Source of the DNA: Candidatus Omnitrophota bacterium | GTDB taxonomy: Bacteria > Omnitrophota > Gorgyraeia > 1-14-0-20-64-10 | Assembly (NCBI GenBank): GCA_023248155.1 | Contig: JAHFFE010000007.1 | Location: forward strand, 4,401 to 68,400 | DNA: 64,000 nt | Direction: 5' to 3' | Shown here: one piece after another, positions 1-64,000 of the stretch | Numbering within the stretch: the first letter of the stretch is position 1 | Layout of the letters: every line of letters starts with the position of its first letter | Program-made: the position numbers and the translations under genes | Notes under the pieces: generated by a model | Told to the model about the DNA's origin: nothing | The model's database searches: none | The model's input: the letters and a program-made list of their open reading frames with translations, nothing else

Positions 1-734
1 ACCGCGAAGTCGGCACGATCCGCTGCACCGAAGGAGTCGCTTCCATTTATGTGCCGGTTACCGCGTTGCTGCAGGACCGGTTCAAGGTGGCGGTCAAGCT
101 GGAGCATGATGTGACCACGGCCGCCTACGGCGAATGGGCGCTGGGCGCCGGCAATGATGTCGATATCATGCTGTTCATGTACTCGGGCGTCGGCTGCGGC
201 ATGATCATCAACGGCGAAATTTATCATGGCATCAGCGGAACGGCCGGCGAAGTTTCGCTGAAAGATCACCTCGACATCGGCGATGTCTGGATCGGCAATA
301 TCTCGGCGTTAAAACCGTGGCCGGCCCACTTGGGCATTCCGGATGACGCGCGCGAGGCGATTGAAAAGGGATCGACTTCCCGGATACTGGCATTAGCCGG
401 CGGAAAGATGGAAGCGATCACGATGCAGAGCGTTTTAGAAGCGCTTCGTTCCGGCGACAAGCTGGCGACCGAGGTAGTTCAGAAGGCCGGCGAACGGCTG
501 GGCGTGCGCATCGCGTTTTTGATTAACCTGCTCAACCCCGGCGCGATTGTAATTGGCGGCGGCGTTGAAGCGGCCGGTCCGGTTTTGATTGAAGCGGTCA
601 AGAAAATGATCCGAGCCTGTTCGTTTGAAGAGATGGCCAACGCCGTCAAAGTGGTTCCTGCCCGGCTGGGTGAAAACTCAGTGGCGCTGGGTGCCGCAAG
701 TCTTGTTATCCGGGATGTTTTTGCCGCTGTCTAG
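1..734 (+). CDS. ROK-family sugar kinase/regulator, C-terminal part (5' end lies outside the window)
   Basis: The ORF is open to the window edge in the 51..734 frame. It carries a ROK-like glycine-rich signature (SGVGCGMIINGEIYHGISGTAGE) and the typical C-terminal LNPGAIVIGGGV stretch. It sits directly upstream of a sugar phosphorylase. Confidence 0.5.
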   Translation, partial: REVGTIRCTEGVASIYVPVTALLQDRFKVAVKLEHDVTTAAYGEWALGAGNDVDIMLFMYSGVGCGMIINGEIYHGISGTAGEVSLKDHLDIGDVWIGNISALKPWPAHLGIPDDAREAIEKGSTSRILALAGGKMEAITMQSVLEALRSGDKLATEVVQKAGERLGVRIAFLINLLNPGAIVIGGGVEAAGPVLIEAVKKMIRACSFEEMANAVKVVPARLGENSVALGAASLVIRDVFAAV

Positions 735-796
735 TGCTATAATTATTTAGCGATACCATCCGCACGAAAGACCAAATCTAATTCAAGGAGTTTTCC

Positions 797-3217
797 ATGC
801 AATACGGACATTTCAGCAAGGACGGCAGCGAATATATTGTCACCAACCCGGCCACGCCGCGGCCCTGGTTCAACTACCTGTTCAATGATGTTTACCACTG
901 CCTGATTTCGCAGACCGGCGGCGGCTTTTCCTATTACCGCGATCCGAAATATTACCGTTTGCACCGCTACGATCATATCAGCTCCGATCGTCCCGGCCGC
1001 TATGTTTACCTGCGCGAACCGTCGACGGGCAAGACTTGGTCGCTCAACTGGCAGCCGATGCGCAACAAACTTCCGAAGTGGGAGTGCAAGCACGGCCTGG
1101 GTTACACCACCATTTCCGCCACCGCCAATGGCATTGAAGGAACCGTCACTTATTTCGTGCCGCAGGAAGCGCCCGCCGAAATCTGGATTGTTTCGCTGAA
1201 AAACGTTTCCAAATCGCAGAAAACCATTCAGGCGTTCCCGTTTGTTGAACTGGTCGCCGGCGATGTCGCTCTGGAAACGCATTACCGCAACATTCTCTGT
1301 CTGTACAACGAAGCGTCGTACGACAAATCACTGAAGGCGATCACGGCCTCGAAACTTCCGTTTAAAACCTGGCACAAGCCGGGCACCGCGTTCTTCTCGG
1401 CGTCGTTCAATCCGGACGCGTACGAGTGCAACCGCGAAGATTTCCTCGGCCCCTACAACGATCTCGACCGTCCCGACGCGCTGAAGCAAAAGAAACTGGG
1501 CAACCACAACTGCCGCGGCGAGGATATGGTCGCTGTTCTGCAGGGCACCTTTAAACTCAAGCCGGGCCAGACACAGCAGTTCGTCGTCGTCAACGGCATT
1601 ACCGAGCACAAGGCCGATGTTCCGGGCATCATCAAGCAGTTCCGCTCCGTCGACGCGGCCGTCAAGGAATTCGAGAAGGTCCGCGCGTTCTGGAAAGAGG
1701 CGCTCAAGCCGGTCTGGATCACGACGCCCGACGCGAAACTCGACCTGATGATCAACCAGTGGGGCAAGTACCAGTTATTCGCGATTACCCATTGGCGCGG
1801 CACCTCCCATTATCATGGCGCCGAAGGCGGGCAGGGCTACCGCGATACCGCGCAGGATGTCGAAGGTCTGCTCAGCATCGATCTGAAAACGGCCCGCACC
1901 AAGCTGGAACGGCTGTTATTCTACCAGTACAAGAGCGGGCATGCGGTCTCCGGTTTCTCCGAAGTTGAAGGCACCTGGGAAAATACCGGCGCGGCCGGTG
2001 TGGTCAAGAAGGCCGATGTGGCCGTCTGGCTGCCGTACAGCGTCGTGTCCTATGTGAAAGAAACCGGCGATACCGAATTTTTGAAGAAGGTCATTCCGTT
2101 CCACGACGGCGATGAAGCGACCGTCTACGAACATGTATTGCGCGCGGTCCGGCATATCTACAACACGCACGGCGAGCATCGCCTTCCGTTGATCGGCCAT
2201 GCCGACTGGAACGACGCCTATGATCATGTGGGCGTCAAGGGCAAGGGCGAAAGCATCTGGCTGGGTATGGCGCTGGTTCGGGCCTGCCGGCAGGTGCAGG
2301 ACCTGGCCCGGTTCCTCGGCGACAAGGCGATCGAGCAGGAGATGAACGCCAAAGCCGAAGAGATGACCGAGATCGTCAATAAAGAAGGATGGGAAGAGGA
2401 CTGGTACCTGGCCGCCTTTAACGACGAGGGACTCAAGATTGGTTCCAAGTACAACAAAGAAGGCAAAGTTCCTCTGAACTCCCAGACCTGGGCGATTTTG
2501 TCCGGCGTCGTTACGCCCGACCGTCTGCCGAAAATTCTGGACAAGATCGATCGCACGCTTGATACGCCGTATGGTCCGGCCTTGTTTCTGCCGACCTACA
2601 CCTCGTTCAATCCCGGCATTGGCCGCGTGACGGCATTTGCCGGCGGCACCAAAGAAAACGCGGCGGTCTTCTCGCACGCCTGCGCGTTCAAAGTGGTGGC
2701 CGATTGCACGATCAAGCGCGGAGACCGGGCGTACGATACCTTCTCCAAGCTGCTGCCGATTTCCAAGGCCAAGCAGAACCACGATAAATACAAAGTTGAG
2801 CCGTATGTCTGGGCCGAGTATATCGTCGGACCCGGATCGGCCGACCGGTTCGGTGAGGGCGCCTTTACCTGGAACACCGGCACCACGCCCTGGATGTACA
2901 ACGCCGCGACCGAGTGGATTTTGGGCGTCCGCCGCGAGTTCGACGGGTTGCTGGTTGATCCCTGTTTCCCGAAGAATTGGAAGGAAGCATCGATCCGCCG
3001 TCCGTTCCGCGGAGCAGTCTACGAGGTCCATATCAAAAATCCGGAAGGGGTTTGTTCCGGCGTGAAAAAGATCACCGTAGACGGGGTAGAGCAGTCCACG
3101 CCGTTCATCAAGCCGCATGGCGACGGGAAAGTTCATAAGGTTGAGGTGGTGATGGGCAAGAACGCGCTCAAAGTTGAGGATCGTTTCTCCGCTTTAGCCG
3201 CCGCTGCCAACCGCTAA
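797..3217 (+). CDS. GH94-family glycoside phosphorylase (cellobiose/cellodextrin/chitobiose phosphorylase-like)
   Basis: An 806-aa ORF preceded by an AAGGAG SD. The N-terminus MQYGHFSKDGSEYIVTNPATPRPWFNYL resembles cellobiose phosphorylase N-termini (MKFGxFDDxxREYVITxPxTPxPWINYLG). Length and overall layout fit GH94. Confidence 0.75.
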   Translation: MQYGHFSKDGSEYIVTNPATPRPWFNYLFNDVYHCLISQTGGGFSYYRDPKYYRLHRYDHISSDRPGRYVYLREPSTGKTWSLNWQPMRNKLPKWECKHGLGYTTISATANGIEGTVTYFVPQEAPAEIWIVSLKNVSKSQKTIQAFPFVELVAGDVALETHYRNILCLYNEASYDKSLKAITASKLPFKTWHKPGTAFFSASFNPDAYECNREDFLGPYNDLDRPDALKQKKLGNHNCRGEDMVAVLQGTFKLKPGQTQQFVVVNGITEHKADVPGIIKQFRSVDAAVKEFEKVRAFWKEALKPVWITTPDAKLDLMINQWGKYQLFAITHWRGTSHYHGAEGGQGYRDTAQDVEGLLSIDLKTARTKLERLLFYQYKSGHAVSGFSEVEGTWENTGAAGVVKKADVAVWLPYSVVSYVKETGDTEFLKKVIPFHDGDEATVYEHVLRAVRHIYNTHGEHRLPLIGHADWNDAYDHVGVKGKGESIWLGMALVRACRQVQDLARFLGDKAIEQEMNAKAEEMTEIVNKEGWEEDWYLAAFNDEGLKIGSKYNKEGKVPLNSQTWAILSGVVTPDRLPKILDKIDRTLDTPYGPALFLPTYTSFNPGIGRVTAFAGGTKENAAVFSHACAFKVVADCTIKRGDRAYDTFSKLLPISKAKQNHDKYKVEPYVWAEYIVGPGSADRFGEGAFTWNTGTTPWMYNAATEWILGVRREFDGLLVDPCFPKNWKEASIRRPFRGAVYEVHIKNPEGVCSGVKKITVDGVEQSTPFIKPHGDGKVHKVEVVMGKNALKVEDRFSALAAAANR

Positions 3218-3232
3218 TTCATTAACAGTGTC

Positions 3233-3290
3233 ATCCTGAGAGTGTATTTGCTCAGGATCTTAAGATGCTGAGCAAACGCTAACTCAGCAT
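3233..3290 (+). repeat. Two tandem near-identical hairpins in the GH94 3' UTR
   Basis: Hairpin 1 is ATCCTGAG-N10-CTCAGGAT (3233..3258). Hairpin 2 is ATGCTGAG-N10-CTCAGCAT (3265..3290). The stems differ by one compensatory base pair. Confidence 0.5.
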
Positions 3291-3303
3291 GACAGCCGTA
3301 TCC

Positions 3304-3340
3304 GGGGTGCTAGGAATTCCTAGCACCCCTTTTTCTTTTT
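3304..3340 (+). terminator. Rho-independent terminator downstream of the GH94 gene
   Basis: A perfect 26-nt palindrome GGGGTGCTAGGAATTCCTAGCACCCC is immediately followed by TTTTTCTTTTT. Confidence 0.8.
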
Positions 3341-3389
3341 ATAGAACTATTCGGTTCTTGTTAGTCGTGGAACAAATTTATAGGTAATC

Positions 3390-3418
3390 TTGACTTTTTA
3401 AAAGGATTCAGGTATATT
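3390..3418 (+). promoter_or_regulatory. Sigma70-like promoter for the giant-protein array
   Basis: TTGACT (3390..3395), an exact 17-nt spacer, then TATATT (3413..3418). This makes the TTG at 3419 an implausible start codon. Confidence 0.55.
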
Positions 3419-3445
3419 TTGTACAAAGGGGATACCTATAAGAGG

Positions 3446-5197
3446 ATGATTATCAAGATATCCAGGATAGGGTTCATTTTTATATTCCTTTCTTTTTCAG
3501 GGACAGCGATCCCGTCTATCTACGCGGTCCAGGAAGAAGGCCCCAAAACTTTCTGGGAAAGCCATGGTAAAGTAGAAGACGAAGAATCCGCGCCCGGTTT
3601 CAGCGGTGAATCGTCGATCGATACCGGATCCAAATTCCAAAAGCCCGACCAGCCAATCCCATTAACACTTGAAAATCTTCGCATTCCCACTCAGGACGGT
3701 TCCCTCAAAAAAACATATTCCGCGCGCGAGCCGTTGGTGATTCATATTCAGGACGCGCATGCCAACTATGAAGCGCAGAAACATCTGGCCAGTATTCTGG
3801 AATATCTGGTGGTCACGCACGGTCTTTCACTGATCCTCGTTGAGGGCGGCTCCCGCAACGATTCGCTTTCCTATATGCGCACCTACGCGCCGATTGAGAA
3901 ACGCAAAGAAGTCGCCGAAGAATTCTTGAAGAGCGGAAAAATCTCCGGTGAAAACTACCTGGACCTGACCACCGACTACAACTTTACCGTTTATGGCATC
4001 GAGAAACCGGAACTGTACGACGAGAACATGGAAGCGTTCTTCAGTGTTGAAAAAGTCCAGCCGCAGGCGCTCTCCGCGATGAAATCGTTCCGCGAGGCGG
4101 TGGAAAATCTCAAGCAGACGATCTATCCCGACGAAGTCAAAACGCTGGAACTGCGCGAGCTGGAAGTGAAGGAAGGGCGCATCCCGCTGGCCCAGCATTA
4201 CCAGTCTTTGGCCGATGAGGCCGGCAAGCGCAAAGTGGCGCTCGACGATAAAACTTATCCGAACCTGCTCAAATTCATCCGCGCCAGCGGCATGGAAAAA
4301 GAGCTGAACTTCAAAACGGTCGAAACCGAGCGGACCAAATTTCTGGAAGCGCTGACCAAATCACTGCCGAAGCCGGAAATGGACAAACTGCTTCAGCAGA
4401 GCTTGGATTTAAAGAAAGGGCTGGTGACGCCGGCCTCATTCTACGGCAACCTGCGCGGGTATATGAAGCCGGGGCAGAACGCCGAATATCCGATATTGGC
4501 CAACTACATTGAGTACCTGGCGCTGTTCGAGGCGATCGACCACGCGTCACTGTTTACCGAGGTCGAAAATTTGAGCGACCAGATTAAAGACAGCTATTTC
4601 AAGGAGAAGGGGCAGCGCATATTGGCCAAGGCGGCTAAAGATGTCGGTGTGCTGGAAGATTTACTCGAGCTGAAATTAACGCCCGACAGCTACGACTATT
4701 ACCGCACGCACCGCAAAGAGTTTAAACCCGATGAATGGGCCGATAACCTGCGCGCGCTGGGCAGCCAGCAAAATCCGCCGATGACGCTGCTGCTTTCGCC
4801 CGGCCCGCTGAACGCGGCGATGCCGGCGATGAGCAGTTTTTACGAGGTGGCGCGCCAGCGCGACCAGGCGATGATGGACAATGCGCTCAAGCAGATCAAG
4901 GAATTCAATGTTCCGTTCGCGGTGCTGATTGCCGGCGGGTTTCATACGCCGGCGTTTGAACGGCTCTTTAAAGAACAGAAAGCGTCATACGCGGTAGTTG
5001 CGCCCAAGGTCAGCAAAGTGACGCAGGAAGACACCGATAAATACCACCGCGTGCTCAAAGAAACGTATGTGCCGATGTCGGAGAAATACCGGCAGAAGCA
5101 GGGATTGCCGTCGTCGTCGCTCGGTGCGGCTTCCGTGCAGACTCGCAAGACAGCGACAGCTTCATTAACTGAAACAGGGGCCGCTTCCGAAGGGTAA
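3446..5197 (+). CDS. Exported protein 1 of the array (584 aa from ATG 3446); possible TraB/GumN-family fold
   Basis: The N-terminal hydrophobic segment IGFIFIFLSFSGTAIPSIYA|VQEEG is a compact version of the motif shared by the next four genes. HxxH (IQDAHANYEAQKH) and C-terminal FAVLIAGGFHTPAF weakly resemble TraB/GumN (FxxVGAGHLxG). The start is uncertain: 3446 is the first ATG after the promoter. Confidence 0.6.
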   Translation: MIIKISRIGFIFIFLSFSGTAIPSIYAVQEEGPKTFWESHGKVEDEESAPGFSGESSIDTGSKFQKPDQPIPLTLENLRIPTQDGSLKKTYSAREPLVIHIQDAHANYEAQKHLASILEYLVVTHGLSLILVEGGSRNDSLSYMRTYAPIEKRKEVAEEFLKSGKISGENYLDLTTDYNFTVYGIEKPELYDENMEAFFSVEKVQPQALSAMKSFREAVENLKQTIYPDEVKTLELRELEVKEGRIPLAQHYQSLADEAGKRKVALDDKTYPNLLKFIRASGMEKELNFKTVETERTKFLEALTKSLPKPEMDKLLQQSLDLKKGLVTPASFYGNLRGYMKPGQNAEYPILANYIEYLALFEAIDHASLFTEVENLSDQIKDSYFKEKGQRILAKAAKDVGVLEDLLELKLTPDSYDYYRTHRKEFKPDEWADNLRALGSQQNPPMTLLLSPGPLNAAMPAMSSFYEVARQRDQAMMDNALKQIKEFNVPFAVLIAGGFHTPAFERLFKEQKASYAVVAPKVSKVTQEDTDKYHRVLKETYVPMSEKYRQKQGLPSSSLGAASVQTRKTATASLTETGAASEG

Positions 5198-5226
5198 CGC
5201 TCAGCCAGGAGAGAGATAAAAATCCA

Positions 5227-8200
5227 ATGAGAATATTTCAGCGGGAAAGATATCGAACCATAATTGCCTTCATTACAATCCTTTCTATTTCCTTTACCCA
5301 AGCTTTGCCTGCCTGGGCTCTGCGCCCTGGGATTGAAGGCCGCTCCCAAGGTGGTCTTGAAGAAAGTCTCCGCGGCGGTACAGCACTTTCAGCTTCTTCT
5401 TCCACTGCTTTACAGGCTGTTTTTTCCGCGGTCGGTCAGATTGAAGATCAGGAGGGCCAACTTCCTGCCACCACGCGGGAGATTGTCATCTCTCTGCTCG
5501 ATCAATTAGAGCAAACCGATCCCACGATTGCCGCTAAGGTGGGCAACCGGGCAGCTGTTCTGTCCCAGATGGACGAACTATTATCCAAAGCTCCAAATGA
5601 AACCTGTCTGACCTGCGGAACGCACGCCGTTTCCAATGTCGCTTTTTCCAGCGCTGAGCGGGCAAAGCCGGAAGGATTACAGTCGGATCGTTTTAACGAT
5701 ACCGAGGTGTTAACTGCCATTTTGATTGTCCTCGATCTGATCAACAGCGGCCGGGTTTTATCGCTATCCGAATCGGATGGGCATCAGGTTCTGGCCAATT
5801 CCATGCTTTCGCTGCGTCAGGCGCTGAATATGCTTGAGGATCGGTTGCCCTCTCAAGACCGGAAGTTATGGACGGGGGCTGAGATTAAACAGGCGGATAT
5901 GGAGAGGCTGCTGAAGGACGGCTATCAGGTTGTCGCGCATCTCGATGGGGATCACTTCGTGCAGGTTACCCGCGTTGAAGGCGGGCGAGTCTGGTACAGC
6001 GAGCCTCGTACTGCGCAGTTTGACGCTGAAAGCCAGCTTTCGATTCGTGATTTTGGCAAACGCTGGGGAAGAGGCGTTGTCTTAACCAACGGGCGAATTC
6101 CTTCATCCAGAACCACATTGGCTGATTCCGCGTTATTAAATTTGCAGGGCTGCTGCGGCATCAACACTGTTTTTGGACAGAATGGCGGAGTTCGTTCCTT
6201 GCTGGACGCGCTGCTTCGTTTGAAATACCGGGCTCCAGACAATACCGGCATCGCCGTCATGACGGAAAATGGGATACAGGTGGTCCGGGTGGGCAAGGAT
6301 GTGCAGGGACATGGAGACGGGGCTCCGGATACGATGGTGGCATTACTTTACAATAATCCGATTTATCCGGAGGCGGTTCCGCTGGCGGTGGAGTGGGGCA
6401 AGAAAAATAGGGCGGGCCAACAGTTCCATACCGAATTAGAGAAAGCAGTAAAGGAAGGAATAGATGATTTTAGAGAGGCGTTAAAATTGTCCAATGCGCC
6501 GCGAAAAGAGACTCTCTTGAAATCGGCCGCCGGGCATTTTGCCCGAGCTGAACAGTATAAAGAACAGCTGACGGTGATGGCTGTTCAACAGGTGCGTGAT
6601 ACCGGGAAAAAACTGCTGGACGATGAGGGTTTGCCGGATCGGCGCGCTGAATTAAAGGGAGATGCATCTACGCTGCGGAACTTGTTTAGTACGGGCATAG
6701 ACGCTGTTACCGTTCATATCGGCCAGGTTGGTGGTATTTGGGCCGGTGATCAATTTTTAATTCGCCATGATAATTTGCGGCAGTTAGTTGAGAAGATCTC
6801 CGCCGCGTTTGGCCTTAACGAAGAGTTTGTCCGCCTCTTTTTGCGCGTGGAGTTATCCAATGTGACCACCGAGCGGTTTGGAGAGAATTCAGCTCAGGCG
6901 GGCGCGGTTTTGGAAGTATTTGACCGATTGTCTTATTCTGCTGTTTTAGGGACACTGACGAATGACCAGCAGGCGGAATGGGATCAGAAAGTGATGAAAT
7001 ATTTGCTGGGGCGCTGGCTCAAAGTTCCGTCTGATTTTAATGTCGACGCAGTACGGCATGTTTTTCGAGCGCAGGCTTCTTTGCTTGGAATGATAAGCCC
7101 TCGCGATGAAAACCCCAGTCTGCATCCTGAATTTCTAAGTGAACTGGCAAAAGAATTTGATCGGCGCATGCCTTCCAGGAAGGGCCAGTTTATGGCCTAC
7201 TGGAAACGTGAACGCGATCTGAATCAGCCGGGGCATGCGTTTGCCGCGCTAAATGAGGTTTTTCATAAATGGGCGTACCAATACAAGGTTGACCTGTGGG
7301 ATGCGAATTCAAAGAGCTATAAACAGGTTCAGTTGCTGGATCAACAGCAGTACAGGGTGCTTGCCGGAACAGGACAGGCTTCCGCCGCCACGGTTCGATT
7401 AATTGGAGAATTGGTGGTTGGCCATGGCCGCTGGGCCATGACCGGAGATCCCAGCCGCTGGAATGCCCATCCGCATGAGAGCAGGGACATGGTTCTGGTT
7501 CATAACGGTACGATTAACGGAATTACGAATGCCACGCTGAAAACCGAGCATAATACCAATGGATTGGCGGCTGCTTACCATGAGAATGGCAACCTGGAAG
7601 GTCCTGAAATTTTAACGGATACGCGGATTATCGTTACGCATTGGCAGTATTTGCAGGATAAAGCGGCCGCGGATCTCGAGTCAGGCCGCATGGGAGAGGA
7701 TTTGATCTATGCCGATGAATCGGACGAGGGAACGGCGCTTGGAACGCGGCTCGAAAAGAAAGGCGAAGGCGACGATGCTGTTACCGGATCAAAAACAACC
7801 GGCCGCGTGCGGGAATGGAACGCCATTGTTCGGAATTTAAGGTCGTCGGGCCGTCAGCATATTTCCGAGAATGAAGTTGCCGTTCGTTTGGCGATGACGG
7901 AAATGGCGGAGGGGTCCGAGATCGGCGTCAGCGCCAACAGTTTGCATGACCCCTTTGTTACTTACGTTGTCAGCCATGACCGGCCGGTGGATATTGTGAT
8001 TCATGAAGGCAAAGTATTGGTGACTTCCGACATGGCGGCCGGCATTGCGTTGTTTCCGGCAGCCGATGTTTCGAGAGCGGCTCAGGAATTATCTAGAATG
8101 CACCGCCGGCTCCAGAGCGAGCTGGAGGATCTCCGCCAGAGGCGGGATGAGAATGACCTTACCCCCGAAGAATATGTGGTCGAGGTCAAGCAGGCGTTTG

Positions 8201-11200
8201 CCGCTTACAAAAAATCAGCCAACCCCATCAAAGAAAAATTCAAGATCGATGTCTATCATTTGAAAGAGTTGAACAAATTCGCCGCTATTCGCAGGGTAGT
8301 CAACAGCGCGGGTGAAATTGAATTAAGCGTTGATATTTCGCATTTGGACGGAACACCGCTGACCGAAAAAGAATGGAATAAAGAGGCAAAATTTGAAAAA
8401 GCCAAAGTAGATCCGGATGTCGGTGTTAAGGGCGGGTACGCCACCTTTATTGAAAAACACGTGGATGAAATCCCGTCGATTTTGTTGGATGACGCCACCT
8501 CGTACATTGAAGTTGACGACGGTCGTCCCGCGCGCGTTCACCTTCCGGATATTAAGACCGATAAACTGACCGGCCGGTTCGGTCCCAAGCTTGAGCGTCT
8601 GCGCCGGGTTTTCTTGATTGGTGTCGGTTCTTCGTGGCGCGACGCCAAAATTGTCGAACAGATGTTTGGCGATTTGCTGCAGGGGGTGGAACTGGTGCAG
8701 ATTTCCGTTCAGGATCCGGTGGAAATTCAGAACCTTGGGATTAAACTGAACCCGGAAACTGATCTGGCGATCGGCATGAGCTGGTCCGGATCAACGGCAT
8801 CGATGGTCAAGCTGTTCAACCGTCTTTCGAGCGGAGAAGACCAGGGCCAGGATGTTCCGTTGATCGCCGTGACCGGTAAGACTTCATCGGATATGGCCAG
8901 CGTTGCCAAGAGAAGCGCGGGGTATGTGGATGTGCAGTCCGGGCCGGAATCATCGGTAGCAACCACGAAAGGATTTGAATCGGTCCTTTACTGCCTCTGT
9001 TTGCTGGGCGTGCAGTTAAGCCAGATGCAGGGCAATGACAGTTTAGTATCGGCCCGCACCCAGTATGTTCAGGAATTATGGGATTTGGTTGACCAACACA
9101 TGGATGCATTGGTGCGGGAACCCGGAAAATCTTCCGGACAAAAAGAACGGTCCACCGCTAAAGTTGAAAATCCCCAGGAACGTTCGAAAGTTCAAAAAGT
9201 GGCCGATGCCTGGCATAGCCGGCAGAAAGTGCTCGTCATTGGAAGCCGCGCCAATCCGGTTTATGTCGAAGGGGAACTTAAGGCGGAAGAAATTGCCTGG
9301 ACGGTCGGCAAGGCGGCGGATATCCGTGATGACAGCTGGCGGTCTTTGCTGGAAAACAGCGCCGATCCCCATGTGACCGAATCGGAGCGAGTCGCCACCA
9401 TTTTTAACATGACGGATCCGGGCACGTTGGATCAGTTTATAAAGGCCATTCGTGAAGTGACGGATCAGGGTATCCAGGTGGTGGTCCAGACATTTCAAAA
9501 AGACAATTCCCATTACGCTGAACTGCAGCGGATGGAACAAGAAGGAAGAATCGCCCTGTTTGAAGTTCCGCGGGTTCGCACGACGCTGCAGGCGTTGGTC
9601 GACGCGATTTTCTTTTTTCAATTTTCAATTGCGTTTGCCCGTTCGCACGGGTTAACAGATCCGCAGATCGATAACCCGAGAAACCTCGCGAAATCAGTCA
9701 CTGTCAGCGGCGCTCGCTCATTGGAAGAGCTGGTCCGGAACTCGGCGACCCGCGTGGTGAAGGTGGACGATATTACTGGGCGGCTGGATGCTTTGCAGCG
9801 CATCTACTCTGTCTATCGGAGCGGTTTAGCCGCGCGATGGGCGGAGCTGCGCTCCGCTCGTCAGCAGGCCGGCGCCCGCCTGTCCGTATTGTTGAATGGG
9901 CTTGTCCGGGAATGGTTTGGAAAACTGGCCAAGCCGAATGAACCGCAATCTCTCTGGCCGGAGGCATCTCAGCGTGATCGCGCTGAACGGTTGCTTGCCC
10001 GGTTTAAACAAGCGGCCAATGCCGATAATCCGACGGCTAAGGTATTGATTGTAACCGACGAAGAAGCCACCCAATACGCCGGCGAAGCGGCTGCCGGCGT
10101 CTATGGTTCCCGCGAGGTGGTTGTTTCAGGCGAACATAAAGATCTCTATGATGCCGATAAAGGCATTAAAATTCGCGCCGGAAAATGGTATTACCGTGCT
10201 TCGTATGACGTTGTTGCCGAGAATTACACGCTGAAGTTTGACGCGAAGCTGAATCCTTACGCGAATCCAGGCGAGCAGCCGGCGGATGCCGGTCCCATCG
10301 TGATTGTCAAAGGACAACAGCAGGTTTCTCTCAACGGAAAACAGTACCGCGTGGATCAGGGCTCGTTTCTCAAGGATCCCAAGGAAAAAGACAAGCTGGT
10401 TTCCGGGCTTCAGATGCGGGCTGAACAGCCTGACCTATTGCTGGCCGGCGTCGAAAATATCCGGGTTGTTCGGGCAACGGATCCCAATGTGGATCAGATG
10501 GTTGATCAGGATACGGTGGTGGTGCTGGTTTCGCGCGCGCGAAACAGGGGATCGGACAATAATAAGGACACGCTCCTTACAAAGCCCGATACCAGGAAAC
10601 AACTTCCTATTCCTTCGAATGCCCAATCCGAACAGACTATGCGCGCGTTGGCGGATCGTTTGGCAAAAAAAGCGATCCCTCTGGTGACGATTGCCGATCG
10701 TGATTCTCTCTTGGAGGATCCTTCATTGGACGAAGTTCGGGTCACGCACTTTTCGCTGGGGAGTGATTTTACTTCATCAAGCGTTTATCCGTCGACTTAT
10801 GTGGCATTGCTGGCGGCGGGTGTCCGGATGGGAGATATCTTGGGGCGTGATGTCCAGCCGGTGGCCCGCTCTCTGTTCGCGGTGCCTGGCATGGTGTCGA
10901 ATGTTCTGGGTTCAGAGCAGCTTCAGAAGCATCTGGAACAGGTTTTGTATCGAGTTCGCGGGTATAAAAAGGTGCATATTATCGGCGGCGGCCAATCGTA
11001 CGCCGATGCTAAGGAATTAGCCCGGGTTCTTTCAACGCTGGGTATTTTTGCTGAAGCCCAGTTGAATGACTCTGCCTGGCATGGGCCGTTGGCCGCGGCG
11101 GATCCTAACCGCAGAAAATACGGAGAACCGGGATCGGATGCCTACAAATATAAATATGGCGTCAATGACGGTTACGATACCGATGGCGATACATTGGTTG

Positions 11201-14200
11201 TCATCCTTGCGACCGACAGCCGGTTTTTTGATTCGGCCATTACCGATGGGCAGGTTTATGATTCCCGCAATGCCCGGGTTCTTTTCCTGACTTCGGATTC
11301 CAACTACGCGCCGAATCTTCCAAGCGGCGATAAAAATCCGGTTCACCGTTCGATCATTGATTCCGGACCTTTGCAATTAGAGGAGTTAACGGAAGCGCAG
11401 GCAAAAGATCCGTCATTGAAAAATCCGGAGGGTGTTTTTACGGTTCTTGACGCGCCTGATTTTCTCTCTAATTTTGGAGCGTTTGCGTTTGGAATCATGC
11501 TGGCGGATGAATTCTCGCATCAGAATGAGGAATCCCTTCGAACTCGTCCCGCCGAAGAGATTAGCCGGTTTAATTTGAGTGCCGAGTCCGCCTCTCCTGC
11601 GGGGGTTCCATTGGACTCTGTTCCTTTGCCGCAGCCGTTGAACAGTCTGGAGACTTTTTTGACCACGAGCGGCGGCCGCCCATTGGGCGAATCAAATCTT
11701 TTTAATCAATTAAGCACTCTGTCGGCAAAGCAATCGATCCAGGGGGTAATGGCTCCTTATCGTGACAGGCCGCAACAGACGGCTGTTTATCTGGCGTTTC
11801 CCTATCAAGATCCGGGTCAGGCTCAAACCGTGCTTACCGGTATTGTTTCAGATGTTGCCAATTTTCTGAAAAAGCGAGACCCAATCATCGATTCCTTTGG
11901 CCGAAGTTACGATGGGATTTTTTATCTGACACTGGTATTTGATAATACAGTCTGGTCTGCCGTTCCCGGCTTGCTTCAGGCAATTCAATCGTCTGTTCAG
12001 GCCCGCGCAGTTCCGGGAGCGCCTGTTTCTATTGATTCTTCCGCGATGCCTGGCACGGGAGTACAATCATCCACGGTATTTACGGGTCTCAGGGAAGGGG
12101 TTGTTGGCGGAGATGCGGCCGCTGAGACGGCCTTTATTGCCGAAATGAACCGGGTGCTTGGATTTGAGCACGTGTCCGATCAGGGGGATGTCGCGAACCA
12201 AATTCTGGAAGGTTATCGCCGGTTCCATGAAACGCGTACTCCTCAGGTTTTCGCGGTGCCCCATCCTTCCGGGGAGGCCAACCGATTCATATTGGCGGCC
12301 ATCGATGAAAATCTTCCCCATTTGGTAAACGCGCATGTGACCGAGCCGCTTGATCGGAGGGAAGGATTGGATTATGCGACATTAGCGGGACAGAGAATCG
12401 ATCATGTCGCCGGATTGATGGTCATGGATGTTCAAAATGTTCTTGCGGATGATATTGCCGCGATCGCCGCGAAAGCTCAGAAATCTTTAAGAGGCGCGGA
12501 TGCTCCCGCCGCGTTCCTCGCGATTTTTGATCCGTTTGAGTACCAACTTCCGGGATCGCCGCTAAAATCTTCTGTCTACGCTGAATTCCTGCTTGTTCAG
12601 GAAGGGGCCAAAGTTCGGACCATCATTTCCGATTATGTTCCTCTTCGTGGGCAACAGAATGCCTTCTCGGTGACCTTTCGGGATGATACCTTATCTGCCG
12701 AAGCGCTTGACCGCGATATTCGCGCGGCCATCACCCGACATGGTTTAAAGATTGCAACCGACCCTGCCGCAAATGAAATGGTATTCTCGGTTGTCTATGA
12801 AGGGGTTCGCTTTATGCGATACATTGTGAATTCCATTACTACCGTAGACGGCAAGCTTGATGAGAGATTGTTAACAACGGTTGAAGAGGTTGACGCCTTT
12901 GTCGCTCCGTCTTCCGCGGACAGTGCCGTGGTGTTGCGCGATCAATTGGTTGAACAGGCGCACCAGGAATTTCTGGCGGACCCCATCCAGGGGATTCATT
13001 TTAAAGCCGAATACGATACGCAAACAAATCAAACGGTTTTGGTTGTTGTCAGTGAAATTGGTCAGCCCAATCTGGTGGCGGCTGTTTCTGCCGTCGTATC
13101 AGAGGCCAAGCTTGATCTTGGGAGAAACTTTGGCGCGCTTTCGGATCGTTCCGGAGAAGATGTGGAGTATTTCATCGTACCGGGCGAAGTGCCGGCCGCG
13201 ACCATTGACCAGATTCAAAACAGACTCTCGGCAACGGTTACGCTTCATTTCCAGAGAGCAGTGTTGGAAGTGCTGCCTTCTTTAAATTCAAACGAAATAG
13301 CTCTCCATTTTCGTGACTTTAGATCCGCGGTTGAGAACGGGGTTGCTTTCCCAACTTTGTTGGCTGAGGGCACTTCCAATCCGGATAAGCAAATCCTCTC
13401 GTTTGCTGTTCGTCAGCCATCCGTTGCTGATATGCGAATACAGTTATTACAATCTATCGTCAGAATTTTCGACTTAAACTCAAACGGGATTACCGGAAAC
13501 ACTTTTTTTGAATACGACGGTGTAATGATCTTCCATGCGAATATCGCAAAAACCGCACTCGGTTCCCCGATTAACGTTGTACAACAGCAGATCACGGAGG
13601 TCTTGCAGCCGTTCAAGGCTGGTTTGGAAGAAACCGCTGGAAAAGCCACCGAGGATCAACGGCTGGATGTGTTGGGCGCCAGCGCACGGTTCCTGCGGGT
13701 TTTGGAGGCGGGCGGTGCCACGGTTACATTCTCCGGTCCTTTGCACGATAACGGTTTGGTTAATTCGTTGGAGGGCGCTGTCAGCGTTGTGAACGCGCAG
13801 CGGCTGGAGGGAGGCGCTTATACGGTGGCAACCTATTACCCGGGTGGTGGAACAAAGACGAGCGCTGTTCTTTTGGAACAGAGGGAATTGCCGGATGTTC
13901 AGGTTAGGGATGTGACCAGCGACTTGAATAATTTGCGCGCCTCAACGGCTGAAGCGGTTACTTTCACTCTGAATCAGGTGCCGGTTGTTTCGAGTCAACA
14001 GGCGATAACCCAGGGATTTGTATTCGGATCTTCAACCGGGCTGGCTCTCGGGGTAGCGTTAAGCCGTGTCCAGGATTCTAACGGGAATCGTTTGCCCGCG
14101 GCTTTTGTGGTAGCCAACGGAGATCAGCGGGCTGTCTTGGAGCGGATCGACGGGATTTCTCCGGAGAGCATCCACGCTACGGCAGACCAGGCCGAAGCGT

Positions 14201-14382
14201 GGCTGTTGGAACAGTATCCGGCTGTTACGTCCGATGCAATTCAGGATTTCGGAATAACGAAACCGGTTTCTCAAACCGTGGTACAGATTTTTGAAATTCT
14301 GTTTGGCATCACGCCGGATGCCGCGCTTCAGTTCCAATTAGAACAGTTAGTTGCCCAGGCCACGCTGGCCTTCCAGGCATAA
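5227..14382 (+). CDS. Giant exported protein 2 (3051 aa) with an embedded GlmS-like module (class II glutamine amidotransferase + 2 SIS domains)
   Basis: An uninterrupted 9.2 kb ORF with a GGAGAGAGA SD. The N-terminus is TM/signal plus AWALRPG..GLEE. Internal matches to E. coli GlmS by eye: [23 protein letters not shown] (MCGIVG..LRRLEYRGYDSAGLAV), [29 protein letters not shown] ([29 protein letters not shown]), [11 protein letters not shown] (ETDTEVIAHL), SIS motifs [14 protein letters not shown] and [11 protein letters not shown] (VASTKAFTTQL), and C-terminal [10 protein letters not shown], identical to the GlmS C-terminus. Confidence 0.85.
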   Translation: [3051 protein letters not shown]

Positions 14383-14386
14383 AAAA

Positions 14387-17300
14387 ATGAAAATAAAATT
14401 TTCTCCGGTTTTTAAGAGATTTGCAGGCTGGCTTGCAATCGTTTCATTAACACTTTTGCAGGCAGTACCCAGTTATGCTCTACGCCCCCTTGCTGCCGGA
14501 CAGGAAGAGCGAACTCAAAGCAGTTTGAAGCAGTCACTGCGTTTATCAGCTGGGAATGCCACCTCCGGTTTTGAGGAAATTCCTGCTGAAGTTGCTGCAG
14601 AAGCTGAACTGCGCAGATGGAAAGAAGATAAAGGCACTGGCTTCTTTATTACTCCTCAGGGCGGACGGGTGGCAATTCATACCAATGTTCCTGGATTGGA
14701 TGTAAATATTTTCTCGATTGATCGGGAAGCTCAGATCTACTCCACCGCTGTTGTGCTTGGTGAGCAAACGGTTCTCAAGAAGGGCGCCCAGGTGTATGGC
14801 ATCGTGCAAGACGCGGAAGTGCATGAGAATGCCGTCCAGCGCGGTATTTTAAGAACGCTTGTTTCGTTGGCTGAGGATTGGAATCCGAAATTTTTGGGAG
14901 CGCAAGTTCCTTCTGATCCGGCGATTATGACAAAGATCAGCGGCAAAGAAGTCATCAAATCCGTTCTGGGCAAGGGAGCCCGTATTGAAACCAATGAGGT
15001 GGAATTAATCAACACCCATGTTGATTCGGTGGATGACGATAACTATCGAACTATTTTAGGATTGGGCGGCATGTACCAGAATGTTGAGATCGGCGCTGGA
15101 AACCGCCACGTGGGTCAGGGGCGCATCAAGGTCATGTTCCCCACCCGGTTTGAAGATCTGGTAACGGTTATGGCCGATGAGGGAGTGGTGCAAGAGTTCG
15201 CCGAGGCGCGAATTCCGATGGGCCGCACCTACGCGGGCGATGCGCATGGATATATTGAGTTTACAGGCTCTAATGGTTATTTGTGGATGGACGGGGTTGG
15301 CACTGTTCACGAAGTCAGCAATCTGCCCTCCGTGGGTGTTTCTATTGGTGAGATCTTTGCCAGCTTTGACGGCACTCTTCCGCTGAAGGAAGCTACCATT
15401 CCGAAATTGACTTCAAAGCAAGGAAGCGGCCACTGGTGGGTTGGCGGTGGGGCCGGGACGATTTCCGCGGGAGCGGTAGTCATTGGTCTTCACCATGGCG
15501 CTGTAACGGAAACCGGTGATCTTTTGAAGGCGTCCAATGTCACCGCGCCGGCTGGTTTTGTTGTGTTACAAAATTCAGTGACGGGCATCCCTTTTCCGGG
15601 TAGTCATGTTACCGGTTTGAGCCAAACCAAACAGCAGAATCCTCTGTGGGTGTTCCGTGAGCATCCCGAAGTGGTCTGGGGGTTGGTCTATGAAGCATGG
15701 CAACAGGCCAAGCGGGTGGCCGAATTGCGGGCCATACAAAATACTGAGTTTGATAAAAATGCCTACCTGAAACAAGCGGCCATCGATTTGGCCCAGTGGC
15801 CGCAGAGAATGCTTTCTACTGTTTCCGCATTGGCAGGGCAAAGGAATCGTTCGGATGTAAAGCAGCAGGCCGATTCATTAAGAAAACAATTCAGCATGGA
15901 AGCGAATACTCCGCAGCTGTTGGACCAGTTGGTTGAAGGGACAACCGCAAAGACAAATGGGTACAGCGATGCGGTTGCGTTGGCAAGAAAGCTGTGGAGT
16001 GAAAGCCCTCTCTCTAAAAAAGATGCCGTGGTTCGAGATGCTTTGAAACAGCATGTTTTATGGTCCGATCAGGATCGCCGTTTTTTTGAGAACGGAGCGC
16101 AATCTCCCATAGTTCAATCGTCCGTAGAAAAAGACCCAACCGCTGTTGTGATCGGATCCAATCGCTTGACGGGCAACACTTACTTGGGCCGGGGCGTCAT
16201 CGTCGTGGGTTCTGAACTGCACGATGTTCGCGTGGAGGGTGTTTCCGAAGCCGATTATGCGGCTGGCAAGAGGGTTCTGGTGATTAACAGCCGTGTTCAG
16301 CGGACTTCTGTTGGAGAGGGAACTTCTCTGGTTCAAGTGGTTGCCGACGGCATGAAATTGGGCAAGAATTCAGATTTCAGACTTTCACGGCTGGAGCGCG
16401 GCGCTGTCGGGGATCAATCATGGGCCTCAGGCGCTTATTTTGTAAATTCCGCTGTCGGCAGTAAAGCCGAATTGAAAACAGGTTCCTACACATTCAATAC
16501 GACCGCCGGAAACACGGTAATCATTGGCGGTATTCTAATGGAGTCCGTCGTTGGAGACGGTTATGTGATGAACCATGCCGGAGCGGCCGGTTTTGGTGTG
16601 CGTGCTTCGAACATTCCTGTTAAGAATGAGACTGGAAAATTATTGGGAACAGTGCCTAATCCGACCAACCATTCCGACGGGGTGTTGATGGGAGATCCTT
16701 CTAAAGGCCCGGATCAGGTCTTTCTAGACGGGCATGTAATGATGGGCGCTCACGCCTGGCTGAAAACGGTTACGGACGATGGGGAATTAAATCCGGTCCA
16801 TATCGGGGCCGGTTCTTTTGTAAAAGGATTTGTTCCGCCGGGGCAGAGGGTTATCCCGCTTCAGTTCTTTGACGCGGCAGTCAACGGGAGTGCGAATCCT
16901 TCTCTGGTGCTGGATCGTCTTGGGCCATCCTTCATTCAGTTTTTGATCGGTTATCCGCTGCGTAAAGCTAATCCTGATCAGGCGCAGCTGGTTGCTTATT
17001 TGATGCCGACATTGATCCGCGAAGCCATTGCTCAATGGGATCAATACGGCAAAGCCATGGGTTTTTCGCCCGAGCAAATAGCTGCTGTGAAAGCACAGCT
17101 GTCCGACGAGCATTTGAACAGCGGCAATTGGAATTCGGTTTGGGATCCGGGCCGATCTGCGCCAGAGGCAGTCCAGCCGGGGCTGGTTCTTCAAGTTCCG
17201 TTGTTTAAAACTCCTGACAACAAATATGCTTTTGGCGGACCCAAACCTTCCGTTGATTCAAAAAAACCTGTTGTTTCGCTGGAGTCGGTGCCTGTCCAAA

Positions 17301-20224
17301 ATCGCGTTCTTGCCATTGAGTTGGGAGGCACATTCATACGGGTGGCTTTGGTGGACAATCGTGGTGATGGGAAAATTCTACTGACCGTTCCGGATGCGCA
17401 AATCGCGTTTATCCCGAATGTAGTTCATAGCGACGCATCCCAGAGACAGACGGTTCTGGATCAGATTGCGGCACAGGAACAGGCGCTCCTGAGGGCAGCC
17501 GGAATTGACGCTGCACAAATTGGTAAAAAAGCTGTCAGTTCTCCCGGTATTATCGATCCAAGCGGATTCGTGAACCTTCAATATAACTTGCCGTTTACCG
17601 GACAGAGCCTAGCGCAATTGCTGCAGGCAGATGTCATGAACGACATGGTAGCCGCTGTCTTTTCGGAAGCCACACCGGCAGCTTTTGAAGGGGTGGGCCG
17701 TGTTTTCTATGCGACTATTTCCAGCGGTGTTGGTGCGGCAGATATCGATAAATCAGGTCAGGTAACGAATCGTGAACTCGGAGGGCTTGCAGTACCCGGA
17801 GGCAAGTTGGAAGATTTTGTATCAGGAATCGCATTGGGCAATCTTGCTCGTCAAAAAGTCGAACAGCAGGCTGAAGGGTTTCAGAGGATTCTTCAGTTGG
17901 CGGATGGAGATAAGCAAAAAATTGAGGGAGTAACGGTCGGACTGGCTTTTGCCGAGGGAAATCCGGTTGCCGTTGAATTGGTCAATAACGCGGCTCGAAT
18001 ATTAGCTGATGGAATCGTGAGCATGACTCGTACTGTTGCGGATGGACAGCCTGAGTCTGTCCGATGGATTCTTGGCGGCGGAGTCGGCCAGGGAATCGGC
18101 CAGAGATTCCTCTCTTTGGTAGATGAGCAAGTGCGGAAAAATTTGGGGCCCTCTTCTGACTTGAAAATATTTATCCAGTTGTCTACTCAAAACCCGCAGG
18201 AGCGCGGGTTGGTGGGTGCGGCTCGAAAAACCGCCGCTGGCCAGGAAGAGACCATTACGCTGGAATCGGCCGCGCAGATCGTACGCGGTTGGGATCAACT
18301 GCAGTTGGCTCAGCAACAGGCGGTGGTACAGTCGTTGGCCGATCACGGCTACACGACGGAAAAACATCTCCGCAATAGCGGATTGGTCGTGAACGGATCT
18401 TCGGATCTGCCGGCCAGTTTCGTGGCGTTCCCGCCGGTCGTGGATGGCACGCCGCGGGGAAACGAGCGTGAAAATTTACTGGCGACTGGATTGTCTCCAG
18501 CTGTGTTGCAGAAGCAGGGCGTGATTATCGCTGCGGCAGGGGAAGGGTCCCGTCTTTTGCAGGCCGCAATTGAGCAACAATTGTTGCCGTCCGATGGCGC
18601 CGATATTTACACAAAACCGACAGCTCCGGTCACTCCGGTTCGCGGGCAGTCCACGCTGGGATACCAACTTGAAACTTTGGCCGACATGGCCGCCACGCAC
18701 GGTGTTTCCATGCCGGTTCGCGTGGTTTTGCATCCTGAAGTCGGCCGCAAAGTGGCCGACTGGATCGCGGCCAATCGAAATTTCGGGCTGCAGCATCTGG
18801 AGCTTGTTTTTCAGGGGATGAATCCGGCGCTGGATGAAACGGGGCAGATTGTTTTGCGCGATGATAATACCGTTTCGTTTAATCCGGACGGGACCGGCGG
18901 TGTGGTTCAAGCGGCGTTGGCCAACCGCGGCGAGCAATGGTTTTTGAATCAGCTGGGGCAGGATGGGCGCGTTCAGGTGATCAACGGCGATATGCTGCTT
19001 GAAGCCAACCTGGTTGGATTAGTCGCCGGGGTCGGCGAGACAAAACCGGTGGTAGGCATCGGCTATAGATACCCTCTGGAGAAAGAATCTCCCACAGGTC
19101 CGCACCGGTTCAAACTGGGGACATTCACGGTGTTGAATGAAGGAGGTCGAACGGTTGCAAAAATTGTTGAGTACAAAGAGCGCGGATTGGTAACTGGCAT
19201 GGCGGGTGCCGTTGTAACCGCCGAACAAGCAGGAACACCGATTATAGCCAACAGCGGTGTTTACGCGTTCCCGGTTGCCGGTCTGGCGGCAAAGACCGCT
19301 GATTTGGTTCCGCATCATCAGAAAGATAAAGATGCGGCCGGGGTGGCTGAAAAAGTTCAAAAGGTTGAAAATTTTGCTACCGATATTCCTGCGACATTCT
19401 CGTCTGATCAAGTTGGGATTTTGTCGGTCGATCAGGCTGTTTTAACGCCTGTCAAAGATGCAGCCGCTCTGAAGCAGGTTCGTGACGGGGCCGTTGCTCG
19501 CGAGCGAGCGCGTGCCCAGGCGCTGGGAATTAAATTGTCGGACCGGGCAAGCGTGGAATTTCATCCGGCGTTATTGACGGCGGGTCGGGTTCAAATCGGA
19601 AAAAATGTTCGTGTTGAAGGCAATGTCGGTATTTATTTCGGGCCGAATGGCGTAACGCTTTACAGACAGGCTCAACCGGATAAACCCTGGGAACCGTTTG
19701 CCATGGATCAGACCGAGACTCTCCGGTTTGCGTCTTCCGCCGCCGGCGTAGTCATTCGAATTCCGGACAATACGGTCTTTTCTGAAACAGGCATTACCGC
19801 GGGCGCGGAAGAGCGTGGTCAATTGCCGTCGGCGACGGTGCAGCGCGCGAATGTGGGCGTGGTGGCCGCTACACCACGCGGATTGGCCCTTGGTGTGGCG
19901 ATCCAACAAGGCGTACAGGGTGTGGAAGTGGCGTTCGTGGCTGATAATGAAGCGCAGGCATCGGGATTGGAAGAACGCGGCGTCCGTCGTTCGGCGATCT
20001 TTCTTGCGCCGCAGTATGGGTCGGTTTCAGCGGCTGCCGATGCTGCAACGGAATGGCTTTCAGCGAAAGGTTTCAGCGCACAACCGCTGGGTGTTAATGG
20101 TCCCGTCACAGGCCGGATTGAACTTGTTTTATCGGGATTGGGTATTCAGTTGGCGGCTGGCGCCGAAGAGATTTGGAACAACTTCGTTAACAATGTTACT
20201 GCGGCAATGAGCGCCCAGGCATAA
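14387..20224 (+). CDS. Giant exported protein 3 (1945 aa from ATG 14387) with an ASKHA sugar-kinase-like domain, a UDPGP-family UDP-sugar pyrophosphorylase-like domain and left-handed beta-helix segments
   Basis: The ATG lies 4 nt after the preceding stop. The N-terminus has the TM plus SYALRPLAAGQEE. Kinase motifs: VLAIELGGTFIRVALVD, SSPGIIDP, YATISSGVGAA, ELGGLAV. UDPGP motifs: IIAAAGEGSRL and FNPDGTGGV (UAP1/UGPase-type PDGNGG). Hexapeptide-like runs are present, e.g. GKNVRVEGNVGIYFGPNG. Confidence 0.85.
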   Translation: MKIKFSPVFKRFAGWLAIVSLTLLQAVPSYALRPLAAGQEERTQSSLKQSLRLSAGNATSGFEEIPAEVAAEAELRRWKEDKGTGFFITPQGGRVAIHTNVPGLDVNIFSIDREAQIYSTAVVLGEQTVLKKGAQVYGIVQDAEVHENAVQRGILRTLVSLAEDWNPKFLGAQVPSDPAIMTKISGKEVIKSVLGKGARIETNEVELINTHVDSVDDDNYRTILGLGGMYQNVEIGAGNRHVGQGRIKVMFPTRFEDLVTVMADEGVVQEFAEARIPMGRTYAGDAHGYIEFTGSNGYLWMDGVGTVHEVSNLPSVGVSIGEIFASFDGTLPLKEATIPKLTSKQGSGHWWVGGGAGTISAGAVVIGLHHGAVTETGDLLKASNVTAPAGFVVLQNSVTGIPFPGSHVTGLSQTKQQNPLWVFREHPEVVWGLVYEAWQQAKRVAELRAIQNTEFDKNAYLKQAAIDLAQWPQRMLSTVSALAGQRNRSDVKQQADSLRKQFSMEANTPQLLDQLVEGTTAKTNGYSDAVALARKLWSESPLSKKDAVVRDALKQHVLWSDQDRRFFENGAQSPIVQSSVEKDPTAVVIGSNRLTGNTYLGRGVIVVGSELHDVRVEGVSEADYAAGKRVLVINSRVQRTSVGEGTSLVQVVADGMKLGKNSDFRLSRLERGAVGDQSWASGAYFVNSAVGSKAELKTGSYTFNTTAGNTVIIGGILMESVVGDGYVMNHAGAAGFGVRASNIPVKNETGKLLGTVPNPTNHSDGVLMGDPSKGPDQVFLDGHVMMGAHAWLKTVTDDGELNPVHIGAGSFVKGFVPPGQRVIPLQFFDAAVNGSANPSLVLDRLGPSFIQFLIGYPLRKANPDQAQLVAYLMPTLIREAIAQWDQYGKAMGFSPEQIAAVKAQLSDEHLNSGNWNSVWDPGRSAPEAVQPGLVLQVPLFKTPDNKYAFGGPKPSVDSKKPVVSLESVPVQNRVLAIELGGTFIRVALVDNRGDGKILLTVPDAQIAFIPNVVHSDASQRQTVLDQIAAQEQALLRAAGIDAAQIGKKAVSSPGIIDPSGFVNLQYNLPFTGQSLAQLLQADVMNDMVAAVFSEATPAAFEGVGRVFYATISSGVGAADIDKSGQVTNRELGGLAVPGGKLEDFVSGIALGNLARQKVEQQAEGFQRILQLADGDKQKIEGVTVGLAFAEGNPVAVELVNNAARILADGIVSMTRTVADGQPESVRWILGGGVGQGIGQRFLSLVDEQVRKNLGPSSDLKIFIQLSTQNPQERGLVGAARKTAAGQEETITLESAAQIVRGWDQLQLAQQQAVVQSLADHGYTTEKHLRNSGLVVNGSSDLPASFVAFPPVVDGTPRGNERENLLATGLSPAVLQKQGVIIAAAGEGSRLLQAAIEQQLLPSDGADIYTKPTAPVTPVRGQSTLGYQLETLADMAATHGVSMPVRVVLHPEVGRKVADWIAANRNFGLQHLELVFQGMNPALDETGQIVLRDDNTVSFNPDGTGGVVQAALANRGEQWFLNQLGQDGRVQVINGDMLLEANLVGLVAGVGETKPVVGIGYRYPLEKESPTGPHRFKLGTFTVLNEGGRTVAKIVEYKERGLVTGMAGAVVTAEQAGTPIIANSGVYAFPVAGLAAKTADLVPHHQKDKDAAGVAEKVQKVENFATDIPATFSSDQVGILSVDQAVLTPVKDAAALKQVRDGAVARERARAQALGIKLSDRASVEFHPALLTAGRVQIGKNVRVEGNVGIYFGPNGVTLYRQAQPDKPWEPFAMDQTETLRFASSAAGVVIRIPDNTVFSETGITAGAEERGQLPSATVQRANVGVVAATPRGLALGVAIQQGVQGVEVAFVADNEAQASGLEERGVRRSAIFLAPQYGSVSAAADAATEWLSAKGFSAQPLGVNGPVTGRIELVLSGLGIQLAAGAEEIWNNFVNNVTAAMSAQA

Positions 20225-20229
20225 TCGTA

Positions 20230-23200
20230 ATGAATTTAAATCCAAAAAAAATCATCAGCGGCCTTATTGTAGGCACTTTCTTTTTCTCCCAGGTTACGCC
20301 CAGCTACGCGCTGCGCGTTCAGCAGCCAGTCGGCGGCGAAGCCGCTTCGGGGCTGGAAGAGAGACTGATCAGCCGTCCATCGCAAGGTTTTGCGACGCGC
20401 GTTGGCGCTGTGCGCGGTGCGGTTCAGACGGCCCGCCGCTCGGTAGGTGCCAAGCAGGCCTCTGTTGCCTGGAACCTTAAAGACGGGCAATTGAGCCCGA
20501 TTGCGTGGGCGTCGGGTCCGGCACTCCCGAATGCGACTACCGTGGTTCCCGCCGTTTTGTCGCGCGCCGAGCAGGGACTTAAATGGTTGTATGGAAAACG
20601 GTCTTCGGTTGCTGTTGTTGAAAACTCTCTAAGGAACGATTTATTAGGCGATTCGGTCTCCGTTGAGTTGCGTGCCAATCATGGCATGACGCTCGATTTT
20701 GATCGCGGAGACAATGCAGTTCGCTTGGATACGACAATTGCCGAAGAATTGTTCGATTCTACCGATATCGATCAGAACGGTCTTTCGGTTTTATACGGAA
20801 TCGGCTTTTTTTATCAACTGCAGTTGGTGGCTGGTCGTTCTCCTCGGGAAGCGGCGCATCTGACGCTGGCACTCTATCAAAATATTTCCGATACTGAACG
20901 GGCTGCGTTGCTTTCTGTTTTAAGATCTCCGCAAATCGATCATGGCAACCAATGGGCTCGCTTCTTTGAGGAAGGATCTAAGCCGGCGGACTATCGCGGG
21001 ATTGATTCGTTGGAACTTGAAACGCGGCTGGAAACCGAAACCAACACGGACACTCGAACAGCGCTTGAAGCAGTTGTCAATCATCGCGACAAATTGGTTT
21101 CTTGGTTGCTGGGCCAACAGTTGATCGACCTTCCGTACGATCGGACAAAAATGCTCGAAGCGATGACGGCCTTTGAAACCAATGTGGATGCCGGTCGTTC
21201 TTTGGCATTTGAGGCGGTCAAAGGTTTCGACCGTAAAGTTGAACAGGCGAATGCCGATCGAGTCGGCACCATGATTCGCGAAGAGTGGCTTCCGGATAAT
21301 ATGCCATACCCGACACTGCTGGCTGGTCGTTACAGCCGCGCGTTTGGCAACCAGGGCGGGTTGGCAGCCAATGCCGTCTATGTGGAAGCTAATCCGGGAA
21401 TCCGTGATTTAGCCCAGTTGTTGGAAACAGAGGCAAAAGCAGAACAGTTGCTGGCTGAATTAAAAGCATTGGAGAGCAGCGTTCCTGCGCGTGCCTTGCC
21501 GAAATTTAGAAAAGCAGAACAAAGAATCGAAGCATTACTGGTTCAGTTGGGGCCCGGTATTGCGCGCATCCGTTTGCTTGTTTCAGGTCAGGCGGCTGCG
21601 TTGACGCAATATAAAGGAGCACTGCAGCAGATTCGTGAAAATATCACGATCTTTTACCGCGAAGCAGCAAGAGTCATTGAGTCGGCCCGTGACACGGCCA
21701 ATGCGGCCGGCGGCAAAGGAATCCTGCGACGGTTAACACAGAATGTTTCAAAACCATTTCAAGCCGCACAAGAAAAAGTGTCCGAATTTGCGGCCCAGAG
21801 CGGTCGTTTGGCAACAATTACCAATGATTTGGAAACCGCAGCGCTTCAGGCACCGTCACAGCCGGCTGCTTTTAGTGTTTTGTTGCAGCGGCCATCACCG
21901 ACCGGCTCCATCAACTTCAATGCCAACGAATTAGTCGAAAAACCAGAACAGGAACCGGCACTGCGCGAATTGGCCCGATTGGGAGGCCAGAATAGCTATA
22001 CCAGCCCCAGCTATGACTGGGTTTCTGAAGCGACCGATATCATTGAAGCCGCTCCGTTGTTTATTTATGAGCGGACCGTTGTACTGGAAGATGGCAAATC
22101 CGTCACTGTTTTTGAAGTCGACCAGGAAGGTCTCGAGCAGACAGTCCGGCAGATGGCCGATTACTGGGCGCTGAACATTGATAAAACAATCGATTCAGAA
22201 CATCTGGCATTAGCCCGCGAAATTGTTGTTGCCGCCGATCCTGTTCTTTCAGGGCGGGCCGGTCAATTAACAGGGCAGGGCATATCAGTAGAAGCGGCAC
22301 ATCGGCAGGTAATTTATGAAGCGTCTGAGAAGCGTCCTGAACTGCTGCGGCTGGTGGGAACCACGGCTGCCTGGCTGGCCGCGGAATTTGACCGGCGGAT
22401 TACGGAGGTTGAGAAACATACCGAAGCGGAATGGCAGAAAGATCATTTTATCGACCGGATGGAGTCATTGCGCGATGTCGTGGTTACGGGGCGCTCTCCA
22501 TCTGAGTTACTGTCATTGGCTCAGGATGCGATTGGGAGTCATACGGCCGAGGTAGACCGTTTGACACCATTGGCATTACGCCGTCGTAGACCGATGCCGG
22601 CATTTCATTTGTTAACGACGCAAGCGCCTGGCCTCGTGCAAGGTTTCTTTCAAGCGGTTCTTGAAGAAGAGATGGCGTTGCGCAATGTGGCCAAAGCCAA
22701 AGGGTTGGATGATGAGGTTCGCGATCGCGTAAAACGGTACCAGCAGAGAATCGCCGAATTGGGCCGCACCGTCATTCAGGAATTTGGTTATCAGCCGATT
22801 CTGGAACAAAAGAAATCAGAACTTCCGGCCAGTATGGCGGATGACGAGAAGGAACGGCAGGCGATTCAACGGACGATTGCCGATCATATGCCGTTGCAGC
22901 AGGAACTGGCAAAATTGGCAGTGCTGGTTGAGTTTGCGGAAGCCGAAGGAAAACCGATGGATCCGAGCCACCCCGATCCTTCGCAGGTGGAAGAAATTAT
23001 TTCCGGACAAACCGTCGAGTTGACTGCCGAGGCGGTTCGGGCCGTTTGGCAGCGCAACCAGCTGGATCCTGAGCTGGCTAATAAGGTGATAGCGCTTGAT
23101 TCGACGCAGACTGATGAAGCGGCGATTGCTCAGGCGATTCATCAAACACCGATCTATGAAGAAGAACTGCAAAGCAATATCCGCTGGCTGGCGCGTCAGC

Positions 23201-26200
23201 GCGCAATTGACCAATTATCCAGGCAGCACGCCGAGCTTTATCTTGCGGAGCAGGCCAAATCAAATGGTATTAACCCTCCAAATTGGTACAGAAATCATAC
23301 CTCGTTGGCACAAACGACGGCTCGCCGCGAAGCGATTGCCGCGCATAACCTGCAAGGGTTGTTGATGGATCCGCGCTACGCCTATTCCAACGGTGCGTTG
23401 AAAGAAACCAGCGAAGGCCGGCTTCGTCCGACCGGTGCGCGTAAACGGTACCATCTGATTTACGGTCCCAGCCGCGTGAACTTGGGCGCAGGCGAGCGCG
23501 ATTCGGTTGAGGTTTGGCCGCAGTGGGTAGGCGTTACCGATCCGTTGGCGGCCGCACATGCGCTGGCGTTTTATCAGTTGATCAACTTCAATCCTGAAGT
23601 CCGCACGATTATGGAAGCGGAGAACCTGAAAGTTTCTGAGAATCAGTGGACCGCAATGGTGCGCGCGGTGCGCAATGCTGAAGCCTATTTCGTTGGACGG
23701 CTGGGTGTAGGCGATATTGAAGATCTGGCGCATCAATTCAACCGGCGTAATGGTCTGCCCGGCGCCTGGCTGAAAGACGGAGAATCGTACGCGGCCGGAC
23801 CGACCACCGGCTACTGCATTCCAAAAGACCTCTTATTCAAAATGTTCGTTGCGACGGCACTCGATGGCCGCAAGATGACGCAGATCGGTGTTCCGAGACA
23901 TCTGCAAGCCGGTGTCTTTAAAATGATGTCGGAAATTTTAGCGGCTCAAGCTAATTTCGACACGGTCACCGACTGGGAAGCCTGGGCTGCGCAAACAATG
24001 CTTTCCGAAAGTTCTCTTCGAGAACGGTTCGGCGCAGCGGATGGCGGGAAATTAAACCAGCTATTCAGCCAATATGTTTCTGTTACCGGCGGCGTGACGG
24101 CTTTCCATCTGACGAAAATGCTTCAGATTCTTCAGATGGTTGGCGTTCCCAGCCCGACATTAGTCCCAGGCAAAAATCTGCACGACGCGCTTTGGGCGCA
24201 ATGGGCCGACTTGAAGTTGACGCTGGCTGCCGAGCAGGTGAACCGCTCTTTGATTTTCCCGATGACGCGCGAGATTCCCGATGGTGTTGCCGAAGCCCGC
24301 CGCTTGAACCCGGGCGTGAATATTGCTGCTCCGGAACAAGCCTCAATTCATATGTTTGGCACCTACAAAGGCGATGATGTCGAGGCTCCGCCGCCCGATG
24401 TCCGGTTCTCCTGGACGATGCGTGCATTTATGATTTTATCCGGCTATGGAAAAGAAGTAGCGCTTTCCCTGGATGAAGACGGACAACTTTTGGCGCGGTT
24501 AAGCTGGGATGGTTTTCTTCCAGATTCCACGGATGAGGAAGATATTAAAGTGGCTCGGTTTGTGGCGCAGAAATTTGCAGGTAAAGATCAATTCGGGGCT
24601 GAAGATTTCGCGTTAGTTGAAAAATTAAAACAAGATTTTCCGCATCATACGACGGTTGGCAACATCACGATTACGGTGGTTCCGGGCGTTTCGGCCGAAG
24701 ACTTGCTCGGTTTTAACGCCGAGACAAAATTATTGTTGGGCGATCGCGCCGCCGCAGTGCGCGAACTGCTTATCTCGAAGGGTATTAACACCGGCCAGAT
24801 TACCGCGAATGCTGTGTTGCGCCATGAATTTCCGGCAGAATGGATTCCGTTGCTTGATCTTGACGCCAAAGAACAAACTGCTTTGAAAGAGGCGGTTGCC
24901 GGCGGAATTCATCCGTTGGTATTGCAGCAGCGCGGACCGGGTACCGATTTCGAGCAAGATTTGCAGGCGCAGGATGTTGCCGTTTTCTCGGTCACGCATC
25001 CGGGAATTGTAACGATGGATCCGTCTAAATTGCGCGACTTGATGCAATTGGGCCGCCCGAATGGGTTACAGAGTGCGTTGGTGGCGCATGATATGGTGGC
25101 GCAGGGCCGGCACCGCGTCTGGTTTGACCGCGATGTGATGCTTTGGTACGCGGCTGCGCGCGGCATTGATGCTGAAGGTAATCCGATTCAAAATTGGTCT
25201 GACCGTGATCAGCAAGGCCGCAAGGCTGTTTATAAAGCGTTCGGTTATGGTGAAGATACCTACCGGCCGCTTCTGGGTACCGATCTGCGGCAGGAAACAG
25301 CCCGGCAGGAACGCCGCGCCGCCGAATTGTTTGAATTGGTCCGGAGGGTCGCCGATTCTGATTTAACCACGCAAGTCACTGCCATCACAGCTTTGCAACA
25401 GCAACTTGATGAACTACGGACGCAACTGCGTACCGAAGCCGAGCTGGCGATCAAATACGAGCAGGCAATGCTTTCATTCCGCCGCAACAAACCGCGTGAT
25501 CAGATCATCCGCGGCTCGCTGGTGGCGCTGGCGTCCGGAAAACCGGTTGAACAATTTGATTTCGTGGATTGGCTTGCAGTCGGCGGCATTTATCTGCTGA
25601 ACGGCGCGCCGCAAGCCCGGCAGGATGAGGTTCGTTCTGTTTTTGACCGGGCCGGCCAAAAGATGGCTTCCGGCTTGGAAGAAAATCCGAATGTCGCGTT
25701 GTTAATCCGTCCGCGCCTGGAGCCGACTTCATTGAGCCGTGCAGAAAGAAAAGGGGAAATGTTCTCCGTCAAAGCGACTGAAACTTTCGCCGAAAAAGCG
25801 GTTGCCCGCCGCAAGGGTTTGGCGCTGCAAGCCGCGCGCCAGTCAGCGCTGCAGGCACGCGAAGAAGGTTTTCGTTCGATTGAGCCGGTTAATTCCGTGG
25901 ATGGAATTCTGCCTGCACTCAATGAAGCGCGCGCTGCCCTCAATGGAATGACTGAGCAGGTAGCGAATCGATCCGGGAATGCGGCGCAGATTCACCGCCA
26001 GAGCGGGCAGGTGATGGGAACTGCGGTAGCGGTACTGAATCGTTTGAATCAGGAATTAACACCGGGACCAGACAGGGAAGAAGTCGCCAAGAAAATTCAG
26101 GCGCTTTCCAAGGGCCGCGAACTGGATGAGAAAGCATGGAGTTCGTTTGGCGGCACCTATGAAGACGCGGGCGTACTGGCCCGGTTTTTTGAGCAGGCCG

Positions 26201-29200
26201 GCCCGAATCGCCGTGAATTGGTGGCGGCCGCGATGGAACTTTTGTATCTGACGATGCTGATCGATAAAACGGCCGAATTTGCCGCATTGCCATCCGACGA
26301 TGTCGATGCTCGCCAACTTTGGCGCGCGCTGTCCGTTTATTACGCCGAAACGCTTGACGACCATTTTTATGAATATAATCCCTGGGCGTTTGACCCGAAG
26401 CGCGGTTCAGCGTTTGTCGATTATTATGATGATGTTGGCGTCCTTAAACCGGAACATCGTGAAGAGCTGTACGGTCTTTCGTGGGCGCATCATCGCGCCG
26501 CTTATTCCTATATCCGCGCGCTGGTTCGCGCAAAAACCGATTACGGCAAACTTCCAAAAGAGGAGTATAACGCGTTGCTCGGCGATGTAACGCTCGGCGC
26601 GACTCCCGATCAAGATCAATTAGCCGTTCAGGCAATCGGCGCCGGAGCGCCCGGTCCCAATGAGTTGTTTTGGCGCGCCTATGGCCAGTACCGTGAAATT
26701 GCTGTGATGCAGAATGACGGGTTCGGGGTGCCTGTGGTGTTTGACCAGTTTGATCCCAATACTCCGGAAGTGATCGACGCGCAGCACCGGCTGAACTTCG
26801 CGTTTGTTTCGCCGGTAGGGCGGACCCATTATTCGCGCGCGCTGATGTCGGCCGCGCAGATGGGATCGAACATTTTTATTACGCGTAACGCCGTCGTGAC
26901 CGAAGTTGCCGGTTCCAATGGAAAAGTCGCCACGATCTCCGACGCGCAGTTTTGGTTGACCGAAGCGCAGTACCGCGAAGCACTGATTCGTTTCCGCGGC
27001 ATGGCCCCCAGCGATGCCGATGCGCAGATCGCGCAAGACCGTGCAGCCGGGCGGATTACGCCGCTCGGGATTCGCGTAGCGGCCCGCTTTACGCAACCGG
27101 TGGTTATTTCGGCCGGAGTGTATCTGCACCATCATTCGATTGAGCCGGAATGGATTGCCGCCGGTTATCCGGCCACCGACAAATCGCCGGTGGTTTATGA
27201 AATCAGTTACGACAAGGCGCTCTATCCGAAAATTTACAATCCGGCCGCTGATACAGGCGTTAACCTTCCGCCTGAGATCGATTGGATGCAGACCGATACC
27301 GACGATAGACCCGAAACTGATGTAAAGCAAGATATCGCCAAAATGCTAAGGCCGTTTGCCGAAACGCATGGCATTATCGTTGCCAAAGGTTCTTCTGAGT
27401 CGGGCGCGCGCAACTTCCGGCGGTTCGATTTCTTCAATGACAACGGTTTTAACGAACAGGTTCTTTCGGAAGCGGTCGATTTTATTTATGAAGTGTCGAA
27501 GGGTCAGAATGTCACGATCCAGCGCGCTATCATCGTTACGCCGATCGCCTGGATGGACCCCTCGGGCGTGAACGATTTTGTCAGCCGCCAGATCCGCGAT
27601 CATGGCGTGCCGGCGAATATTCACCGCTATCCGAAAGACTGGGTTTACAGCACGCAGAGAATTATTATGTCGGCCGGTATGCCGAAAAATCTGAATGATC
27701 TTGATAATCCTGCCAACTGGGAAGCGTCGCATCCGATCAGCTTAAGTAGTTTGCAGGTGGCGACCAATGTAGGGCGGCAGGGAACGCTGGAACTGCTTTC
27801 TCCCGATTTAATCCGTCCGGAATTTCGCGATCAGTTTATCCAGGGATTGCAGGATGCGGGGCGCCGTTCAATGGCAGCGATGGCCAAATATGCCCGGCAA
27901 TATTGGCATGAAGTTTATTTGCCGGCTTATCGCGCCGCGCATGATGGAGCCGATCCGCCCGAATTCGATGCGACCGGTGTTCCCTATTGGTGGCCGCGGT
28001 ATCTAATGCTCGATTTTCTGGCCGAGCCGGTTTTTTACCGTAATGGAGTGGAAGCGGTCGGCGCCCGTGTGGTTGATGTGATTCCCGGTGACGCCGCGCG
28101 CAATGTTTCGGCCCGTTTCGTTTTGCAGGATGCCGACGGCAACCGGTTCGATGGCGAAATCCGCGGGTTTAAATATTGGCTGCTGGAACCGAATGTCGGC
28201 ATCGGATTGTGGCCGAATCTTTGGAAGCGGGAAGAACTTCACGAAAGAGCGCGCGCCAAAGCGGATGGCAATCGTCCGATGGATTGGAACCAGGTTGGCG
28301 TCAGCGACCGGGTTGTGCTTGGCAATTATTTGGCGGCCGGCGAAGCGTTTATGAAAGCAAAATTCGGTGGTGATCATTATGGTCCGGGCGGCCCGCGCCG
28401 CGATCCTCCGCCGATGGGTCCTACTTCTGCGGACATATCGCCGCCAGCAACGGCAGTCACTTTCGTGCAACCGCTTGTTACGGATGTTACTTCTCTACAG
28501 CGTGTCGAAGAATTGAAGTTGGATCAAGATTTAAGCCACCCGCTTGCTCCGGTGATCGAAATTCAGCAGGAACCGGCGTCCGCTGAGCAGTTGAGGGCGT
28601 TATTACCGCATGCGCAGACATTCGCTGTCGTTACCGGTAAGCGGACGCTGATGAACCACCATGTCTATCCGTTTGAGGTAGGTAAGGGAACTGCGGCGGT
28701 TAATGTGATTGGTGTGAACGACGAATGGTTGACTGCGGATGGAAAAGCCACTCGGCTGATGGTCTACAATCCGGAGACCGGGCGTTATCTGGAGTTTCCT
28801 CTTGAGCAGCCGGTCGCCATTAACTCTGCGTTCATTGTTGAGTTGCCGCAGAGCCGCGAAGTAGAACGTCATCAGGAGTTAACGCAGCTGCTTGCTTCCA
28901 ATGGCGTGCGTGTTGTTAACCAGGCCGGTGAAGCACAGCGGCATATGGATGATAAAGCCTGGTTACGGCATGAGAGGATTCCTGAGGTGTTGGTTCCCAC
29001 CGCGATGGTTGTGGAGAAAAGCTCCTCTACTGGGGAGGCCACACTAGGGATCATCGCACGGGGAAGTCCTGCCGGAATCATCATTCAGCCTCGGTCTGGA
29101 ACGACCGAAGGTGAAGGAGTCGCATGGTTTTCCGCCGCGGATACCGATGGACAGTTGGCGCATTTGCGGAATTTATTGAAGACCGGCGATGCGATGGTCT

Positions 29201-31983
29201 CTGCTTTCCGCGGTAATGTAACGGTGGGTGGCCGGCCGCTGGTACTGCGTTTCAACTCTATTTCAGATCAGGTGATCTCCGCGTCGGCAGTGGTGGGTCA
29301 GCCTGATTCCCGAGTCGCTTCTCTTGGGCAAGGCGGTGAAAATATTCCGCTGGCTGAAGCGCTTACTCAATTAACAGGACCAGATAACGCATCCGTTGCA
29401 ATCACTGCCGCTGATTGGCAGCAAATTCAGCAATCGGCGCAGAATGTTGCCGATGTGCTCAGAACACCGGTGGCCGGCATCGATATGGTACTTGAAACAA
29501 CACCGGATGGTCATATTCGCGGTGTTTTGATTGAAGCCAATGCCCGTCCCGGCACACTGATCTTGGGCGAGACGGTCCAGTTCCCAGCATCGGATGCCGT
29601 TGAGGATGCATCCATTGAAAGCAGTCCGGCCGCCCCGGTCGGCCCGGCATTTTGGACTGCTCTCGGAATTTCCCAAACAACCACGCGACCAACGCCCTCT
29701 TCAATCACTACTTTGTCACAATGGATCGATCTGTTGCGGAGTGGTCGAACCGATTGGATGACACCGCACTATACGGGAGATTTTGAAGCCCATCGGGTGA
29801 TTTTGGATGAATGGATCAGCCAAGCGCTGAAACGGGAAGTCCCGGGAACATCCGGCACTCCGTTGTTTGATCCGAATCGTCCGATCGCTATAACGCGAAC
29901 TCCCGGCCGGTTTCTGTTTCCGGTGACAGGCCGGCATCTGGATTATTTGGGCGGACAGGGCGGATCGATCGGATCACCTACCCAACAGGAAACGGTGCTC
30001 ATTGCGCAGGAAGTGGAAGGGTTAAATGGACAGATTGAAATTTATCAGATAGTTGCCCCTGATCCGTCTGTTGCCGAAGTCTATCCCAATAATGGATTGG
30101 GCGCCAGAACGATTGATCTAAATAGCCCCTTTGTAAATCCAGACCGGCCGATTCGGACGCTGGCCGATTGGGATACCTGGGCCAAAACGGTGACTGATCA
30201 GAGAAGAGTCGCCCGCGCCCCGGATACCAAAGTTAATTACGCGGACGATTTGGCCGCGGCAATCATCGCGTTTGCCCGCACCGAGCTCGGAGATCCTTCA
30301 GGTAAAATCCGCGCTTATCTGGACCGGATTGCCAGTGAAGGTAAGGGTTTTCGGTTTGCGCTGGCCAGCAACCTACCGACTGGCGGCGGATTGAGTTCCT
30401 CGTCGGCGGTGGCGATTGGATTCGCGCAGACATTGGCCCAGCTGGCTGGCGTTCAGTTGACACATGATCAACTGGTTAATTTTGGTTATGCCGAACGATT
30501 TTACGCCGGTACGCAGGGTGGCTTAAAAGACCACGCCCATCTTACCGGCGATACGGGATATCTTGGGGTTGCTCCTACGCGCACCATCGCGACGATGAGT
30601 CCAATTCCAGGCGCGTCGGTGTTGTTGCTCGATTCCGGCGTTTCGCGCGATAGAGCAATAGCCCTTTCTCCCAAACTAGGCAGCAAGGGCAATGACGAAC
30701 AGAATATTAAAGGTCGTACGGCTACTGGCTATGCATTGGTCAATCTCTTGCTGAGGCATATTCATCCTGAGTTAACAGCCCGGATTGCACCCGATACGCA
30801 AAATCCGGATGGTTATCTTCGCAATCTGGTTCCCGGTAATCCGGGTGGAATGTCGGTACAGGAAGTTTACAAATTGCTGGGCGAAATTCCGGCAGAAGGA
30901 CTCACCCGTAAACAAATGTATGAATTAATGCCGGAATTTAAGTCTGATCTTGATCGTTTATTTGCCAAGGGTGAGGAGCCGCCTGAGCCGTACGCGCTGC
31001 GTGAAATGGCATTGTTTTTCTTTGCCGAAGAATCGCGCAACTGGGAAGTGGTTCGCGTGCTTAACGCTTTGAAAGCGGATGAGATTAATTCGGATCAGGC
31101 GTTTGAACGGTTGATTGAAGTCGGACGCGCCGCGCACAATGGCGACCGCGTCACCCGTTATGAAATTACGCCAGGTGATCAGGGTTCTTTGAATGTCAAC
31201 GCGATCGGTTGGGATTGGCATCTTTCCGATCCGACGCTCGATCAGTATATCGCGAACTCTGATTCCAACGAAGCCGCGCTTTGGCGCCAGGCCGGCCGGC
31301 TGGAACGATCGATTGAACCGCTCGACCGGCTGGTGGATCTGGTTGAATATTATAACCAGCAGCATGGTGGAAATTCCGATGTTGCTGTCGTGATGGGCGC
31401 CGGTTTGGGTGGGACCGTCGGCGTTTTGGCCCGTTCTGATTCTGTCGATGGATTAACGCAATTTCTGAACGAGCATTATTACCAGCCGTTAGGCTTGACC
31501 CATGGACCGGTTATCCGCGCGCAAGCGGGTAAGGGTGCCAGTGTATTGGTTTCCCCAACGGCCGGTCTTGAGGAATCGGCTACCAAGGTTGCTGTTCCTT
31601 CGGCTAGCCGGACAGTGTTCAATGGTCTTGGCGTGGTGGCCGGACCGACCACCACCGGATTGCAGTGGGGGTTGGCCATTGCGCGCAATGGTAAACAGCG
31701 CGACGGCCGGCCGGTGCCGGTAGTTTTTCTGGTCAATAACGATGAGCAGCGCGCGCAGTTGACGAAGGCCGGTTTCGGCGATTTTATTTTCACAAATGAA
31801 TCGGAAGCCATCGCGGCGATTACCGGTTATGGCGTTAAACCGGTTCTGGTTGGTGTGGGTCAATCGGTGCCTGAATCGGTATTCGTCTTGTTTGCCGAGT
31901 TATTCGGCATCGAACTTTCTAATGTGCAGGCCGATTTTTGGCAGGGCGCTTATGCTTCCGCGGCGGTCGATGTCAACGCGTAA
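20230..31983 (+). CDS. Giant exported protein 4 (3917 aa) with a UDP-glucose/GDP-mannose dehydrogenase-like catalytic motif and a C-terminal GHMP-kinase-like domain
   Basis: It starts 5 nt after the preceding stop. The N-terminus has the TM plus SYALRVQQPVGGEAASGLEE. GPTTGYCIPKDLLFKMF matches the UDPGDH catalytic-Cys motif GGSCxPKD. GFRFALASNLPTGGGLSSSSAVAIG matches the GHMP kinase PxGSGLGSSAA motif. Confidence 0.85.
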   Translation: MNLNPKKIISGLIVGTFFFSQVTPSYALRVQQPVGGEAASGLEERLISRPSQGFATRVGAVRGAVQTARRSVGAKQASVAWNLKDGQLSPIAWASGPALPNATTVVPAVLSRAEQGLKWLYGKRSSVAVVENSLRNDLLGDSVSVELRANHGMTLDFDRGDNAVRLDTTIAEELFDSTDIDQNGLSVLYGIGFFYQLQLVAGRSPREAAHLTLALYQNISDTERAALLSVLRSPQIDHGNQWARFFEEGSKPADYRGIDSLELETRLETETNTDTRTALEAVVNHRDKLVSWLLGQQLIDLPYDRTKMLEAMTAFETNVDAGRSLAFEAVKGFDRKVEQANADRVGTMIREEWLPDNMPYPTLLAGRYSRAFGNQGGLAANAVYVEANPGIRDLAQLLETEAKAEQLLAELKALESSVPARALPKFRKAEQRIEALLVQLGPGIARIRLLVSGQAAALTQYKGALQQIRENITIFYREAARVIESARDTANAAGGKGILRRLTQNVSKPFQAAQEKVSEFAAQSGRLATITNDLETAALQAPSQPAAFSVLLQRPSPTGSINFNANELVEKPEQEPALRELARLGGQNSYTSPSYDWVSEATDIIEAAPLFIYERTVVLEDGKSVTVFEVDQEGLEQTVRQMADYWALNIDKTIDSEHLALAREIVVAADPVLSGRAGQLTGQGISVEAAHRQVIYEASEKRPELLRLVGTTAAWLAAEFDRRITEVEKHTEAEWQKDHFIDRMESLRDVVVTGRSPSELLSLAQDAIGSHTAEVDRLTPLALRRRRPMPAFHLLTTQAPGLVQGFFQAVLEEEMALRNVAKAKGLDDEVRDRVKRYQQRIAELGRTVIQEFGYQPILEQKKSELPASMADDEKERQAIQRTIADHMPLQQELAKLAVLVEFAEAEGKPMDPSHPDPSQVEEIISGQTVELTAEAVRAVWQRNQLDPELANKVIALDSTQTDEAAIAQAIHQTPIYEEELQSNIRWLARQRAIDQLSRQHAELYLAEQAKSNGINPPNWYRNHTSLAQTTARREAIAAHNLQGLLMDPRYAYSNGALKETSEGRLRPTGARKRYHLIYGPSRVNLGAGERDSVEVWPQWVGVTDPLAAAHALAFYQLINFNPEVRTIMEAENLKVSENQWTAMVRAVRNAEAYFVGRLGVGDIEDLAHQFNRRNGLPGAWLKDGESYAAGPTTGYCIPKDLLFKMFVATALDGRKMTQIGVPRHLQAGVFKMMSEILAAQANFDTVTDWEAWAAQTMLSESSLRERFGAADGGKLNQLFSQYVSVTGGVTAFHLTKMLQILQMVGVPSPTLVPGKNLHDALWAQWADLKLTLAAEQVNRSLIFPMTREIPDGVAEARRLNPGVNIAAPEQASIHMFGTYKGDDVEAPPPDVRFSWTMRAFMILSGYGKEVALSLDEDGQLLARLSWDGFLPDSTDEEDIKVARFVAQKFAGKDQFGAEDFALVEKLKQDFPHHTTVGNITITVVPGVSAEDLLGFNAETKLLLGDRAAAVRELLISKGINTGQITANAVLRHEFPAEWIPLLDLDAKEQTALKEAVAGGIHPLVLQQRGPGTDFEQDLQAQDVAVFSVTHPGIVTMDPSKLRDLMQLGRPNGLQSALVAHDMVAQGRHRVWFDRDVMLWYAAARGIDAEGNPIQNWSDRDQQGRKAVYKAFGYGEDTYRPLLGTDLRQETARQERRAAELFELVRRVADSDLTTQVTAITALQQQLDELRTQLRTEAELAIKYEQAMLSFRRNKPRDQIIRGSLVALASGKPVEQFDFVDWLAVGGIYLLNGAPQARQDEVRSVFDRAGQKMASGLEENPNVALLIRPRLEPTSLSRAERKGEMFSVKATETFAEKAVARRKGLALQAARQSALQAREEGFRSIEPVNSVDGILPALNEARAALNGMTEQVANRSGNAAQIHRQSGQVMGTAVAVLNRLNQELTPGPDREEVAKKIQALSKGRELDEKAWSSFGGTYEDAGVLARFFEQAGPNRRELVAAAMELLYLTMLIDKTAEFAALPSDDVDARQLWRALSVYYAETLDDHFYEYNPWAFDPKRGSAFVDYYDDVGVLKPEHREELYGLSWAHHRAAYSYIRALVRAKTDYGKLPKEEYNALLGDVTLGATPDQDQLAVQAIGAGAPGPNELFWRAYGQYREIAVMQNDGFGVPVVFDQFDPNTPEVIDAQHRLNFAFVSPVGRTHYSRALMSAAQMGSNIFITRNAVVTEVAGSNGKVATISDAQFWLTEAQYREALIRFRGMAPSDADAQIAQDRAAGRITPLGIRVAARFTQPVVISAGVYLHHHSIEPEWIAAGYPATDKSPVVYEISYDKALYPKIYNPAADTGVNLPPEIDWMQTDTDDRPETDVKQDIAKMLRPFAETHGIIVAKGSSESGARNFRRFDFFNDNGFNEQVLSEAVDFIYEVSKGQNVTIQRAIIVTPIAWMDPSGVNDFVSRQIRDHGVPANIHRYPKDWVYSTQRIIMSAGMPKNLNDLDNPANWEASHPISLSSLQVATNVGRQGTLELLSPDLIRPEFRDQFIQGLQDAGRRSMAAMAKYARQYWHEVYLPAYRAAHDGADPPEFDATGVPYWWPRYLMLDFLAEPVFYRNGVEAVGARVVDVIPGDAARNVSARFVLQDADGNRFDGEIRGFKYWLLEPNVGIGLWPNLWKREELHERARAKADGNRPMDWNQVGVSDRVVLGNYLAAGEAFMKAKFGGDHYGPGGPRRDPPPMGPTSADISPPATAVTFVQPLVTDVTSLQRVEELKLDQDLSHPLAPVIEIQQEPASAEQLRALLPHAQTFAVVTGKRTLMNHHVYPFEVGKGTAAVNVIGVNDEWLTADGKATRLMVYNPETGRYLEFPLEQPVAINSAFIVELPQSREVERHQELTQLLASNGVRVVNQAGEAQRHMDDKAWLRHERIPEVLVPTAMVVEKSSSTGEATLGIIARGSPAGIIIQPRSGTTEGEGVAWFSAADTDGQLAHLRNLLKTGDAMVSAFRGNVTVGGRPLVLRFNSISDQVISASAVVGQPDSRVASLGQGGENIPLAEALTQLTGPDNASVAITAADWQQIQQSAQNVADVLRTPVAGIDMVLETTPDGHIRGVLIEANARPGTLILGETVQFPASDAVEDASIESSPAAPVGPAFWTALGISQTTTRPTPSSITTLSQWIDLLRSGRTDWMTPHYTGDFEAHRVILDEWISQALKREVPGTSGTPLFDPNRPIAITRTPGRFLFPVTGRHLDYLGGQGGSIGSPTQQETVLIAQEVEGLNGQIEIYQIVAPDPSVAEVYPNNGLGARTIDLNSPFVNPDRPIRTLADWDTWAKTVTDQRRVARAPDTKVNYADDLAAAIIAFARTELGDPSGKIRAYLDRIASEGKGFRFALASNLPTGGGLSSSSAVAIGFAQTLAQLAGVQLTHDQLVNFGYAERFYAGTQGGLKDHAHLTGDTGYLGVAPTRTIATMSPIPGASVLLLDSGVSRDRAIALSPKLGSKGNDEQNIKGRTATGYALVNLLLRHIHPELTARIAPDTQNPDGYLRNLVPGNPGGMSVQEVYKLLGEIPAEGLTRKQMYELMPEFKSDLDRLFAKGEEPPEPYALREMALFFFAEESRNWEVVRVLNALKADEINSDQAFERLIEVGRAAHNGDRVTRYEITPGDQGSLNVNAIGWDWHLSDPTLDQYIANSDSNEAALWRQAGRLERSIEPLDRLVDLVEYYNQQHGGNSDVAVVMGAGLGGTVGVLARSDSVDGLTQFLNEHYYQPLGLTHGPVIRAQAGKGASVLVSPTAGLEESATKVAVPSASRTVFNGLGVVAGPTTTGLQWGLAIARNGKQRDGRPVPVVFLVNNDEQRAQLTKAGFGDFIFTNESEAIAAITGYGVKPVLVGVGQSVPESVFVLFAELFGIELSNVQADFWQGAYASAAVDVNA

Positions 31984-34900
31984 TACACTTTTCCAAAAGA
32001 TCTCAGGCGCCGTTCTTATCGGCGCCTTTCTTTTTGTGAACGCGGCGCCGGGTTATGCACTGCGCGCCACTCAGCCGGTAGTGGGCTCCGGTGCCGAAGA
32101 GCTTAGACAAAAACTTTCCGTCAATAATTCCGTTCCTGCTTTTGCCGGACAGGAGGAAACGCCGCCATCGCCGATTATGGGCCATCGTTTGGTGGAGACC
32201 GGAATTCCGGGTTACCGCCGCGTTGTTTATTTTCTGCAGGACGGTTCTTCGTGGAATGGCGGTGTTGTCCGTTCTGATGTCCCTGAAAATGCGATTGCTT
32301 CGACCGCTTATCTAGCCCCGTACAGTTTTGCGGAAGGGGCAGCGGCGCGATTGGAAGATGGCGCGCAGGTGGCAGACGGATCGGCCGTTATTAATTCGGC
32401 GATTCGTTCCGGCGCGAAGTTGAATGGTTCCGTCGCGGAAAATGCGCTGGTTCATCCGGCGGCCTGGGTTTCGTATTCAGCGCTGGGTCCGGCGTTTGAT
32501 GACGACAGCTGGAGTTATTCGCTAGCGACCGAAAGAGACTCCGAGCTTTCAGTTCGCAATCATTTGGCTTTTTTTGCGCGTAATACTTACCGCGTGGAAG
32601 TCGGTTACAACAGTTCGGTGCGCGGATCGGTTTTTCAAGACAGCGCTGTCGGCCCGGACAGTGATATTTTTGGGAGCGCGTTGGTAATCAGCCGCTGGGG
32701 TGAACAGACCCGCATGGACGGCGGCGTAAAATCGTGGCTGGCGGTCGGCGCGCAGGGCCATGCCGATATTGCCGGCGTTCAGCATCGTCCTGACGGGACC
32801 GAGATTCCGGCCGCGCTGGAAATCGCCGAGGCCGCTTATCAGGGATTGCCGGCCGAACAATATCCCGGCACTCAAATTCACGAGCACCATGTCGGTTATA
32901 CAGAGGCGGTTATTACCAACAGCGTACCGTTAGTCGGTTATACCGCCGGGGAATTAACTGTTACACCTTATCTGGTTCCTCCCATAACCTTATTCGGCGA
33001 TTACACAATTTTCTCGATCTTCGCCGGTTCTCCGAATCCACAGGGAATTAAAACTGACGGCAGGCCGACGCCCGGTGTTATTACGCGCTTGACCGGCGGT
33101 CCCGGCGAACAGAGCAGTCAGCATGGCCGGATTATTTCCGACCCGCTTTCAATTCTCCCCGGATTTTCAAATGTGATCGGCCGTCTGCTGGGATTCCCGG
33201 AACTGGATAATCCATTGGCACTGCTGACCGAACCGGAAGTGACGCATCTGGGCCCTCTCTCGGCTGTCGGCGCCGATGCGCAGCTCGGTTTAAATGGTCT
33301 GGAAGGATGGGGGCAGATATTACCGGCCGAAGCGCGCGGCCAGTTAAGCCGCGGTTCCGGCATTGCGCCCTGGGTATTTTTGTATTCTCCCGAGGTTCTT
33401 TTTTCTTTGATGGGTCAGCTGGCTTCCGGTTTACCTGCGAATGATCAGTCCCGGTACGATGATTTGCCGCAGCGGTTACTGGAATCAGGACTGGCCTTAA
33501 GCCGATGGATGCTCGATCAGGAACAGGCAAAAGACGCGCAAGCCAACGCGCAGGTGATTGAACGGCTTGAGCGGTACATCGCTGGTTTTTCGGCATTGAT
33601 TGAGAGCGAGGCCTGGGCCGGAAAATGGGTGCAGGATGGGGAACTGCGTCACCCGGAACAGTGGCAACGCTATGGCGATCGGTGGGAAACCAGTTCTCTA
33701 AATCTTGCAAACATGCATCGTCAGATTCATCCATTTGCCGATTCGGTTCCGTATACGCAAGTTCCTCTTCGTTACTTGTTGGCGGTTCCCGATGGTGTCG
33801 ATCGTCCCGATTGGAGCCAGTGGACCGGCTACTATCTGAAACCCGAAGACCTTCAGACCAGTCCGCCCACACCGCTCGATCAATTAGAGCAGGTGGATGA
33901 ATCGTTAAAAGAATGGAGAATTATCGGACAGGACGCAAAATTTTATTACACGGTCGAGGGCGGCCGGATCGGCCGTGAAGTCGATTTAAAGATGATTCAT
34001 CCTTCTGCGCTGATTGGTCCCGGCACGGTGTTAATCGGAGCGGCCACTTCGGTGGGCGAAGGGACCCGCCTGCTTCGCGTCATTGCCGATAATACGGTAA
34101 TCGGCAGCGAAACCCATCTGACCGCCGTTTATTCCAGAAGCACTGTTTTTGGAAACGGGATTAAACTGACTTGGGCGAAAACGACCCGCCTGGTGAGGAT
34201 TGGAGATGGCACCGTCGGTTCCTATGTCGGCATCTCGGAAGGGAGTGTCGTTGGAAAAAATAATACCTTTGAGCCATTTGCGCTGGTGATTAATTCCACC
34301 ACGGGACCTAATAACGTGATCGGCATTTCGTTGGTGAACAGCCAGGTTCAGCCTGGTTTCATGGGACGGCATCTTTCGACGGCGGTGCATAACCTTCAGC
34401 AGCAATCGGTTCGTTTTCAAGTCAACGGAAAAAACTATGATTTGAAGGCCGCTTCCCTCAATGTGGCTGGTGGGTTGTTCGTTCAGGGCAATGATAAGAC
34501 CCCGGTTCGTTTGAGTTCGGCTTATCCGCTTTCGCTGACAACGATTGATCCGGGGAATGGACAGAAGTTCGCAGTCGGCGCTTTCAGCGTTCTTAAAAAT
34601 CAAATTCGTCTCGACGACGGGCAAATCCTGCCACTGACATTTCATGCGTTCAATCATGTGGCATCCACTGATCCGCTATTTGCCCAGCCGGGCCGGCACA
34701 ACGACTCCATCGGCGGCGCGCTGGAATTCCCGGGAATTTTTCTGCGCAATTTTATCTATCGGACGAAGAAAGGAATTTATGACGATCTGGCCGCGCAGGG
34801 ATTAACGCGCGAGCAGATTCTTGTCCATCCGCGGATGCTGCAGTCCGATTATATGATTGAGGCGACCATTGTCAGCGCGCTGGTGCAGGTAATCAATCAA

Positions 34901-35734
34901 CTGCGCGAGATCGATATGGATGCGTATGATCATTTGGTTGGAACCGGTAATGCGGCGCTGGGCCGGCTGTTAAAATTGGCGGAAGGTGATCTGTCGCAAA
35001 TTGAGCAGGGCGATCAATCTGCGCTAGGTGTTCGAACTCCCCAGCTGCAGGTACAAATTAAAATGGCTATTAGGCAGGTTCAGCAGGCATTGGATTCTTT
35101 GCCGGGAAGCCGTCCTTCCGCCGGCACCGTTTCTTCGTCGGGGCATACGGCCGCGCAGTTATTGGAAGGGGTTGCGCGGTTGTCGCAAAATCTCGATGGC
35201 CGCTGGCGGATGCGCAACCACACGTTTACTGAAGTCGAATGGCGTTACCAGGCGTACGATGCGTCCCGCCGCGCGCGCGATACCTGGGTTCCTGTCTCGA
35301 AACCCGATTCATTGCCGATTCCGCTGCCGGCCGGAGCATTGTCCGAAGGGAAATATCTTTTTATCGCCCCGAGCGTGGCTGTTCCCGAACTTTGGGCTGG
35401 TTTGGGCCGGCTGAAGCCGTCTTCCGGAGAAACAATCGGTCTGGTTATTTTTGGCCGAGATGCCGGTCATCTGGAAACTATTCGGGCAGAGATGATGGGG
35501 TATTCATTTGCGTCATCGGCGAAATTCATCGATCTATCTCAGTACAGCGACGATTTGATGCGGGCGGTTGCGGGTCAGGTGGCTGTGCTGGGCAGTAATG
35601 ATGCATTTGAATACCGGCTGATCCGAACATTCAGCGATCTCGGTGTTATTGGGAAGTTCCTCCAAATTCCGGATATTTCGTTCCGTGCCTGGGAGCGGCA
35701 AATTCAGAACGCCGGGTTCGAAGAATATGTATAA
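31970..35734 (+). CDS. Giant exported protein 5 (1254 aa from ATG 31970) with a left-handed beta-helix (hexapeptide acyltransferase-like) region
   Basis: The ATG overlaps the last 14 nt of gene 4. The N-terminus is MSTRNTLFQKISGAVLIGAFLFVNAAPGYALRATQPVVGSGAEELRQ. An LbH-like run IGPGTVLIGAATSVGEGTRLLRVIADNTVIGSETHLTAV...IGDGTVGSYVGISEGSVVGKNN is present. The upstream in-frame ATGs at 31796 and 31952 would add a non-hydrophobic extension, so 31970 is preferred. Confidence 0.8.
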   Translation: MSTRNTLFQKISGAVLIGAFLFVNAAPGYALRATQPVVGSGAEELRQKLSVNNSVPAFAGQEETPPSPIMGHRLVETGIPGYRRVVYFLQDGSSWNGGVVRSDVPENAIASTAYLAPYSFAEGAAARLEDGAQVADGSAVINSAIRSGAKLNGSVAENALVHPAAWVSYSALGPAFDDDSWSYSLATERDSELSVRNHLAFFARNTYRVEVGYNSSVRGSVFQDSAVGPDSDIFGSALVISRWGEQTRMDGGVKSWLAVGAQGHADIAGVQHRPDGTEIPAALEIAEAAYQGLPAEQYPGTQIHEHHVGYTEAVITNSVPLVGYTAGELTVTPYLVPPITLFGDYTIFSIFAGSPNPQGIKTDGRPTPGVITRLTGGPGEQSSQHGRIISDPLSILPGFSNVIGRLLGFPELDNPLALLTEPEVTHLGPLSAVGADAQLGLNGLEGWGQILPAEARGQLSRGSGIAPWVFLYSPEVLFSLMGQLASGLPANDQSRYDDLPQRLLESGLALSRWMLDQEQAKDAQANAQVIERLERYIAGFSALIESEAWAGKWVQDGELRHPEQWQRYGDRWETSSLNLANMHRQIHPFADSVPYTQVPLRYLLAVPDGVDRPDWSQWTGYYLKPEDLQTSPPTPLDQLEQVDESLKEWRIIGQDAKFYYTVEGGRIGREVDLKMIHPSALIGPGTVLIGAATSVGEGTRLLRVIADNTVIGSETHLTAVYSRSTVFGNGIKLTWAKTTRLVRIGDGTVGSYVGISEGSVVGKNNTFEPFALVINSTTGPNNVIGISLVNSQVQPGFMGRHLSTAVHNLQQQSVRFQVNGKNYDLKAASLNVAGGLFVQGNDKTPVRLSSAYPLSLTTIDPGNGQKFAVGAFSVLKNQIRLDDGQILPLTFHAFNHVASTDPLFAQPGRHNDSIGGALEFPGIFLRNFIYRTKKGIYDDLAAQGLTREQILVHPRMLQSDYMIEATIVSALVQVINQLREIDMDAYDHLVGTGNAALGRLLKLAEGDLSQIEQGDQSALGVRTPQLQVQIKMAIRQVQQALDSLPGSRPSAGTVSSSGHTAAQLLEGVARLSQNLDGRWRMRNHTFTEVEWRYQAYDASRRARDTWVPVSKPDSLPIPLPAGALSEGKYLFIAPSVAVPELWAGLGRLKPSSGETIGLVIFGRDAGHLETIRAEMMGYSFASSAKFIDLSQYSDDLMRAVAGQVAVLGSNDAFEYRLIRTFSDLGVIGKFLQIPDISFRAWERQIQNAGFEEYV

Positions 35735-35830
35735 TATAGATATAGGTTCGATTTACATTTCTTTAGGTGCCATTGACGAACCATCGGTTATCGGCGATAC
35801 TTCGAGCAGACAGAGGAGACCAGGACTTTT

Positions 35831-37744
35831 ATGAATATCCCAAGCGATAAATCGCCCCGTTTCGTTTTCCGGTTTTTTTCAGCTTTGTTTATGGTGGCCC
35901 TGGTTTTCGTAATGCCTGCAACCCTCTTTGCCGATCCAACGCCGGTTCCCGAATCTTCCGCTGAAGCGGCCAAACCGCCTACGGCCCAGAATAACAAGGA
36001 TTATGTGCCGGGCGAGGTATTGGTCCGTATCAAGGATGGTGTTCCGGTCTCGCAGGTGGCGGCACTCGCCAAATCGATGGGCGCGAACCTCGACCGCCGC
36101 GTTACTTCGTGGGGACTCTATCTTTTTAAGTTCAGTGATTCCGCTCCAATTGATGAAGTTGTCAATCGTCTTCGCCAGCACCCGGCGGTTCAATATGCCG
36201 AGCCCAACGGAAAAATGCAGTTGTTCGGCGTCGGCGACGGCAGCGGATCCGGTTCGGAAAATTCTTCGGCAGGAACCCCGATTCTGGTGGCCGTGATTGA
36301 TACCGGCATTGATTTGAATCATACGGCGTTCGCCGGACATCTGTATCAGAACCTGCGCGAGATCGCCGGCGACGGCATTGATAACGACGGCAACGGTTAT
36401 GTCGACGACGTCAATGGATTTGATTTTTACAGCCGTTCCTCCTCCCCGATGGGAACGGCTGGTTCCGGCGCGCACGGTACGCAGGTGACCGGGCGCATTT
36501 TGCAGGGTGCCGTCGACGCGCCGGTTTCGGTGATGGCGCTGAGGGTCGGCCCCGGGCCGTCGCTTTCGTTGGCGGCCATCGTTGAAGCGATCGATTACGC
36601 CGTCAACAACGGCGCGAAAGTTATCAATATGAGCCTCGGCGCAACGATGCCGTATCAGGCGCTTTCCGAAGCGGTTCAGCGCGCGATTGACCGCGGCGTG
36701 ATTGTCGTGGCGGCGGCTGGCAACAGCGGCGCCGTGACGCCGAACTATCCGGCCGCTTTGCCGGGCGTGATATCGGTGGCCGCGTCCGACGCCAATGGCG
36801 CAAAAACCTGGTGGTCAAACTACGGCAGCACTGTCGATTTCACGGCGCCCGGTGATCAGGTAGTCACTACGACTTTCGGCGGAGGAAACGCCGCCGTCAG
36901 CGGAACTTCATTCTCGGCGCCGTTTGTGGCCGGCATGGTCGCGCGTATTCTTTCGGCCATGCCGAACCTCGGCGTAAATGATGTGATTAATAATTTGAAG
37001 GCATTTGCCAAAGATATTTACGCGGTGAACCACAGTTTTTACCAGGGCAAGCTGGGGCAGGGATTCCTCGACGAGCAGGTGGCTTCGCGCATCGCGCAGG
37101 CATTTCCGTTAGCGCCGCGGTCTCCGGCCGATCAGCCGCAGAATCAGAAGGATATGCTCGATGCCCAATTGGCCGCCGCGCAGAGGGAAGTCGCCCGGCT
37201 TGAATCGGAACTTTCCGCCGCAGACCGGAACCTGACCGCCGCGCATGAAGCTACTGTCGCTGCGAATGCACAAGTGGATCAGGCGGTGCAGAATGCCAAC
37301 CAGGCCTGGAAAGATTTCACGAATGCCTGGAGCGCCTGGTTCCGCGCCAGTTACTCGATCCGTGTTTCTCCGCAGGAAAAAGAATCACTGCGCCAGAAAA
37401 TGCAGCAGGCCTGGGAAAAAATGAACAAGGCCAACGCCGAAAAGCAGGATGCCCAGGCCCGCCAGCGCGTGGCGCAGTCGGATGAGAACCGGATCCGGAC
37501 CCAGCGTGAATCAATCGCCACCCAGCTGCGCGGCGCGCGCCAGCAGGTGGACGACATCAACCGGCGCCTTTCGGCGCTGATCAACCCGGCGCAGGGGGGA
37601 CAGGCCGAAACGAACTCGTTGTTGGGCCGTCTGCACGCGATTTCTCAATCGCTTAGTTTCGGGCCGCGCGGTCTGGGAATGCAGGAAGCGTCCGAATTGT
37701 CGCTGCCGGGTTCCGACAACGATCAGAATACAAGCGCTAAATAA
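35831..37744 (+). CDS. Secreted S8 subtilisin-like serine protease with a C-terminal coiled-coil region
   Basis: A GAGGAGA SD precedes the ATG. There is a signal peptide. Catalytic triad motifs: VAVIDTGID (Asp), HGTQVTG (His), GTSFSAPFVAG (Ser). The C-terminal ~180 aa are Q/A/R/E-rich heptad-like sequence. Confidence 0.85.
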   Translation: MNIPSDKSPRFVFRFFSALFMVALVFVMPATLFADPTPVPESSAEAAKPPTAQNNKDYVPGEVLVRIKDGVPVSQVAALAKSMGANLDRRVTSWGLYLFKFSDSAPIDEVVNRLRQHPAVQYAEPNGKMQLFGVGDGSGSGSENSSAGTPILVAVIDTGIDLNHTAFAGHLYQNLREIAGDGIDNDGNGYVDDVNGFDFYSRSSSPMGTAGSGAHGTQVTGRILQGAVDAPVSVMALRVGPGPSLSLAAIVEAIDYAVNNGAKVINMSLGATMPYQALSEAVQRAIDRGVIVVAAAGNSGAVTPNYPAALPGVISVAASDANGAKTWWSNYGSTVDFTAPGDQVVTTTFGGGNAAVSGTSFSAPFVAGMVARILSAMPNLGVNDVINNLKAFAKDIYAVNHSFYQGKLGQGFLDEQVASRIAQAFPLAPRSPADQPQNQKDMLDAQLAAAQREVARLESELSAADRNLTAAHEATVAANAQVDQAVQNANQAWKDFTNAWSAWFRASYSIRVSPQEKESLRQKMQQAWEKMNKANAEKQDAQARQRVAQSDENRIRTQRESIATQLRGARQQVDDINRRLSALINPAQGGQAETNSLLGRLHAISQSLSFGPRGLGMQEASELSLPGSDNDQNTSAK

Positions 37745-37796
37745 CGGCCCTCGCCGCCGTCTTGTCATCGCTCCACGCCTCTGGTAAACTGATTCC

Positions 37797-38252
37797 GTGA
37801 AGAAACAATTCATTTTTTGGATCATTTTTTTGTCTTTTTTCGCTTCCGCGCATGCGGCAGAACTTGATCTGTTTGCCCAGGTGGACCGGCAGCAGCTGCG
37901 CCCAGGAGAACGGCTGACCTACGCCGTTACACTGGTGGGAGCGATGGTTCACGGCACGCCCCGTTTGGAACTCAACGAATTCAAGGGATTTTCGGTTATT
38001 TCTACCGGTCAGTCCCAGCAGGTTCGGATGCACAACGGGCAGACCCAGCAGGCGGTTACATTGACCTACACGCTTTCTCCATCGACGCCGGGCACTTATC
38101 TTTTAGGTCCGGCGCGCGTCGAATACGAAGGCAAGGTCTATGCCACTGAAGCCATTGAAATTCAGGTTGTTGAAGACGGTGAACAAAAAGTTCCGCCGGC
38201 TCGGGGCAACCCGCGTAAAGCTCCGGCGTTAAGAGGAGGAGTCGTTTTGTGA
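37797..38252 (+). CDS. Small secreted protein of unknown function
   Basis: A GTG start is followed by a signal peptide MKKQFIFWIIFLSFFASAHA. No family was recognised. Confidence 0.5.
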   Translation: MKKQFIFWIIFLSFFASAHAAELDLFAQVDRQQLRPGERLTYAVTLVGAMVHGTPRLELNEFKGFSVISTGQSQQVRMHNGQTQQAVTLTYTLSPSTPGTYLLGPARVEYEGKVYATEAIEIQVVEDGEQKVPPARGNPRKAPALRGGVVL

Positions 38253-38992
38253 ACAGGCATTTTTTTCCCGCGCTGGCGCTGATTCTTTCAATCGGGCTTG
38301 TCGGCGGCTGCGCCGGCGGCCAGAAAAAGCGGCAGATCGAAACACTTGAAACGCGCACAACAGAACTGCAACAGCAGTTGTCCGATGCCGAAAATTCGCG
38401 CCGCTCTCTGCAGCGCGCGCTGGATCAGGCCCGCGCCGACTTAAGCGAGGCGCAGCGCGACCATGCCGATCAGATTCGCCGGCTTTTGCAGGATAAAGAA
38501 AAGGAAACCGACAGCCTCGTAGAAGCGCAGCGCCGCCTGGCGATCAGCCTGAAAAAAGAGCTCGACGATTCCAAAGCCAAGCTGGAAATGACCGAGCGCG
38601 GGCTCGTCTTGACGCTGCTCGACGAAATTTTCTTTGATTCCGGCAAGGCCGTCATTAAAGAGGAAAGTTTCCCGACGCTCGATAAGGTGGCCAAGGTTCT
38701 CAAGGAGACCGTTCCGAACAGTTCGGTGGCGGTGGAAGGGCACACCGACGACCAGCCGATCAAATATTCGGGCTGGCGGACCAACTGGGAACTTTCCAGC
38801 GGCCGGGCGTTGGCCGTGGTTCATTACTTTATCGATCAGCAAAAGGTAGCCTCAGAACGGATGCAGGCGGTAGCCCGCGGGGAATTTCACCCAGTGGCTT
38901 CTAATACGACCGCAGAAGGCCGCCGGCAGAATCGGCGCGTGGAAGTAGTGATCCTGCCCAGCCATCTCAAGAAAGACAAGCCGGGGCGCTGA
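38249..38992 (+). CDS. OmpA/MotB-family lipoprotein with a coiled-coil linker
   Basis: Lipobox LVGGC. The coiled-coil region (ELQQQLSDAENSRRSLQRALDQAR...) is followed by an OmpA-like C-terminal domain (FFDSGKAVIKEES...VEGHTDDQP...GRRQNRRVEVV). Confidence 0.75.
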   Translation: MNRHFFPALALILSIGLVGGCAGGQKKRQIETLETRTTELQQQLSDAENSRRSLQRALDQARADLSEAQRDHADQIRRLLQDKEKETDSLVEAQRRLAISLKKELDDSKAKLEMTERGLVLTLLDEIFFDSGKAVIKEESFPTLDKVAKVLKETVPNSSVAVEGHTDDQPIKYSGWRTNWELSSGRALAVVHYFIDQQKVASERMQAVARGEFHPVASNTTAEGRRQNRRVEVVILPSHLKKDKPGR

Positions 38993-38999
38993 TAAAATC

Positions 39000-40238
39000 A
39001 TGTCATGGATGAAAGGTCTCCGCTGCCGCGAATGCGGGCGCGATTTTCCGGCTAAAGCGCTGTTTGTCTGCGAATACTGTTTCGGGTCGCTCGAGGTTGA
39101 TTACGACTACGAAGCGATGCACGGCAAACTGACGCGCGCCGCGATTGAAAAGCGGCCGGCCAATATCTGGCGCTACCGCGAACTGCTTCCGATTGACGGC
39201 GATCCAACGGTCGGTTTCCATACCGGCATGACGCCGCTGTTCCGCGCCGAACGATTGGGCAAGGCGCTGGGCGTCAAAGAACTGTACATCAAAGACGATT
39301 CCGTCTGCCATCCGACACTGTCATTTAAAGACCGCGTCGTTTCGGTTGCGCTTTCCCGCGCCAAAGAACTTGGTTTTGATACGGCCGCTTGCGCGTCCAC
39401 CGGAAACCTGGGCAACTCCGTCGCATCGCTTTCAGCCAAGGCCGGCATGAAGCGCGTGATTTTTATTCCGGCCGATCTGGAGATGGGCAAGGTGGTCGGT
39501 TCCTTGATCTACGCGCCGAACCTGGTGGCCGTTGAAGGGAACTACGACGAAGTCAACCGCCTCTGCGCCGAGATCGCGGGCCGCTACCACTGGGCGTTCG
39601 TGAATATCAACATTCGTCCCTATTACGCTGAAGGATCCAAAACCTACGGATTTGAAATCGCCGAACAGATGGGGTGGACAACGCCCAAGCATATCGTGGT
39701 TCCGGCGGCCAGCGGTTCGTTGCTGGTGAAAATCTGGAAGGGGTTCAAGGAACTCCACAAGCTGGGTCTGATTTCAAAACCGGAATCCCGTCTGTACGCG
39801 GCGCAGCCCGACGGCTGTTCGCCGATCGTGACGGCCGTCAACAGCGGCGTGGATGTGATCAAGCCGGTCAAGCCGAAGACGATCGCAAAATCGCTGGCGA
39901 TCGGCAACCCGGCCGACGGTTATTACGCGACTGACGCGATCCGCGAAACGCAGGGCGGCGCGGCCTCGGTCACCGACGCCGAAATCGTCGATGCGATGAA
40001 GTTATTGGCCCAGACCGAAGGAATCTTTACCGAGACGGCCGGCGGCGTAACCGTGGCGGCCGCGAAGAAGCTGATCGAAGAAAAGAAAATTCCGCGTGAT
40101 GAATCGATTGTGATCTGTATCACCGGGCAGGGTTTGAAAACGCAGGAAGCGGTAATGGATCATATCGGCAAGCCGATCAAAATCCGGCCGACGCTGGAAT
40201 CGTTTGAGACGGAAGTCGCTTCTAAAACCAACTTGTAA
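39000..40238 (+). CDS. Threonine-synthase-like PLP-dependent enzyme with an N-terminal Zn-ribbon (ThrC homolog of the sulfide-dependent homocysteine pathway type)
   Basis: An N-terminal CRECG...CEYC ribbon, the PLP-lysine motif SFKDR and a fold-type II PLP core (ACASTGNLGNS). Confidence 0.8.
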   Translation: MSWMKGLRCRECGRDFPAKALFVCEYCFGSLEVDYDYEAMHGKLTRAAIEKRPANIWRYRELLPIDGDPTVGFHTGMTPLFRAERLGKALGVKELYIKDDSVCHPTLSFKDRVVSVALSRAKELGFDTAACASTGNLGNSVASLSAKAGMKRVIFIPADLEMGKVVGSLIYAPNLVAVEGNYDEVNRLCAEIAGRYHWAFVNINIRPYYAEGSKTYGFEIAEQMGWTTPKHIVVPAASGSLLVKIWKGFKELHKLGLISKPESRLYAAQPDGCSPIVTAVNSGVDVIKPVKPKTIAKSLAIGNPADGYYATDAIRETQGGAASVTDAEIVDAMKLLAQTEGIFTETAGGVTVAAAKKLIEEKKIPRDESIVICITGQGLKTQEAVMDHIGKPIKIRPTLESFETEVASKTNL

Positions 40239-40248
40239 GGAGGAGAGC

Positions 40249-40524
40249 ATGGCGATTGTTGTTCGAATTCCGACCCCGCTCCAGAAATTGACGGGCGATA
40301 AAGCTGAAGTGACCGCCGAGGGCGGAAGTGTGCAGGATTTGTTGACCGATTTGGACCGGCAGTTTCCGGGACTGAAAGACCGGCTTTGCGATCCAAGCGG
40401 CAAACTGCGCCGGTTTGTGAATTTGTATGTCAACGAAGAAGACATTCGCTTTTTAAAGCAGGAATCGACGGCGCTGAAAGACGGCGACGAAGTGTCGATC
40501 ATTCCCGCGATAGCCGGAGGATAA
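40249..40524 (+). CDS. MoaD/ThiS-family sulfur carrier protein ending in Gly-Gly
   Basis: A 91-aa ORF with a GGAGGAG SD. The C-terminus is ...SIIPAIAGG-stop. Its GG codons also form the SD of the next gene. Confidence 0.75.
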   Translation: MAIVVRIPTPLQKLTGDKAEVTAEGGSVQDLLTDLDRQFPGLKDRLCDPSGKLRRFVNLYVNEEDIRFLKQESTALKDGDEVSIIPAIAGG

Positions 40525-40530
40525 CCAACC

Positions 40531-40773
40531 ATGCCCAAGCGAATGGTTCAGCTGATTTTTCCGCAAAAGCTGATTAAGAAACCGGTCATTTACACGATGG
40601 CCGTCAAATGCAAGGTGGTTCCGAATGTCCGCCGCGCCAAAGTGACCGAGACCGTCGGCAATATGACGCTGGAACTGGAAGGAACCAAAGAGAACCTCGA
40701 AAAAGGAATTAAATTCCTGATCCGGCAGGGCGTCAAGGTGGAACCTGTCATGGGCGATGTCCTCGAGTCTTAA
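40531..40773 (+). CDS. NIL-domain protein (stand-alone MetN C-terminal-like domain)
   Basis: An 80-aa ORF whose pattern VIYTMAVKCKVVPNVRRAKVTETVGNMTLELEG...FLIRQGVKVEPV resembles NIL domains associated with sulfur/methionine systems. Confidence 0.5.
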   Translation: MPKRMVQLIFPQKLIKKPVIYTMAVKCKVVPNVRRAKVTETVGNMTLELEGTKENLEKGIKFLIRQGVKVEPVMGDVLES

Positions 40774-40776
40774 CTC

Positions 40777-40897
40777 GTCCGCTGAAAAAGCTCCGTCTGC
40801 TTTGTTGCATGCGGCGCTCTCTCGTGCGGCGTATAAGCCACATACGCCTCCTCGGTCGCTTGCATGCGCCGTGCATCCGAGAGCTTTTTGAGCGGAC
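40777..40897 (+). repeat. 120-nt element bounded by 17-bp near-perfect inverted repeats
   Basis: GTCCGCTGAAAAAGCTC (40777..40793) pairs with GAGCTTTTTGAGCGGAC (40881..40897), 16 of 17 complementary. Additional internal complementarity exists (GCATGCGGCG / CGCCGTGCAT). Confidence 0.5.
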
Positions 40898-40936
40898 TTT
40901 CAAAACAGGTTTTCTCATAACCCGGTTTCATTCCTG

Positions 40937-41524
40937 ATGAATGAGTTTCTTCCCGATGACCGCGCGCTGATCGAGGGCGTTGCGGCGCGGGATCCCGAAG
41001 CGTTCCGGTCCGTCATGGAACAGTATTCGGGGCCGGTGTTCAATTTGTCCTACCGTTTTTTGTCCAATCGCGCCGACGCCGAAGAAGTCGCGCAGGAAGT
41101 TTTCTTAAAGCTCTATCTTCATCCTCCTGTTCTGCAGCCCTCCGTCAAATTATTTACCTGGCTTTACCGCGTGACCGTCAATGCGTCGCTGGACGCCTTG
41201 CGCCGCCGCAAGCGTGCCGGGATTGCTTTCTCTACCGATCAGACCTATGAAACCGCCGAAGGCGAAACCGTTTCTCCGGGCACGCTGCTGGCCGATCCTA
41301 TCGGACCGCGCACGCGGATCGAAAACCGCGACCGTCTGCGCTGCGCGCGTGAAGCGATCGCGCAGCTGCCTGATGCATTAAAGGCACCGCTTATTTTGTC
41401 GGTTCTTGAGGAACTACCGCATTCCGAGATCGCCGTTATTTTAAAAATCAGCCCCAAGGCGGTCGAGCGCCGGATCCATCGTGCCCGTCAGCTTTTGAGC
41501 GATCAGTTGCGGTCATTTTTATAA
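40937..41524 (+). CDS. ECF-type RNA polymerase sigma-70 factor
   Basis: Region 2 is AEEVAQEVFLKLYLH..WLYRVTVNASLD. Region 4 HTH is LPHSEIAVILKISPKAVERRIHRARQLL. Confidence 0.85.
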   Translation: MNEFLPDDRALIEGVAARDPEAFRSVMEQYSGPVFNLSYRFLSNRADAEEVAQEVFLKLYLHPPVLQPSVKLFTWLYRVTVNASLDALRRRKRAGIAFSTDQTYETAEGETVSPGTLLADPIGPRTRIENRDRLRCAREAIAQLPDALKAPLILSVLEELPHSEIAVILKISPKAVERRIHRARQLLSDQLRSFL

Positions 41525-41560
41525 GGTAGGGGGGATTCGCCGATTCCCGGCGTTTAATAG

Positions 41561-41917
41561 ATGAAGGGAATAAATGGCATGAAAAACGAAAAATCAGATC
41601 AACCGTTGGATCAATTACTGCGGGATGCCTGCGCGCCTGTACCGGTCTCGGCCGATTTCCGGCGTCAGTTGTGGGGCCGTTTGATAAAACCGGCCGAAGT
41701 TGTTTCCATTTCTGTCTGGTCGGGTGCTTTGGCCGCCGCTGTTTTTCTGGGTGTTTTTATTGGAACCGTGCAAACCGCTTTGCCGGTCGCGCGCGCAGAT
41801 GCCGCGGTTCAATCTGTTTTAACCCGCCATGAACGGTGGGATCTGTTCGCCGATGCGCCGCACGACACGCTGGCTGGATCGGTGATCCGCTTAAGTGCCA
41901 AAGGAGAAAAACAATGA
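41561..41917 (+). CDS. Putative single-pass anti-sigma factor
   Basis: It lies directly downstream of the ECF sigma gene and has one TM helix (ISVWSGALAAAVFLGVFIGTV). The start may be the ATG at 41579. It overlaps the next gene by ATGA. Confidence 0.5.
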   Translation: MKGINGMKNEKSDQPLDQLLRDACAPVPVSADFRRQLWGRLIKPAEVVSISVWSGALAAAVFLGVFIGTVQTALPVARADAAVQSVLTRHERWDLFADAPHDTLAGSVIRLSAKGEKQ

Positions 41918-42369
41918 AACGGTTCTGGATCGCCGCGGTGTTGCTGGCATTGTCCGGTTTGGCTGCGTACGGATTGGCGCGCGGCTGCTGCCGTTTTTGG
42001 GCAAAAAAAGAAGGGGTCAACGAACAGATTCTTGACCGCCTGGCGCTGACGAGTGAACAGCGATTGGCCGTGGCGCCGATTGAGGCCGATTATTTGAAAA
42101 AGAAAAACGCCACCTGCGAATTGCTTTGCGCCAAGCGCGCCCAGTTGATTCAAACGATGAAGCAGCCCGAATGGGACCGCGATGTTTTATTTCAGTTGGT
42201 TCAGGAGATCGGGCAGGAGCAAACATTGTTTGAGCAGGAAACGATCGATTATTTAACTGCGCTCAATCAGTATCTGGATGAACCGCAAAAGAAGCGGCTC
42301 AGGGAGCTGGTTACAGCGGAGCTGCGTACCGCCTGCCAGGCCACGGCTTGTGGGAGGAATTCAAAATGA
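41914..42369 (+). CDS. Periplasmic stress/metal sensor of the Spy/CpxP/CnrX (LTxxQ) family
   Basis: An AAGGAGA SD, a signal peptide MKRFWIAAVLLALSGLAAYG, then an LTSEQRLAV motif and helical repeats. Its position after sigma/anti-sigma mirrors cnrYXH-type modules. Confidence 0.5.
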   Translation: MKRFWIAAVLLALSGLAAYGLARGCCRFWAKKEGVNEQILDRLALTSEQRLAVAPIEADYLKKKNATCELLCAKRAQLIQTMKQPEWDRDVLFQLVQEIGQEQTLFEQETIDYLTALNQYLDEPQKKRLRELVTAELRTACQATACGRNSK

Positions 42370-42803
42370 AGAAAAACCTTTTAGTGATGCTGGCACTTTC
42401 CGTTTCTCTGCTGTTCTCGGGCGTCGCATCGGCAGAGCATGATGCGAGCCATATGAAAATGGATGCCATCCAGAAACCGGTCGTTGCCAAAACACCGTCC
42501 CCGATTGAGGTGAAGCCGGGCCAGTTGATCCTTGAGGTCGACGGGCTTGTCTGCGCGGTCTGCGGTTACGGCATTGAGCGCAATGTCGCAAAACTTGACT
42601 TTATCGACCGGAAGAAATTCAGCCATGGCGTATTGACCGACGTCTACAATCAGCGGTTGGTTCTGGCGCTTGTGCCGGGAAAATCGGTGGATCTAAAAGC
42701 GCTTTCGGAAGCAATCAAACATGCCGGCTATCCGCTCAAGGCCGTCTACCTATTCTCGGCTGAGGGGCATCCAACACGGATTGAGGCGGCGGATATTCGA
42801 TGA
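42366..42803 (+). CDS. Periplasmic heavy-metal-binding (HMA-like, CxxC) protein
   Basis: A GGGAGG SD, a signal peptide, and LEVDGLVCAVCGYGIERNVAKL, which resembles an HMA GMxCxxC-type site. Confidence 0.5.
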   Translation: MKKNLLVMLALSVSLLFSGVASAEHDASHMKMDAIQKPVVAKTPSPIEVKPGQLILEVDGLVCAVCGYGIERNVAKLDFIDRKKFSHGVLTDVYNQRLVLALVPGKSVDLKALSEAIKHAGYPLKAVYLFSAEGHPTRIEAADIR

Positions 42804-43669
42804 AACGGAAGGCGGCTTTGCTGCTGCTTGTTCTCTTGCTGGGCGCCGTTTCAACGGCCTGGGCACGCCAGCCGGTTATGGATATGATGCCTCGGTGGAA
42901 GCATGGGTATGGCTTCCAGTTTGCCCATTCCTCCCGTACGTCTTCCACGCTGAAAGAAGGCGATTCTGAAATTAACAATCCTTTTGGCCGGAAACGCCGC
43001 GTGGAAATGGAATGGCTGCAGGGGGTTTATTCGTTCAGTCAGGAGCGCCGCGTTTCTTTCAAGATCCCTTGGGTTAACCAAAGCCGGACCACGCTAAGGC
43101 ATGGTGCCCCAGTAAAAGAAACCGGAACCGGTTGGGGGGACCTGATTCTCGGTTTTCTCTTTAAAAAATATTGGGACAGAGAAAATACCACCGCCAATGT
43201 GAGCGTGGTGCCGTCTATCCGTATTCCGACCGGCAGCACCGACGATGCTTATCCCGTGGGTGACGGCAGCACCGATTTTGGTTTAAGCTTCTCCTACAAC
43301 CGCGATACTCCGCGCACCTATCAGTTTTACGAAACATTTTATTGGCTCAACGGGCATGGCCGGCAGGGGATCTCCCAGGGCGATGAAATCGGCCTCAATG
43401 CCGATCTGGGATTGAACGTCTACCGGAACCAGGAAAAGAATTGGGGCATTATGCTGGCCTGGAGCAATACGCTGCGGCACGAAATGCAGGGAGTGGACCA
43501 GGAGGGAGAAACCGGCGGAACGCTCTTGTCGATGGGGCCGATGGTGATGTTCTCCTGGAGAAATTTTATCAGTCATGTGGGATATAAAATACCGGTCTAC
43601 GAACGGCTTCAGGATCAGCAGGTTTCTTATGGTCCGGAACTGGAGATTGAAGCAGGGATGGCCTTCTGA
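42800..43669 (+). CDS. Outer membrane beta-barrel protein, possibly of the small OM transport family often found in metal operons
   Basis: A signal peptide MKRKAALLLLVLLLGAVSTAWA, alternating beta-strand-like pattern, and a C-terminal ...GMAF with terminal Phe. Confidence 0.45.
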   Translation: MKRKAALLLLVLLLGAVSTAWARQPVMDMMPRWKHGYGFQFAHSSRTSSTLKEGDSEINNPFGRKRRVEMEWLQGVYSFSQERRVSFKIPWVNQSRTTLRHGAPVKETGTGWGDLILGFLFKKYWDRENTTANVSVVPSIRIPTGSTDDAYPVGDGSTDFGLSFSYNRDTPRTYQFYETFYWLNGHGRQGISQGDEIGLNADLGLNVYRNQEKNWGIMLAWSNTLRHEMQGVDQEGETGGTLLSMGPMVMFSWRNFISHVGYKIPVYERLQDQQVSYGPELEIEAGMAF

Positions 43670-45096
43670 TGATAACGATCCGCCGATTAGTTCCCGGAAT
43701 AGCGATCCTCTTTTTATTAGCGGGATGCGCAACGGTGTCCGCGAAAACGGATTTTTCCGGAGTGCAGAAAACGGTCGCTTCACGCACGGAAGCGCGCGTG
43801 CATTGGAATCAGGGCGGGCCCGAGGATGCGGCGGTGGCCCAGGCCATTGAATCAACATTGGGAAAAGAACTTACCGTAGAGGCCGCGGTGCAGCTGGCGC
43901 TCTTGAACAACCGGACTCTTCAGGCTACCTTCGAAGAATTAGGGATTGCCCAGGCCGATTTGGTGCAGGCCGGTCTGCTTAAGAATCCTGTCTTTGCAGG
44001 TCATGTCCGGTTTTCCGATCAGTCCGGTCAAGGGACCAACACAGAATTTTCGGTTTCACAGGATTTTATGGAACTTTTCGCGCGGTCCCTGCGGAAAAAA
44101 GTTGCCGCCGCGCAGCTTGAGAGTGTCCAGTTTCGGGTCAGCGATGCCGTGTTGAAATTGTCTGCCGAAGTTCGCTTGGCCTATTACGCTCTGCAAGGAG
44201 CGGAACATTCTCAAAAATCGTTTGAGACCATTGTGCAAGCGGCCCAGGCGGCCGTGGATCTGGCCGAGCGTCAGCACACTGCGGGCAATAGTAACGATTT
44301 GGAATTTGCCGGCGAACAGGCCGCTTTTCAGCAAGCCAATCTGGATCTGATACGAAGCCAGGCCGAATTGCTTTCTGCCCGCGAGAGATTGAATCGTCTG
44401 ATCGGTCTTACGGAAAATCCGTCATGGACCATTTCGGAAATAGTGCCCGCAATGCCTTCCAGGGAACCTTCCGGTGAAACGCTGGAACAACAGGCGCTTT
44501 CTCAGCGGCTGGATTTATTGGCTGCCCGGAACGATGTTCACGCATCGGAGCAAGTAGTGGATCTGGCCCGTCGGGGAGCGTGGCCGGCGGTTAACATCGG
44601 GGTGGATACCGAACGGGATCCGGATGGCACCCGCGTTACCGGCCCATCCTGGGAAGCGGAACTTCCGGTTTTTGATCAGAAGCAAACACCTGTTGCCAGG
44701 GCGCAGGCCCAGCTCCGCCAGAACCAGAACCGGGTTGCCGCTCTGGAAACCCAGATTCGCTCCGAAGTCCGCGCCTCCCTGAACCATGTTCAGGTATCCC
44801 GTCAGCTGATTGACCGGTATCGGGATGAAATGATTCCGCTTCGGGAGAAAATCGTCGCGGAAACTCAGAAACATTACAACTTTATGCTCAAAGGCGCTTT
44901 TCAACTTTTGCAGGCCAAACGCGATGAATTGAACGCCTACCGCGAATATATGAACGCTTTGCAGGATTACTGGCAGGCCCGAACCGATTTGGAGCGGGCC
45001 GTGGGCGGGCGCCTGCCGGTTTCCGAATCGAGCCCCATTCCGATGGCTCACCCGGCGGAACCAAAACAGGAAGCCGCGCACCACCATCATCATTAG
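43669..45096 (+). CDS. TolC/CusC-like outer membrane efflux factor (OMF) with a C-terminal His5 tail
   Basis: Lipoprotein-like N-terminus (LLAGC). The OMF signature LTVEAAVQLALLNNRTLQATFEELGIAQADLVQAGLLKNP and two helical repeats. It ends AAHHHHH-stop. Confidence 0.8.
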   Translation: MITIRRLVPGIAILFLLAGCATVSAKTDFSGVQKTVASRTEARVHWNQGGPEDAAVAQAIESTLGKELTVEAAVQLALLNNRTLQATFEELGIAQADLVQAGLLKNPVFAGHVRFSDQSGQGTNTEFSVSQDFMELFARSLRKKVAAAQLESVQFRVSDAVLKLSAEVRLAYYALQGAEHSQKSFETIVQAAQAAVDLAERQHTAGNSNDLEFAGEQAAFQQANLDLIRSQAELLSARERLNRLIGLTENPSWTISEIVPAMPSREPSGETLEQQALSQRLDLLAARNDVHASEQVVDLARRGAWPAVNIGVDTERDPDGTRVTGPSWEAELPVFDQKQTPVARAQAQLRQNQNRVAALETQIRSEVRASLNHVQVSRQLIDRYRDEMIPLREKIVAETQKHYNFMLKGAFQLLQAKRDELNAYREYMNALQDYWQARTDLERAVGGRLPVSESSPIPMAHPAEPKQEAAHHHHH

Positions 45097-45109
45097 AAGG
45101 GAATTTACG

Positions 45110-46507
45110 ATGGCGAAACTGATACTAAAACTTTGGGCAGTGACATTTTTGATTGCCATGGTAACTGCGCCTGCTATGGCAGATCCGACTGATATTCAGC
45201 CAGAGAAGGCCCAGAATTCATCAGCGTATACTCCCGTGGTCACCCCTAACGGAAGCACCCTTTGTTGGAAGATGGTGGATGGCGTTAAGGAGTTCCACCT
45301 GACTGTTGAGGAGGTTGAATGGGAGGTGGCTCCCGGCATGAAAATTAAGGCCTGGGGCTACAATGGCCAGACTCCCGGACCTACCCTCGAGGCGGTGGAA
45401 GGTGATCGGGTCCGCATTCTTGTGACGAACAAACTTCCTGAACCGACCGCGGTTCATTGGCACGGAGTCCTTCTTCCCAGCGGAATGGACGGCGTGCAGG
45501 GGCTTACTCAAAAACCGATTATGCCGGGTGAAACTTTCGCCTATGAATTCACGCTCAAGCAGCACGGCACCCAGATGTACCATTCCCACGGCGATGAAAT
45601 GGTCCAGATGGGGCTGGGGGCGATGGGGTTCTTTATCATTCATCCCAAAACTGCTCCCACTAAAATTGACCGGGACTACGCGATCTTTTTGAACGAATGG
45701 TTCGTGAAGCCGGGAACCTCCCGGCCCGACCCGAATGTCATGACCGACTTCAACCTCTTCACCTTCAACAGCCGCGCATTCCCCGGAACCGCTCCGCTTT
45801 TGGCAAGGCCGGGCGAGCGGGTTCGTATTCGTGTCGGGAATGTGGGCCAGGAGTTCCATGCGATTCACCTGCACGGGCATAATTTTAAAATGGTTGGCAC
45901 CGAGGGCGGGGATATTCCGGAATCGGCGCAGTATCCGGAAACAACCGTGGCGATCGGGCCGGGCCAGACGCGCGATTTCGAATTTACCGCCGTTCCCGGA
46001 GACTGGGCGTTTCACTGCCATCTGCGGCATCACCCGATGAACGCCATGGCGCATGATATTCCCAATGTGATCGGTGTCAGCCAAGAAGGCGTGGAGGAGA
46101 AAATCCAGGCGCTTCTGCCGGACTACATGGCGATGGGTGAGAGCGGAATGGGCGAACATTCCGAGCATGCCAAGCATATGCAAGGGCCGGCCAATACGCT
46201 TCCGATGATGGGCGGCGAGGGGCCTTTTGGAAATGTCGGTATGGGCGGCATGTTTACGGTGCTTAAAGTTCACGAGGATGTTCCCGATTTTAAAGACGCG
46301 GATGATTACACGAAACAAGTGAAACTGCCCGGCGATTTCGGATGGTACAAAAATCCCGCGGGAACCGTGGCCGAACTTGCTCCCGGATATGAAAACCAGT
46401 TAACAAAGGAGGGAACGATCTATACCTGCCCGATGCACCCGGAAGTCAGACAGGATAAACCCGGTGCTTGCCCCAAATGCGGCATGACTTTAGAAAAGGA
46501 GAAATAA
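45110..46507 (+). CDS. Multicopper oxidase (CopA/CueO-like) with a Met/His-rich segment and a C-terminal CPMHPE...CPKCGM metal-binding module
   Basis: Copper-site motifs HWHG, HSHGDEM and HCHLRHHPMNAMAH. Met-rich stretch MGESGMGEHSEHAKHMQGPANTLPMMGG. C-terminal [22 protein letters not shown]. Confidence 0.85.
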   Translation: MAKLILKLWAVTFLIAMVTAPAMADPTDIQPEKAQNSSAYTPVVTPNGSTLCWKMVDGVKEFHLTVEEVEWEVAPGMKIKAWGYNGQTPGPTLEAVEGDRVRILVTNKLPEPTAVHWHGVLLPSGMDGVQGLTQKPIMPGETFAYEFTLKQHGTQMYHSHGDEMVQMGLGAMGFFIIHPKTAPTKIDRDYAIFLNEWFVKPGTSRPDPNVMTDFNLFTFNSRAFPGTAPLLARPGERVRIRVGNVGQEFHAIHLHGHNFKMVGTEGGDIPESAQYPETTVAIGPGQTRDFEFTAVPGDWAFHCHLRHHPMNAMAHDIPNVIGVSQEGVEEKIQALLPDYMAMGESGMGEHSEHAKHMQGPANTLPMMGGEGPFGNVGMGGMFTVLKVHEDVPDFKDADDYTKQVKLPGDFGWYKNPAGTVAELAPGYENQLTKEGTIYTCPMHPEVRQDKPGACPKCGMTLEKEK

Positions 46508-46508
46508 A

Positions 46509-46907
46509 ATGCGCAACATAGTAATGGCCGGAATGGCGGCGGCGTTTTTGATGATGTTGGGTTTCTCGAATTTACCGGCGGCTGTGGCGCACGATGCCAA
46601 TATGCCGGGGATGGAGAACGGAAGGGATGTGGCTATTAAAGGGGAACTGGTGGATTCTCTCTGCTATGTGGCGATGGCCGGAAAAGGTTCGGGCCATAAA
46701 CAGTGCGCGATGGATTGCGCGAAAGCCGGAATTCCCGTCAGTATCGTTGAAGAGGGCACCGGTAAGTTGTATACGGTTCTTCCTAAAGAGGACAAGACAG
46801 GGTATCCTGCCAGCGTTATCAGCAAAATGGGCCAACAAGTAACGTTGAAGGGTGATCTTTACGAGACCGGCGGCAATAAGTATGTGACCGTCGAATCGGT
46901 GGAATAA
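46509..46907 (+). CDS. Periplasmic Cys/His/Met-containing protein, putative metal-binding
   Basis: A signal peptide, the motif CYVAMAGKGSGHKQCAMDCAKAG, and location inside the copper operon. Confidence 0.4.
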   Translation: MRNIVMAGMAAAFLMMLGFSNLPAAVAHDANMPGMENGRDVAIKGELVDSLCYVAMAGKGSGHKQCAMDCAKAGIPVSIVEEGTGKLYTVLPKEDKTGYPASVISKMGQQVTLKGDLYETGGNKYVTVESVE

Positions 46908-46912
46908 AGCCG

Positions 46913-47386
46913 ATGCTGTCCGGAGCGCGGCACCTGCAGAATATTCATCCGCTCATCGTTCACTTTCCGATAGCGTTTTTGATCGCTGCCGCGCTCTTTT
47001 ATTTTATGGCGTGGGTTTTTAATAAGGATGATTTTGCCAGAACAGGATTCCGGGTGCTTTTGCTCGGGGCCCTGTCTTTGGCGGTCGCCGTCTGGACAGG
47101 GCTTCGTGCCGAAGACGGAGTCATGGTGGCACTGGATGTGAGGCAGAAGCTTCTTTTGCCCCACGAGCAATTCATGATTGCCACGGCGGTTTTGTGCGCT
47201 ATCGTTACGCTGTGGGCGATTGTCGGAAGGCCTTTTCCGAAAAAAGGAAGAGTCCTGTTTTTAGCGCTGCTTCTCGCGATGGTCATTACGATGACGATCG
47301 GCGCTGATTTTGGCGGGCAGCTTGTTTACGATTACAATGCCGGCGGTAGCTTGCCGCAGCCGATTCACTTTAAAATAGTTCAATGA
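46913..47386 (+). CDS. Small integral membrane protein (DUF2231-like, [10 protein letters not shown] motif)
   Basis: About four predicted TM helices and a conserved [13 protein letters not shown]-terminal helix. It lies between the periplasmic protein and the ATPase. Confidence 0.5.
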
Positions 47387-49494
47387 AATACACCTGTCCG
47401 ATGCATCCGGAAATTATTTTAGATCAACCCGGTTCTTGCCCGAAATGCGGGATGTTTTTGGAGCTTAAAGACGCCGCGGGTTCTCCCGAAGACCTCGAAT
47501 ACAGACAGATGTCGCGCCGGTTCTGGGCGAGCCTCATACTGTCCGTTCCGATTATTTTACTCGCGATCCCAGAATTGATTCCGGGCAATCCTTTGGAAAA
47601 AATTGTTTCCATGCGCGTTATCAACTGGATTGAATTTGCTTTCGCTACGCCGGTGGTGCTCTGGGGCGGGGGGTGGTTTTTTGAGCGCGGGGTTTTATCC
47701 GTTGCGCGGCGAAGCCTTAACATGTTTACGCTGATTGCCTTGGGCGTAGGAGCGGCTTATGGGTACAGCGTGATCGCGCTGGTTTTCCCTTCCGTATTTC
47801 CGAGCGCTTTCCAAAGTCACGGCGGTGAAGTCCCGGTTTATTTCGAAGCCGCGGCAGCGATCACGGTGCTGGTTATTTTGGGTCAGCTCCTGGAGCTCAG
47901 GGCGCGCCGCCAGACCAGTGACGCCATCAAGGCGCTTCTTAATCTTGCGCCAAAGACGGCAAGGGTGATTCGGGATAACAACAACGAAGAAGATATCCCA
48001 TTGGAACAGGTAGCGGTGGGAGATAGGCTTCGCGTGCGTCCCGGCGAAAGTATTCCCACGGACGGCGTGGTTCTGGAAGGATCCAGCTCTGTGGATGAGT
48101 CGATGGTGACCGGGGAACCCATTCCCGTGGAAAAAGTCGCGGGGTCTAAAGTCGTGGGAGGGACGGTCAGCGGCACCGGCAGTTTTATTATGCGCGCCGA
48201 GCGCGTGGGAGCCGACACGCTCCTTTCTAAAATCGTTCATATGGTGAGCGAGGCGCAAAGAAGCCGCGCCCCCATTCAGCGCCTTGTCGACAGTGTCTCA
48301 GCCTATTTTGTGCCGGCGGTTATTCTTGCGGCGATTTCGACCTCTGTTATTTGGGGATTTTTCGGACCTGAACCGCGAATGGCTTATGCGATCGTGAATG
48401 CCGTCGCCGTGTTGATCATCGCTTGCCCGTGCGCTTTGGGACTGGCCACGCCCATGTCCATTATGGTCGGTGTCGGCCGCGGCGCGACGATGGGCATTCT
48501 GATCAAGAACGCCGAAGCCCTTGAGACTTTCCGGAAAGTCGACACGCTTATTTTCGACAAAACAGGCACGCTCACGGAAGGCAAGCCCAGACTTGTTTCC
48601 ATTCTGCCCGAAGCAGGAGTAAGCGAAGAAGAATTTCTGCATCTCGCGGCCAGCCTTGAACGGGGGAGTGAACACCCGCTGGCGCAGGCGATCGTGAAGG
48701 GAGCCGAATCCAAAAATGTCCGGTTCGTCGAAACCAAAGCTTTTAAATCAGTGACGGGTAAAGGCGTGGCGGGAACCGTCGACGGAAAAAATATCGTTCT
48801 TGGAAATCAGGAATGGATCGAAGAGCTGGGCATTTCATCGGCGCGGTTGATACCCAAGGCCGACGAATTGCGGAAGGACGGACAGACCGTCATGTTTTTA
48901 GCGGATAAGGGCCGTCTGCTTGGAATTCTCGGCGTTTCAGATTCCATCAAGGCTTCTACTCCCGAAGCGATCCGGATGCTGCATAACGAGGGACTGCGTT
49001 TAATCATGGTCACCGGAGACAATCAAGTGACTGCCGATGCGGTAGCGCGCAAGCTCGGCATTGATGAGGTGCGGGCCGGAATATTGCCCGAGAAAAAAGG
49101 AGAAATTATCAGGGAACTCCAGGCCAAAGGGCATTTGGTTGCCATGGCTGGTGACGGTGTCAATGATGCCCCCGCGCTGGCGCAGGCAAATGTGGGCATC
49201 GCGATGGGCAGCGGAACGGATGTCGCCATCGAAAGCGCGGGCGTGACGCTGGTGAAAGGAGATCTGCGGGGCATCGCCAAGGCAAGGAAATTAAGCCGTG
49301 CGACCATGCGCAATATCCGCGAAAACCTCTTTTTCGCTTTCGTTTATAATATTCTCGGAGTTCCCGTCTCGGCCGGGATTCTCTATCCATTTTTCGGCAT
49401 CCTGCTTTCTCCGGTCATCGCGAGCACGGCGATGAGTTTTAGTTCGGTATCGGTCATCGTGAACGCTTTACGATTGCGCAGGGTTTCGCTTTAG
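47383..49494 (+). CDS. copA: Copper-translocating P1B-type ATPase with an N-terminal CPMHPE...CPKCGM metal-binding module
   Basis: [24 protein letters not shown], the CPC motif ([11 protein letters not shown]), [15 protein letters not shown], and 8 TM segments. Confidence 0.9.
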
Positions 49495-49497
49495 CCT

Positions 49498-50364
49498 ATG
49501 TCCGAACATTCACACGATCCGTTGACAACAAGGGCCGCCTCGCCGCTGGCGGGCGCGTTGATCATTACGGCCACGGTCATGGTGTTGGAAATCATTGCCG
49601 GCCTTCTTTCGAACAGCCTGGCTCTTTTAGCGGATGCCGGGCATATGGCCACCGATGCTGCGGCGCTCGGAATGAGTTTGTTCGCCTGCTGGATTGCCCG
49701 TCAGCCGGCAACCCGGACCAAAACCTATGGGTTCTACCGGACCGAGATTTTAGCGGCGCTCTTGAATGGGCTGACCCTCTGGCTGGTTGTGGCATGGATC
49801 ATCTATCACGCTGTTCAGCGGTTCGTTCATCCTCCCGTTGTTCGCGCCCCGATGATGCTGGTAACGGCTGTCATTGGTCTGGCGGCGAACCTGGGGTGCG
49901 CCTGGCTGTTGAGGCCCTCTCAGGCGCAAAGTCTCAATATGCGCAGCGCTTATCTGCATGTCTTATCGGATGCGCTGGGTTCTGTCAGCGTCATCGCGGC
50001 CGCGGTGGTTATCCAAATGACTGGCTGGTCCCTGGCAGATCCCTTGGCGAGTCTTCTCGTTTGCGGCCTTATTCTCTGGAGTTCATGGAAGTTGATTTCT
50101 CAGTCGGTCAATATTTTACTGGAAGGGACGCCGCCCCATATCGATGCCATGGAAGTGACGCGGGCCATGCAAGCCGTTGCAGGGGTGCGATCGGTTCACG
50201 ATGTTCATATCTGGACGATTACTTCGGGGATGGAGGCGATGAGCGCCCATGTGGTGGTTGATAATTCGAACGACAGCCGGGGATTGTTGGATCGCCTGAA
50301 TACGCTTCTGTGTGACCGGTTCAAGATCCATCACACGACCATTCAGTTGGAAGAAGCTCTGTGA
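49498..50364 (+). CDS. Cation diffusion facilitator (CzcD-type) metal efflux transporter
   Basis: His-rich N-terminus (SEHSHD), the CDF signature LLSNSLALLADAGHMATD, six TM segments and a C-terminal cytoplasmic domain. Confidence 0.85.
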   Translation: MSEHSHDPLTTRAASPLAGALIITATVMVLEIIAGLLSNSLALLADAGHMATDAAALGMSLFACWIARQPATRTKTYGFYRTEILAALLNGLTLWLVVAWIIYHAVQRFVHPPVVRAPMMLVTAVIGLAANLGCAWLLRPSQAQSLNMRSAYLHVLSDALGSVSVIAAAVVIQMTGWSLADPLASLLVCGLILWSSWKLISQSVNILLEGTPPHIDAMEVTRAMQAVAGVRSVHDVHIWTITSGMEAMSAHVVVDNSNDSRGLLDRLNTLLCDRFKIHHTTIQLEEAL

Positions 50365-50394
50365 TACGATAATCCAAACTCAGGGAGGTTGTTG

Positions 50395-50580
50395 ATGCCG
50401 ATTATTACCGTAGATCTATTTGAGGGCCGCTCGCGCGAACAAAAAGAAGCGTTCGCGAAAAAAGTGACCGATGCCGCCGTGGAGTTGCTCAAAGCACCGG
50501 CCGATCATACCTGGGTTGTTTACAACGACCATGCCAAGTCCGACTGGGCGATGGGCGGAAAACTGTGCGACGGGAGATAA
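50395..50580 (+). CDS. 4-oxalocrotonate tautomerase family protein
   Basis: A 61-aa ORF starting MPIITVDLFEGRSREQKEAFAKKVTDA, with Pro-1 after Met. A GGGAGG SD lies ~8 nt upstream. Confidence 0.7.
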   Translation: MPIITVDLFEGRSREQKEAFAKKVTDAAVELLKAPADHTWVVYNDHAKSDWAMGGKLCDGR

Positions 50581-50584
50581 TGCC

Positions 50585-51310
50585 ATGGCTGACCTGAACC
50601 TGATCGCGGCGTTTGGCGCCGGATTTTTGTCGTTTCTTTCACCCTGTGTTCTGCCGTTGATTCCCGGGTATATCTCGTTTATCTCGGGTCTTTCTTTGGG
50701 TGATTTACAGGGATCGGATGAGGGGGGTGCTGTGGTGCGGCGCGCGTTTCTCAGCAGTCTCTGGTTCGTCTTCGGTTTCTCAGCCGTTTTTGTAGCATTG
50801 GGTGCTTCGGCCACAGCCGTCGGCGTCTTATTGCTGGAGCGGCTTGATCTGTTCCGGTGGATTGCCGGTGCTTTGATTATTCTGTTCGGCATCCATTTAA
50901 CCGGCATCATCCGGATTCCGTTCCTGCAGTACGAGAAGAAAATTGATGTTCGCCAGCGCCCGCTTTCTGCGGTCGGCGCGTTTTTAGTCGGCGCGGCTTT
51001 CGCGTTTGGCTGGACGCCCTGTATCGGCCCGATTTTGGCCGGCATTCTGGGGTTGGCCGCTACGCAGGAAACGGTCGGCAAGGGGATGCTGCTGCTGCTG
51101 GTCTATTCGGCCGGATTAGGCATTCCGTTTTTGCTTACCAGTTTGGGTGTGGCGCAGTTTATGAAATGGTTTGCCCGGTTTCGCCGTTATCTGCGCATCG
51201 TCGAAATTTTCAGCGGTGTTTTGCTGATTGTGATCGGACTCTTTATCGTCACAGACCGTTTGAGCTGGCTGGCCCGCTATTTGACCATGCTCGATGGTTT
51301 CTCAAAATAA
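50585..51310 (+). CDS. ccdA: Cytochrome c-type biogenesis/thiol-disulfide electron transporter CcdA (DsbD family)
   Basis: MADLNLIAAFGAGFLSFLSPCVLPLIPGYISF with the first conserved Cys, a second Cys in GWTPCIGPIL, and six TM segments. Confidence 0.8.
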   Translation: MADLNLIAAFGAGFLSFLSPCVLPLIPGYISFISGLSLGDLQGSDEGGAVVRRAFLSSLWFVFGFSAVFVALGASATAVGVLLLERLDLFRWIAGALIILFGIHLTGIIRIPFLQYEKKIDVRQRPLSAVGAFLVGAAFAFGWTPCIGPILAGILGLAATQETVGKGMLLLLVYSAGLGIPFLLTSLGVAQFMKWFARFRRYLRIVEIFSGVLLIVIGLFIVTDRLSWLARYLTMLDGFSK

Positions 51311-51326
51311 TTGAGGAGATTTTAAA

Positions 51327-51884
51327 ATGAAAAAGATGGCCTTATTGCTTTTAATCGCCGGTTTTGTCGCAGCCGGCTGCCAGCAATCGAATCAAACGGC
51401 TCCGGAGAAGAAAGAGTCTTCTTCCGCTCAGCCACAGCCGAGCCTCACCAGCGGATCTTTCGTGAACCGGATGCCTGCCGCCCAGTTCCAGTTAACCGAC
51501 ATCGCCGGAAAGCCGGTCTCGCTTTCAGCGTTGAAAGGGAAGGTGGTCATCCTTGATTTCTGGGCGACCTGGTGTCCGCCGTGCCGGCAGGAGATCCCCC
51601 ATTTCAAGGAATTGTACGCGCAGTACAAAGAGCGTGGCCTGGAAATCGTCGGATTATCGGTCGATGACAGCAGCGCCGAAGTCGTTTCGTTCGTGAAAGA
51701 AAATAAAATCGGATATCCGGTCGCGATGGCCGACGGCGCGCTCCAAAAAGCATATGGGGGTATTCGCGGAATTCCAACCACATTTATGCTCGACAAAAGG
51801 GGCGCCATTGCCAAGAAATATGTCGGTTATCAGGATAAATCGGTCTTCGAAAGCGACATCGTCGCGTTGTTAAACGAGGCGTAG
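51327..51884 (+). CDS. TlpA/ResA-family periplasmic thiol:disulfide oxidoreductase lipoprotein
   Basis: Lipobox LLIAGFVAAGC and the thioredoxin motif WATWCPPC. Confidence 0.85.
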   Translation: MKKMALLLLIAGFVAAGCQQSNQTAPEKKESSSAQPQPSLTSGSFVNRMPAAQFQLTDIAGKPVSLSALKGKVVILDFWATWCPPCRQEIPHFKELYAQYKERGLEIVGLSVDDSSAEVVSFVKENKIGYPVAMADGALQKAYGGIRGIPTTFMLDKRGAIAKKYVGYQDKSVFESDIVALLNEA

Positions 51885-51896
51885 GCCTGGTATAAT
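51867..51896 (+). promoter_or_regulatory. Putative promoter of the gcv operon with an extended -10
   Basis: TTGTTA, an 18-nt spacer, then TGgTATAAT (-10 at 51891..51896). The gcvT ATG at 51905 is only ~9 nt downstream, so the transcript would be leaderless or near-leaderless. There is no room for a glycine riboswitch. Confidence 0.45.
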
Positions 51897-51904
51897 ACCA
51901 ATTT

Positions 51905-53023
51905 ATGTCGTCCTCGCATTCCGTTCTGCCTTCCGAATCGTTGAAGCGGACCGTGCTGTATTCGCGGCACGTTCAGCTGGGCGCCCGCATCGGTCCGTTT
52001 GCCGGCTGGGAGCTTCCGCTTTACTATAGTTCCATTTTGCAGGAACATCAGGCTGTTCGCACCGCGGTCGGATTGTTTGACGTTTCCCATCTGGGCCATC
52101 TGGAACTGCACGGGCCCGGAACAGCCTCGCAGCTGCAGCTGTTGTTCACGCAGGACTTGGCTGGTATGCAAATCGGCAGCGCCGTTTACAGTCCGATGCT
52201 TAATCCTCAGGGCTGGATCATCGATGAGATGATCATCTACCGCCTCGGGCAGGAACGGTTCCGCCTGGTGGTGAATGCGGCCAACGGCGGCAAGGTGATC
52301 CACTGGCTGAAAGCGCACCTTTCAAAAAATGTCCGTATTGACGATCTGCGCGAAAAATATGGAACGCTGGCCGTTCAGGGGCCGCGCGCCGTCGAACTGT
52401 TCAGCAAGATTTCATCGATGGATTTTGCCGGCGTGCCGCGCTACCGGATTGTTTCGGCAATCATGGCGGAGCGTTCCGTTTGGGTGGCGCGCACCGGATA
52501 CACCGGAGAAGACGGCGGGGAACTGTTTGCCTCATCAGCCGATCTGCCTTATTTGTGGGACGCGCTGCTGGAAGCCGGCAAGCCGATGGGCATTCAACCG
52601 GTTGGTCTGGGCGCGCGCGACACTTTGCGGCTCGAGGCCGGGCTTCCGCTGGGCGGCATTGATCTCGATGAACAGACCACACCGTTGGAAGCCGGACTGG
52701 ACTGGACTATTTTCTGGCGCAAAGGGCCGTTCATGGGCCGTGAAGCGCTGGAAAAACAGCAGCGCAACGGGTTGCATCGCCGGCTGGCCGGTTTTCAGAT
52801 GGACGGCGCCGGGATCCCGCGTTTGGGGTACCCGATTTATTCGGGAGAAGACAAAGTCGGCCTGGTGACCAGCGGAACGATGCTGGCCGACGGGCGGGGA
52901 ATCGGAATGGGGTATCTGCCGCCGTTATTGGGGAAACCGGGTACACCGGTTAAGATTGGAATTCATCAGCGCGCCGTTGATGCGCATGTCGTACAACTGC
53001 CATTTTACCGGAGAAAAAAATAA
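51905..53023 (+). CDS. gcvT: Glycine cleavage system T protein (aminomethyltransferase)
   Basis: LYSRHVQLGARIGPFAGWELPLYY...VGLFDVSHLG is the canonical GcvT N-terminus. It is followed by gcvH and gcvP. Confidence 0.9.
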   Translation: MSSSHSVLPSESLKRTVLYSRHVQLGARIGPFAGWELPLYYSSILQEHQAVRTAVGLFDVSHLGHLELHGPGTASQLQLLFTQDLAGMQIGSAVYSPMLNPQGWIIDEMIIYRLGQERFRLVVNAANGGKVIHWLKAHLSKNVRIDDLREKYGTLAVQGPRAVELFSKISSMDFAGVPRYRIVSAIMAERSVWVARTGYTGEDGGELFASSADLPYLWDALLEAGKPMGIQPVGLGARDTLRLEAGLPLGGIDLDEQTTPLEAGLDWTIFWRKGPFMGREALEKQQRNGLHRRLAGFQMDGAGIPRLGYPIYSGEDKVGLVTSGTMLADGRGIGMGYLPPLLGKPGTPVKIGIHQRAVDAHVVQLPFYRRKK

Positions 53024-53025
53024 CC

Positions 53026-53412
53026 ATGGATTTGAACGGATTGAAATATACGAAAACCCACGAATGGCTGCGCGTCGAGGGTCAGCTGGGCATCGTCGGT
53101 ATTACACAGCATGCGCAGGAAGAAATTTCCGACGTGGTTTTTGTCGAGCTTCCGAAGGTCGGCAAAATGGTCAGCCAGGGCGAAGAAACCGCCGTGGTCG
53201 AATCGGTCAAGGCCGCATTCTCGATCTACGCGCCGATCTCCGGAACGATCACCACGGTCAATGAATCGCTTTCCAAAGATCCCGGGCTGATCAACCGTTC
53301 TCCGCTCGAACAGGGTTGGATTTATAAAATAGAATTGCGCGATCCTGCCGAAGCCAAGGCATTAATGGATGCGCCCGCTTACGAAGCCTGGGCCAAGGGG
53401 AATAAACACTAA
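53026..53412 (+). CDS. gcvH: Glycine cleavage system H protein (lipoyl carrier)
   Basis: YTKTHEWLRVEG...ESVKA carries the lipoyl-lysine motif. Confidence 0.9.
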   Translation: MDLNGLKYTKTHEWLRVEGQLGIVGITQHAQEEISDVVFVELPKVGKMVSQGEETAVVESVKAAFSIYAPISGTITTVNESLSKDPGLINRSPLEQGWIYKIELRDPAEAKALMDAPAYEAWAKGNKH

Positions 53413-53414
53413 AG

Positions 53415-54758
53415 ATGGATTATGTTCCGATCACCGACCATGACCGGGAGGTGATGCTTGAGAAAATCGGTGTTTCCAGCGTTCAGAATCTGCTGAACAT
53501 TCCGCGCGATGTTCCGCGCGCGCGGCTGCAGCTGCCGCCGCCGCTGAGCGAGCCGGAACTGCTCGATCTTTGCCGCCAGATCGCGCTAAGCAACCGCTCC
53601 ATCGATCCGAAACGGTCGTTTTTGGGCGCCGGTGCTTATTCGCATTACGCGCCCAGTATTGTGCGCTACATCGCGTCGCGCGGCGAATTTTTAACGGCCT
53701 ATACGCCGTATCAGCCCGAAGCGTCGCAGGGGACGCTGCAGGCGATGTACGAATTTCAAAGTTTGTTGTGCGAGTTGACCGGCATGGATGTCGCCAACTG
53801 CTCATTGTACGACGGCGCGACTGCCGTCGCCGAGGCCTGCCTCGTCGCGCTGCGCGAAACCGACCGCAAAAAACTGATCCTTTCATCCGGACTGCATCCG
53901 GAGTACCGCCAAACGGTCCGCACCTATTTTCAGCATTCCGATATTGAGGTCATCGAAGCGCCCTTGCAGAGCGGAACCACCGATCTTGATTTTCTGAATT
54001 CGTCCGTCAACTCTGAGGTGGCCGCCGTCGTTGTGCAGGTTCCCAACGCGCTCGGTCTTCTGGAACCGGTCGATGCGATTGAAAAAACAACGCATGCCAA
54101 AGGCGCGTTGTTCATCACTTCGGTCAACCCGGTCTCGCTTGGCATTTTAAAACCGCCCGGGGAGTATGGCGCCGACATCGTCGTGGGCGAAGGCCAGCCG
54201 CTCGGCATCGACGCCGCTTATGGCGGGCCGTACCTCGGTTTGTTCGCCTGCCGGCAGACGCTGGTGCGCAAGATGCCGGGCCGCGTCGTCGGCATGACGC
54301 GCGACGCGCATGGCCGGCGCGGATTCGTGCTGACGCTGCAGACGCGCGAACAGCATATCCGCCGCGCGAAAGCGACTTCCAATATCTGCACCAACGAAGC
54401 AATGATGGCGCTAGCCGCCGCTGTGTATATGGCGTCGCACGGGCAGCAGGGCTTCCGTGAACTGGCCGAGCAAAATCTGCGCAAAGCGCATTATGCCTGC
54501 GAACAACTCTCTAAAATTCCCGGAGTTTCGCCGATGTTCGGCAAACCGTTCTTTAACGAATTCGCGCTCGAGGTTCCGATTGATCCGGAAACGTTGAACC
54601 GCCGCCTCGAAGCCAAAGGTTTTCTGGGCGGGTTGCCGCTGGCGCGTTGGGACGCGCAATGGAAACGCGGATGGCTCGTCTGCGCGACGGAAGTCCAGAC
54701 CAAAGAATCGATCGACGCGTTCGCGCAGGCCGTTGCCGAAAGCTGTAAAGACCGATGA
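53415..54758 (+). CDS. gcvPA: Glycine dehydrogenase (decarboxylating) subunit 1
   Basis: A 447-aa N-terminal-subunit type P protein (FLGAGAYSHYAPSIV, YTPYQPEASQGTLQAMYEFQ). Confidence 0.9.
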   Translation: MDYVPITDHDREVMLEKIGVSSVQNLLNIPRDVPRARLQLPPPLSEPELLDLCRQIALSNRSIDPKRSFLGAGAYSHYAPSIVRYIASRGEFLTAYTPYQPEASQGTLQAMYEFQSLLCELTGMDVANCSLYDGATAVAEACLVALRETDRKKLILSSGLHPEYRQTVRTYFQHSDIEVIEAPLQSGTTDLDFLNSSVNSEVAAVVVQVPNALGLLEPVDAIEKTTHAKGALFITSVNPVSLGILKPPGEYGADIVVGEGQPLGIDAAYGGPYLGLFACRQTLVRKMPGRVVGMTRDAHGRRGFVLTLQTREQHIRRAKATSNICTNEAMMALAAAVYMASHGQQGFRELAEQNLRKAHYACEQLSKIPGVSPMFGKPFFNEFALEVPIDPETLNRRLEAKGFLGGLPLARWDAQWKRGWLVCATEVQTKESIDAFAQAVAESCKDR

Positions 54759-56239
54759 GCGAGGTCACGATGGAAAAAAAGCATTCGCCGGGCCGGATCC
54801 TTGAACCGTTGCTGAAGGATCTCGGTCAGGACGGCCGGCGTGCGTTCCAGCTTCCTAAAACCGATCTGCCGGCTGTTGCCCCGGAGACGCAAATTCCGTC
54901 GGACTGGGTGCGCAGCAAACCGGCCGCGCTGCCGGAGCTCAGCGAGCGCGACCTGGTCAAACATTTCATGCGGCTGGCCCATTTGAATTTCTCGGTCGAG
55001 ACTAATTTTTATCCGCTCGGTTCCTGCACGATGAAATACAATCCGCGCGTTCATGAAGAGATCGCTGGTCTCTCCGGTTTCGCGCAGCTGCATCCGTACG
55101 CGCCCGATTCTCTGTCGCAAGGCACGCTGCAACTGTTGTTTGAACTGGAACGGATGCTTGCGGAAGTTCTCGGCATGGATGCCGTCACATTGCAGCCGGC
55201 CGCCGGCGCGCACGGCGAATTCACGGCGCTGTTAATGGCGCGCGCCTATCATGAGGCGCAGGGCCGTCCGCGCAAAAAAGTAGTGGTGACCGATTCATCG
55301 CACGGAACCAACCCGGCCAGCGCCGCTCTCTGCGGGTTTGATGTCGTCGAAGTGAAATCGAACGCGCGCGGCCGCGTTTCGCTGGAGTCGCTCGCGTCGG
55401 TCGTCGATCACGACACCGCGGTTTTTATGATGACCAACCCGAACACGCTCGGCTTGTTCGAAGAAGAAGTGATGAAAGTGACACAGCTCGTTCATGACAA
55501 AGGCGGACTGGTTTACATGGACGGCGCGAATATGAACGCGTTGCTGGGGCAGGTGCGCCCCGGCGATATGGGTTTCGACATGGTCCATGTGAATATCCAT
55601 AAAACATTTTCGATTCCGCATGGCAGCGGCGGCCCCGGCGGCGGGCCCGTCGGCGTGAAGGCCCATTTGAAGCCGTTCCTGCCAGCGCCGATGGTGGCCT
55701 CCGGCTCGGCTGGTTACCGCCTGGAATCGCCGGGTCCGCAGTCGATCGGCCGCGTCCGCTCGTTCTTCGGGAATGTCGGCGCGCTGGTACGCGCTTACGC
55801 CTACATTCGCAGTCTCGGAACCGACGGCTTGAAACAGGTTTCAGAAGGCGCGATCTTAAACGCCAACTACCTGAAGGAACTTTTGCGCGGCATCTACCCG
55901 ATTGCCGTCGATGAATCGTGCATGCATGAATTCATTGCCTCAGCCAAAGAAATGAAAGCCAGCCAGGGGATCAAGGCGATGGATATCGCCAAGCGCCTGC
56001 TTGATTACGGTTTTTACGCGCCGACAATCTGCTTCCCGCTGATCGTCGAAGAAGCGCTGATGATCGAGCCGTCCGAAACCGAATCGCGGCAGACGCTCGA
56101 ATCATTTGCCGACGCGCTGGCCAAGATCAAGCACGAATCGGAAGAAACGCCAGAGCGGCTTCGCACGGCGCCGCACCGGATGCCGGTTTCCCGCCTCGAC
56201 GAAGTTCAAGCCGCGCGCGAGCCAAATCTGCGTTGGTAG
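54755..56239 (+). CDS. gcvPB: Glycine dehydrogenase (decarboxylating) subunit 2
   Basis: A 494-aa C-terminal-subunit P protein with PLP-lysine context (HVNIHKTFSIPHGGGGPG). Confidence 0.9.
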   Translation: MSEVTMEKKHSPGRILEPLLKDLGQDGRRAFQLPKTDLPAVAPETQIPSDWVRSKPAALPELSERDLVKHFMRLAHLNFSVETNFYPLGSCTMKYNPRVHEEIAGLSGFAQLHPYAPDSLSQGTLQLLFELERMLAEVLGMDAVTLQPAAGAHGEFTALLMARAYHEAQGRPRKKVVVTDSSHGTNPASAALCGFDVVEVKSNARGRVSLESLASVVDHDTAVFMMTNPNTLGLFEEEVMKVTQLVHDKGGLVYMDGANMNALLGQVRPGDMGFDMVHVNIHKTFSIPHGSGGPGGGPVGVKAHLKPFLPAPMVASGSAGYRLESPGPQSIGRVRSFFGNVGALVRAYAYIRSLGTDGLKQVSEGAILNANYLKELLRGIYPIAVDESCMHEFIASAKEMKASQGIKAMDIAKRLLDYGFYAPTICFPLIVEEALMIEPSETESRQTLESFADALAKIKHESEETPERLRTAPHRMPVSRLDEVQAAREPNLRW

Positions 56240-56772
56240 GTTTTTGCGTTTGGTTCACGGGACTGCCTGCTTCCGGAAAGACGACTCACGCCCAGTTGCT
56301 TGCTCAATCCCTCAAGCGCCAATCCTGCCCAGTTGAACTATTCGATGGGGACCGTCTCCGTCAGGAGATTTCCCGCGGGTTAGGTTTCAGCAAGCAGGAC
56401 AGGGATCTCCATGTTCAACGGGTAGGGGAACTCGCGTTAGAGCGCGTGCGGGCCGGACAGGTGGCCGTCTGCGCGTTGGTGAGCCCCTACCGGGTGGCGC
56501 GCGATCACTGCCGCGCGATGATAGGAACCGACCGGTTTATTGAAGTTTTTGTGCAGGCTCCTTTATCGGAGTGTGAGCGCAGAGATCCTAAGGGATTGTA
56601 CGCAAAAGCCCGCTCAGGGAAATTGCCCGGCTTCACCGGTATCAGTGATCCGTATGAACCGCCGTTGGCCCCCGACCTCGTTTTAGATACAGCGGTTTGT
56701 TCCATACAGGAAAATGTTCAACGGCTGGACTCTTATCTGACGCATCAGGGATTTCTGCCATGGCCCCACTAG
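56233..56772 (+). CDS. cysC: Adenylylsulfate (APS) kinase
   Basis: A TTG start overlaps gcvPB. P-loop VWFTGLPASGKTT (APS kinase: IWLTGLSGSGKST), plus DGD..R and LSExERRDPKGLY motifs. Confidence 0.7.
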   Translation: MVGFCVWFTGLPASGKTTHAQLLAQSLKRQSCPVELFDGDRLRQEISRGLGFSKQDRDLHVQRVGELALERVRAGQVAVCALVSPYRVARDHCRAMIGTDRFIEVFVQAPLSECERRDPKGLYAKARSGKLPGFTGISDPYEPPLAPDLVLDTAVCSIQENVQRLDSYLTHQGFLPWPH

Positions 56773-57377
56773 ATAAAGAAATGTGCAATCTGCGTTTCAT
56801 TAGTGATCCCCGGATGGACCCGGCGGAAAATATGAAGAAAGACCTCGAAATCGCGCAGGACGTTTGCGCGGGACAGGCGCCGGTTACATTGCGTTTATAC
56901 GGTTGGGACCGTCCGGCTCTTTCCCTGGGGCGCCGGCAGAAACTGGAACAACTGCCTGCTGATCAGATTGGGTCAGGCCGCGTGATTGTGGAGCGTCCTA
57001 CGGGCGGGGGAGCGGTACTGCACGATGCCGATGAATTCACCTACGCGTTAGCGCTTCCGCGCACTGCGTTTCAGAACCGGATGAAGCCCTCCGATATTCC
57101 CGCCTGGATCCATCAATCACTCAAAGAACAACTGCAGAAACAAGTCTCTCTGCCGGATCTGCAATGCGCGCCGGCTCGGCCGGCTTCTTCAGAGTTTTGT
57201 TTTCAGTCGCCTGTTCTGGGTGATCTTTTGATCGGCAATCGAAAAGTGGCCGGTTCAGCGATGCGCGTCTGGCGCGGCGGGCTGTTGATCCAGGGATCTA
57301 TTCAGGGTCTGCCTGTGGCGCGCGAGGTGCTTCGGGAATCACTGAATGCGGTTATTGAGCGTTTTTTGATTCTTTAA
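56760..57377 (+). CDS. Lipoate-protein ligase/octanoyltransferase family catalytic domain (LplA/LipB-like)
   Basis: VIVERPTGGGAVLHDADEFTYAL matches the LplA/LipB RxxSGGGAVxHD motif. It is adjacent to the gcvH operon. The start is uncertain: ATG 56760 overlaps cysC, and an alternative ATG lies at 56781. Confidence 0.6.
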   Translation: MAPLDKEMCNLRFISDPRMDPAENMKKDLEIAQDVCAGQAPVTLRLYGWDRPALSLGRRQKLEQLPADQIGSGRVIVERPTGGGAVLHDADEFTYALALPRTAFQNRMKPSDIPAWIHQSLKEQLQKQVSLPDLQCAPARPASSEFCFQSPVLGDLLIGNRKVAGSAMRVWRGGLLIQGSIQGLPVAREVLRESLNAVIERFLIL

Positions 57378-57390
57378 ATGGAGATCTAGA

Positions 57391-58101
57391 TTGCAATACT
57401 CCGTTGTTATTCCAGTGCACAATGAACGTGAATCGATCCGCATTTTGCATGAAGAGTTAGAGGAAGTCCTGAGATTTCTTGGCCGGACTTACGAAATTAT
57501 TTTCGTGGACGACGGGTCAGCGGATGGAACGACAGAAGTTCTGCGATCTTTGTGTTCCAGTCATCCGGAACTGCTCGCGGTCTATTTTCCGAATCGGCGC
57601 GGGCAGTCTGCGGCTTTTGAGACAGGATTTGCGCTTTCCTCAGGGGATGTGGTCATTACTCTGGATGCGGACCTTCAAAACAACCCGCGGGATATCCCCC
57701 GTTTGTTGGAAAAACTGGAAGAAGGCTACGATGTGGTCTGCGGATGGAGAACGCACCGTTGCGACCCCTGGCATCGCAGGTGGAGTTCTGGGGCTGCCAA
57801 CTTTATGCGCCGTAGATTTTTAGGCGAGAAAATACATGATGTCGGGTGCTCTTTAAGGGTTTACCGAAAACAAGTGCTCCGGAAATTGAGTTTGGGCGCG
57901 TATGGTCATCGTTTTATAACCGCTTTGCTCTTGAGATCAGGTTTGAAGGTTTGTGAGGTTTCGGTCCGGCATCACCCTCGCCGGTTTGGCCGTTCAAAAT
58001 ATAACTTAAGAAACCGGTTTTATGAAAGCACAGCGGGATTTGTTCGTCTTCTTCTCAGTCGATCGCCGGATCTATTTGATCAAAAGCAGTGTTCCTCCTG
58101 A
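57391..58101 (+). CDS. GT2-family glycosyltransferase, polyprenyl-phosphate sugar synthase type (ArnC/DPM1-like)
   Basis: A TTG start. YSVVIPVHNERESI...YEIIFVDDGSADGT...DADLQNNP fits GT2 DxD/ED topology. The C-terminal region has a predicted TM segment. Confidence 0.8.
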   Translation: MQYSVVIPVHNERESIRILHEELEEVLRFLGRTYEIIFVDDGSADGTTEVLRSLCSSHPELLAVYFPNRRGQSAAFETGFALSSGDVVITLDADLQNNPRDIPRLLEKLEEGYDVVCGWRTHRCDPWHRRWSSGAANFMRRRFLGEKIHDVGCSLRVYRKQVLRKLSLGAYGHRFITALLLRSGLKVCEVSVRHHPRRFGRSKYNLRNRFYESTAGFVRLLLSRSPDLFDQKQCSS

Positions 58102-59534
58102 ATTCCATTTTAAGCCGTCCTATTCTCGGCCGGCCAAGCGCGGCCAGAATCCGCGCAATTCTCTTTCTTGTTGTAGTCATGGGCCTGGCGTTTCGTATCT
58201 TTGGTTTATCGTTGGAATCTTTCTGGCGCGATGAGATACGGACCGTTACGGTGTCGAGCTGGCCGATCCCACAGCTGATTTTCGACCGGCTTCACCGCGG
58301 ACATAGTCCCGTTTATTTTCTTCTCATGCACGGCTGGTTGCGGCTTGTCCCTCTCACGGAGTTTTGGATACGGTTTCCGTCCGCGGTTATGGGGGCCGCG
58401 AGCATTCCATTGATGTTTTTTGTTGGCAGGTCATTGCTGGGAACTCGAGCAGCTCTTGTTGCCGCTCTTTTTTTCTCTCTCAATACTTTTCAAATCGAAT
58501 ATGCGCAGGAAGCCCGGATGTACAGCGCTGTGGTTTTCTTCGGACTCTTATCTACGAGTTGTCTTCTGAATGTCCTCAAATTCCGAACGAGATACGGGTG
58601 GAACGCGTACGGAATTGCCTCCTTGGTAGGGCTTTCGTTGAGCGCGTCTTATTTCTTTGTATTGATTGGACAGGTTTTCTTGGGGCAGGCGCGTCTTGCG
58701 GTTGATTCCGTCGATCGGAAACGTTTTTATGGCTGGTTGTTTTCTTTGATCGTTGTTTTTGTCCTTCTCTGGTCAGTGATTTTCTTTCTTTCCCGAGGTT
58801 ACGGCATACTAAGCGTTGCTCCGGCCCATTTTTCTGTTTGGGAGTGGCTCCAGGGAATCTTTCAAAAATTTTGGTCTCTTGAGTACTTGCCAATAGACCT
58901 GAATCTTACGGCATTCGTGATTTTCGGACTTATTCCTGGAATTCTTGGGTACGAGTTGTGGGTTTCAGGTTTATCCCGTGAGCGGATCGCCCTGTTGTTC
59001 TGGTTATTTTTTCCCGTGGTGTTGCTGGCGCTCTTATCGCCGTGCATTCGGCATGATATCCGATACCTATTGTTTCCTGCCTGCGCCTGGCCGCTTCTTT
59101 TGGGAGCTTTTTTTGCTGTTAGGAGACGAAGCGCAATCAGGGTGGGTGTGTTCACGGTGGTTCTTTGCTTGAATTTGTTAAACCTGGCCTACTATTATTT
59201 TCTGCCGCAAAAACCTTCCTGGAGAGAAATCGGATCTTACGCAATGCAGCACGCTCGGGGTAGAGAACCGATGTACGTCTATCCGGAGGACCTGGTTTAT
59301 GACTTGAGCTACTATTATAAAAGCGGCGAGGTCCGACCCCTCCGATTGCAATCCGATTTTACCAATCGAGAGATATTGGATGCCGGCGGCGGGTGGATTG
59401 TTTTGGTTTGGCAGTCGCACGGTTCCGATCCGGGTTTGCGGCGATGGCTGTACTTGATCGAACGCCGTTTCGGCGCTGTGTATCACCGTTCATGGAGAGG
59501 GGCTCAGCTTTATCATTATGAATCCTCGCTCTGA
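58089..59534 (+). CDS. Integral membrane glycosyltransferase of the PMT_2/ArnT (GT39/GT83-like) family
   Basis: A multi-TM 481-aa protein with a first-loop WRDE motif (FWRDEIRT). It overlaps the GT2 gene. This is the classic pairing of a polyprenyl-P-sugar synthase with a transferase. Confidence 0.65.
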   Translation: MFLLNSILSRPILGRPSAARIRAILFLVVVMGLAFRIFGLSLESFWRDEIRTVTVSSWPIPQLIFDRLHRGHSPVYFLLMHGWLRLVPLTEFWIRFPSAVMGAASIPLMFFVGRSLLGTRAALVAALFFSLNTFQIEYAQEARMYSAVVFFGLLSTSCLLNVLKFRTRYGWNAYGIASLVGLSLSASYFFVLIGQVFLGQARLAVDSVDRKRFYGWLFSLIVVFVLLWSVIFFLSRGYGILSVAPAHFSVWEWLQGIFQKFWSLEYLPIDLNLTAFVIFGLIPGILGYELWVSGLSRERIALLFWLFFPVVLLALLSPCIRHDIRYLLFPACAWPLLLGAFFAVRRRSAIRVGVFTVVLCLNLLNLAYYYFLPQKPSWREIGSYAMQHARGREPMYVYPEDLVYDLSYYYKSGEVRPLRLQSDFTNREILDAGGGWIVLVWQSHGSDPGLRRWLYLIERRFGAVYHRSWRGAQLYHYESSL

Positions 59535-60249
59535 GCTAAAAAAGCACTACGCTAAAATCGGTGATTCGACAAACGATTTTAGATGCCAGGCCTTGTTTGC
59601 CTGGATATGCCGTCATCTGGAACAATCTCCCGTGTTGGATTTTGGGTGCGGGACGGGCGGATTCCTCCGTTTTCTGAAGAACAAAAAAGGCTGGCTAGGA
59701 GTGGGGCTGGATCCCGACCCCGAGATGGTTCTCCGTGCGAAAGCGTTTGATCCCGCGCTGGATTTTTGTGTAGGCGGGATAGGAACCGCTGCAGCTCTCC
59801 AAGGCGCTTTCGGGACGATTGTCCTTATCGATGTGCTGGAGCATATTTCCGATGATGAGCAGACGCTCGTTCAACTTCAGGATAAACTTCTGCCTGGCGG
59901 GCGGCTGATCGTTGCCGTTCCTGCCTATCCCGGATTGTTCGGTCAAAGGGATTTAGCCATAGGACATTACCGGCGATATCAAAAAGCGGAGCTGGTCAAA
60001 AAAATCGAGAAAGCCGGATATGCCGTTCGACAAATTCGGTATTGGAATATGCTCGGTGTTATTCCTTACGCAGTCAGCCAAAAACTCTTGGGAAAGACCG
60101 AGGGTTGCTCATGGAGGAATGCGGACTCTGGGGGATTGCTGGAAAAAATTATGCGGCAGATTCTTCATGGCTGGTACGTCTGTGTAGAGAACAACATCAG
60201 CGCGGGCTGGGGCCTCACCTTGCTGTGCGTTGCGTCGAAGGTGAGTTAA
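59518..60249 (+). CDS. Class I SAM-dependent methyltransferase
   Basis: Motif I VLDFGCGTGGF and motif II LIVAVPA. Confidence 0.8.
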   Translation: MNPRSELKKHYAKIGDSTNDFRCQALFAWICRHLEQSPVLDFGCGTGGFLRFLKNKKGWLGVGLDPDPEMVLRAKAFDPALDFCVGGIGTAAALQGAFGTIVLIDVLEHISDDEQTLVQLQDKLLPGGRLIVAVPAYPGLFGQRDLAIGHYRRYQKAELVKKIEKAGYAVRQIRYWNMLGVIPYAVSQKLLGKTEGCSWRNADSGGLLEKIMRQILHGWYVCVENNISAGWGLTLLCVASKVS

Positions 60250-62207
60250 AACCCCTCTCCGTAAACCTGAGTGAAGTCGGTATTCCGGATGAATGCTTCG
60301 ACTTCTTCGTAATTTTCTATTTGTTCCTGCAGTGGAAGCAAAGATTGTTTCACGAGATTGCTCGATACCCGTCTTTTTGGCAATTCCAGAAAATCAAATA
60401 TTTTAGAGTCAAATGTTTTCTGGGGATCCAGCGAAAACTCCTCATAGGACAACCACAGACATTTTCTTTTTTTATTTAAACATTGAGCCGCGTGGCTAAG
60501 GTCGGCCTTGATCCCATTGTGGTAGGCCAATGCCTGATCAGGAAGTAACTTTATCGCGACGGGGCGGGGTATTTCATCGCAGTCATTACTTTGCAGCCAT
60601 ACTCCCGTTTTAGTCGCTGTGAGATAGGACACGAATTGGTTTAGGGTATTTAGACGATAAAGAACAATCCATTTCACCTCTGGAAATTCGCGGCTAAGTT
60701 CTTGAAAAGATATTTTTAGCCGTCTTAGATGACCGAAGAAAATCTTGAGTCCGCATACAGTTGCGTTACAGTTATTTAAGGTATAGCGCAAGTGACGGAA
60801 AACGTCTTTTTTAGAAGTAAAACATTTGCCCAGGCCGTAGGTTTGAGCGGTGGACAGGACTTCATCTGCGAAAGAGGCTGCAGGATGGGAGTTCAGATAA
60901 TTAATGAGAAGGTTGCTGCCGGTTCTTTCATGGCAAAGAATGAACACCGGTTTTTCGAGTTTCTTTTTTTTGAGGTAATAATGAGCGGCAATTCTTATTC
61001 TAAATAAACTTCGCTTAAGGCCAAGAGGGAGTTTCTTTTTGAGGTCTGCGAAAATTGTCGTAAATTTATTCCCAACAGGTTTTATTAAGTTGAGCCACAG
61101 GTTTTTCCAATGCATTAGGTACATTGCCAAGCCGCTTTTTTTTCCGGCATAGTATGCCGGATTGGGAAGGAAATATCCGGCTGTGTAGCGGATCCGGTCG
61201 ATCGGTGACCGAAGCTGTCTCGATAAATCAGTTTTCGGAACACGTTCTTTTTGATAAATTTCCGAAGTTTTTTCAAATATGAAGAATTGAATCAGCCTCT
61301 CCGTCGTCCGATCGTTTTTGAAAGTGTTTTGAACGTCTTCCAATAGCACTTTGATTTTTTTTCTGGAAGCAGCGGCTGGTTCTGGGAACTGGCTTAAGAT
61401 TTTTTCCACCGCCGTGTTTCCAAGCAGGTTCATGACGAGTGCCAGGTCCAAAAGTTGGATCAGGCTCGGGTTGTACATTTCTGCGGTGTGAAGCGCTAGA
61501 TGGCCGGCTGCGTCCTCGTCCGAGAATACCCGAACATTTTCTCCGAAAGCGGGGTAAGGTTTTGAATTCGCCCACGCTTCTTCGAGATTCATTTCAATTA
61601 CATGGCCGCCGATTGGGTAGTTGAGCCGCCAGTGTAAATCAATGTCCAACCCATCTTTTTCAAACGAAGCGCGGCCGCCGGGATTTTCCTTCAGCAGCTT
61701 ATGGGGGGCAAAGTGTATCTGGTCATGCCACCGATTTTTAGTCGGATATTTCCTTAAACCGAAGCCTTCACCTAGAAGGAGTTGTTCGACGGCGGTTAGA
61801 TCGCTTTCTCGGATTAGGATATCGATGTCAGCCATTTCCCTGAACGACATCTTTTCGTATACGCGCAGGCTCAGGTCGATTCCTTTAAGAGGGATGACCG
61901 GAATATTGTGATGAGAAAGATCCAGGGCGATCTTCTTGAACTGCGACAGCTTGTGATGATTGTGCCATTCGGACTGCATCAGTGTCTTGGTCAATGCTGC
62001 GCACACTTTTGGGTCCATGGAAGAAAACGCCCCGTTCTTCTCCAGCACAAAAGCGACGAATCCAAGTACGCGCTGGTTTCGTCCGATACGGAGCATTTCT
62101 GCCCAATTCAAAACAGAAAGATCCAGAATGTTTGGATCCAGATGTTCTGTTTGAGGTGAGGCGATCCACCGAAGGCATTGAAGGATCAATTTCATTTCAC
62201 TTTCCAT
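60246..62207 (-). CDS. Fusion of an uncharacterised nucleotidyltransferase (NTP_transf_5-like) with a Stf0-type sulfotransferase domain
   Basis: A 653-aa minus-strand ORF in an AT-richer region. The N-terminal half has a DxD-like nucleotidyltransferase pattern (REMADIDILIRESD). The C-terminal half has a PAPS-binding-like FILCHERTGSNLL (Stf0: RSGST-LL). Confidence 0.6.
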   Translation of the reverse strand: MESEMKLILQCLRWIASPQTEHLDPNILDLSVLNWAEMLRIGRNQRVLGFVAFVLEKNGAFSSMDPKVCAALTKTLMQSEWHNHHKLSQFKKIALDLSHHNIPVIPLKGIDLSLRVYEKMSFREMADIDILIRESDLTAVEQLLLGEGFGLRKYPTKNRWHDQIHFAPHKLLKENPGGRASFEKDGLDIDLHWRLNYPIGGHVIEMNLEEAWANSKPYPAFGENVRVFSDEDAAGHLALHTAEMYNPSLIQLLDLALVMNLLGNTAVEKILSQFPEPAAASRKKIKVLLEDVQNTFKNDRTTERLIQFFIFEKTSEIYQKERVPKTDLSRQLRSPIDRIRYTAGYFLPNPAYYAGKKSGLAMYLMHWKNLWLNLIKPVGNKFTTIFADLKKKLPLGLKRSLFRIRIAAHYYLKKKKLEKPVFILCHERTGSNLLINYLNSHPAASFADEVLSTAQTYGLGKCFTSKKDVFRHLRYTLNNCNATVCGLKIFFGHLRRLKISFQELSREFPEVKWIVLYRLNTLNQFVSYLTATKTGVWLQSNDCDEIPRPVAIKLLPDQALAYHNGIKADLSHAAQCLNKKRKCLWLSYEEFSLDPQKTFDSKIFDFLELPKRRVSSNLVKQSLLPLQEQIENYEEVEAFIRNTDFTQVYGEGF

Positions 62208-62248
62208 AAAAAGCTATTGTACACTATTCCTATTCCCGAAAGGATCGC

Positions 62249-62506
62249 ATGGCTACGGTAGACAAGAAAAAAGTACTTTGGCGGGAGGTGGCCGATCAAA
62301 CGGTCATTCTACGGATGGAGACTGGATTCTCTTATTCACTCGATGGGGCCGCCCGTTTGATCTGGAGCGGAGTGGTGATGGGAAAGAGTTCGGAAGAGAT
62401 TGCCGCGGAATTGTCTCGGGCCTATGCGATTGATGAGCGTACCTCCAAACAAGATGTCCAGGCGTTTTTGGAAGATCTCTGCAAAGAAGGCTTGATTGAT
62501 CCCTAG
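62249..62506 (+). CDS. PqqD-family RiPP recognition element (RRE) protein 1
   Basis: An 85-aa ORF with VILRMETGFSYSLDGAARLIWSGVVMGKSSEEIAAEL...FLEDLCKEGLI, the typical PqqD/B1 pattern. Confidence 0.7.
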   Translation: MATVDKKKVLWREVADQTVILRMETGFSYSLDGAARLIWSGVVMGKSSEEIAAELSRAYAIDERTSKQDVQAFLEDLCKEGLIDP

Positions 62507-62529
62507 TTTCTCCAAAGGAACAAGCATCG

Positions 62530-62853
62530 ATGAAAATGAATAACGCAAAGAAGGGCCCTTTTCTCTGCAGGGCGGAGCACGTGGTTTGGAAGATTATCAA
62601 GGATAAGGTTGTCCTGCTGAATCTCGACAGCGGAGCTTATTTTGAAACGAATGGATTGGGTCTGGATATTTTTAAGCTGTGCGATGGAAAAAAAACTCTT
62701 GAAGAGATCGCTTCCATTGTCAGTTCCAAATTCAAGAAAGGAACGGACCGGGTTTACAAAGAATCTAAAAGTTTTATAGAGGAGCTTGAGAAACAGAACT
62801 TGGTGAAGGCTCTAAAAAAGTCTCTGTCCGTTATTCGCCCGATAAGAAGGTAA
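62530..62853 (+). CDS. PqqD-family RiPP recognition element (RRE) protein 2
   Basis: A 107-aa ORF with VVLLNLDSGAYFETNGLGLDIFKLCDGKKTLEEIASIV...FIEELEKQNLV. Confidence 0.7.
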   Translation: MKMNNAKKGPFLCRAEHVVWKIIKDKVVLLNLDSGAYFETNGLGLDIFKLCDGKKTLEEIASIVSSKFKKGTDRVYKESKSFIEELEKQNLVKALKKSLSVIRPIRR

Positions 62854-62938
62854 CTTGGCGCAGGTTGCCGAGGTGTTTTAGTACCGGTTTTTGGTACTTA
62901 GTAGATTTGGTCTTCTTTTGATCCTTCTTTTCACTCAT
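62831..62938 (-). CDS. 35-aa peptide with a lasso-type leader motif (candidate RRE-binding leader/precursor-like peptide)
   Basis: The minus-strand ORF encodes MSEKKDQKKTKSTKYQKPVLKHLGNLRQVTFLSGE. A strong SD GAGGTGG lies 5 nt upstream of the ATG. Its own promoter is listed below. YQKPVLKHLGNLRQVTF matches YxxPxLx3Gx5Tx exactly. It overlaps the last 23 nt of PqqD-like gene 2 on the other strand. Confidence 0.4.
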   Translation of the reverse strand: MSEKKDQKKTKSTKYQKPVLKHLGNLRQVTFLSGE

Positions 62939-62962
62939 AGGTTCCACCTCGCTTTAGGATAG

Positions 62963-62992
62963 AATATAGCAGTGAAACGAACGCCCGTCAAG
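62963..62992 (-). promoter_or_regulatory. Sigma70-like promoter (minus strand) for the 35-aa peptide
   Basis: On the minus strand: TTGACG (plus 62986..62991), an exact 17-nt spacer, then TATATT (plus 62963..62968), ~25 nt upstream of the peptide ATG. Confidence 0.5.
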
Positions 62993-63691
62993 ATTTCTGT
63001 CATTATGCCCGCTTACAACGCTGCCCTTACCATCCGTGCGGCTATTCGTTCGGTTCTTCGTCAAAAAGGCCCATCATTTGAATTATTGATAGCCGACGAT
63101 GCTTCCACCGATTCGACTTGGGGCTGTATTCAGAAATTCCGGCAGGATCCAAGAATCCGATCGTTTCGTTTCCGGCGCAATCGAGGAGTAGCCGCGGCCA
63201 GTAATTATCTGATCAGCGAGGCGAGAGGGAAGTATCTCTCGTCCTGCGATGCCGACGATATGCTTCTGCCCGGCAATTTGCGCCGGCTCGCGCATGTTTT
63301 GGACACCAGTCCTTCTTGTGGAGTGGCCTATGCCGACTCGTTGATCGTATCCTCCTCTCGAACACGAAGGATGGTGTCCCGATCTGCCATTGAGACTTTC
63401 TGGGAGCTTCTCGGCGGACGCTTTACCAACGGTGGGACGCTGATCCGACGATCTTTGGTCAAAAGAATAGGCGGCTATCGTACTCAATTTGTTTTTCTTG
63501 AGGACTGCGACCTTTTTGTCCGCTTGTCCGAGATCACGAAGTTTTACTACGTCAAAGGTAAACCGCTGTATTGTCAGAGGAAGACAAAAGGCTCTCTTTC
63601 CGATCAGTCTCAAAGAAAATTGAGACAAGTTTCCCGGATCATTCTTCGTGATGCGCTCAAGAGGCGGTATGGCTACCAAGCACAGTGGTGA
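62972..63691 (+). CDS. GT2-family glycosyltransferase
   Basis: A GTG start. KISVIMPAYNAALTI...ELLIADDASTDST...CDADD fits GT2 motifs. Confidence 0.8.
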   Translation: MKRTPVKISVIMPAYNAALTIRAAIRSVLRQKGPSFELLIADDASTDSTWGCIQKFRQDPRIRSFRFRRNRGVAAASNYLISEARGKYLSSCDADDMLLPGNLRRLAHVLDTSPSCGVAYADSLIVSSSRTRRMVSRSAIETFWELLGGRFTNGGTLIRRSLVKRIGGYRTQFVFLEDCDLFVRLSEITKFYYVKGKPLYCQRKTKGSLSDQSQRKLRQVSRIILRDALKRRYGYQAQW

Positions 63692-64000
63692 GTCCGGCGT
63701 ACCGGTTCTTATCTCCGGCTCGGCGGCGAATCAGTTAAATCTGGCTTCGGCTTTTGGTTCTAGCATGAAACCCTTCATTCGCTCCGGCGCCGAACTTGTG
63801 TTGGAGCATGTTTCGCCGGCTCGCATTCGGCCGGGCGATATCATCGCCTATGCCGCTCTCTCAGGGGCATCCGTCACGCACCGCGTTGTCAAAGTGTTCA
63901 TTAAAGAAAAAACACTTCTTTTTCTGACCAAAGGGGACAACAAGTCCATTCCAGACCCGATTGTTCATCAAAAACAAATTCTGGGCAGGGTTGTGAAAAT
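63669..64000 (+). CDS. S26-family (signal peptidase I-like) serine peptidase, 3'-truncated by the window end
   Basis: The ATG at 63669 overlaps the GT2 stop. FGSSMKPFIRSG matches the SPase I box B (SxSMxPT, Ser nucleophile). TKGDNKSIPD matches the GDNRxxSxD box. It is open to the window end. Confidence 0.5.
   Translation, partial: MATKHSGESGVPVLISGSAANQLNLASAFGSSMKPFIRSGAELVLEHVSPARIRPGDIIAYAALSGASVTHRVVKVFIKEKTLLFLTKGDNKSIPDPIVHQKQILGRVVK

What the first reader, a model, noticed from the sequence alone, without database searches (positions are those of the whole stretch)
5227..35734. Domain inventory across the array resembles a complete UDP-amino-sugar/uronate pathway on exported megaproteins
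The domains recognised are: GlmS-like (gene 2); sugar kinase, UDPGP pyrophosphorylase and LbH (gene 3); UDP-sugar dehydrogenase-like and GHMP kinase (gene 4); LbH acyltransferase-like (gene 5, ~34010..34330). Together they cover most steps from Fru-6-P to a UDP-N-acetylhexosamine or uronic acid. A mutase was not seen. Either these are catalytically active enzymes tethered or secreted in an unusual way, or they are pseudo-enzyme modules repurposed as structural or binding units. Both interpretations would be new.
Basis: inference. Interest (0 to 1): 0.85.

Follow-up and report, generated by a model that had tools for sequence, protein, structure and literature searches.

The report
Exported modular amino-sugar enzyme polyproteins (Omnitrophota)
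Four back-to-back giant genes of an uncultured Omnitrophota bacterium string divergent amino-sugar-activating enzymes behind secretion-type leaders, joined by a repeated "AGLEE" linker and mostly closed by a shared end domain; this is a smaller, more regular version of the enzyme-laden giant proteins recently reported for this phylum, and the linker gives a testable guess at where they are cut.

Summary
The observation largely holds. Window 5227-35734 is four intact co-directional ORFs of 3051, 1945, 3917 and 1254 aa.

Domain calls:
- Supported by profile searches: GlmS-like, ROK kinase, eukaryote-type UDP-HexNAc pyrophosphorylase, and a galactokinase-type GHMP kinase.
- Weak: LbH.
- Motif-level only: "UDP-sugar dehydrogenase". 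It failed every profile search.

Each protein starts with a Sec-type leader (AXA|LRP). Modules are separated by [AGST]G[LQAMF]EE junctions: 14 observed against 0.3 expected. Three of the four proteins end in a ~135-aa Rossmann-like domain. That domain occurs in only 69 of 1.84 billion representative proteins and is always C-terminal.

Sister genomes shuffle the same modules between genes and add the "missing" PGM/PMM mutase. Other family members carry FTHFS, PPDK and APH+NTP-transferase modules.

The organism is Candidatus Omnitrophota. Two preprints (2023, 2026) already describe signal-peptide-bearing multi-enzyme giant proteins with sugar-metabolism domains in this phylum, and suggest C39/S8 cleavage. 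The finding is therefore not categorically new.

What neither preprint mentions (term searches of both) is the leader/junction/C-terminal-domain grammar and the coherent amino-sugar toolkit.

Most likely these are exported polyproteins processed at AGLEE sites. Where the ATP-dependent enzymes act is unresolved. Verdict: new variant of a known kind, interest 0.6.

The parts
51..734 (+). Stand-alone canonical ROK kinase (cut at the window edge), with no leader. Shows that a conventional cytoplasmic ROK exists beside the embedded one.
   Evidence: Pfam ROK E 2.3e-31. The same ROK-GH94-g1 synteny occurs in L002.
797..3217 (+). GH94 glycoside phosphorylase (cellobiose/chitobiose-phosphorylase family). 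No signal peptide. Conserved upstream neighbour.
   Evidence: Pfam Glyco_hydro_94 E 8e-102 and GH94 supersandwich E 2e-65. Synteny in L002.
3446..5197 (+). g1: exported ~580-aa protein with a TIKI/TraB/erythromycin-esterase/ChaN-superfamily core plus a large helical insert. Widespread in Omnitrophota next to giant genes. Candidate processing hydrolase (inference).
5227..14382 (+). Gene 2 (3051 aa): leader, C39-like domain, GlmS-like module, extra SIS region, unannotated C-terminal half, CTD.
5227..5319 (+). Gene 2 leader: n-region net +3, uncharged run of 21 residues, AWA|LRP.
5599..6096 (+). C39-like (papain-fold) peptidase candidate, with invariant Cys ('CxTCG') and His ('NHFV').
   Evidence: Profile of 7 family sequences against the PDB: the only hit is Peptidase C39 7n87 at E 1.3, over the His motif. 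No Pfam hit. Suggestive only.
6151..9705 (+). GlmS-like module. The Ntn Cys is at aa 310 ('GC|CGI'), with a ~370-aa insert in the glutaminase domain, two SIS subdomains and the C-terminal lid 'PRNLAKSVTV'.
   Evidence: TIGR01135 E 1.7e-43. Residue-level alignment to E. coli GlmS. Family-wide motif conservation.
10966..11109 (+). Second SIS-type sugar-phosphate-binding stretch in gene 2.
   Evidence: Pfam SIS, aa 1914-1961.
13621..13632 (+). Internal junction motif A-GLEE-T in gene 2.
13975..14379 (+). CTD of gene 2: ~135-aa Rossmann-like C-terminal domain ending in ATLAFQA.
14387..20224 (+). Gene 3 (1945 aa from Met13): leader, LbH-rich conserved module, ROK, UAP, CTD.
14600..17395 (+). Conserved ~930-aa module rich in imperfect hexapeptide repeats. 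It sits at the C-terminal part of P0002 and P0003 in other genomes.
   Evidence: blastp 51-52% identity. No Pfam hit.
17309..18223 (+). ROK-family sugar kinase module (closest NCBIfam: N-acetylmannosamine kinase).
   Evidence: Pfam ROK E 2e-8 to 6e-8. NF003461 E 5e-9. PDB glucokinases.
18239..18250 (+). Junction motif A-GQEE-T, exactly between the ROK and UAP modules.
18260..19801 (+). UDP-N-acetylhexosamine pyrophosphorylase (UAP1/AGX1-type) module.
   Evidence: phmmer against the PDB: 1vm8 E 2.2e-6, 1jv1 E 8.7e-6. Motifs GxGSRL, QGMxPA and PDGTGG align.
19817..20221 (+). CTD of gene 3.
20230..31983 (+). Gene 4 (3917 aa): leader, two large unannotated modules, ATP-grasp-like region, GHMP kinase, CTD.
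23809..23829 (+). 'GYCIPKD' motif, the only basis for the 'UDP-sugar dehydrogenase-like' call.
   Evidence: No supporting profile hit.
25672..25683 (+). Internal junction S-GLEE-N in gene 4, conserved in the orthologue P0015.
29272..29559 (+). ATP-grasp-like stretch (weak).
   Evidence: Pfam ATPgrasp_YheCD E 0.008, below the cutoff.
29977..31554 (+). Galactokinase-type GHMP sugar-1-kinase module. Read by eye from the translation: 'PGRF..GRHLDYLGG', 'PTGGGLSSSSA', 'GGLKDH' and 'MGAGLGGT'.
   Evidence: GHMP_kinases_N E 2.5e-11, GHMP_kinases_C E 0.015, galactokinase NCBIfam E 1e-9. Motifs read.
31564..31575 (+). Junction A-GLEE-S between the GHMP module and the CTD.
31576..31980 (+). CTD of gene 4.
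31970..35734 (+). Gene 5 (about 1254 aa from Met59 of the ORF): leader (GYA|LRA), two GxEE motifs, a large body orthologous to parts of P0057 and of the L086 3375-aa protein. It ends in '..AGFEEYV'. Its C-terminus is not detected by the CTD profile.
34025..34288 (+). Left-handed beta-helix (hexapeptide) stretch in gene 5.
   Evidence: Pfam Hexapep E 7e-4 (19.6 bits, GA 27) and LbH_EIF2B E 0.005.
35831..37744 (+). Exported S8 subtilase with a fervidolysin-type N-prodomain. Conserved downstream neighbour and candidate processing protease.
   Evidence: Pfam Peptidase_S8 E 1e-40 and Fervidolysin_NPro-like E 9e-15. Hydrophobic N-terminus. 45% identical orthologue in the same position in L003.
37797..38252 (+). 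BatD-domain protein. BatD also follows the S8 protease in L003.
   Evidence: Pfam BatD E 2.8e-20. L003 gene list.

Best explanation
The array encodes a lineage-specific class of Omnitrophota modular pre-proteins built to one grammar.

Shown:
- Each protein has a Sec-type leader ending AXA|LRP.
- One to several enzyme cassettes follow, each preceded by an [A/S/T/G]-G-[L/Q/A]-E-E junction.
- In three of the four window genes the protein ends in a ~135-aa Rossmann-like C-terminal domain.
- The cassettes in this locus are divergent amino-sugar enzymes that keep their motifs. They are a GlmS-like amidotransferase/isomerase, a ROK hexosamine kinase, a galactokinase-type anomeric kinase, and a UAP1-type UDP-HexNAc pyrophosphorylase. 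There are also LbH and ATP-grasp-like parts and large unannotated modules.

Inferred mechanism:
1. The proteins are exported through Sec together with g1 and the S8 protease, which also carry signal peptides.
2. They are cut at the AGLEE junctions by the embedded C39-like domain, the adjacent S8 subtilase and/or the TIKI/TraB-like g1.
3. For GlmS, self-cleavage before the Ntn Cys exposes the nucleophile.
4. The mature products are then the same whether cassettes are encoded fused or as separate genes.
5. The released or tethered enzymes act together on hexosamines to make hexosamine phosphates and UDP-HexNAc.
6. Because they need ATP, UTP and glutamine, their site of action is most plausibly a host or prey cell, or a contact compartment, rather than an ordinary periplasm.

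Shown: domain identities, motif conservation, the leader/junction/CTD grammar, rarity, and module shuffling. Inferred: export, cleavage at AGLEE, catalytic activity, and site of action.
For: - The four ORFs are intact over 3.8-11.8 kb and packed like an operon. They contain no tandem repeats.
- Domain calls are supported.
- Most GlmS catalytic residues align with E. coli GlmS: Cys1, R26, D29, N98/G99, D123, S303, S347, S349, T352, K485, E488 and K603. The hallmark motifs recur in about a dozen or more family members.
- Leader: about 30 complete members have a positive n-region, an uncharged run of 18-24 residues, AXA|LRP, and a first GxEE at +4 to +20. No other hydrophobic span is present.
- Junction motif in the window: 14 observed, 0.30 expected, maximum 3 in 2000 shuffles, and 0 in 22 other window proteins.
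- Junction motif family-wide: 180 observed against 14.7 +/- 3.7 expected.
- The motifs lie at module borders, for example ROK|UAP and GHMP|CTD.
- The N-terminal GLEE of gene 4 aligns with an internal GLEE of P0015. Gene fusion and fission therefore happen at these junctions.
- Modules are shuffled between genomes, and sister arrays carry the mutase.
- Protease candidates: C39-like, S8 with its own signal peptide, and g1 with a TIKI/TraB/EreA fold.
- Literature: signal-peptide-bearing multi-enzyme Omnitrophota giants and proposed C39/S8 cleavage.
- Precedent in a PVC relative for exported sugar-metabolic enzymes: PMC4829429 and PMC9251005.
Against: - No signal-peptide predictor was run and there is no experimental datum. 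The uncharged run of ~20 residues could equally be an uncleaved anchor.
- Kinases, ATP-grasp, GlmS and UAP have no obvious substrates outside a cytoplasm.
- No secretion system for delivery into another cell is encoded in the window.
- Cleavage at AGLEE is inferred from conservation alone.
- g1 is far more widespread than the AGLEE/CTD family, so it is not specifically tied to AGLEE.
- The C39 assignment is statistically insignificant (E 1.3).
- GlmS carries substitutions: T76M, H77T, Q348W and E351S. His504 is probably lost. These and the large inserts could abolish activity.
- The ROK module shows no Zn-binding Cys motif (by eye).
- Gene 5 lacks a detectable CTD.
- About half of the array's residues have no annotation at all.
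Confidence: 0.45

Rival explanations
1. Housekeeping metabolon. The proteins stay on the cytoplasmic side, either because the leader is an uncleaved membrane tether or because export is mispredicted. They are then the cell's own fused hexosamine/nucleotide-sugar pathway, with the CTD acting as an assembly or regulatory domain and AGLEE as a flexible linker.
For: - All identified modules are cytoplasm-type enzymes that need ATP, UTP or glutamine.
- A near-canonical FTHFS (610 bits) and a PPDK occur in family members.
- Nielsen & Lui consider a cytoplasmic-face reading for TM-only giants.
- Module fusion is typical of pathway enzymes.
Against: - The positive-inside rule places the bulk of the protein outside: the n-region is net +1 to +5, followed by an AXA c-region.
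- The co-operonic g1 and S8 protease are also signal-peptide proteins.
- A canonical stand-alone ROK sits in the same locus.
- glmS and glmU are present in 174-176 of 176 complete Omnitrophota genomes. This comes from other lineages, so it is only an inference for this genome.
- The embedded modules are far more divergent than housekeeping copies: GlmS scores 149 bits against a 418-bit cutoff.
- A five-residue motif conserved in linkers is not needed for flexibility.
Confidence: 0.22
2. Pseudo-enzyme scaffold. The exported modules have lost catalysis and serve as sugar-phosphate or nucleotide-sugar binding or structural units of a surface or adhesion apparatus, in line with the 'coat'/attachment view of Omnitrophota giant proteins.
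For: - Divergence is extreme, with large insertions.
- Several GlmS ligand residues are substituted, and there is no ROK Zn motif.
- Many modules are below the family cutoffs.
- WD40 propellers and large unannotated helical modules occur in the family.
- Published interpretations stress attachment and cell-wall targeting.
Against: - The nucleophile and general-base positions, and the nucleotide/phosphate loops, are the residues that are kept across 25-50% identity. These are Cys1, K485/E488/K603, GHMP motifs I-III plus the Asp, and the UAP GxGSRL/PDGxGG motifs (by eye).
- The FTHFS module is essentially canonical.
- The module set forms a coherent pathway that is retained through gene rearrangements.
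Confidence: 0.18
3. Periplasmic cell-wall sugar salvage. The enzymes work in the producer's own periplasm or at its surface on amino sugars released from its own or prey peptidoglycan or chitin. This would link to the GH94 phosphorylase and to the OmpA/PG-binding neighbours.
For: - GH94 and ROK lie upstream.
- OmpA and PG_binding_1 neighbours follow arrays here and in L084.
- One family member has an APH+NTP-transferase pair that recalls AmgK-MurU (the resemblance is from my own knowledge).
Against: - No energy source (ATP/UTP) is known in a periplasm.
- GH94 itself has no signal peptide.
- GlmS, FTHFS and PPDK make no sense there.
Confidence: 0.1

Closest known systems
Omnitrophota giant 'multi-enzyme metabolic cluster' proteins (Nielsen & Lui 2026, bioRxiv 10.64898/2026.06.07.730766) and Archaeovorin-type giants (West-Roberts et al. 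2023, bioRxiv 10.1101/2023.11.21.568195)
   Same: - Same phylum.
- N-terminal signal peptide.
- A C39-like domain near the N-terminus and S8 peptidases nearby.
- Polypeptides tiled with many different, highly divergent cytoplasm-type enzymes, including ROK and PGM/PMM.
- Proposed post-translational cleavage.
- Function unresolved.
   Different: - The proteins here are 1.3-3.9 kaa in a tandem array, not at least 10-147 kaa.
- They have a signal peptide only, with no internal TM helices, no SecA-DEAD domain, and no T2SS/Tad flank in the window.
- They follow a strict leader / AGLEE junction / C-terminal-domain grammar. Term searches of those papers turned up no mention of it.
- The module set forms a recognisable amino-sugar activation toolkit.
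Hexosamine biosynthesis and salvage enzymes: GlmS-GlmM-GlmU, and the eukaryote-type NAGK/GALK2-AGM1-UAP1 route (textbook knowledge)
   Same: GlmS-like, ROK (NagK/NanK-like), galactokinase-type anomeric kinase and UAP1-type pyrophosphorylase modules are present. PGM/PMM is present in sister arrays. Key motifs are retained.
   Different: - None of the modules reaches an equivalog cutoff.
- There are large inserts.
- The modules are fused behind secretion-type leaders.
- No mutase and no proven acetyltransferase occur in this window.
- The pyrophosphorylase is the eukaryote/UAP type rather than GlmU.
Chlamydia trachomatis secreted glycogen-metabolism enzymes, including the PGM CT295 (PMC4829429; PMC9251005)
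   Same: A PVC-superphylum bacterium exports ordinary sugar-metabolic enzymes so that a pathway runs outside the bacterial cytoplasm.
   Different: - Export there is by type III secretion of single-domain enzymes into an inclusion lumen.
- Here there is a Sec-type leader, fused cassettes, and no T3SS evidence.
- The analogy is functional only.
Type IX secretion cargo architecture (Sec signal peptide + conserved C-terminal sorting domain; own knowledge)
   Same: An N-terminal signal peptide combined with a family-specific domain found only at the extreme C-terminus of otherwise unrelated cargo proteins.
   Different: - The CTD here is a Rossmann-like alpha/beta domain, not a beta-sandwich.
- The phylum is different.
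- No T9SS genes were seen.
Polyproteins cut at short conserved junction motifs (viral 3C/NIa-type sites; double-glycine leaders cut by C39 peptidases; own knowledge)
   Same: A short conserved motif with a small residue followed by Gly lies at every module border, and a C39-like domain is encoded in cis.
   Different: - No cleavage has been shown.
- The conserved part is on the primed side (L-E-E).
- Canonical double-glycine leaders are short N-terminal peptides without a Sec-type hydrophobic core.
TIKI/TraB/erythromycin-esterase/ChaN superfamily (for g1)
   Different: - No sequence-level match to any Pfam, NCBIfam or PDB entry.
- A ~300-residue helical insert.
- Substrate unknown.

Membership tests
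GlmS (TIGR01135 equivalog) | Whole-protein score above the curated cutoff (418 bits) | tested here: not met
   149 bits, E 1.7e-43, in three stretches. GlmS-like, not an equivalog.
GlmS (TIGR01135 equivalog) | N-terminal nucleophile Cys plus glutamine-site residues (R26, T76, H77, N98, G99, D123) | tested here: inconclusive
   Cys, R26, D29, N98, G99 and D123 align. T76 is replaced by M and H77 by T. The Cys is internal (aa 310), so it needs proteolytic exposure.
GlmS (TIGR01135 equivalog) | Two SIS subdomains with S303, S347, S349, T352, K485, E488, H504 and K603 | tested here: inconclusive
   All are present except Q348W and E351S, and an H504 equivalent that cannot be found. The lid 'PRNLAKSVTV' is conserved (part by eye).
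ROK family (PF00480) | Pfam gathering score | tested here: met
   33-34 bits against a GA of 22.9, nearly full-length.
ROK family (PF00480) | Zn-binding CxCGxxGC motif of many ROK kinases | tested here: not met
   No Cys motif in aa 975-1280 of gene 3 (read).
UDPGP / UAP1 (PF01704) | Profile match and the signature motifs L(X)2GXGTXM/L, QGMxPA and PDGNGG | tested here: inconclusive
   No Pfam hit. phmmer to AGX1/UAP1 structures gives E 2e-6 to 1e-4, with GEGSRL, QGMNPA and PDGTGG aligned.
GHMP kinases (PF00288 / PF08544), galactokinase subgroup | N-domain gathering score and motifs I-III | tested here: met
   GHMP_kinases_N 43-44 bits against a GA of 22.3. The C domain scores 16 bits, below its GA of 21. 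Galactokinase NCBIfam models hit at E 1e-9 but far below the equivalog cutoffs. Motifs were read.
UDP-glucose/GDP-mannose dehydrogenase (PF03721 / PF00984 / PF03720) | Profile match, N-terminal GxGxxG NAD-binding domain, catalytic Cys motif | tested here: not met
   No Pfam hit at E<=5. A PDB profile search at E<=10 finds no dehydrogenase. Only 'GYCIPKD' and 'NPE' resemble the family.
Hexapeptide (LbH) acyltransferases (PF00132) | Gathering score and repeated [LIV]-G-x4 turns | tested here: inconclusive
   Gene 5: 19.6 bits, below the GA of 27. Gene 3: no hit. A crude periodicity test was negative. Related family members hit Hexapep at E 2e-9 and DUF4954 at E 7e-34.
Peptidase C39 | Profile match with catalytic Cys/His | tested here: inconclusive
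   No Pfam hit. Family profile against the PDB: the single hit is C39 7n87 at E 1.3. Cys and His are invariant.
Omnitrophota long-protein catalogue, class 1 'multi-enzyme metabolic cluster' (Nielsen & Lui 2026) | Omnitrophota origin, length of at least 10,000 aa, many distinct Pfams with none dominating, SP or TM | tested here: not met
   Origin is met, as are the signal peptide and mixed enzyme content. Length is 1.3-3.9 kaa, below that catalogue's threshold. Same kind, outside the catalogue definition.
T9SS cargo (type A/B CTD) | Beta-sandwich C-terminal sorting domain | tested here: not met
Tat substrates | Invariant twin-arginine in the n-region | tested here: not met
   RR is present in some family members but absent from all four window proteins.

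The most novel reading that the evidence does not exclude
A small Omnitrophota lineage uses a dedicated export-and-processing code: a Sec leader ending in LRP, AGLEE cleavage junctions, and a private Rossmann-like C-terminal domain. With it, the lineage ships whole ATP-dependent metabolic pathways out of the cell as polyproteins. In this locus the pathway is amino-sugar activation to UDP-HexNAc; elsewhere the cargo includes FTHFS, PPDK and an AmgK/MurU-like pair. The enzymes would run inside, or at the interface with, a host or prey cell as 'metabolic effectors'. The AGLEE motif would then be the first predicted cleavage code for Omnitrophota giant proteins.
Probability: 0.25. Interest if true: 0.85.

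Novelty: new variant of a known kind. Interest (0 to 1): 0.6.

Why it matters
Two preprints report that Omnitrophota put cytoplasm-type enzymes on signal-peptide-bearing giant proteins. They could not say whether, or where, these proteins are cut, or what the enzymes do together. One of them states that missing cleavage-point information blocked its analysis.

This locus offers a compact, regular case:
- Cassettes are delimited by a statistically unmistakable AGLEE junction.
- A private C-terminal domain marks the family.
- The module set maps onto one pathway and is conserved through gene rearrangements.

That turns an open puzzle into concrete tests. The predicted neo-N- and C-termini can be sought by metaproteomics. 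The modules are small enough to express and assay. Three candidate proteases are named.

If the enzymes are active outside the producer, this would be an unusual way for a nanobacterial symbiont or predator to exploit another cell's metabolism.

Tried and rejected
1. UDP-sugar dehydrogenase in gene 4. Pfam at E<=5, a two-sequence profile against the PDB at E<=10, and a regex search for canonical copies in about 1 Mb of fetched Omnitrophota DNA to use as references all returned nothing. I kept it only as a motif resemblance.
2. T9SS-like CTD idea. Rejected on fold.
3. Tat signal. The twin-arginine is not conserved.
4. DNA tandem repeats or an assembly artefact. None found in 3000-38000.
5. ACT-like regulatory repeats that I thought I saw in the C-terminal half of gene 2. 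No Pfam support.
6. Simple period-6 hydrophobicity test for LbH. It was insensitive and negative even where Pfam sees Hexapep.
7. Word-indexed homology searches. These were poor for this family: 3 hits for gene 3 and 4 hits for the CTD profile. The exhaustive HMMER search was needed.
8. g1 sequence-profile search against the PDB. Nothing found. The fold search then resolved it.
The afdb50 library was unavailable.
10. CTD profile on gene 5. No hit, so gene 5 is not counted as a CTD carrier.
11. Whether canonical glmS/glmM/glmU/ugd exist elsewhere in this genome could not be tested. Only the window is available. There are none in the window.

Full report
**Anatomy.** Window 5227-35734 holds four uninterrupted + strand ORFs (translations):
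- gene 2: 5227-14382, 3051 aa
- gene 3: 14387-20224, 1945 aa, counted from Met13 of the 14351 ORF
- gene 4: 20230-31983, 3917 aa
- gene 5: 31970-35734, about 1254 aa, counted from Met59 of the 31796 ORF

The gaps between genes are 4-5 nt, and genes 4 and 5 overlap by 14 nt. A 592-codon ORF (g1, 3419/3446-5197) precedes the array by 29 nt. An S8 subtilase (35831-37744) follows it by 96 nt. There are no DNA tandem repeats in 3000-38000. Outside their termini the four proteins are not paralogous.

The rest of the window is ordinary housekeeping:
- a stand-alone ROK kinase and a GH94 phosphorylase upstream
- BatD, OmpA, a PLP enzyme, an ECF sigma factor, copper and zinc resistance genes, the glycine-cleavage system, an APS kinase, and GT2 glycosyltransferases downstream

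No canonical glmS, glmM, glmU or ugd is in the window.

**Testing the domain calls.**
- *GlmS-like (gene 2): real.* TIGR01135 scores E 1.7e-43, but 149 bits against a 418-bit cutoff. GATase_6 scores E 1.7e-5, and SIS E 3e-9 in two stretches, with a further SIS stretch at aa 1914-1961. E. coli and human GlmS structures are also hit.
- *ROK (gene 3): passes Pfam's gathering score*. The closest NCBIfam model is N-acetylmannosamine kinase.
- *Pyrophosphorylase (gene 3): missed by Pfam.* It matches AGX1/UAP1-type UDP-GlcNAc pyrophosphorylase structures at E 2e-6 to 1e-4. The motifs GxG(S/T)RL, QGMxPA and PDG(T/N)GG align.
- *GHMP kinase (gene 4): solid.* The N domain scores E 2.5e-11. It is of galactokinase type. 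By eye it keeps the galactokinase signature (PGR...G-x-H-x-D-Y-x-GG), motif II (PTGGGLSSSSA), the Asp of 'GGLKDH', and motif III.
In gene 3 it is not supported by any profile. Related family members do hit Hexapep and DUF4954.
- *'UDP-sugar dehydrogenase-like' (gene 4): fails.* No Pfam hit at E<=5 and no dehydrogenase in a PDB profile search at E<=10. Only 'GYCIPKD' and an upstream 'NPE' resemble the family.
- *ATP-grasp stretch (gene 4): weak*.

Roughly half of the residues remain unannotated.

**Catalytic residues.** Against E. coli GlmS, the following align: Cys1 (gene 2 aa 310), R26, D29, N98/G99 and D123 in the glutaminase domain, and S303, S347, S349, T352, K485, E488 and K603 in the isomerase domain.
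- The substitutions are T76M, H77T, Q348W and E351S. I could not find an H504 equivalent.
- A ~370-aa insert splits the glutaminase domain.
- The Ntn-type Cys lies 309 residues into the protein, in 'LQGC|CGI'. If it is used, the upstream part must be removed.
- The Cys motif, 'HxRWA' and the 'PRNLAKSVTV' lid recur in about a dozen or more diverged family members. That argues for selection on chemistry rather than on fold alone.

**A shared grammar.** All four proteins begin with a positively charged n-region and an uncharged run of about 20 residues ending in A-x-A, followed by L-R-(P/V/A). There is no other hydrophobic span. By the positive-inside rule the bulk is outside the cytoplasmic membrane. 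No dedicated signal-peptide predictor was available. g1 and the S8 protease also have signal-type N-termini; GH94 does not.

Four to twenty residues after the leader, and again at module borders, lies [AGST]-G-[LQAMF]-E-E.
- In the window there are 14 copies against 0.30 expected (maximum 3 in 2000 shuffles). There are none in 22 other window proteins totalling 8621 aa.
- Examples are '..GLVGAARKTAAGQEETITLE..' exactly between ROK and UAP, and '..SPTAGLEESATK..' between GHMP and the C-terminal domain.

Genes 2, 3 and 4 end in a homologous ~135-aa domain. The C-terminus of gene 5 is not detected by the profile, and the protein ends in 'AGFEEYV'.

**The family.** An exhaustive HMMER search with the C-terminal domain found 69 proteins in 1.84 billion representatives. 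The domain is always at the extreme C-terminus, on proteins of about 100 to 4868 aa.
- About 30 N-terminally complete members carry the same leader.
- G[LQAMF]EE occurs 180 times in the family against 14.7 +/- 3.7 in shuffles.
- Pfam on 21 members finds SIS (4), DUF4954 (4), GATase_6 (2), WD40 (2), a near-canonical FTHFS (E 3e-183), PPDK_N plus PEP-utilizers, an ARMT1-like phosphatase, APH plus NTP-transferase, Hexapep and ROK.

Cargo is therefore mostly cytoplasm-type, often ATP-dependent metabolism. Amino-sugar and nucleotide-sugar modules are the most frequent.

**Comparative genomics.**
- The N-terminal ~930-aa module of gene 3 is 51-52% identical to the C-terminal parts of P0002 and P0003 from other metagenomes.
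- Gene 2 has 45-48% identical orthologues in L009 and L021.
- In a sister genome the array has three proteins:
  - P0017: C39-like + GlmS/SIS + DUF4954
  - P0015: UAP-like + gene-4-like
  - a 3375-aa protein: gene-5-like + GHMP + PGM_PMM_I/II + ROK
- L003 likewise has a PGM/PMM-bearing 1407-aa protein, followed by the S8 orthologue and BatD.
- The PGM module is absent from this window.
- The N-terminal GLEE of gene 4 aligns with an internal GLEE of P0015, and the GLEE at aa 1815 is conserved. Fusion and fission therefore occur at these junctions.

Retention of one module set through such rearrangements is Rosetta-stone-type evidence for a common pathway. In this window, a galactokinase-type anomeric kinase plus UAP could make UDP-HexNAc without a mutase. 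That last point is inference from textbook salvage pathways.

**Organism and literature.** g1 relatives occur in at least 562 stretches of GTDB genomes, almost all Candidatus Omnitrophota.
- West-Roberts et al. (bioRxiv 10.1101/2023.11.21.568195) describe Omnitrophota giant proteins with N-terminal C39 domains near signal peptides, S8 peptidases, and embedded glycolytic and PGM domains predicted to be extracellular. They propose cleavage and note that cleavage points are unknown.
- Nielsen & Lui (bioRxiv 10.64898/2026.06.07.730766) define a 'multi-enzyme metabolic cluster' class among proteins of at least 10 kaa, with a sugar-metabolism Pfam module that includes PGM and ROK. They report that 94% have a signal peptide or TM helices. 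They leave function open.
- They also find canonical glmS in 174 of 176 and glmU in 176 of 176 complete genomes.
- Term searches of both preprints found no mention of a linker, a cleavage motif, a shared C-terminal domain, SIS or hexosamine. No paper in the library combines Omnitrophota with 'polyprotein'.

**Accessory proteins.**
- *C39-like region.* The N-terminal region of gene 2 (aa ~125-290) has an invariant Cys and His. As a family profile it hits only Peptidase C39 in the PDB, at a non-significant E of 1.3.
- *Caveat on g1.* It is much more widespread than the AGLEE/CTD family, and giant ORFs next to distant g1 copies rarely contain GLEE. It is therefore not specifically tied to the motif.

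**Interpretation.** The best-supported model is exported modular pre-proteins, processed at AGLEE junctions, whose cassettes are still enzymes for amino-sugar activation. The anatomy is shown. Export, cleavage, activity and site of action are inferred. The main difficulty is energetic: these enzymes need ATP, UTP and glutamine. This pushes the site of action toward a partner cell, by analogy with Chlamydia's exported glycogen enzymes (PMC4829429, PMC9251005). The alternative is the rival in which the proteins stay on the cytoplasmic side. A pseudo-enzyme scaffold remains possible, but the pattern of conserved residues fits it less well.

**Verdict.** The pathway reading is strengthened by comparative data. 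The claim of outright novelty is weakened by two preprints. What looks new is the leader/AGLEE/CTD grammar, the compact array form, and the coherent toolkit. I rate it a new variant of a known kind, interest 0.6.

Noticed in passing
window 3446-5197 (g1); relatives in L004-L083: A conserved exported ~500-620-aa Omnitrophota protein with no Pfam, NCBIfam or PDB sequence match folds as a TIKI/TraB/erythromycin-esterase/ChaN-superfamily core with a ~300-residue helical insert. In several distant genomes (for example L027, L058, L060, L071, L074, L077, L083), stop-to-stop ORFs suggest it is the N-terminal part of giant proteins of more than 3800 aa.
   Followed up: partly
window 6154-6159 (gene 2 aa 310-311, 'CG'): The GlmS-type N-terminal-nucleophile Cys is internal, in 'LQGC|CGI'. 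The equivalent 'G-x-C-G' is conserved in the family. This implies proteolytic or autoproteolytic exposure if the glutaminase is active.
   Followed up: partly
window 6274-7396 (gene 2 aa ~350-724): A ~370-residue insertion splits the glutaminase domain of the GlmS-like module between the Cys1/R26 segment and the 'HGRWA' segment. Its function is unknown.
   Followed up: no
window 31970-31983: Gene 5 most plausibly starts at an internal Met of the 31796 ORF. That start overlaps the end of gene 4 by 14 nt. The first 58 codons of the mechanical ORF precede the signal-type segment and are unlikely to be translated.
   Followed up: partly
window 35714-35734 (C-terminus of gene 5): Gene 5 ends '..QNAGFEEYV*'. 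A junction-type GxEE motif sits three residues from the stop, as if the gene had been truncated at a cassette border. Its orthologous module in L086 continues into GHMP, PGM, ROK and CTD modules.
   Followed up: partly
window 35831-38992; L003 17601-20266; L084 9615-10899: Arrays are followed by conserved envelope-type neighbours. Here and in L003 these are the S8 subtilase with a fervidolysin prodomain and BatD (L003 also has an MBL-fold protein). Here and in L084 an OmpA-family protein follows; L084 also has a PG_binding_1 protein.
   Followed up: partly
P0016 (L084 2924-9397): A family member carries an essentially canonical formate-tetrahydrofolate ligase (Pfam FTHFS E 3e-183) behind the same leader, separated from ROK-like and other modules by AGLEE junctions. 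This is the clearest case of a strictly cytoplasm-type ATP-dependent enzyme on a signal-peptide protein.
   Followed up: partly
P0025 (aa 455-1024): An NTP-transferase plus APH-type kinase pair on a CTD-family protein recalls the AmgK-MurU anomeric-kinase/uridylyltransferase cell-wall-sugar salvage pair. The resemblance is from memory and was not tested.
   Followed up: no
window 40937-51884: A metal-resistance block: ECF sigma, Metal_resist, an HMA-like protein, an outer-membrane efflux protein, a multicopper oxidase with HMBD, a P-type ATPase with HMBD, a cation-diffusion facilitator, DsbD_TM and a thioredoxin-like protein. It is unrelated to the finding.
   Followed up: no
window 60246-62207 (- strand): The only sizeable minus-strand gene encodes an NTP_transf_5 plus sulfotransferase fusion. 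It lies in a lower-GC stretch (0.46-0.50 against about 0.54) with neighbouring GT2 and PMT_2 genes, possibly a surface-glycan island.
   Followed up: no

What the first reader, a model, noticed from the sequence alone, without database searches (positions are those of the whole stretch)
17300..19200. A sugar kinase (ASKHA) plus a eukaryotic-type UDP-sugar pyrophosphorylase (UDPGP) fused inside giant protein 3
Glucokinase/ROK-like motifs are present: LAIELGGTFIRV, SSPGIIDP, SSGVGAA and ELGGLAV. They are followed by UDPGP-family motifs AAAGEGSRL and FNPDGTGGV, the signature of UAP1/UGPase enzymes. Additional hexapeptide beta-helix runs are present. A kinase followed by a pyrophosphorylase is the logic of a sugar salvage or activation pathway. 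Here it sits inside a signal-peptide-bearing megaprotein.
Basis: partly seen in the sequence, partly recalled or inferred. Interest (0 to 1): 0.8.

Follow-up and report, generated by a model that had tools for sequence, protein, structure and literature searches.

The report
Sugar kinase plus UDP-GlcNAc pyrophosphorylase in exported multi-enzyme protein
One 1,945-residue protein with a secretion-type leader really does carry a ROK-type sugar kinase followed by a eukaryote-like UDP-N-acetylhexosamine pyrophosphorylase, and it belongs to a little-known class of long multi-enzyme proteins from uncultured PVC/Omnitrophota-like bacteria whose site of action is still unknown.

Summary
All six quoted motifs lie in one intact gene (14387-20224, +, 1,945 aa). 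Residues ~975-1279 match Pfam ROK above its curated cut-off. Residues ~1295-1692 form a full-length UAP1/AGX1-type UDPGP domain. Pfam's UDPGP model misses this domain. It is found by phmmer against solved UAP1 (E 1e-6), by a family profile (E 5e-14) and by HHalign against canonical UAP1-like proteins (99.9%, E 2e-34, 395 columns). The catalytic motifs are invariant across relatives.

The gene is the second of four tightly packed genes for long proteins. All four share a Sec-like leader ending [YW]ALR, and G2 and G3 also share a ~140-aa C-terminal domain. Enzyme modules are separated by an over-represented [AS]GxEE motif. The neighbours carry GlmS-like and GHMP-kinase modules. Relatives fuse the same UDPGP module to PGM/AGM1 mutases, PIG-L and NAGPA. 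The theme is therefore hexosamine activation.

ROK kinases make sugar-6-phosphates, so the two domains are not consecutive steps; a mutase is needed between them.

Long PVC/Omnitrophota proteins tiled with sugar-metabolism enzymes, including ROK, are already described in two preprints. I therefore rate this a new variant of a known kind. How ATP/UTP-dependent enzymes could work after export is unresolved. Both structure predictions failed.

The parts
14387..20224 (+). Gene G2: 1,945-aa modular protein. Order: leader, unknown N-module, ROK, UDPGP, C-terminal domain.
   Evidence: ORF and translation. Identical 1,945-aa product called on an ENA contig.
14387..14479 (+). Sec-type leader MKIKFSPVFKRFAGWLAIVSLTLLQAVPSYA, followed by LRP.
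   Evidence: Inspection only: a positively charged n-region, a hydrophobic core, and small residues at -3/-1. It is the only hydrophobic segment in the protein. The same [YW]ALR[PVA] box occurs in all four long proteins here and in relatives.
14600..17236 (+). N-module (aa 72-950) of unknown fold and function. It is the best-conserved part of the protein.
   Evidence: 52-56% identity to internal parts of P0002 and P0003. No Pfam hit. No PDB hit with the profile at E<=1. The AlphaFold model is unusable at pLDDT 30.
17309..18223 (+). ROK-family (ASKHA) sugar kinase domain of the zinc-less type.
   Evidence: Pfam PF00480 at 45.9 bits, E 7e-12, covering profile positions 2-288 of 294. The best PDB relatives are polyP/ATP-glucomannokinase 1woq, glucokinase 3vgk and NanK 6q26. 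The best NCBIfam match is N-acetylmannosamine kinase, far below its cut-off.
18236..18250 (+). AGQEE linker motif between the ROK and UDPGP modules.
   Evidence: [AGS]GxEE occurs 14 times in the four long proteins, against 0.84 expected and a maximum of 6 in 2,000 shuffles. It brackets the UDPGP module in relatives P0007-P0010 as well.
18269..19462 (+). UAP1/AGX1-type UDPGP domain (UDP-N-acetylhexosamine pyrophosphorylase-like). It includes the N-terminal 'W-D-x-L' helix region, GEGSRL, TKPT, NPDGTGG, NGD, VEYKE, KVENFATD and TPVKD.
   Evidence: Invariant residues across nine modules at 26-54% identity: G-E-G-x-R-L, K, P-x-G-x-x-G, D, E, E, D, K.
19541..19786 (+). Conserved beta-rich tail of the UDPGP module (VEFHPA...GxxVxVxG...).
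   Evidence: Conserved in alignment A2. Only marginal similarity to the GlmU region (E 3e-4 to 9e-4, no stretch significant on its own).
19793..20197 (+). C-terminal ~140-aa domain of unknown function. It is preceded by AGAEE (19799-19813) and contains SGLEE (19961-19975) and AGAEE (20156-20170).
   Evidence: tblastn similarity to the C-terminus of L085_g1006, which also matches the C-terminus of G3 at 31549-31965. No Pfam hit.
5227..14382 (+). Gene G1 (3,051 aa). Same leader. Carries a GlmS-like glutamine amidotransferase (7399-7587) and SIS domains (8425-9015, 10966-11109).
20230..31983 (+). Gene G3 (3,917 aa). Same leader and C-terminal domain. Carries a GHMP kinase N domain at 30328-30537.
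31970..35734 (+). Gene G4 (~1,254 aa from the ATG at 31970, overlapping the end of G3). Same leader. Has sub-threshold hexapeptide/LbH and NUDIX hits.
35831..37744 (+). Secreted S8 subtilase with a fervidolysin-type prodomain. It is a candidate processing protease, by inference only.
   Evidence: Pfam. 52% identical to the S8 gene that follows the long-protein genes in syntenic locus L085.
3446..5197 (+). Gene G0 (583 aa). A leader-bearing protein of unknown function, conserved upstream of the long-protein genes.
   Evidence: 84% identity to the gene upstream of P0003 in L085. No significant Pfam hit.

Best explanation
G2 is one of four co-transcribed, Sec-leader-bearing modular multi-enzyme proteins of an uncultured PVC-superphylum bacterium. 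Each of the four has a common leader (signal peptide plus [YW]ALR box). G2 and G3 also share a ~140-aa C-terminal domain. Between leader and tail lie interchangeable enzyme modules separated by [AS]GxEE linkers.

The flagged region encodes two such modules, both probably catalytically active. One is a zinc-less ROK sugar kinase (hexose or N-acetylhexosamine to the 6-phosphate). The other is a complete UAP1-type uridylyltransferase (HexNAc-1-P + UTP to UDP-HexNAc + PPi). They are two non-adjacent steps of a hexosamine or UDP-sugar activation route spread over the gene set:
- a GlmS-like module in G1;
- ROK and UAP1-like modules in G2;
- a GHMP kinase in G3;
- a PGM/AGM1 mutase module in relatives and in the syntenic locus, but not identified here.

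Shown: domain identities, motif conservation, module shuffling, leader/linker/tail architecture, and synteny.

Inferred: enzymatic activity; HexNAc specificity; export; processing at the AGxEE linkers by the adjacent S8 subtilase; and the place where ATP and UTP are obtained, most plausibly a host or prey cell, as proposed for Omnitrophota long proteins.
For: Domain identity:
- ROK: Pfam above cut-off.
- UDPGP: PDB phmmer E 1e-6, family profile E 5e-14, HHalign 99.9% over 395 columns.

Retained catalysis:
- In the UDPGP module, GEGxRL, the Lys aligned to the canonical PKG Lys, PxGxxG, D, E, KxE..D and K(D/N) are invariant in nine modules at 26-54% identity.
- In the ROK domain, the ND catalytic Asp, SSGVG, E-L-G and GGGV are retained.

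Hexosamine theme:
- All top solved relatives are UDP-GlcNAc pyrophosphorylases.
- G1 matches GlmS/GFAT in both its amidotransferase and SIS parts.
- Other long proteins with this module carry PGM_PMM (6 of 13), AMG1_III, PIG-L, NAGPA and Hexapep_GlmU.
- P0008 has PGM, a GalK-like kinase, an IMPase-like domain and two UDPGP modules.

Modularity:
- G1 and the G2 N-module are separate genes here, but fused in P0002 and P0003 with AGxEE at the junction.
- The L002 homologue has N-module, ROK and tail without UDPGP.
- P0009 is leader, UDPGP and a C-terminal extension.

Motif enrichment: 14 observed against 0.84 expected.

Synteny: G0, long proteins (one with PGM), S8 and BatD in L085.

Relatives in Omnitrophota MAGs.

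Literature: the same kind of protein is described, including ROK and PGM modules with predicted extracytoplasmic topology (10.1101/2023.11.21.568195; 10.64898/2026.06.07.730766).
Against: - ATP, UTP and sugar phosphates are not known to be available outside the cytoplasm, so export and catalysis are hard to reconcile.
- No mutase domain was detected in this window.
- The ROK domain deviates from the canonical form: Glu replaces the phosphate-1 Asp (IELGGT), the His of ExGH is Gly, and there is no Cys zinc motif.
- The UDPGP module has a ~14-aa insertion in its signature loop and Thr where AGX1 has Asn in PDGNGG.
- Pfam UDPGP does not score.
- The signal peptide was judged by eye; no predictor was available.
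- S8 synteny rests on two related loci only, and P0009 has no S8 nearby.
- About 60% of the protein has no recognisable fold, and both AlphaFold models failed.
Confidence: 0.6

Rival explanations
1. The kinase-like and pyrophosphorylase-like modules are pseudoenzymes. They would act as sugar- or nucleotide-sugar-binding modules in an exported adhesin or scaffold that recognises glycans on a partner cell, with no phosphoryl or uridylyl transfer.
For: - The location is extracytoplasmic by the leader, with no further TM segment, and ATP/UTP are lacking there.
- The ROK domain deviates at D to E, at H to G, and lacks the zinc motif.
- The signature loop has an insertion and shows N to T.
- Pfam UDPGP is silent.
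- Most of the protein is unrecognisable.
Against: - The residues that bind the triphosphate and Mg in UAP1 (GxGxRL Arg, the PKG-equivalent Lys, the KxE Lys) are invariant across modules that have diverged to 26% identity. This is not expected for a lectin-like role.
- The module travels with mutases, kinases and phosphatases of the same pathway.
Confidence: 0.17
2. The proteins act in the producer's own cytoplasm, or on the cytoplasmic face of its membrane. On this view the N-terminal hydrophobic segment is an uncleaved anchor or a non-Sec targeting signal, and the gene set is simply a fused, scaffolded hexosamine pathway.
For: - All modules have cytoplasmic cofactor needs.
- West-Roberts et al. 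warn that topology calls may be wrong.
Against: - The leader has positive charges before the hydrophobic core and a canonical small-x-small site (PSYA|L). This pattern is repeated in all four proteins and in relatives, and it predicts N-in/C-out with cleavage.
- G2 has no second TM segment that could bring the chain back.
- The co-encoded S8 protease, BatD and OmpA-like proteins are envelope proteins.
Confidence: 0.13
3. This is a direct two-step salvage. The kinase would make the sugar-1-phosphate that the adjacent pyrophosphorylase uridylylates, with channelling between neighbouring domains, as in FKP.
For: - The two domains are adjacent and separated only by a short linker.
- Natural kinase-pyrophosphorylase fusions exist: FKP (PMC11982464) and zebrafish glucuronokinase/pyrophosphorylase (PMC3938481), both found.
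Against: - From established knowledge, known ROK kinases phosphorylate O6, and anomeric kinases belong to the GHMP or APH-like families.
- The adjacency is not conserved. The closest homologue has ROK without UDPGP, and none of the other UDPGP-module proteins shows a ROK domain.
- Relatives supply mutase modules instead.
Confidence: 0.07

Closest known systems
Eukaryotic-type UDP-N-acetylhexosamine pyrophosphorylase UAP1/AGX1 (PDB 1JV1, 1VM8; fungal 4BMA/9G53; T. brucei 4BQH), Pfam UDPGP PF01704
   Same: Full-length homology, including the N-terminal helical region, the GxG(T/S)RL loop, the Lys of PKG, PDGxGG, (V/G)D, EY(S/K)E, K(M/V)E(K/N)F..D and (S/T)P(L/V)K(N/D).
   Different: - It is a module inside a 1,945-aa leader-bearing protein, not a ~500-aa cytosolic enzyme.
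- It has a ~14-aa insertion between GxGSRL and the Lys.
- It has Thr in place of the Asn of PDGNGG.
- It has an extra conserved beta-rich tail.
- It is too divergent for Pfam's model.
ROK-family sugar kinases (Glk, NagK, NanK; zinc-less polyP/ATP-glucomannokinase 1WOQ)
   Same: The Pfam ROK match covers nearly the whole model. The catalytic Asp, phosphate-2 motif and adenosine motif are present.
   Different: - Glu replaces the phosphate-1 Asp.
- ExGH is ELGG.
- There is no CxCGxxGC zinc site.
- Specificity cannot be assigned: the NanK model scores 35.9 bits against a cut-off of 283.
- The domain is embedded in an exported multi-module protein.
Very long multi-enzyme proteins of Omnitrophota/PVC bacteria ('Archaeovorins', West-Roberts et al. 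2023 bioRxiv; 'multi-enzyme metabolic clusters', 2026 bioRxiv 10.64898/2026.06.07.730766)
   Same: - N-terminal signal peptide.
- Tiling of normally cytoplasmic sugar-metabolism enzymes (PGM, ROK and others).
- Association with S8 or C39 peptidases.
- Predicted extracytoplasmic topology and unknown function.
- Relatives of the UDPGP module sit in Omnitrophota MAG proteins.
   Different: - Here the modules are split over four genes of 1.3-3.9 kaa rather than one gene of 10-147 kaa.
- The shared ALR leader box, the AGxEE linkers and the common C-terminal domain did not come up in the term searches and the two sections I read of those papers.
- A UAP1-type UDPGP module is not listed there; 'pyrophosphorylase' has 0 occurrences in both papers.
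- The nearest genome by GcvPB is labelled Planctomycetia.
Natural bifunctional sugar kinase / NDP-sugar pyrophosphorylases (Bacteroides FKP; zebrafish glucuronokinase/pyrophosphorylase; GlmU as a two-step fusion)
   Same: One polypeptide combines phosphorylation and nucleotidylylation steps of sugar activation.
   Different: - Those use an anomeric GHMP kinase whose product feeds the pyrophosphorylase directly.
- Here the kinase is ROK (6-kinase type), and the fusion is not conserved among homologues.
Hexosamine biosynthesis pathway (GFAT/GlmS, GNA1, AGM1, UAP1; salvage by NagK)
   Same: Recognisable GlmS-like, NagK/NanK-like (ROK) and UAP1-like modules in adjacent genes. AGM1/PGM modules occur in relatives.
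   Different: - No acetyltransferase or mutase was identified in this window.
- All carriers have export leaders.
- The modules are embedded in large unknown regions.

Membership tests
ROK family (Pfam PF00480, ASKHA superfamily) | Score at or above Pfam's gathering threshold over most of the model | tested here: met
   45.9 bits on the excised segment and 33 bits on the whole protein, against 22.9. Profile positions 2-288 of 294.
ROK family (Pfam PF00480, ASKHA superfamily) | Phosphate-1 motif DxGxT with the Mg-binding Asp | tested here: inconclusive
   The sequence is IELGGT, with Glu in place of Asp, aligned to IDIGGT of 1woq. The L002 homologue has the same Glu. The effect on catalysis is unknown.
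ROK family (Pfam PF00480, ASKHA superfamily) | Catalytic Asp (xNDxxA), phosphate-2 GTGxG and adenosine GGGV motifs | tested here: met
   VMNDMVAA, SSGVGAA and ILGGGVG, aligned to 1woq and 3vgk.
ROK family (Pfam PF00480, ASKHA superfamily) | ExGH sugar/zinc motif plus CxCGxxGC zinc site (classical ROK signature) | tested here: not met
   ELGG, and no Cys cluster. It resembles the zinc-less subgroup such as 1woq, so this does not exclude ROK membership.
UDPGP family (Pfam PF01704), UAP1/AGX1 branch | Score at or above Pfam's gathering threshold | tested here: not met
   No UDPGP hit at E<=10 for the excised segment, or at E<=0.1 for the whole protein. Relatives P0010 and P0012 reach 20.9 and 19.3 bits against 22.
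UDPGP family (Pfam PF01704), UAP1/AGX1 branch | Significant full-length homology to bona fide family members | tested here: met
   - phmmer against 1vm8 and 1jv1: E 1e-6 to 5e-6.
- Family profile: E 5e-14.
- HHalign against 12 canonical proteins: 99.9%, E 2.3e-34, 395 columns. One of these, P0028, scores Pfam UDPGP at 1.6e-35.
UDPGP family (Pfam PF01704), UAP1/AGX1 branch | Pyrophosphorylase signature GxG(T/S)RL...PK, PDGxGG loop, C-terminal KxE(K)F..D and P(L/V)K(N/D) motifs | tested here: met
   All are present and invariant in nine modules. There is a ~14-aa insertion before the Lys, and Thr stands for the Asn of PDGNGG. The catalytic roles of the AGX1 residues are recalled from the literature and were not tested here.
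UDPGP family (Pfam PF01704), UAP1/AGX1 branch | UTP:sugar-1-phosphate uridylyltransferase activity and HexNAc specificity | not testable with these tools
   Needs enzyme assays. Specificity is inferred only from the nearest solved relatives and from co-occurring AGM1, PIG-L and NAGPA modules.
Omnitrophota/PVC very long multi-enzyme proteins | Length of 10,000 aa or more | tested here: not met
   1,945 aa. The neighbours are 3,051, 3,917 and ~1,254 aa.
Omnitrophota/PVC very long multi-enzyme proteins | N-terminal signal peptide or TM segment, plus tiling of sugar-metabolism enzyme domains | tested here: met
   Leader by inspection. GlmS-like, SIS, ROK, UDPGP and GHMP modules.
Omnitrophota/PVC very long multi-enzyme proteins | Encoded in Omnitrophota genomes | tested here: inconclusive
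   - Distant relatives of the UDPGP module are annotated as Candidatus Omnitrophota.
- The window's GcvPB is 75% identical to a MAG labelled Planctomycetia and 57% to an Omnitrophota MAG.
- No relative of the N-module exists in 185,579 species genomes.
FKP-type bifunctional kinase/pyrophosphorylase | An anomeric (GHMP) kinase whose sugar-1-P product is the substrate of the fused pyrophosphorylase | tested here: not met
   The kinase is ROK, not GHMP. The fusion is absent from the closest homologues.

The most novel reading that the evidence does not exclude
The four genes encode a previously undescribed class of exported polyprotein 'metabolic effectors'. A common leader ([YW]ALR box) and a common C-terminal domain would direct export. 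[AS]GxEE linkers would be cut by the co-encoded S8 subtilase. The released modules (GlmS-like, ROK, mutase, UAP1-like, GHMP kinase) would then rebuild a eukaryote-like hexosamine/UDP-GlcNAc pathway outside the producer's cytoplasm. That location could be inside, or on, a host or prey cell whose ATP and UTP they use, either to harvest activated sugars or to derail the victim's cell-wall precursor pool.
Probability: 0.15. Interest if true: 0.85.

Novelty: new variant of a known kind. Interest (0 to 1): 0.55.

Why it matters
Enzymes that need ATP and UTP sit behind a canonical export signal, which is a real paradox. The same paradox has been raised for the very long proteins of Omnitrophota and left open.

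This locus is a small, tractable version of that problem:
- The genes are 2-4 kaa rather than 100 kaa.
- The modules have clear boundaries.
- It offers a repeated linker motif, a shared leader and tail, and a neighbouring protease to test.

Expressing the two flagged domains would show whether such modules are real enzymes. Leader fusions and N-terminomics would show where they act and whether they are processed.

If the modules are active outside the cell, this would be a new way for host-dependent bacteria to exploit a partner's nucleotide-sugar metabolism. If not, it defines a family of pseudoenzyme glycan binders. Either way, it adds a UAP1-type module that Pfam misses to the known repertoire of these proteins.

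Tried and rejected
- **Pfam and NCBIfam on the UDPGP segment.** No hit. I therefore turned to PDB sequence search, a full HMMER scan of 1.84 billion representatives and profile methods.
- **AlphaFold2, N-module.** With a 3-sequence alignment the model reached pLDDT 30.1.
- **AlphaFold2, ROK plus UDPGP.** With a 2-sequence alignment the model reached pLDDT 32.6. Both models are unusable, so I ran no fold searches. Deeper alignments could not be supplied, because only hits from the word-indexed search may be submitted.
- **The word-indexed search.** It returned only P0002, P0003 and P0009.
- **phmmer of the C-terminal half of the UDPGP module alone against PDB.** Nothing was found. That half was recovered only with the family profile.
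- **N-module profile against PDB.** Nothing at E<=1.
- **N-module against genomes and metagenomes.** No relative in 185,579 species genomes. Only two metagenome loci.
- **Search for a PGM/mutase domain in G1-G4.** Pfam on chunks at E<=0.5 and PDB phmmer found none.
- **C39 peptidase idea.** I considered a C39 peptidase in G1 as the AGxEE protease, because the P0003 N-terminus looks C39-like by eye. There is no profile support, so I dropped it.
- **'LR' box as a family-wide sorting signal.** It occurs in 21 of 23 family members, but also in 24 of 55 controls over the same wide window. Only the tight [YW]ALR box of the closest relatives is convincing.
- **Polyphosphate as phosphoryl donor.** The best PDB hit is a polyP/ATP kinase, but at E 2.7e-5 this is only a lead.
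- **Assembly artefact or pseudogene.** Rejected. The ORF is intact over 5.8 kb, an identical product is called in an independent assembly record, and conserved homologues exist.
Full report
**Observation**

The region lies in a single intact gene, 14387-20224 on the + strand, encoding 1,945 aa. An independent gene call on ENA contig ERZ27280021:k141_3040239 gives the identical protein.

**The kinase**

Pfam ROK (PF00480) matches residues ~975-1279, covering profile positions 2-288 of 294. It scores 45.9 bits (E 7e-12) on the excised segment and 33 bits on the whole protein, against a curated cut-off of 22.9.

The nearest solved relatives are the zinc-less polyphosphate/ATP-glucomannokinase 1WOQ (E 2.7e-5), Streptomyces glucokinase 3VGK, and N-acetylmannosamine kinases. 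NCBIfam's best model is N-acetylmannosamine kinase, far below its cut-off (35.9 bits against 283). Sugar specificity therefore cannot be assigned.

The alignments show these features:
- The catalytic Asp (VMNDMVAA), the phosphate-2 loop (SSGVG) and the adenosine motif (GGGVG) are kept.
- The phosphate-1 Asp is Glu (IELGGT).
- The His of ExGH is Gly.
- The Cys zinc site is absent.

The same Glu is found in the homologue on L002.

**The pyrophosphorylase**

Pfam's UDPGP model finds nothing in this protein, even at E<=10. Other searches do find it:
- phmmer of residues 1289-1788 against all PDB sequences returns only eukaryotic-type UDP-GlcNAc pyrophosphorylases at the top. These are mouse UAP1 1VM8 (E 1.1e-6) and human AGX1/AGX2 1JV1/1JVD, followed by fungal and other entries carrying the same name.
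- A full HMMER scan of 1.84 billion cluster representatives found 116 relatives. The best are modules inside other long proteins (P0007 5,397 aa, P0008 2,903 aa, P0009 739 aa, P0010-P0018). Ordinary ~480-aa proteins follow.
- A profile of nine such modules (alignment A2) hits UAP1 structures at E 5e-14. The match spans the N-terminal helical region, the catalytic core, and the C-terminal KxEKF..D and SPLKN motifs.
- HHalign of A2 against 12 canonical-size relatives (A6) gives 99.9% probability, E 2.3e-34 and 395 aligned columns. One of those relatives, P0028, scores Pfam UDPGP at 1.6e-35.

Invariant positions across the nine modules, at 26-54% identity, are G-E-G-x-R-L, the Lys that aligns with the canonical PKG Lys, P-x-G-x-x-G, the Asp of NGD, the Glu of VEY, the Glu and Asp of KVE..TD, and the Lys of (I/V)KD. 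As I recall from the AGX1 literature, these are the nucleotide- and phosphate-binding residues. That mapping is knowledge, not something tested here.

Family-specific differences are a ~14-residue insertion between GxGSRL and the Lys, Thr in place of the Asn of PDGNGG, and a conserved beta-rich tail.

**Surroundings**

G2 is the second of four tightly packed + strand genes for long proteins:
- G1, 5227-14382, 3,051 aa
- G2, 14387-20224, 1,945 aa
- G3, 20230-31983, 3,917 aa
- G4, from 31970, ~1,254 aa

The gaps between G1-G2 and G2-G3 are 4-5 nt, and G4 overlaps the end of G3 by 14 nt.

All four begin with a Sec-like leader that ends in the same box: PAWALRP, PSYALRP, PSYALRV and PGYALRA. An [AS]GxEE motif follows within ~6-12 residues of that box. 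G2 has no other TM-like segment.

[AGS]GxEE occurs 14 times in the four proteins. The expectation is 0.84, and the maximum in 2,000 shuffles was 6. In G2 the motif sits after the leader, between ROK and UDPGP (18236-18250), after the UDPGP module (19799-19813), and twice in the tail.

The last ~140 residues of G2 (19793-20197) are homologous to the C-terminus of G3 and to that of a protein in another locus.

G1 contains a GlmS/GFAT-like amidotransferase and SIS domains. G3 has a GHMP kinase. G4 has only sub-threshold hexapeptide and NUDIX hits.

Downstream lie a secreted S8 subtilase with a fervidolysin-type prodomain (35831-37744), a BatD-domain protein and an OmpA-like protein. Upstream lie a leader-bearing protein of unknown function (G0), a GH94 phosphorylase and part of a canonical ROK gene.

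**Relatives and modularity**

The best-conserved part of G2 is the N-module (aa 72-950). It is 52-56% identical to internal parts of P0002 and P0003. Its fold is unknown: no Pfam hit, no PDB hit, and a failed model. It has no relative in 185,579 species genomes and only two metagenome loci.

In P0003, and in the P0002/L003 protein, a G1-like GlmS/SIS region and the G2 N-module are fused in one chain. AG(A/V)E(E/Q) sits at the junction, and the same leader is at the N-terminus.

The L002 homologue continues from N-module through AGAEAEE, ROK (across a frameshift) and AAGLEG to the tail domain. It has no UDPGP. P0003 has neither ROK nor UDPGP. P0009 is leader, UDPGP module and a C-terminal extension only. 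The modules are thus shuffled between a constant head and a recurrent tail.

The P0003 locus (L085) is syntenic with the window. It runs:
- a G0-like gene (84% identical);
- the long proteins, including a 1,407-aa protein with PGM_PMM domains;
- S8 (52% identical);
- an MBL-fold protein;
- BatD.

Other carriers of the UDPGP module combine it with different partners:
- PGM/PMM I-III, a galactokinase-like GHMP kinase, an inositol-monophosphatase-like domain and a second UDPGP (P0008);
- PGM_PMM_I (P0012-P0014);
- PP2C (P0010).

In 13 further long proteins the co-occurring families are PGM_PMM_I (6), AMG1_III (phosphoacetylglucosamine mutase), PIG-L (3), NAGPA (3), Hexapep_GlmU and LbH. None of them has a ROK domain detectable with the G2 query or by Pfam.

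Two relatives are annotated 'hypothetical protein [Candidatus Omnitrophota bacterium]'. The window's GcvPB is 75% identical to a MAG labelled Planctomycetia and 56-57% identical to Gimesia, Omnitrophota and Poribacteria. The host is therefore a PVC-type bacterium whose phylum is not settled.

**Interpretation**

Domain identity is secure. Conservation of the nucleotide- and phosphate-binding residues across deep divergence argues that the UDPGP module is a working uridylyltransferase. The ROK module is probably a working kinase with an unusual P-loop.

The nearest solved relatives, the GlmS-like neighbour and the AGM1/PIG-L/NAGPA company all point to N-acetylhexosamine chemistry.

From established knowledge, ROK kinases make 6-phosphates. 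The two flagged domains are therefore not consecutive steps, and a phosphomutase is required between them. I found mutase modules only in relatives and in the syntenic locus, not in this window.

The unresolved point is location. The leader predicts export, yet every module needs cytoplasmic cofactors. Two preprints report the same puzzle for Omnitrophota long proteins carrying PGM, PGI, ROK and similar domains. They propose extracellular or prey-directed roles, or mis-called topology (10.1101/2023.11.21.568195; 10.64898/2026.06.07.730766).

I commit to the following model. G2 is an exported, modular hexosamine-activating protein that acts where a partner cell supplies nucleotides, possibly after processing at the AGxEE linkers by the neighbouring S8 protease. 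The export, processing and site-of-action steps are inference.

The rivals are pseudoenzyme glycan binders, cytoplasmic scaffolded enzymes, and a direct two-step salvage. They are set out with their tests in the rival explanations.

**Novelty and score**

The general kind is known from two preprints: long PVC/Omnitrophota proteins tiled with sugar-metabolism enzymes behind a signal peptide. New here, as far as my term searches and the two sections I read of those papers show, are:
- a UAP1-type UDPGP module that Pfam misses;
- its fusion to a ROK kinase;
- the operon-split format;
- the shared ALR leader box, AGxEE linkers and common C-terminal domain;
- the conserved S8/BatD/G0 synteny.

I rate it a new variant of a known kind, with interest 0.55.

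**What failed**

Both AlphaFold jobs gave pLDDT ~30, because only 2-3 sequences could be supplied. No structural comparison was possible.

Noticed in passing
window 14495-14509, 14564-14578, 18236-18250, 19799-19813, 19961-19975, 20156-20170 (G2); also in G1, G3 and G4: The motif [AS]G[LAQF]EE recurs 14 times in the four long proteins, against 0.84 expected. It sits at apparent module boundaries and near both termini. It also brackets modules in relatives P0003 and P0007-P0010 and in the L085 proteins. The codons differ between copies, so the motif is conserved at protein level. It may be a linker, a docking element or a protease site.
   Followed up: partly
window 5227-5330, 14387-14488, 20230-20320, 31970-32070: All four long proteins start with a Sec-like leader ending in the same box, [SAG][YW]ALR[PVA]. 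The same box is in P0003, P0009, the L003 protein and L085_g1006. A looser 'LR' box is seen in 21 of 23 family members, but also in 24 of 55 controls. It may be a dedicated sorting or processing signal.
   Followed up: partly
window 19793-20197 and 31549-31965; L085 ~12880-13300: A ~140-aa C-terminal domain with no Pfam match is shared by G2, G3 and a 1,006-aa protein of the syntenic locus. Many family members end in a short hydrophobic tail finishing in Ala.
   Followed up: partly
window 35831-37744, 37797-38252, 38249-38992; L085 17601-20266: A secreted S8 subtilase (fervidolysin-type prodomain) followed by a BatD-domain protein lies directly downstream of the long-protein genes, both here and in L085 (S8 52% identical). 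An OmpA-like coiled-coil lipoprotein follows in the window.
   Followed up: partly
window 51-734 and 797-3217: A canonical ROK gene, cut by the window edge (Pfam E 2.3e-31), lies next to a GH94 phosphorylase of the cellobiose/chitobiose phosphorylase type (E 8e-102). The GH94 protein shows no evident N-terminal leader. If the GH94 enzyme acts on chitobiose, its products GlcNAc-1-P and GlcNAc would be the substrates of a UAP1-like and a ROK enzyme. That is speculation and was not tested.
   Followed up: no
window 7399-7587, 8425-9015, 10966-11109 (G1): G1 carries a GlmS/GFAT-like glutamine amidotransferase segment and two SIS-like segments, spread over ~3.7 kb of a 3,051-aa protein. The rest of the protein has no recognisable domain.
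   Followed up: partly
L002 about 12980-13100: The JGI homologue P0002 has a frameshift inside its ROK domain. The called protein ends in an Arg/Gly-rich nonsense tail, while the ROK domain and the tail domain continue in another frame. This is either an assembly error or a pseudogene.
   Followed up: partly
window 3446-5197 (G0); L085 2-301: A 583-aa leader-bearing protein of unknown function lies upstream of the long-protein genes. It has only a weak ChaN/Tiki-superfamily hit (E 0.027). Its C-terminus is 84% identical to the corresponding gene in L085, far more conserved than the long proteins themselves.
   Followed up: no
window 1-60200: Nearly all large ORFs up to ~60.2 kb are on the + strand, and the cumulative GC skew rises monotonically across the whole window. 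From N-terminal sequences alone, the 42-50 kb stretch looks like a metal-resistance cluster (P-type ATPase, multicopper oxidase-like, TolC-like, CDF), and the glycine-cleavage genes lie at 51.9-56.2 kb. Only GcvPB was checked.
   Followed up: no

Follow-up and report, generated by a model that had tools for sequence, protein, structure and literature searches.

An insertion-expanded nucleotide-sugar-dehydrogenase-like module in a giant protein of a Candidatus Omnitrophota bacterium

In the 64,000-nucleotide stretch of Candidatus Omnitrophota DNA analysed here (the window), residues ~545-1650 of a 3917-residue protein are almost certainly homologous to nucleotide-sugar dehydrogenases, as judged by sequence comparison. 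Four insertions lengthen the region to ~1,100 amino acids, where normal enzymes have ~420; in the alignments, all three canonical domains are present in canonical order, spread apart by those insertions. As a whole, the module is read, with somewhat more confidence than doubt, as a diverged nucleotide-sugar 6-dehydrogenase homologue that would still bind a UDP-(N-acetyl)hexose and use Cys1196 as nucleophile, with a remodelled NAD(P) site. The protein and the module within it are laid out as follows:

20230-31983 (+), giant open reading frame (ORF) carrying the motif, 3917 aa (ORF list, translation)
20230-20313 (+), N-terminal leader, aa 1-28, with basic residues, a hydrophobic stretch and PSYA-LR (sequence)
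21067-28359 (+), conserved family core, aa ~280-2710, common to relatives of ~2450-2650 aa (phmmer, whole protein against relatives)
21862-25179 (+), insertion-expanded nucleotide-sugar-dehydrogenase-like module, aa ~545-1650 (family HMM, shuffle control, hhalign)
23815-23817 (+), codon of Cys1196, putative counterpart of the Cys276 nucleophile of human UGDH (alignments; conserved 70/70)

Homology to nucleotide-sugar dehydrogenases

The motif GPTTGYCIPKDLLFKMFVATALDG is encoded at 23797-23868 (+), in frame with the ORF 20230-31983, and contains G1194-Y-C1196-I-P-K1199-D1200, with the Asp at +4 from the Cys. Translated in six frames, the window contains a single instance of the pattern G.C[ILVFM]PKD. 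The sequence-only reading had assigned this motif to the UDP-glucose/GDP-mannose dehydrogenase family, as the one that carries the catalytic Cys. Homology bears the assignment out (profiles, hhalign, TIGR03026 and conservation of the Cys), and the stretch that matches best is the one whose coordinates had been flagged, 23440-23900 (aa 1071-1224).

The profile of the relatives, searched against 5.8 billion sequences, recovered the canonical UDP-HexNAc dehydrogenases P0131 and P0132 with E values of 2.4e-17 and 1.4e-9, respectively, both of which carry PF03721, PF00984 and PF03720. Comparison by hhalign with four canonical enzymes gave a probability of 98.75% (E 1.5e-16), and an exhaustive profile search gave ~118 clusters, including the canonical 394-aa dehydrogenase P0120 (E 1.1e-4). 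On the central domain, the family HMM scores 67.6 bits with P0131, 50 bits with P0132 and 17 bits with E. coli Ugd, and its matches to P0131 and P0132 fall in the same order over all three domains. The matches of the flanking N- and C-domains are weaker and in the correct order, with 0 of 300 shuffles reproducing either flank.

Standard domain models respond less strongly. TIGR03026 ('nucleotide sugar dehydrogenase') is matched by a 286-aa segment at 23392-24249 (aa 1055-1340) with an E value of 5.8e-5, although the 22 bits of this segment lie below the curated cut-off of 189.8; the same model is matched by 17 of 19 central segments. The 153-aa fragment 23440-23900 alone matches PF00984 below threshold (E 0.054, 14 bits; cut-off 25.4), a model that is matched in 9 of 26 relatives and whose cut-off is passed by P0057 (48 bits) and P0074 (39 bits). 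In the window protein, as in 26 relatives, Pfam detects neither PF03721, the N-terminal Rossmann domain with the NAD fingerprint, nor PF03720, the C domain. Thus, of the N, central and C domain models that the sequence-only reading had named as a check, the central one gave a sub-threshold signal, alongside TIGR03026, and the two flanking ones gave none. Pfam and NCBIfam searches with the whole 3917-aa protein and with 500-1000-aa pieces found no dehydrogenase match, neither a 5-sequence profile run against PDB sequences nor tblastn against plasmids gave any match, and a word-indexed homologue search with the central-domain alignment returned 3 proteins only. Some of these results, namely that the window protein alone stays below the Pfam threshold and that the PDB sequence search is empty, are what would be expected if a short motif had arisen by chance in a protein unrelated to the dehydrogenases, but that explanation is ruled out by the profile E values, the TIGR03026 match and the ordered three-domain matches with 0/300 shuffles, leaving it a negligible probability.

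Domain elements and insertions

The module is made up of the following elements, all on the forward strand:

21865-21891 (+), beta2-like strand AAFSVLLQR (Q553, R554), aligned to VTGVQRRSE of canonical P0131
22036-22077 (+), beta4-like DIIEAAPLFIYERT, aligned to DADAILIALP of P0132 and to the aDyviiaTP region of Ugd (hhalign)
22147-22569 (+), insertion A, aa ~640-780, helical (HMM positions 168-294 skipped in distant relatives)
22597-22671 (+), beta5-like PAFHLLTTQAPGLVQGFFQAVLEEE, with T796/T797 as the putative counterpart of the canonical S-T, resembling LLIIESTVAPGTTKHVVQPILERE of P0131
22717-23409 (+), insertion B, aa ~830-1060, helical, without counterpart in canonical enzymes
23440-23847 (+), beta6 and central (catalytic/dimerisation) domain, aa 1071-1206 (PF00984, TIGR03026, family HMM, conservation)
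23848-24219 (+), insertion C, aa ~1207-1330, conserved in the family (..EWE.WA.., ..FHLTK..), without canonical counterpart (family alignment)
24220-24462 (+), start of the C-terminal UDP-binding-like domain, aa 1331-1410, with an EQVNR helix and FGTYKGDD...PPDVRFS (family HMM against P0132)
24463-24939 (+), insertion D, aa ~1412-1570, without counterpart in canonical enzymes
24940-25179 (+), end of the C-terminal domain, aa 1571-1650, QAQDVAVFSVTHP...LRDLM...SALVAHD (family HMM against P0131)

Counterparts of the N-terminal domain are limited to the beta2-to-beta6 elements. As in P0131, where a beta2 'QR.S' motif is followed by 'LN..sPf', the spacing from Q to N after the beta2-like strand is 13 residues, and in the family alignment Q553 is kept in 59 of 69 sequences and R554 in 65 of 69. 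The beta4-like element is similarly well kept (E606 in 69 and P609 in 70 of 73), and T796/T797 of the beta5-like element in 82 of 82; the pairing of PAFHLLTTQAPGLVQGFFQAVLEEE with LLIIESTVAPGTTKHVVQPILERE was made by eye and with a weak hhalign match. For the C-terminal domain, HMM positions 811-887 match residues 282-350 of P0132 with 12-15 bits, and positions 1046-1083 match residues 399-434 of P0131 with 6-9 bits, with 0/300 shuffles in each case.

Insertion A is missing from the distant relatives P0051, P0074 and P0044. AlphaFold2 builds it as helices at pLDDT 70-90, and insertion B as helices at pLDDT 75-95. The overall models are of lower quality: for aa 560-1650 with 5 sequences, the pLDDT of 42 makes the model unusable, and for aa 501-1700, modelled from 21 sequences of which two were canonical enzymes, the pLDDT is 60, with confidence in the helical insertions only and an active site below 50. 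Foldseek comparison with the PDB gave nothing significant, the best UDPGDH matches having E values of 0.4-2. UDPGDH structures do recur among the weak local Foldseek matches, and were not counted as evidence of fold.

Active-site residues kept and lost

The key residues of the central domain are S1081, K1134, N1138, R1172, G1194, C1196, K1199 and D1200. G1194, C1196 and K1199 are each found in 70 of 70 relatives and N1138 in 71 of 72, whereas position 1200 is shared between Asp (54) and Glu (16) among 70; these counts take in relatives down to ~25% identity. Cys1196 aligns with the catalytic Cys of Ugd, P0131 and P0132; in E. coli Ugd, the aligned stretch is residues 179-257, which face aa ~1118-1200 of the giant protein (17 bits; hhalign). 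The catalytic Lys-x3-Asn is present as AENLK1134-VSE-N1138, aligned to 'AEAIKLFAN' of Ugd, with K1134 invariant in alignments A4 and A5. In the C-terminal domain, the UDP-binding YK...D.R.S motif is kept as Y1379-K1380...D1390-x-R1392-x-S1394 (Y1379/K1380 in 58 and D1390/R1392 in 56 of 58 sequences), and LTT..PG stands with Q553/R554 and E606/P609 among the conserved remnants of the cofactor domain. By alignment, the nucleotide-sugar and catalytic apparatus is retained (Thr796/797, Lys1134, Asn1138, Arg1172, Cys1196, Lys1199, Asp1200, Tyr-Lys1379/1380, Asp1390 and Arg1392), and the predicted active site is under selection across the relatives.

Catalytic residues are normally lost in pseudo-enzymes, and the (near-)invariance of the Cys, Lys, Asn, Asp/Glu and adjoining Gly in ~70 relatives argues against the module being a non-catalytic UDP-sugar-binding or structural unit (for dimerisation or as a scaffold) of the giant protein. 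Such a role is improbable, even though it would agree with the absent NAD fingerprint, the huge helical insertions, the missed cut-offs of curated families and the dimerising role that the UDPGDH central domain has in canonical enzymes.

One loss is in the NAD-binding region. The sequence-only reading had pointed to a GxGxxG upstream of the motif as a further check. Upstream of beta2, the window protein and ~60 relatives have neither this fingerprint nor another conserved loop rich in Gly, and the region before the beta2-like strand is variable. In the rest of the conserved core (aa 1-545 and 1650-2760), a search for a relocated Gly loop likewise found none that is conserved. In the case of 'LLQRPSPTGS', a reading as a degenerate beta1/Gly loop was rejected; it is more likely beta2, as it aligns with 'GVQRRSERSG' of P0131 at identical spacing to the next motif, and the GxGxxG of P0131 itself lies 20 residues before 'GVQRRSERSG'. 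The second change concerns the residue responsible for thioester hydrolysis, a Glu. Opposite 'SPERV' of P0132 stands 'GPS1081RV', whose Ser is invariant in the family, so that in the alignment the counterpart of Glu161 of human UGDH is replaced by Ser1081. In the human enzyme, Cys276 is the nucleophile, Lys220 the base and Glu161 the hydrolysis base, with Asp280 acting with water, and the E161Q variant hydrolyses ~600-fold more slowly and accumulates the thioester (PMC3265891).

The canonical enzymes nearest to the family profile are the UDP-ManNAc/UDP-GlcNAc 6-dehydrogenases of the WecC, Cap5O and WbpA type (NF008286, NF040825). The family resembles the WecC/WbpA type in its central domain, K-x3-N, G-x-C-x-P-K-D, the Arg of 'N.R', the C-terminal 'YK..D.R.S' and the terminal strand-helix, but lacks beta1-GxGxxG-alphaA and has 'PSR' (Ser1081) in place of 'PER'. 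Moreover, enzymes of this type are free-standing and ~420-460 aa in length, whereas the family module, with insertions of ~120-230 aa, lies inside a protein of 2.4-5.6 kaa. Relative to Ugd/UGDH (PF03721+PF00984+PF03720), the counterparts of human Cys276, Lys220, Asn224, Asp280 and Thr131 are conserved, whereas Ser takes the place of Glu161, no NAD fingerprint is present and size and insertions differ. It is thus very improbable that the module is a UDP-glucose 6-dehydrogenase of the ordinary canonical kind joined to a large protein: the CIPKD motif, K-x3-N and YK..D.R.S would fit this, but these other features, the undetected PF03721 and PF03720 and the nearest canonical models, those of UDP-ManNAc dehydrogenases, all speak against it. 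The sequence-only reading is supported in part, at the level of the superfamily.

Proposed chemistry and genomic setting

That the module is a catalytically active, Cys-dependent nucleotide-sugar enzyme is probable. The module would bind a UDP-(N-acetyl)hexose, and Cys1196 may act as covalent nucleophile at C6 to give, in the manner of UGDH, a thiohemiacetal and a thioester as intermediates, with hydride acceptors presumably drawn from a remodelled NAD(P) site, where the beta2 'QR', beta4, beta5 and beta6 are strongly conserved. Two-fold oxidation to a UDP-uronic acid in the classical, NAD(P)+-dependent way is plausible but falls somewhat short of an even chance. Conversion of a UDP-sugar to a UDP-uronate is rated only as possible because there is no GxGxxG, Ser stands in place of Glu, the nearest canonical relatives are of the UDP-HexNAc type and no pyrophosphorylase was detected; the pyrophosphorylase that the sequence-only reading had placed in the preceding giant ORF (14351-20224), as the partner of this step, was sought there and not found, the ORF having a ROK domain only. 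Residues 1-28 look by eye like a signal peptide or an anchor, and a '...P(S/G/A)(Y/W)ALR' leader is common to all four giant ORFs of the cluster, which suggests export of the 3917-aa protein. An exported location, where NAD+ and UDP-sugars are normally unavailable, would count against the dehydrogenase reading.

Retention of the UDP-sugar pocket and of Cys/Lys/Asn/Asp, with loss of dinucleotide binding and the hydrolytic Glu, could instead reflect NAD-independent or altered chemistry, in which an acyl or aldehyde group derived from a sugar nucleotide is captured covalently on Cys1196, or a thioester is passed to a non-water nucleophile, for instance an amine. We know of no precedent for such chemistry. 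It would be in keeping with the family-wide lack of beta1-GxGxxG-alphaA, the invariant Ser1081 (given the thioester accumulated by human E161Q; PMC3265891), the still invariant catalytic residues and candidate ATP-grasp-like motifs in the same conserved core. However, with no oxidant there would be no aldehyde or thioester for the Cys, and the strong conservation of beta2 QR, beta4, beta5 and beta6 is hard to explain if the cofactor is lost, so this alternative is unlikely. Rather unlikely, too, is a broader proposal that the family forms an undescribed branch of the superfamily without the beta-alpha-beta dinucleotide unit and the hydrolytic Glu but with the covalent Cys machinery, which would form a long-lived thioester or thiohemiacetal of Cys1196 with a UDP-sugar derivative and resolve it by a non-water nucleophile, or would use another oxidant, in exported giant proteins of host-dependent Omnitrophota-like bacteria. 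For the diverged 6-dehydrogenase homologue, the invariant Cys/Lys/Asn/Asp beside the missing NAD fingerprint and hydrolytic Glu present a testable biochemical puzzle. If the module is active, it would extend the superfamily to a form missed by standard annotation, with scores below the Pfam and NCBIfam cut-offs, and would place a UDP-uronic-acid-type step within a conserved cluster whose giant proteins bear leaders and jointly carry hexosamine and sugar-activation-like domains (GlmS-like, ROK, GHMP, hexapeptide).

Two further matches lie C-terminal to the conserved core:

29269-29559 (+), weak YheC/D-type ATP-grasp match in the C-terminal extension, aa 3014-3110 (PF14398 E 0.011-0.03, below cut-off)
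30223-31482 (+), GHMP (galactokinase-like) kinase domain, aa ~3332-3751 (PF00288 E 5e-11)

The GHMP domain also has a weak PF08544 match and matches NCBIfam galactokinase models (E 1e-9). Within the core, the motifs K..ESG.R, NVGR.G and EPN.G.GLW make aa 2330-2700 a lead for an ATP-grasp domain; for this region the PDB profile search was empty, and PF14398 was found in only 2 of 8 relatives, at E~0.1. The neighbouring giant ORFs contain GlmS-like (GATase+SIS), ROK and hexapeptide domains; the hexapeptide (LbH) repeat belongs to the next ORF, 31796-35734. Upstream there is a GH94 phosphorylase. This sugar-enzyme context, including the GHMP domain, was counted in support of a nucleotide-sugar enzyme.

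The very long proteins of Omnitrophota, or Archaeovorins, are tiled with sugar-metabolism domains including ROK and phosphosugar enzymes (bioRxiv 10.1101/2023.11.21.568195; bioRxiv 10.64898/2026.06.07.730766). The cluster is similar in that four adjacent giant ORFs between them carry GHMP, ROK, SIS/GATase, hexapeptide and dehydrogenase-like domains, the ORF 20230-31983 combining the dehydrogenase-like module, the GHMP kinase and the weak ATP-grasp match in 3.9 kaa. It differs in length, the ORFs here being 1.3-3.9 kaa as against at least 10 kaa (bioRxiv 10.64898/2026.06.07.730766), and in that the enzyme domains are split by long insertions. A UDPGDH-like module is absent from both reports ('UDP' occurs 0 times in bioRxiv 10.64898/2026.06.07.730766, and 'dehydrogenase' 0 times in bioRxiv 10.1101/2023.11.21.568195). 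Part of the 'dark' sequence in giant bacterial proteins may consist of known enzyme folds split by long helical insertions.

The module belongs to the conserved ~2,400-aa core of the ~118 clusters of very large proteins, which come from metagenome-assembled genomes (MAGs) labelled Omnitrophota or Planctomycetia. Family proteins are 2.4-5.6 kaa in size, with some relatives of 5-8 kaa. Homologous giant ORFs of 4050-5018 aa were found in four MAG loci, of which L003 and L004 are from Candidatus Omnitrophota and L001 and L002 are labelled 'uncultured Planctomycetia'; P0028 is labelled Omnitrophota. The g2-g4-g5 gene order is kept in related loci.

A dehydrogenase-like module in the giant protein

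The catalytic-Cys-type motif pointed out in the sequence-only reading is present: GPTTGYCIPKDLLFKMFVATALDG is encoded at 23797-23868 (+), in frame with the giant ORF at 20230..31983 (+; 3917 aa, to which residue numbers refer). The motif Cys is residue 1196 (codon 23815-23817), and G.C[ILVFM]PKD occurs only once in a six-frame translation of the 64-kb window. Searching the whole 3917-aa protein against Pfam and NCBIfam returned no dehydrogenase; the sole matches were to a GHMP kinase (aa 3367-3436, E 5e-11) and, weakly, to a YheC/D ATP-grasp. A PDB sequence search gave no match. The expected dehydrogenase domains were recovered only in part: the 153-aa fragment from 23440-23900, taken alone, matches the UDPG_MGDP_dh central domain PF00984 below cut-off (E 0.054, 14 bits versus 25.4), and PF03721 was never detected in the window protein or in 26 relatives.

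Despite the silence of standard annotation, homology was established by an exhaustive profile search, a family profile, curated-model matches and hhalign. For the exhaustive search, a profile made from aa 560-1650 and four close relatives was run with HMMER against 1.84 billion representatives and recovered 118 clusters, nearly all of them very large proteins or their fragments; among the matches is P0120, a database protein of 394 aa with PF03721 (5e-21) and PF00984 (1e-12). PF00984 is matched by nine of 26 relatives, and two relatives, P0057 and P0074, exceed its Pfam cut-off and carry the canonical 'PG.GYGGFCVPKD'. TIGR03026 ('nucleotide sugar dehydrogenase') is matched by 17 of 19 central segments of family members, with UDP-ManNAc dehydrogenases as the next commonest models, and by the window's own segment aa 1055-1340 (E 5.8e-5). 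The 26-sequence family profile, with E-values referring to 5.8 billion sequences, finds P0131 ('UDP-N-acetyl-D-mannosaminuronic acid dehydrogenase', E 2.4e-17) and P0132 ('UDP-N-acetyl-D-glucosamine dehydrogenase', E 1.4e-9), each with PF03721, PF00984 and PF03720. With hhalign, the family alignment matches four canonical enzymes at a probability of 98.75% (E 1.5e-16). On these comparisons the module is, very probably, a true but extreme member, evolutionarily, of the nucleotide-sugar dehydrogenase superfamily, overlooked by current curated models, and among canonical enzymes it stands closest by sequence to UDP-HexNAc dehydrogenases. A chance motif, for all the silence of standard annotation, is exceedingly improbable beside this homology.

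A family HMM built without canonical sequences and then run against P0131 and P0132 gives matches in all three domains, in canonical order:

HMM 68-103, ~aa 551-585; P0131 29-64: beta2 and the next 'LN.G.sPf.E..L' motif, 4.7 bits (7.5 tested alone)
HMM 93-128, ~aa 575-610; P0132 51-83: stretch up to beta4, 0.1 bits (3.0 tested alone)
HMM 566-695, aa 1071-1206; P0132 142-270 and P0131 172-276: beta6 and central domain, 50 and 67.6 bits
HMM 811-887, aa 1331-1410; P0132 282-350: counterpart of 'vlGvaYKadigDmReSpa', 12 bits
HMM 1046-1083, aa 1571-1606; P0131 399-434: final strand-helix in the C-terminal domain, 6.4 bits

When the N- and C-terminal thirds of P0131 and P0132 were tested apart, none of the 300 shuffles run for each of the four cases reached the real score; spliced hhalign runs gave the same domain order, weakly (P 0.02-0.07). 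The same-order matches and shuffle control indicate that the module spans aa ~545-1650 (window ~21862-25179), or ~1,100 residues compared with ~420 in a normal enzyme. Four insertions account for the extra length: aa ~640-780, ~830-1060, ~1207-1330 and ~1412-1570. Helical structure is predicted with fair confidence for the first two, and some distant relatives lack the first.

Catalytic residues and the putative cofactor site

Conservation was counted in about 58-82 relatives, with identity down to ~25%. G1194, C1196 and K1199 are each kept in 70/70, with residue 1200 being D in 54 and E in 16; N1138 is kept in 71/72, T796 and T797 in 82/82, and K1134 is invariant in alignments A4 and A5. Y1379 and K1380 (58/58) and D1390 and R1392 (56/58) belong to a 'YK...D.R.S' set that corresponds to the C-terminal UDP-binding motif. 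By alignment, the counterparts of human UGDH Cys276, Asp280, Lys220, Asn224 and Thr131 are conserved; in the human enzyme, where residue roles are documented, Cys276 is the nucleophile and Lys220 the general base (PMC3265891). Substrate and catalytic residues are thus under strong purifying selection. The Cys motif varies systematically by sub-branch (GYGGYCVPKD, GGFCVPKE, SGFCQPKD, AGYCLTKE), always keeping the Cys; the variant sub-branches include relatives P0029, P0036 and P0043, and P0038, P0046 and P0060.

The NAD-binding GxGxxG anticipated upstream of the motif was not found in the family. Its conserved region starts at 'P..aAFsVLLQR.SptG', which aligns to 'VTGVQRRSERSG' of P0131, that is, to beta2. 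In P0131 a separate GMGYVG stands 20 residues before 'VTGVQRRSERSG', and the Q-to-N spacing is 13 residues, identical to that of the family. In the relatives no Gly-rich loop lies upstream of the beta2-like strand, where the region is variable and helical, and the family core holds no conserved Gly loop elsewhere. In addition, the 'sPER' Glu is replaced by an invariant Ser1081 in 'PSRV'; in human UGDH, Glu161 is the base for thioester hydrolysis, and E161Q reduces kcat ~600-fold with accumulation of the thioester (PMC3265891). At the end of beta2 in P0131 (residues 25-45), the best canonical match, where 'VTGVQRRSERSG' lies, most members of the dehydrogenase family have an acidic residue ('V.D'). 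The shared 'QR.S' and spacing suggest descent of the giant-protein family from a P0131-like subgroup, and 'QR.S' at beta2 possibly reflects a preference for NADP rather than NAD.

The module would still bind a UDP-(N-acetyl)hexose and use Cys1196 covalently, and an active Cys-dependent nucleotide-sugar enzyme is a reasonably likely reading. Those elements of the cofactor domain that persist (beta2 'QR', beta4 'EA.PLFI', beta5 'LTT..PG', beta6 'Y.PSRV') are conserved, favouring a remodelled, working cofactor site. Formation of a UDP-uronic acid by classical NAD(P)+-dependent oxidation, the step originally proposed, is less likely, at somewhat under an even chance: against ordinary chemistry stand the loss of the beta1-Gly loop and of the hydrolytic Glu, and a leader that resembles an export signal. 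Those losses would also suit an altered chemistry, NAD-independent or non-hydrolytic, which is unlikely beside the conserved cofactor-domain elements. A pseudo-enzyme, which would fit the missing NAD fingerprint, is equally unlikely given the selection on catalytic residues. An intact catalytic set without the NAD fingerprint is an unusual, testable combination.

Gene cluster, remaining domains and distribution

Four adjacent giant ORFs with a similar N-terminal hydrophobic leader form the cluster:

797-3217: GH94 glycan phosphorylase (E 8e-102), upstream of the cluster
5227-14382: 3051 aa; weak GATase_6 (aa ~728-833, E 1.7e-5) and SIS (aa ~1914-1961, E 3e-9); leader 5227-5330
14351-20224: 1957 aa; ROK sugar-kinase domain (aa ~987-1291, E 4e-9 to 6e-8); leader 14384-14510
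20230-31983 (+): ORF with the module; leader 20230-20330
31796-35734: 1312 aa; hexapeptide/LbH repeats (E 1e-4 to 2e-3) and faint NUDIX (E 5e-3), below curated cut-offs; leader ~31970-32090
35831-37744: subtilase with fervidolysin-type prodomain, downstream of the cluster

The leader, made up of basic residues, a ~15-20-residue hydrophobic stretch, P-[SGA]-[YW]-A-L-R and a Gly/Glu-rich segment ('..GLEE.L..'), looks like an export or sorting signal. In the case of the last giant ORF it starts about 60 codons in, which points to a later Met as the true start, so that the 188-nt overlap with the preceding ORF is probably not real. The GATase and SIS domains of the first are the two GlmS domain types, with ~1,100 residues between them, and may represent another enzyme split by insertions, as with the dehydrogenase-like module. 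The pyrophosphorylase assigned to the second ('gene 3'), as a complement to the dehydrogenase, is not borne out: ROK alone was found there, with no nucleotidyltransferase domain at E<=0.1.

The module is part of a conserved core (aa ~280-2710) common to relatives of ~2450-2650 aa, beyond which a C-terminal extension carries the weak ATP-grasp match and the GHMP kinase. At the core end (aa ~2330-2700, window ~27220-28330), ATP-grasp-like motifs can be identified (K2386..ESG.R, NVGR.G, EPN.G.GLW); for this region ATPgrasp_YheCD appears at E~0.1 in only two of eight relatives, and a PDB profile search gave no match. If real, the ATP-grasp would pair the dehydrogenase-like module with a carboxylate-amine ligase.

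Omnitrophota giant proteins with sugar-metabolism enzyme domains are already known (bioRxiv 10.1101/2023.11.21.568195; bioRxiv 10.64898/2026.06.07.730766); a nucleotide-sugar dehydrogenase module is absent from both reports, and a literature search found no paper joining PF00984 with Omnitrophota. Related loci, in which the g2-g4-g5 gene order is found again, belong to MAGs that carry the label Omnitrophota or 'uncultured Planctomycetia'. The closest, L001 and L002 (module identity 77% and 66%), bear the latter label and the next, L003 and L004 (64% and 55%), 'Candidatus Omnitrophota', labels that look inconsistent. Two relatives are filed as eukaryotic: P0002, a hypothetical protein attributed to the rotifer 'Brachionus plicatilis', and P0123, a 2797-aa EukProt transcriptome ORF (52% identity). 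Both probably derive from bacteria that contaminated, or were associated with, eukaryotic samples.
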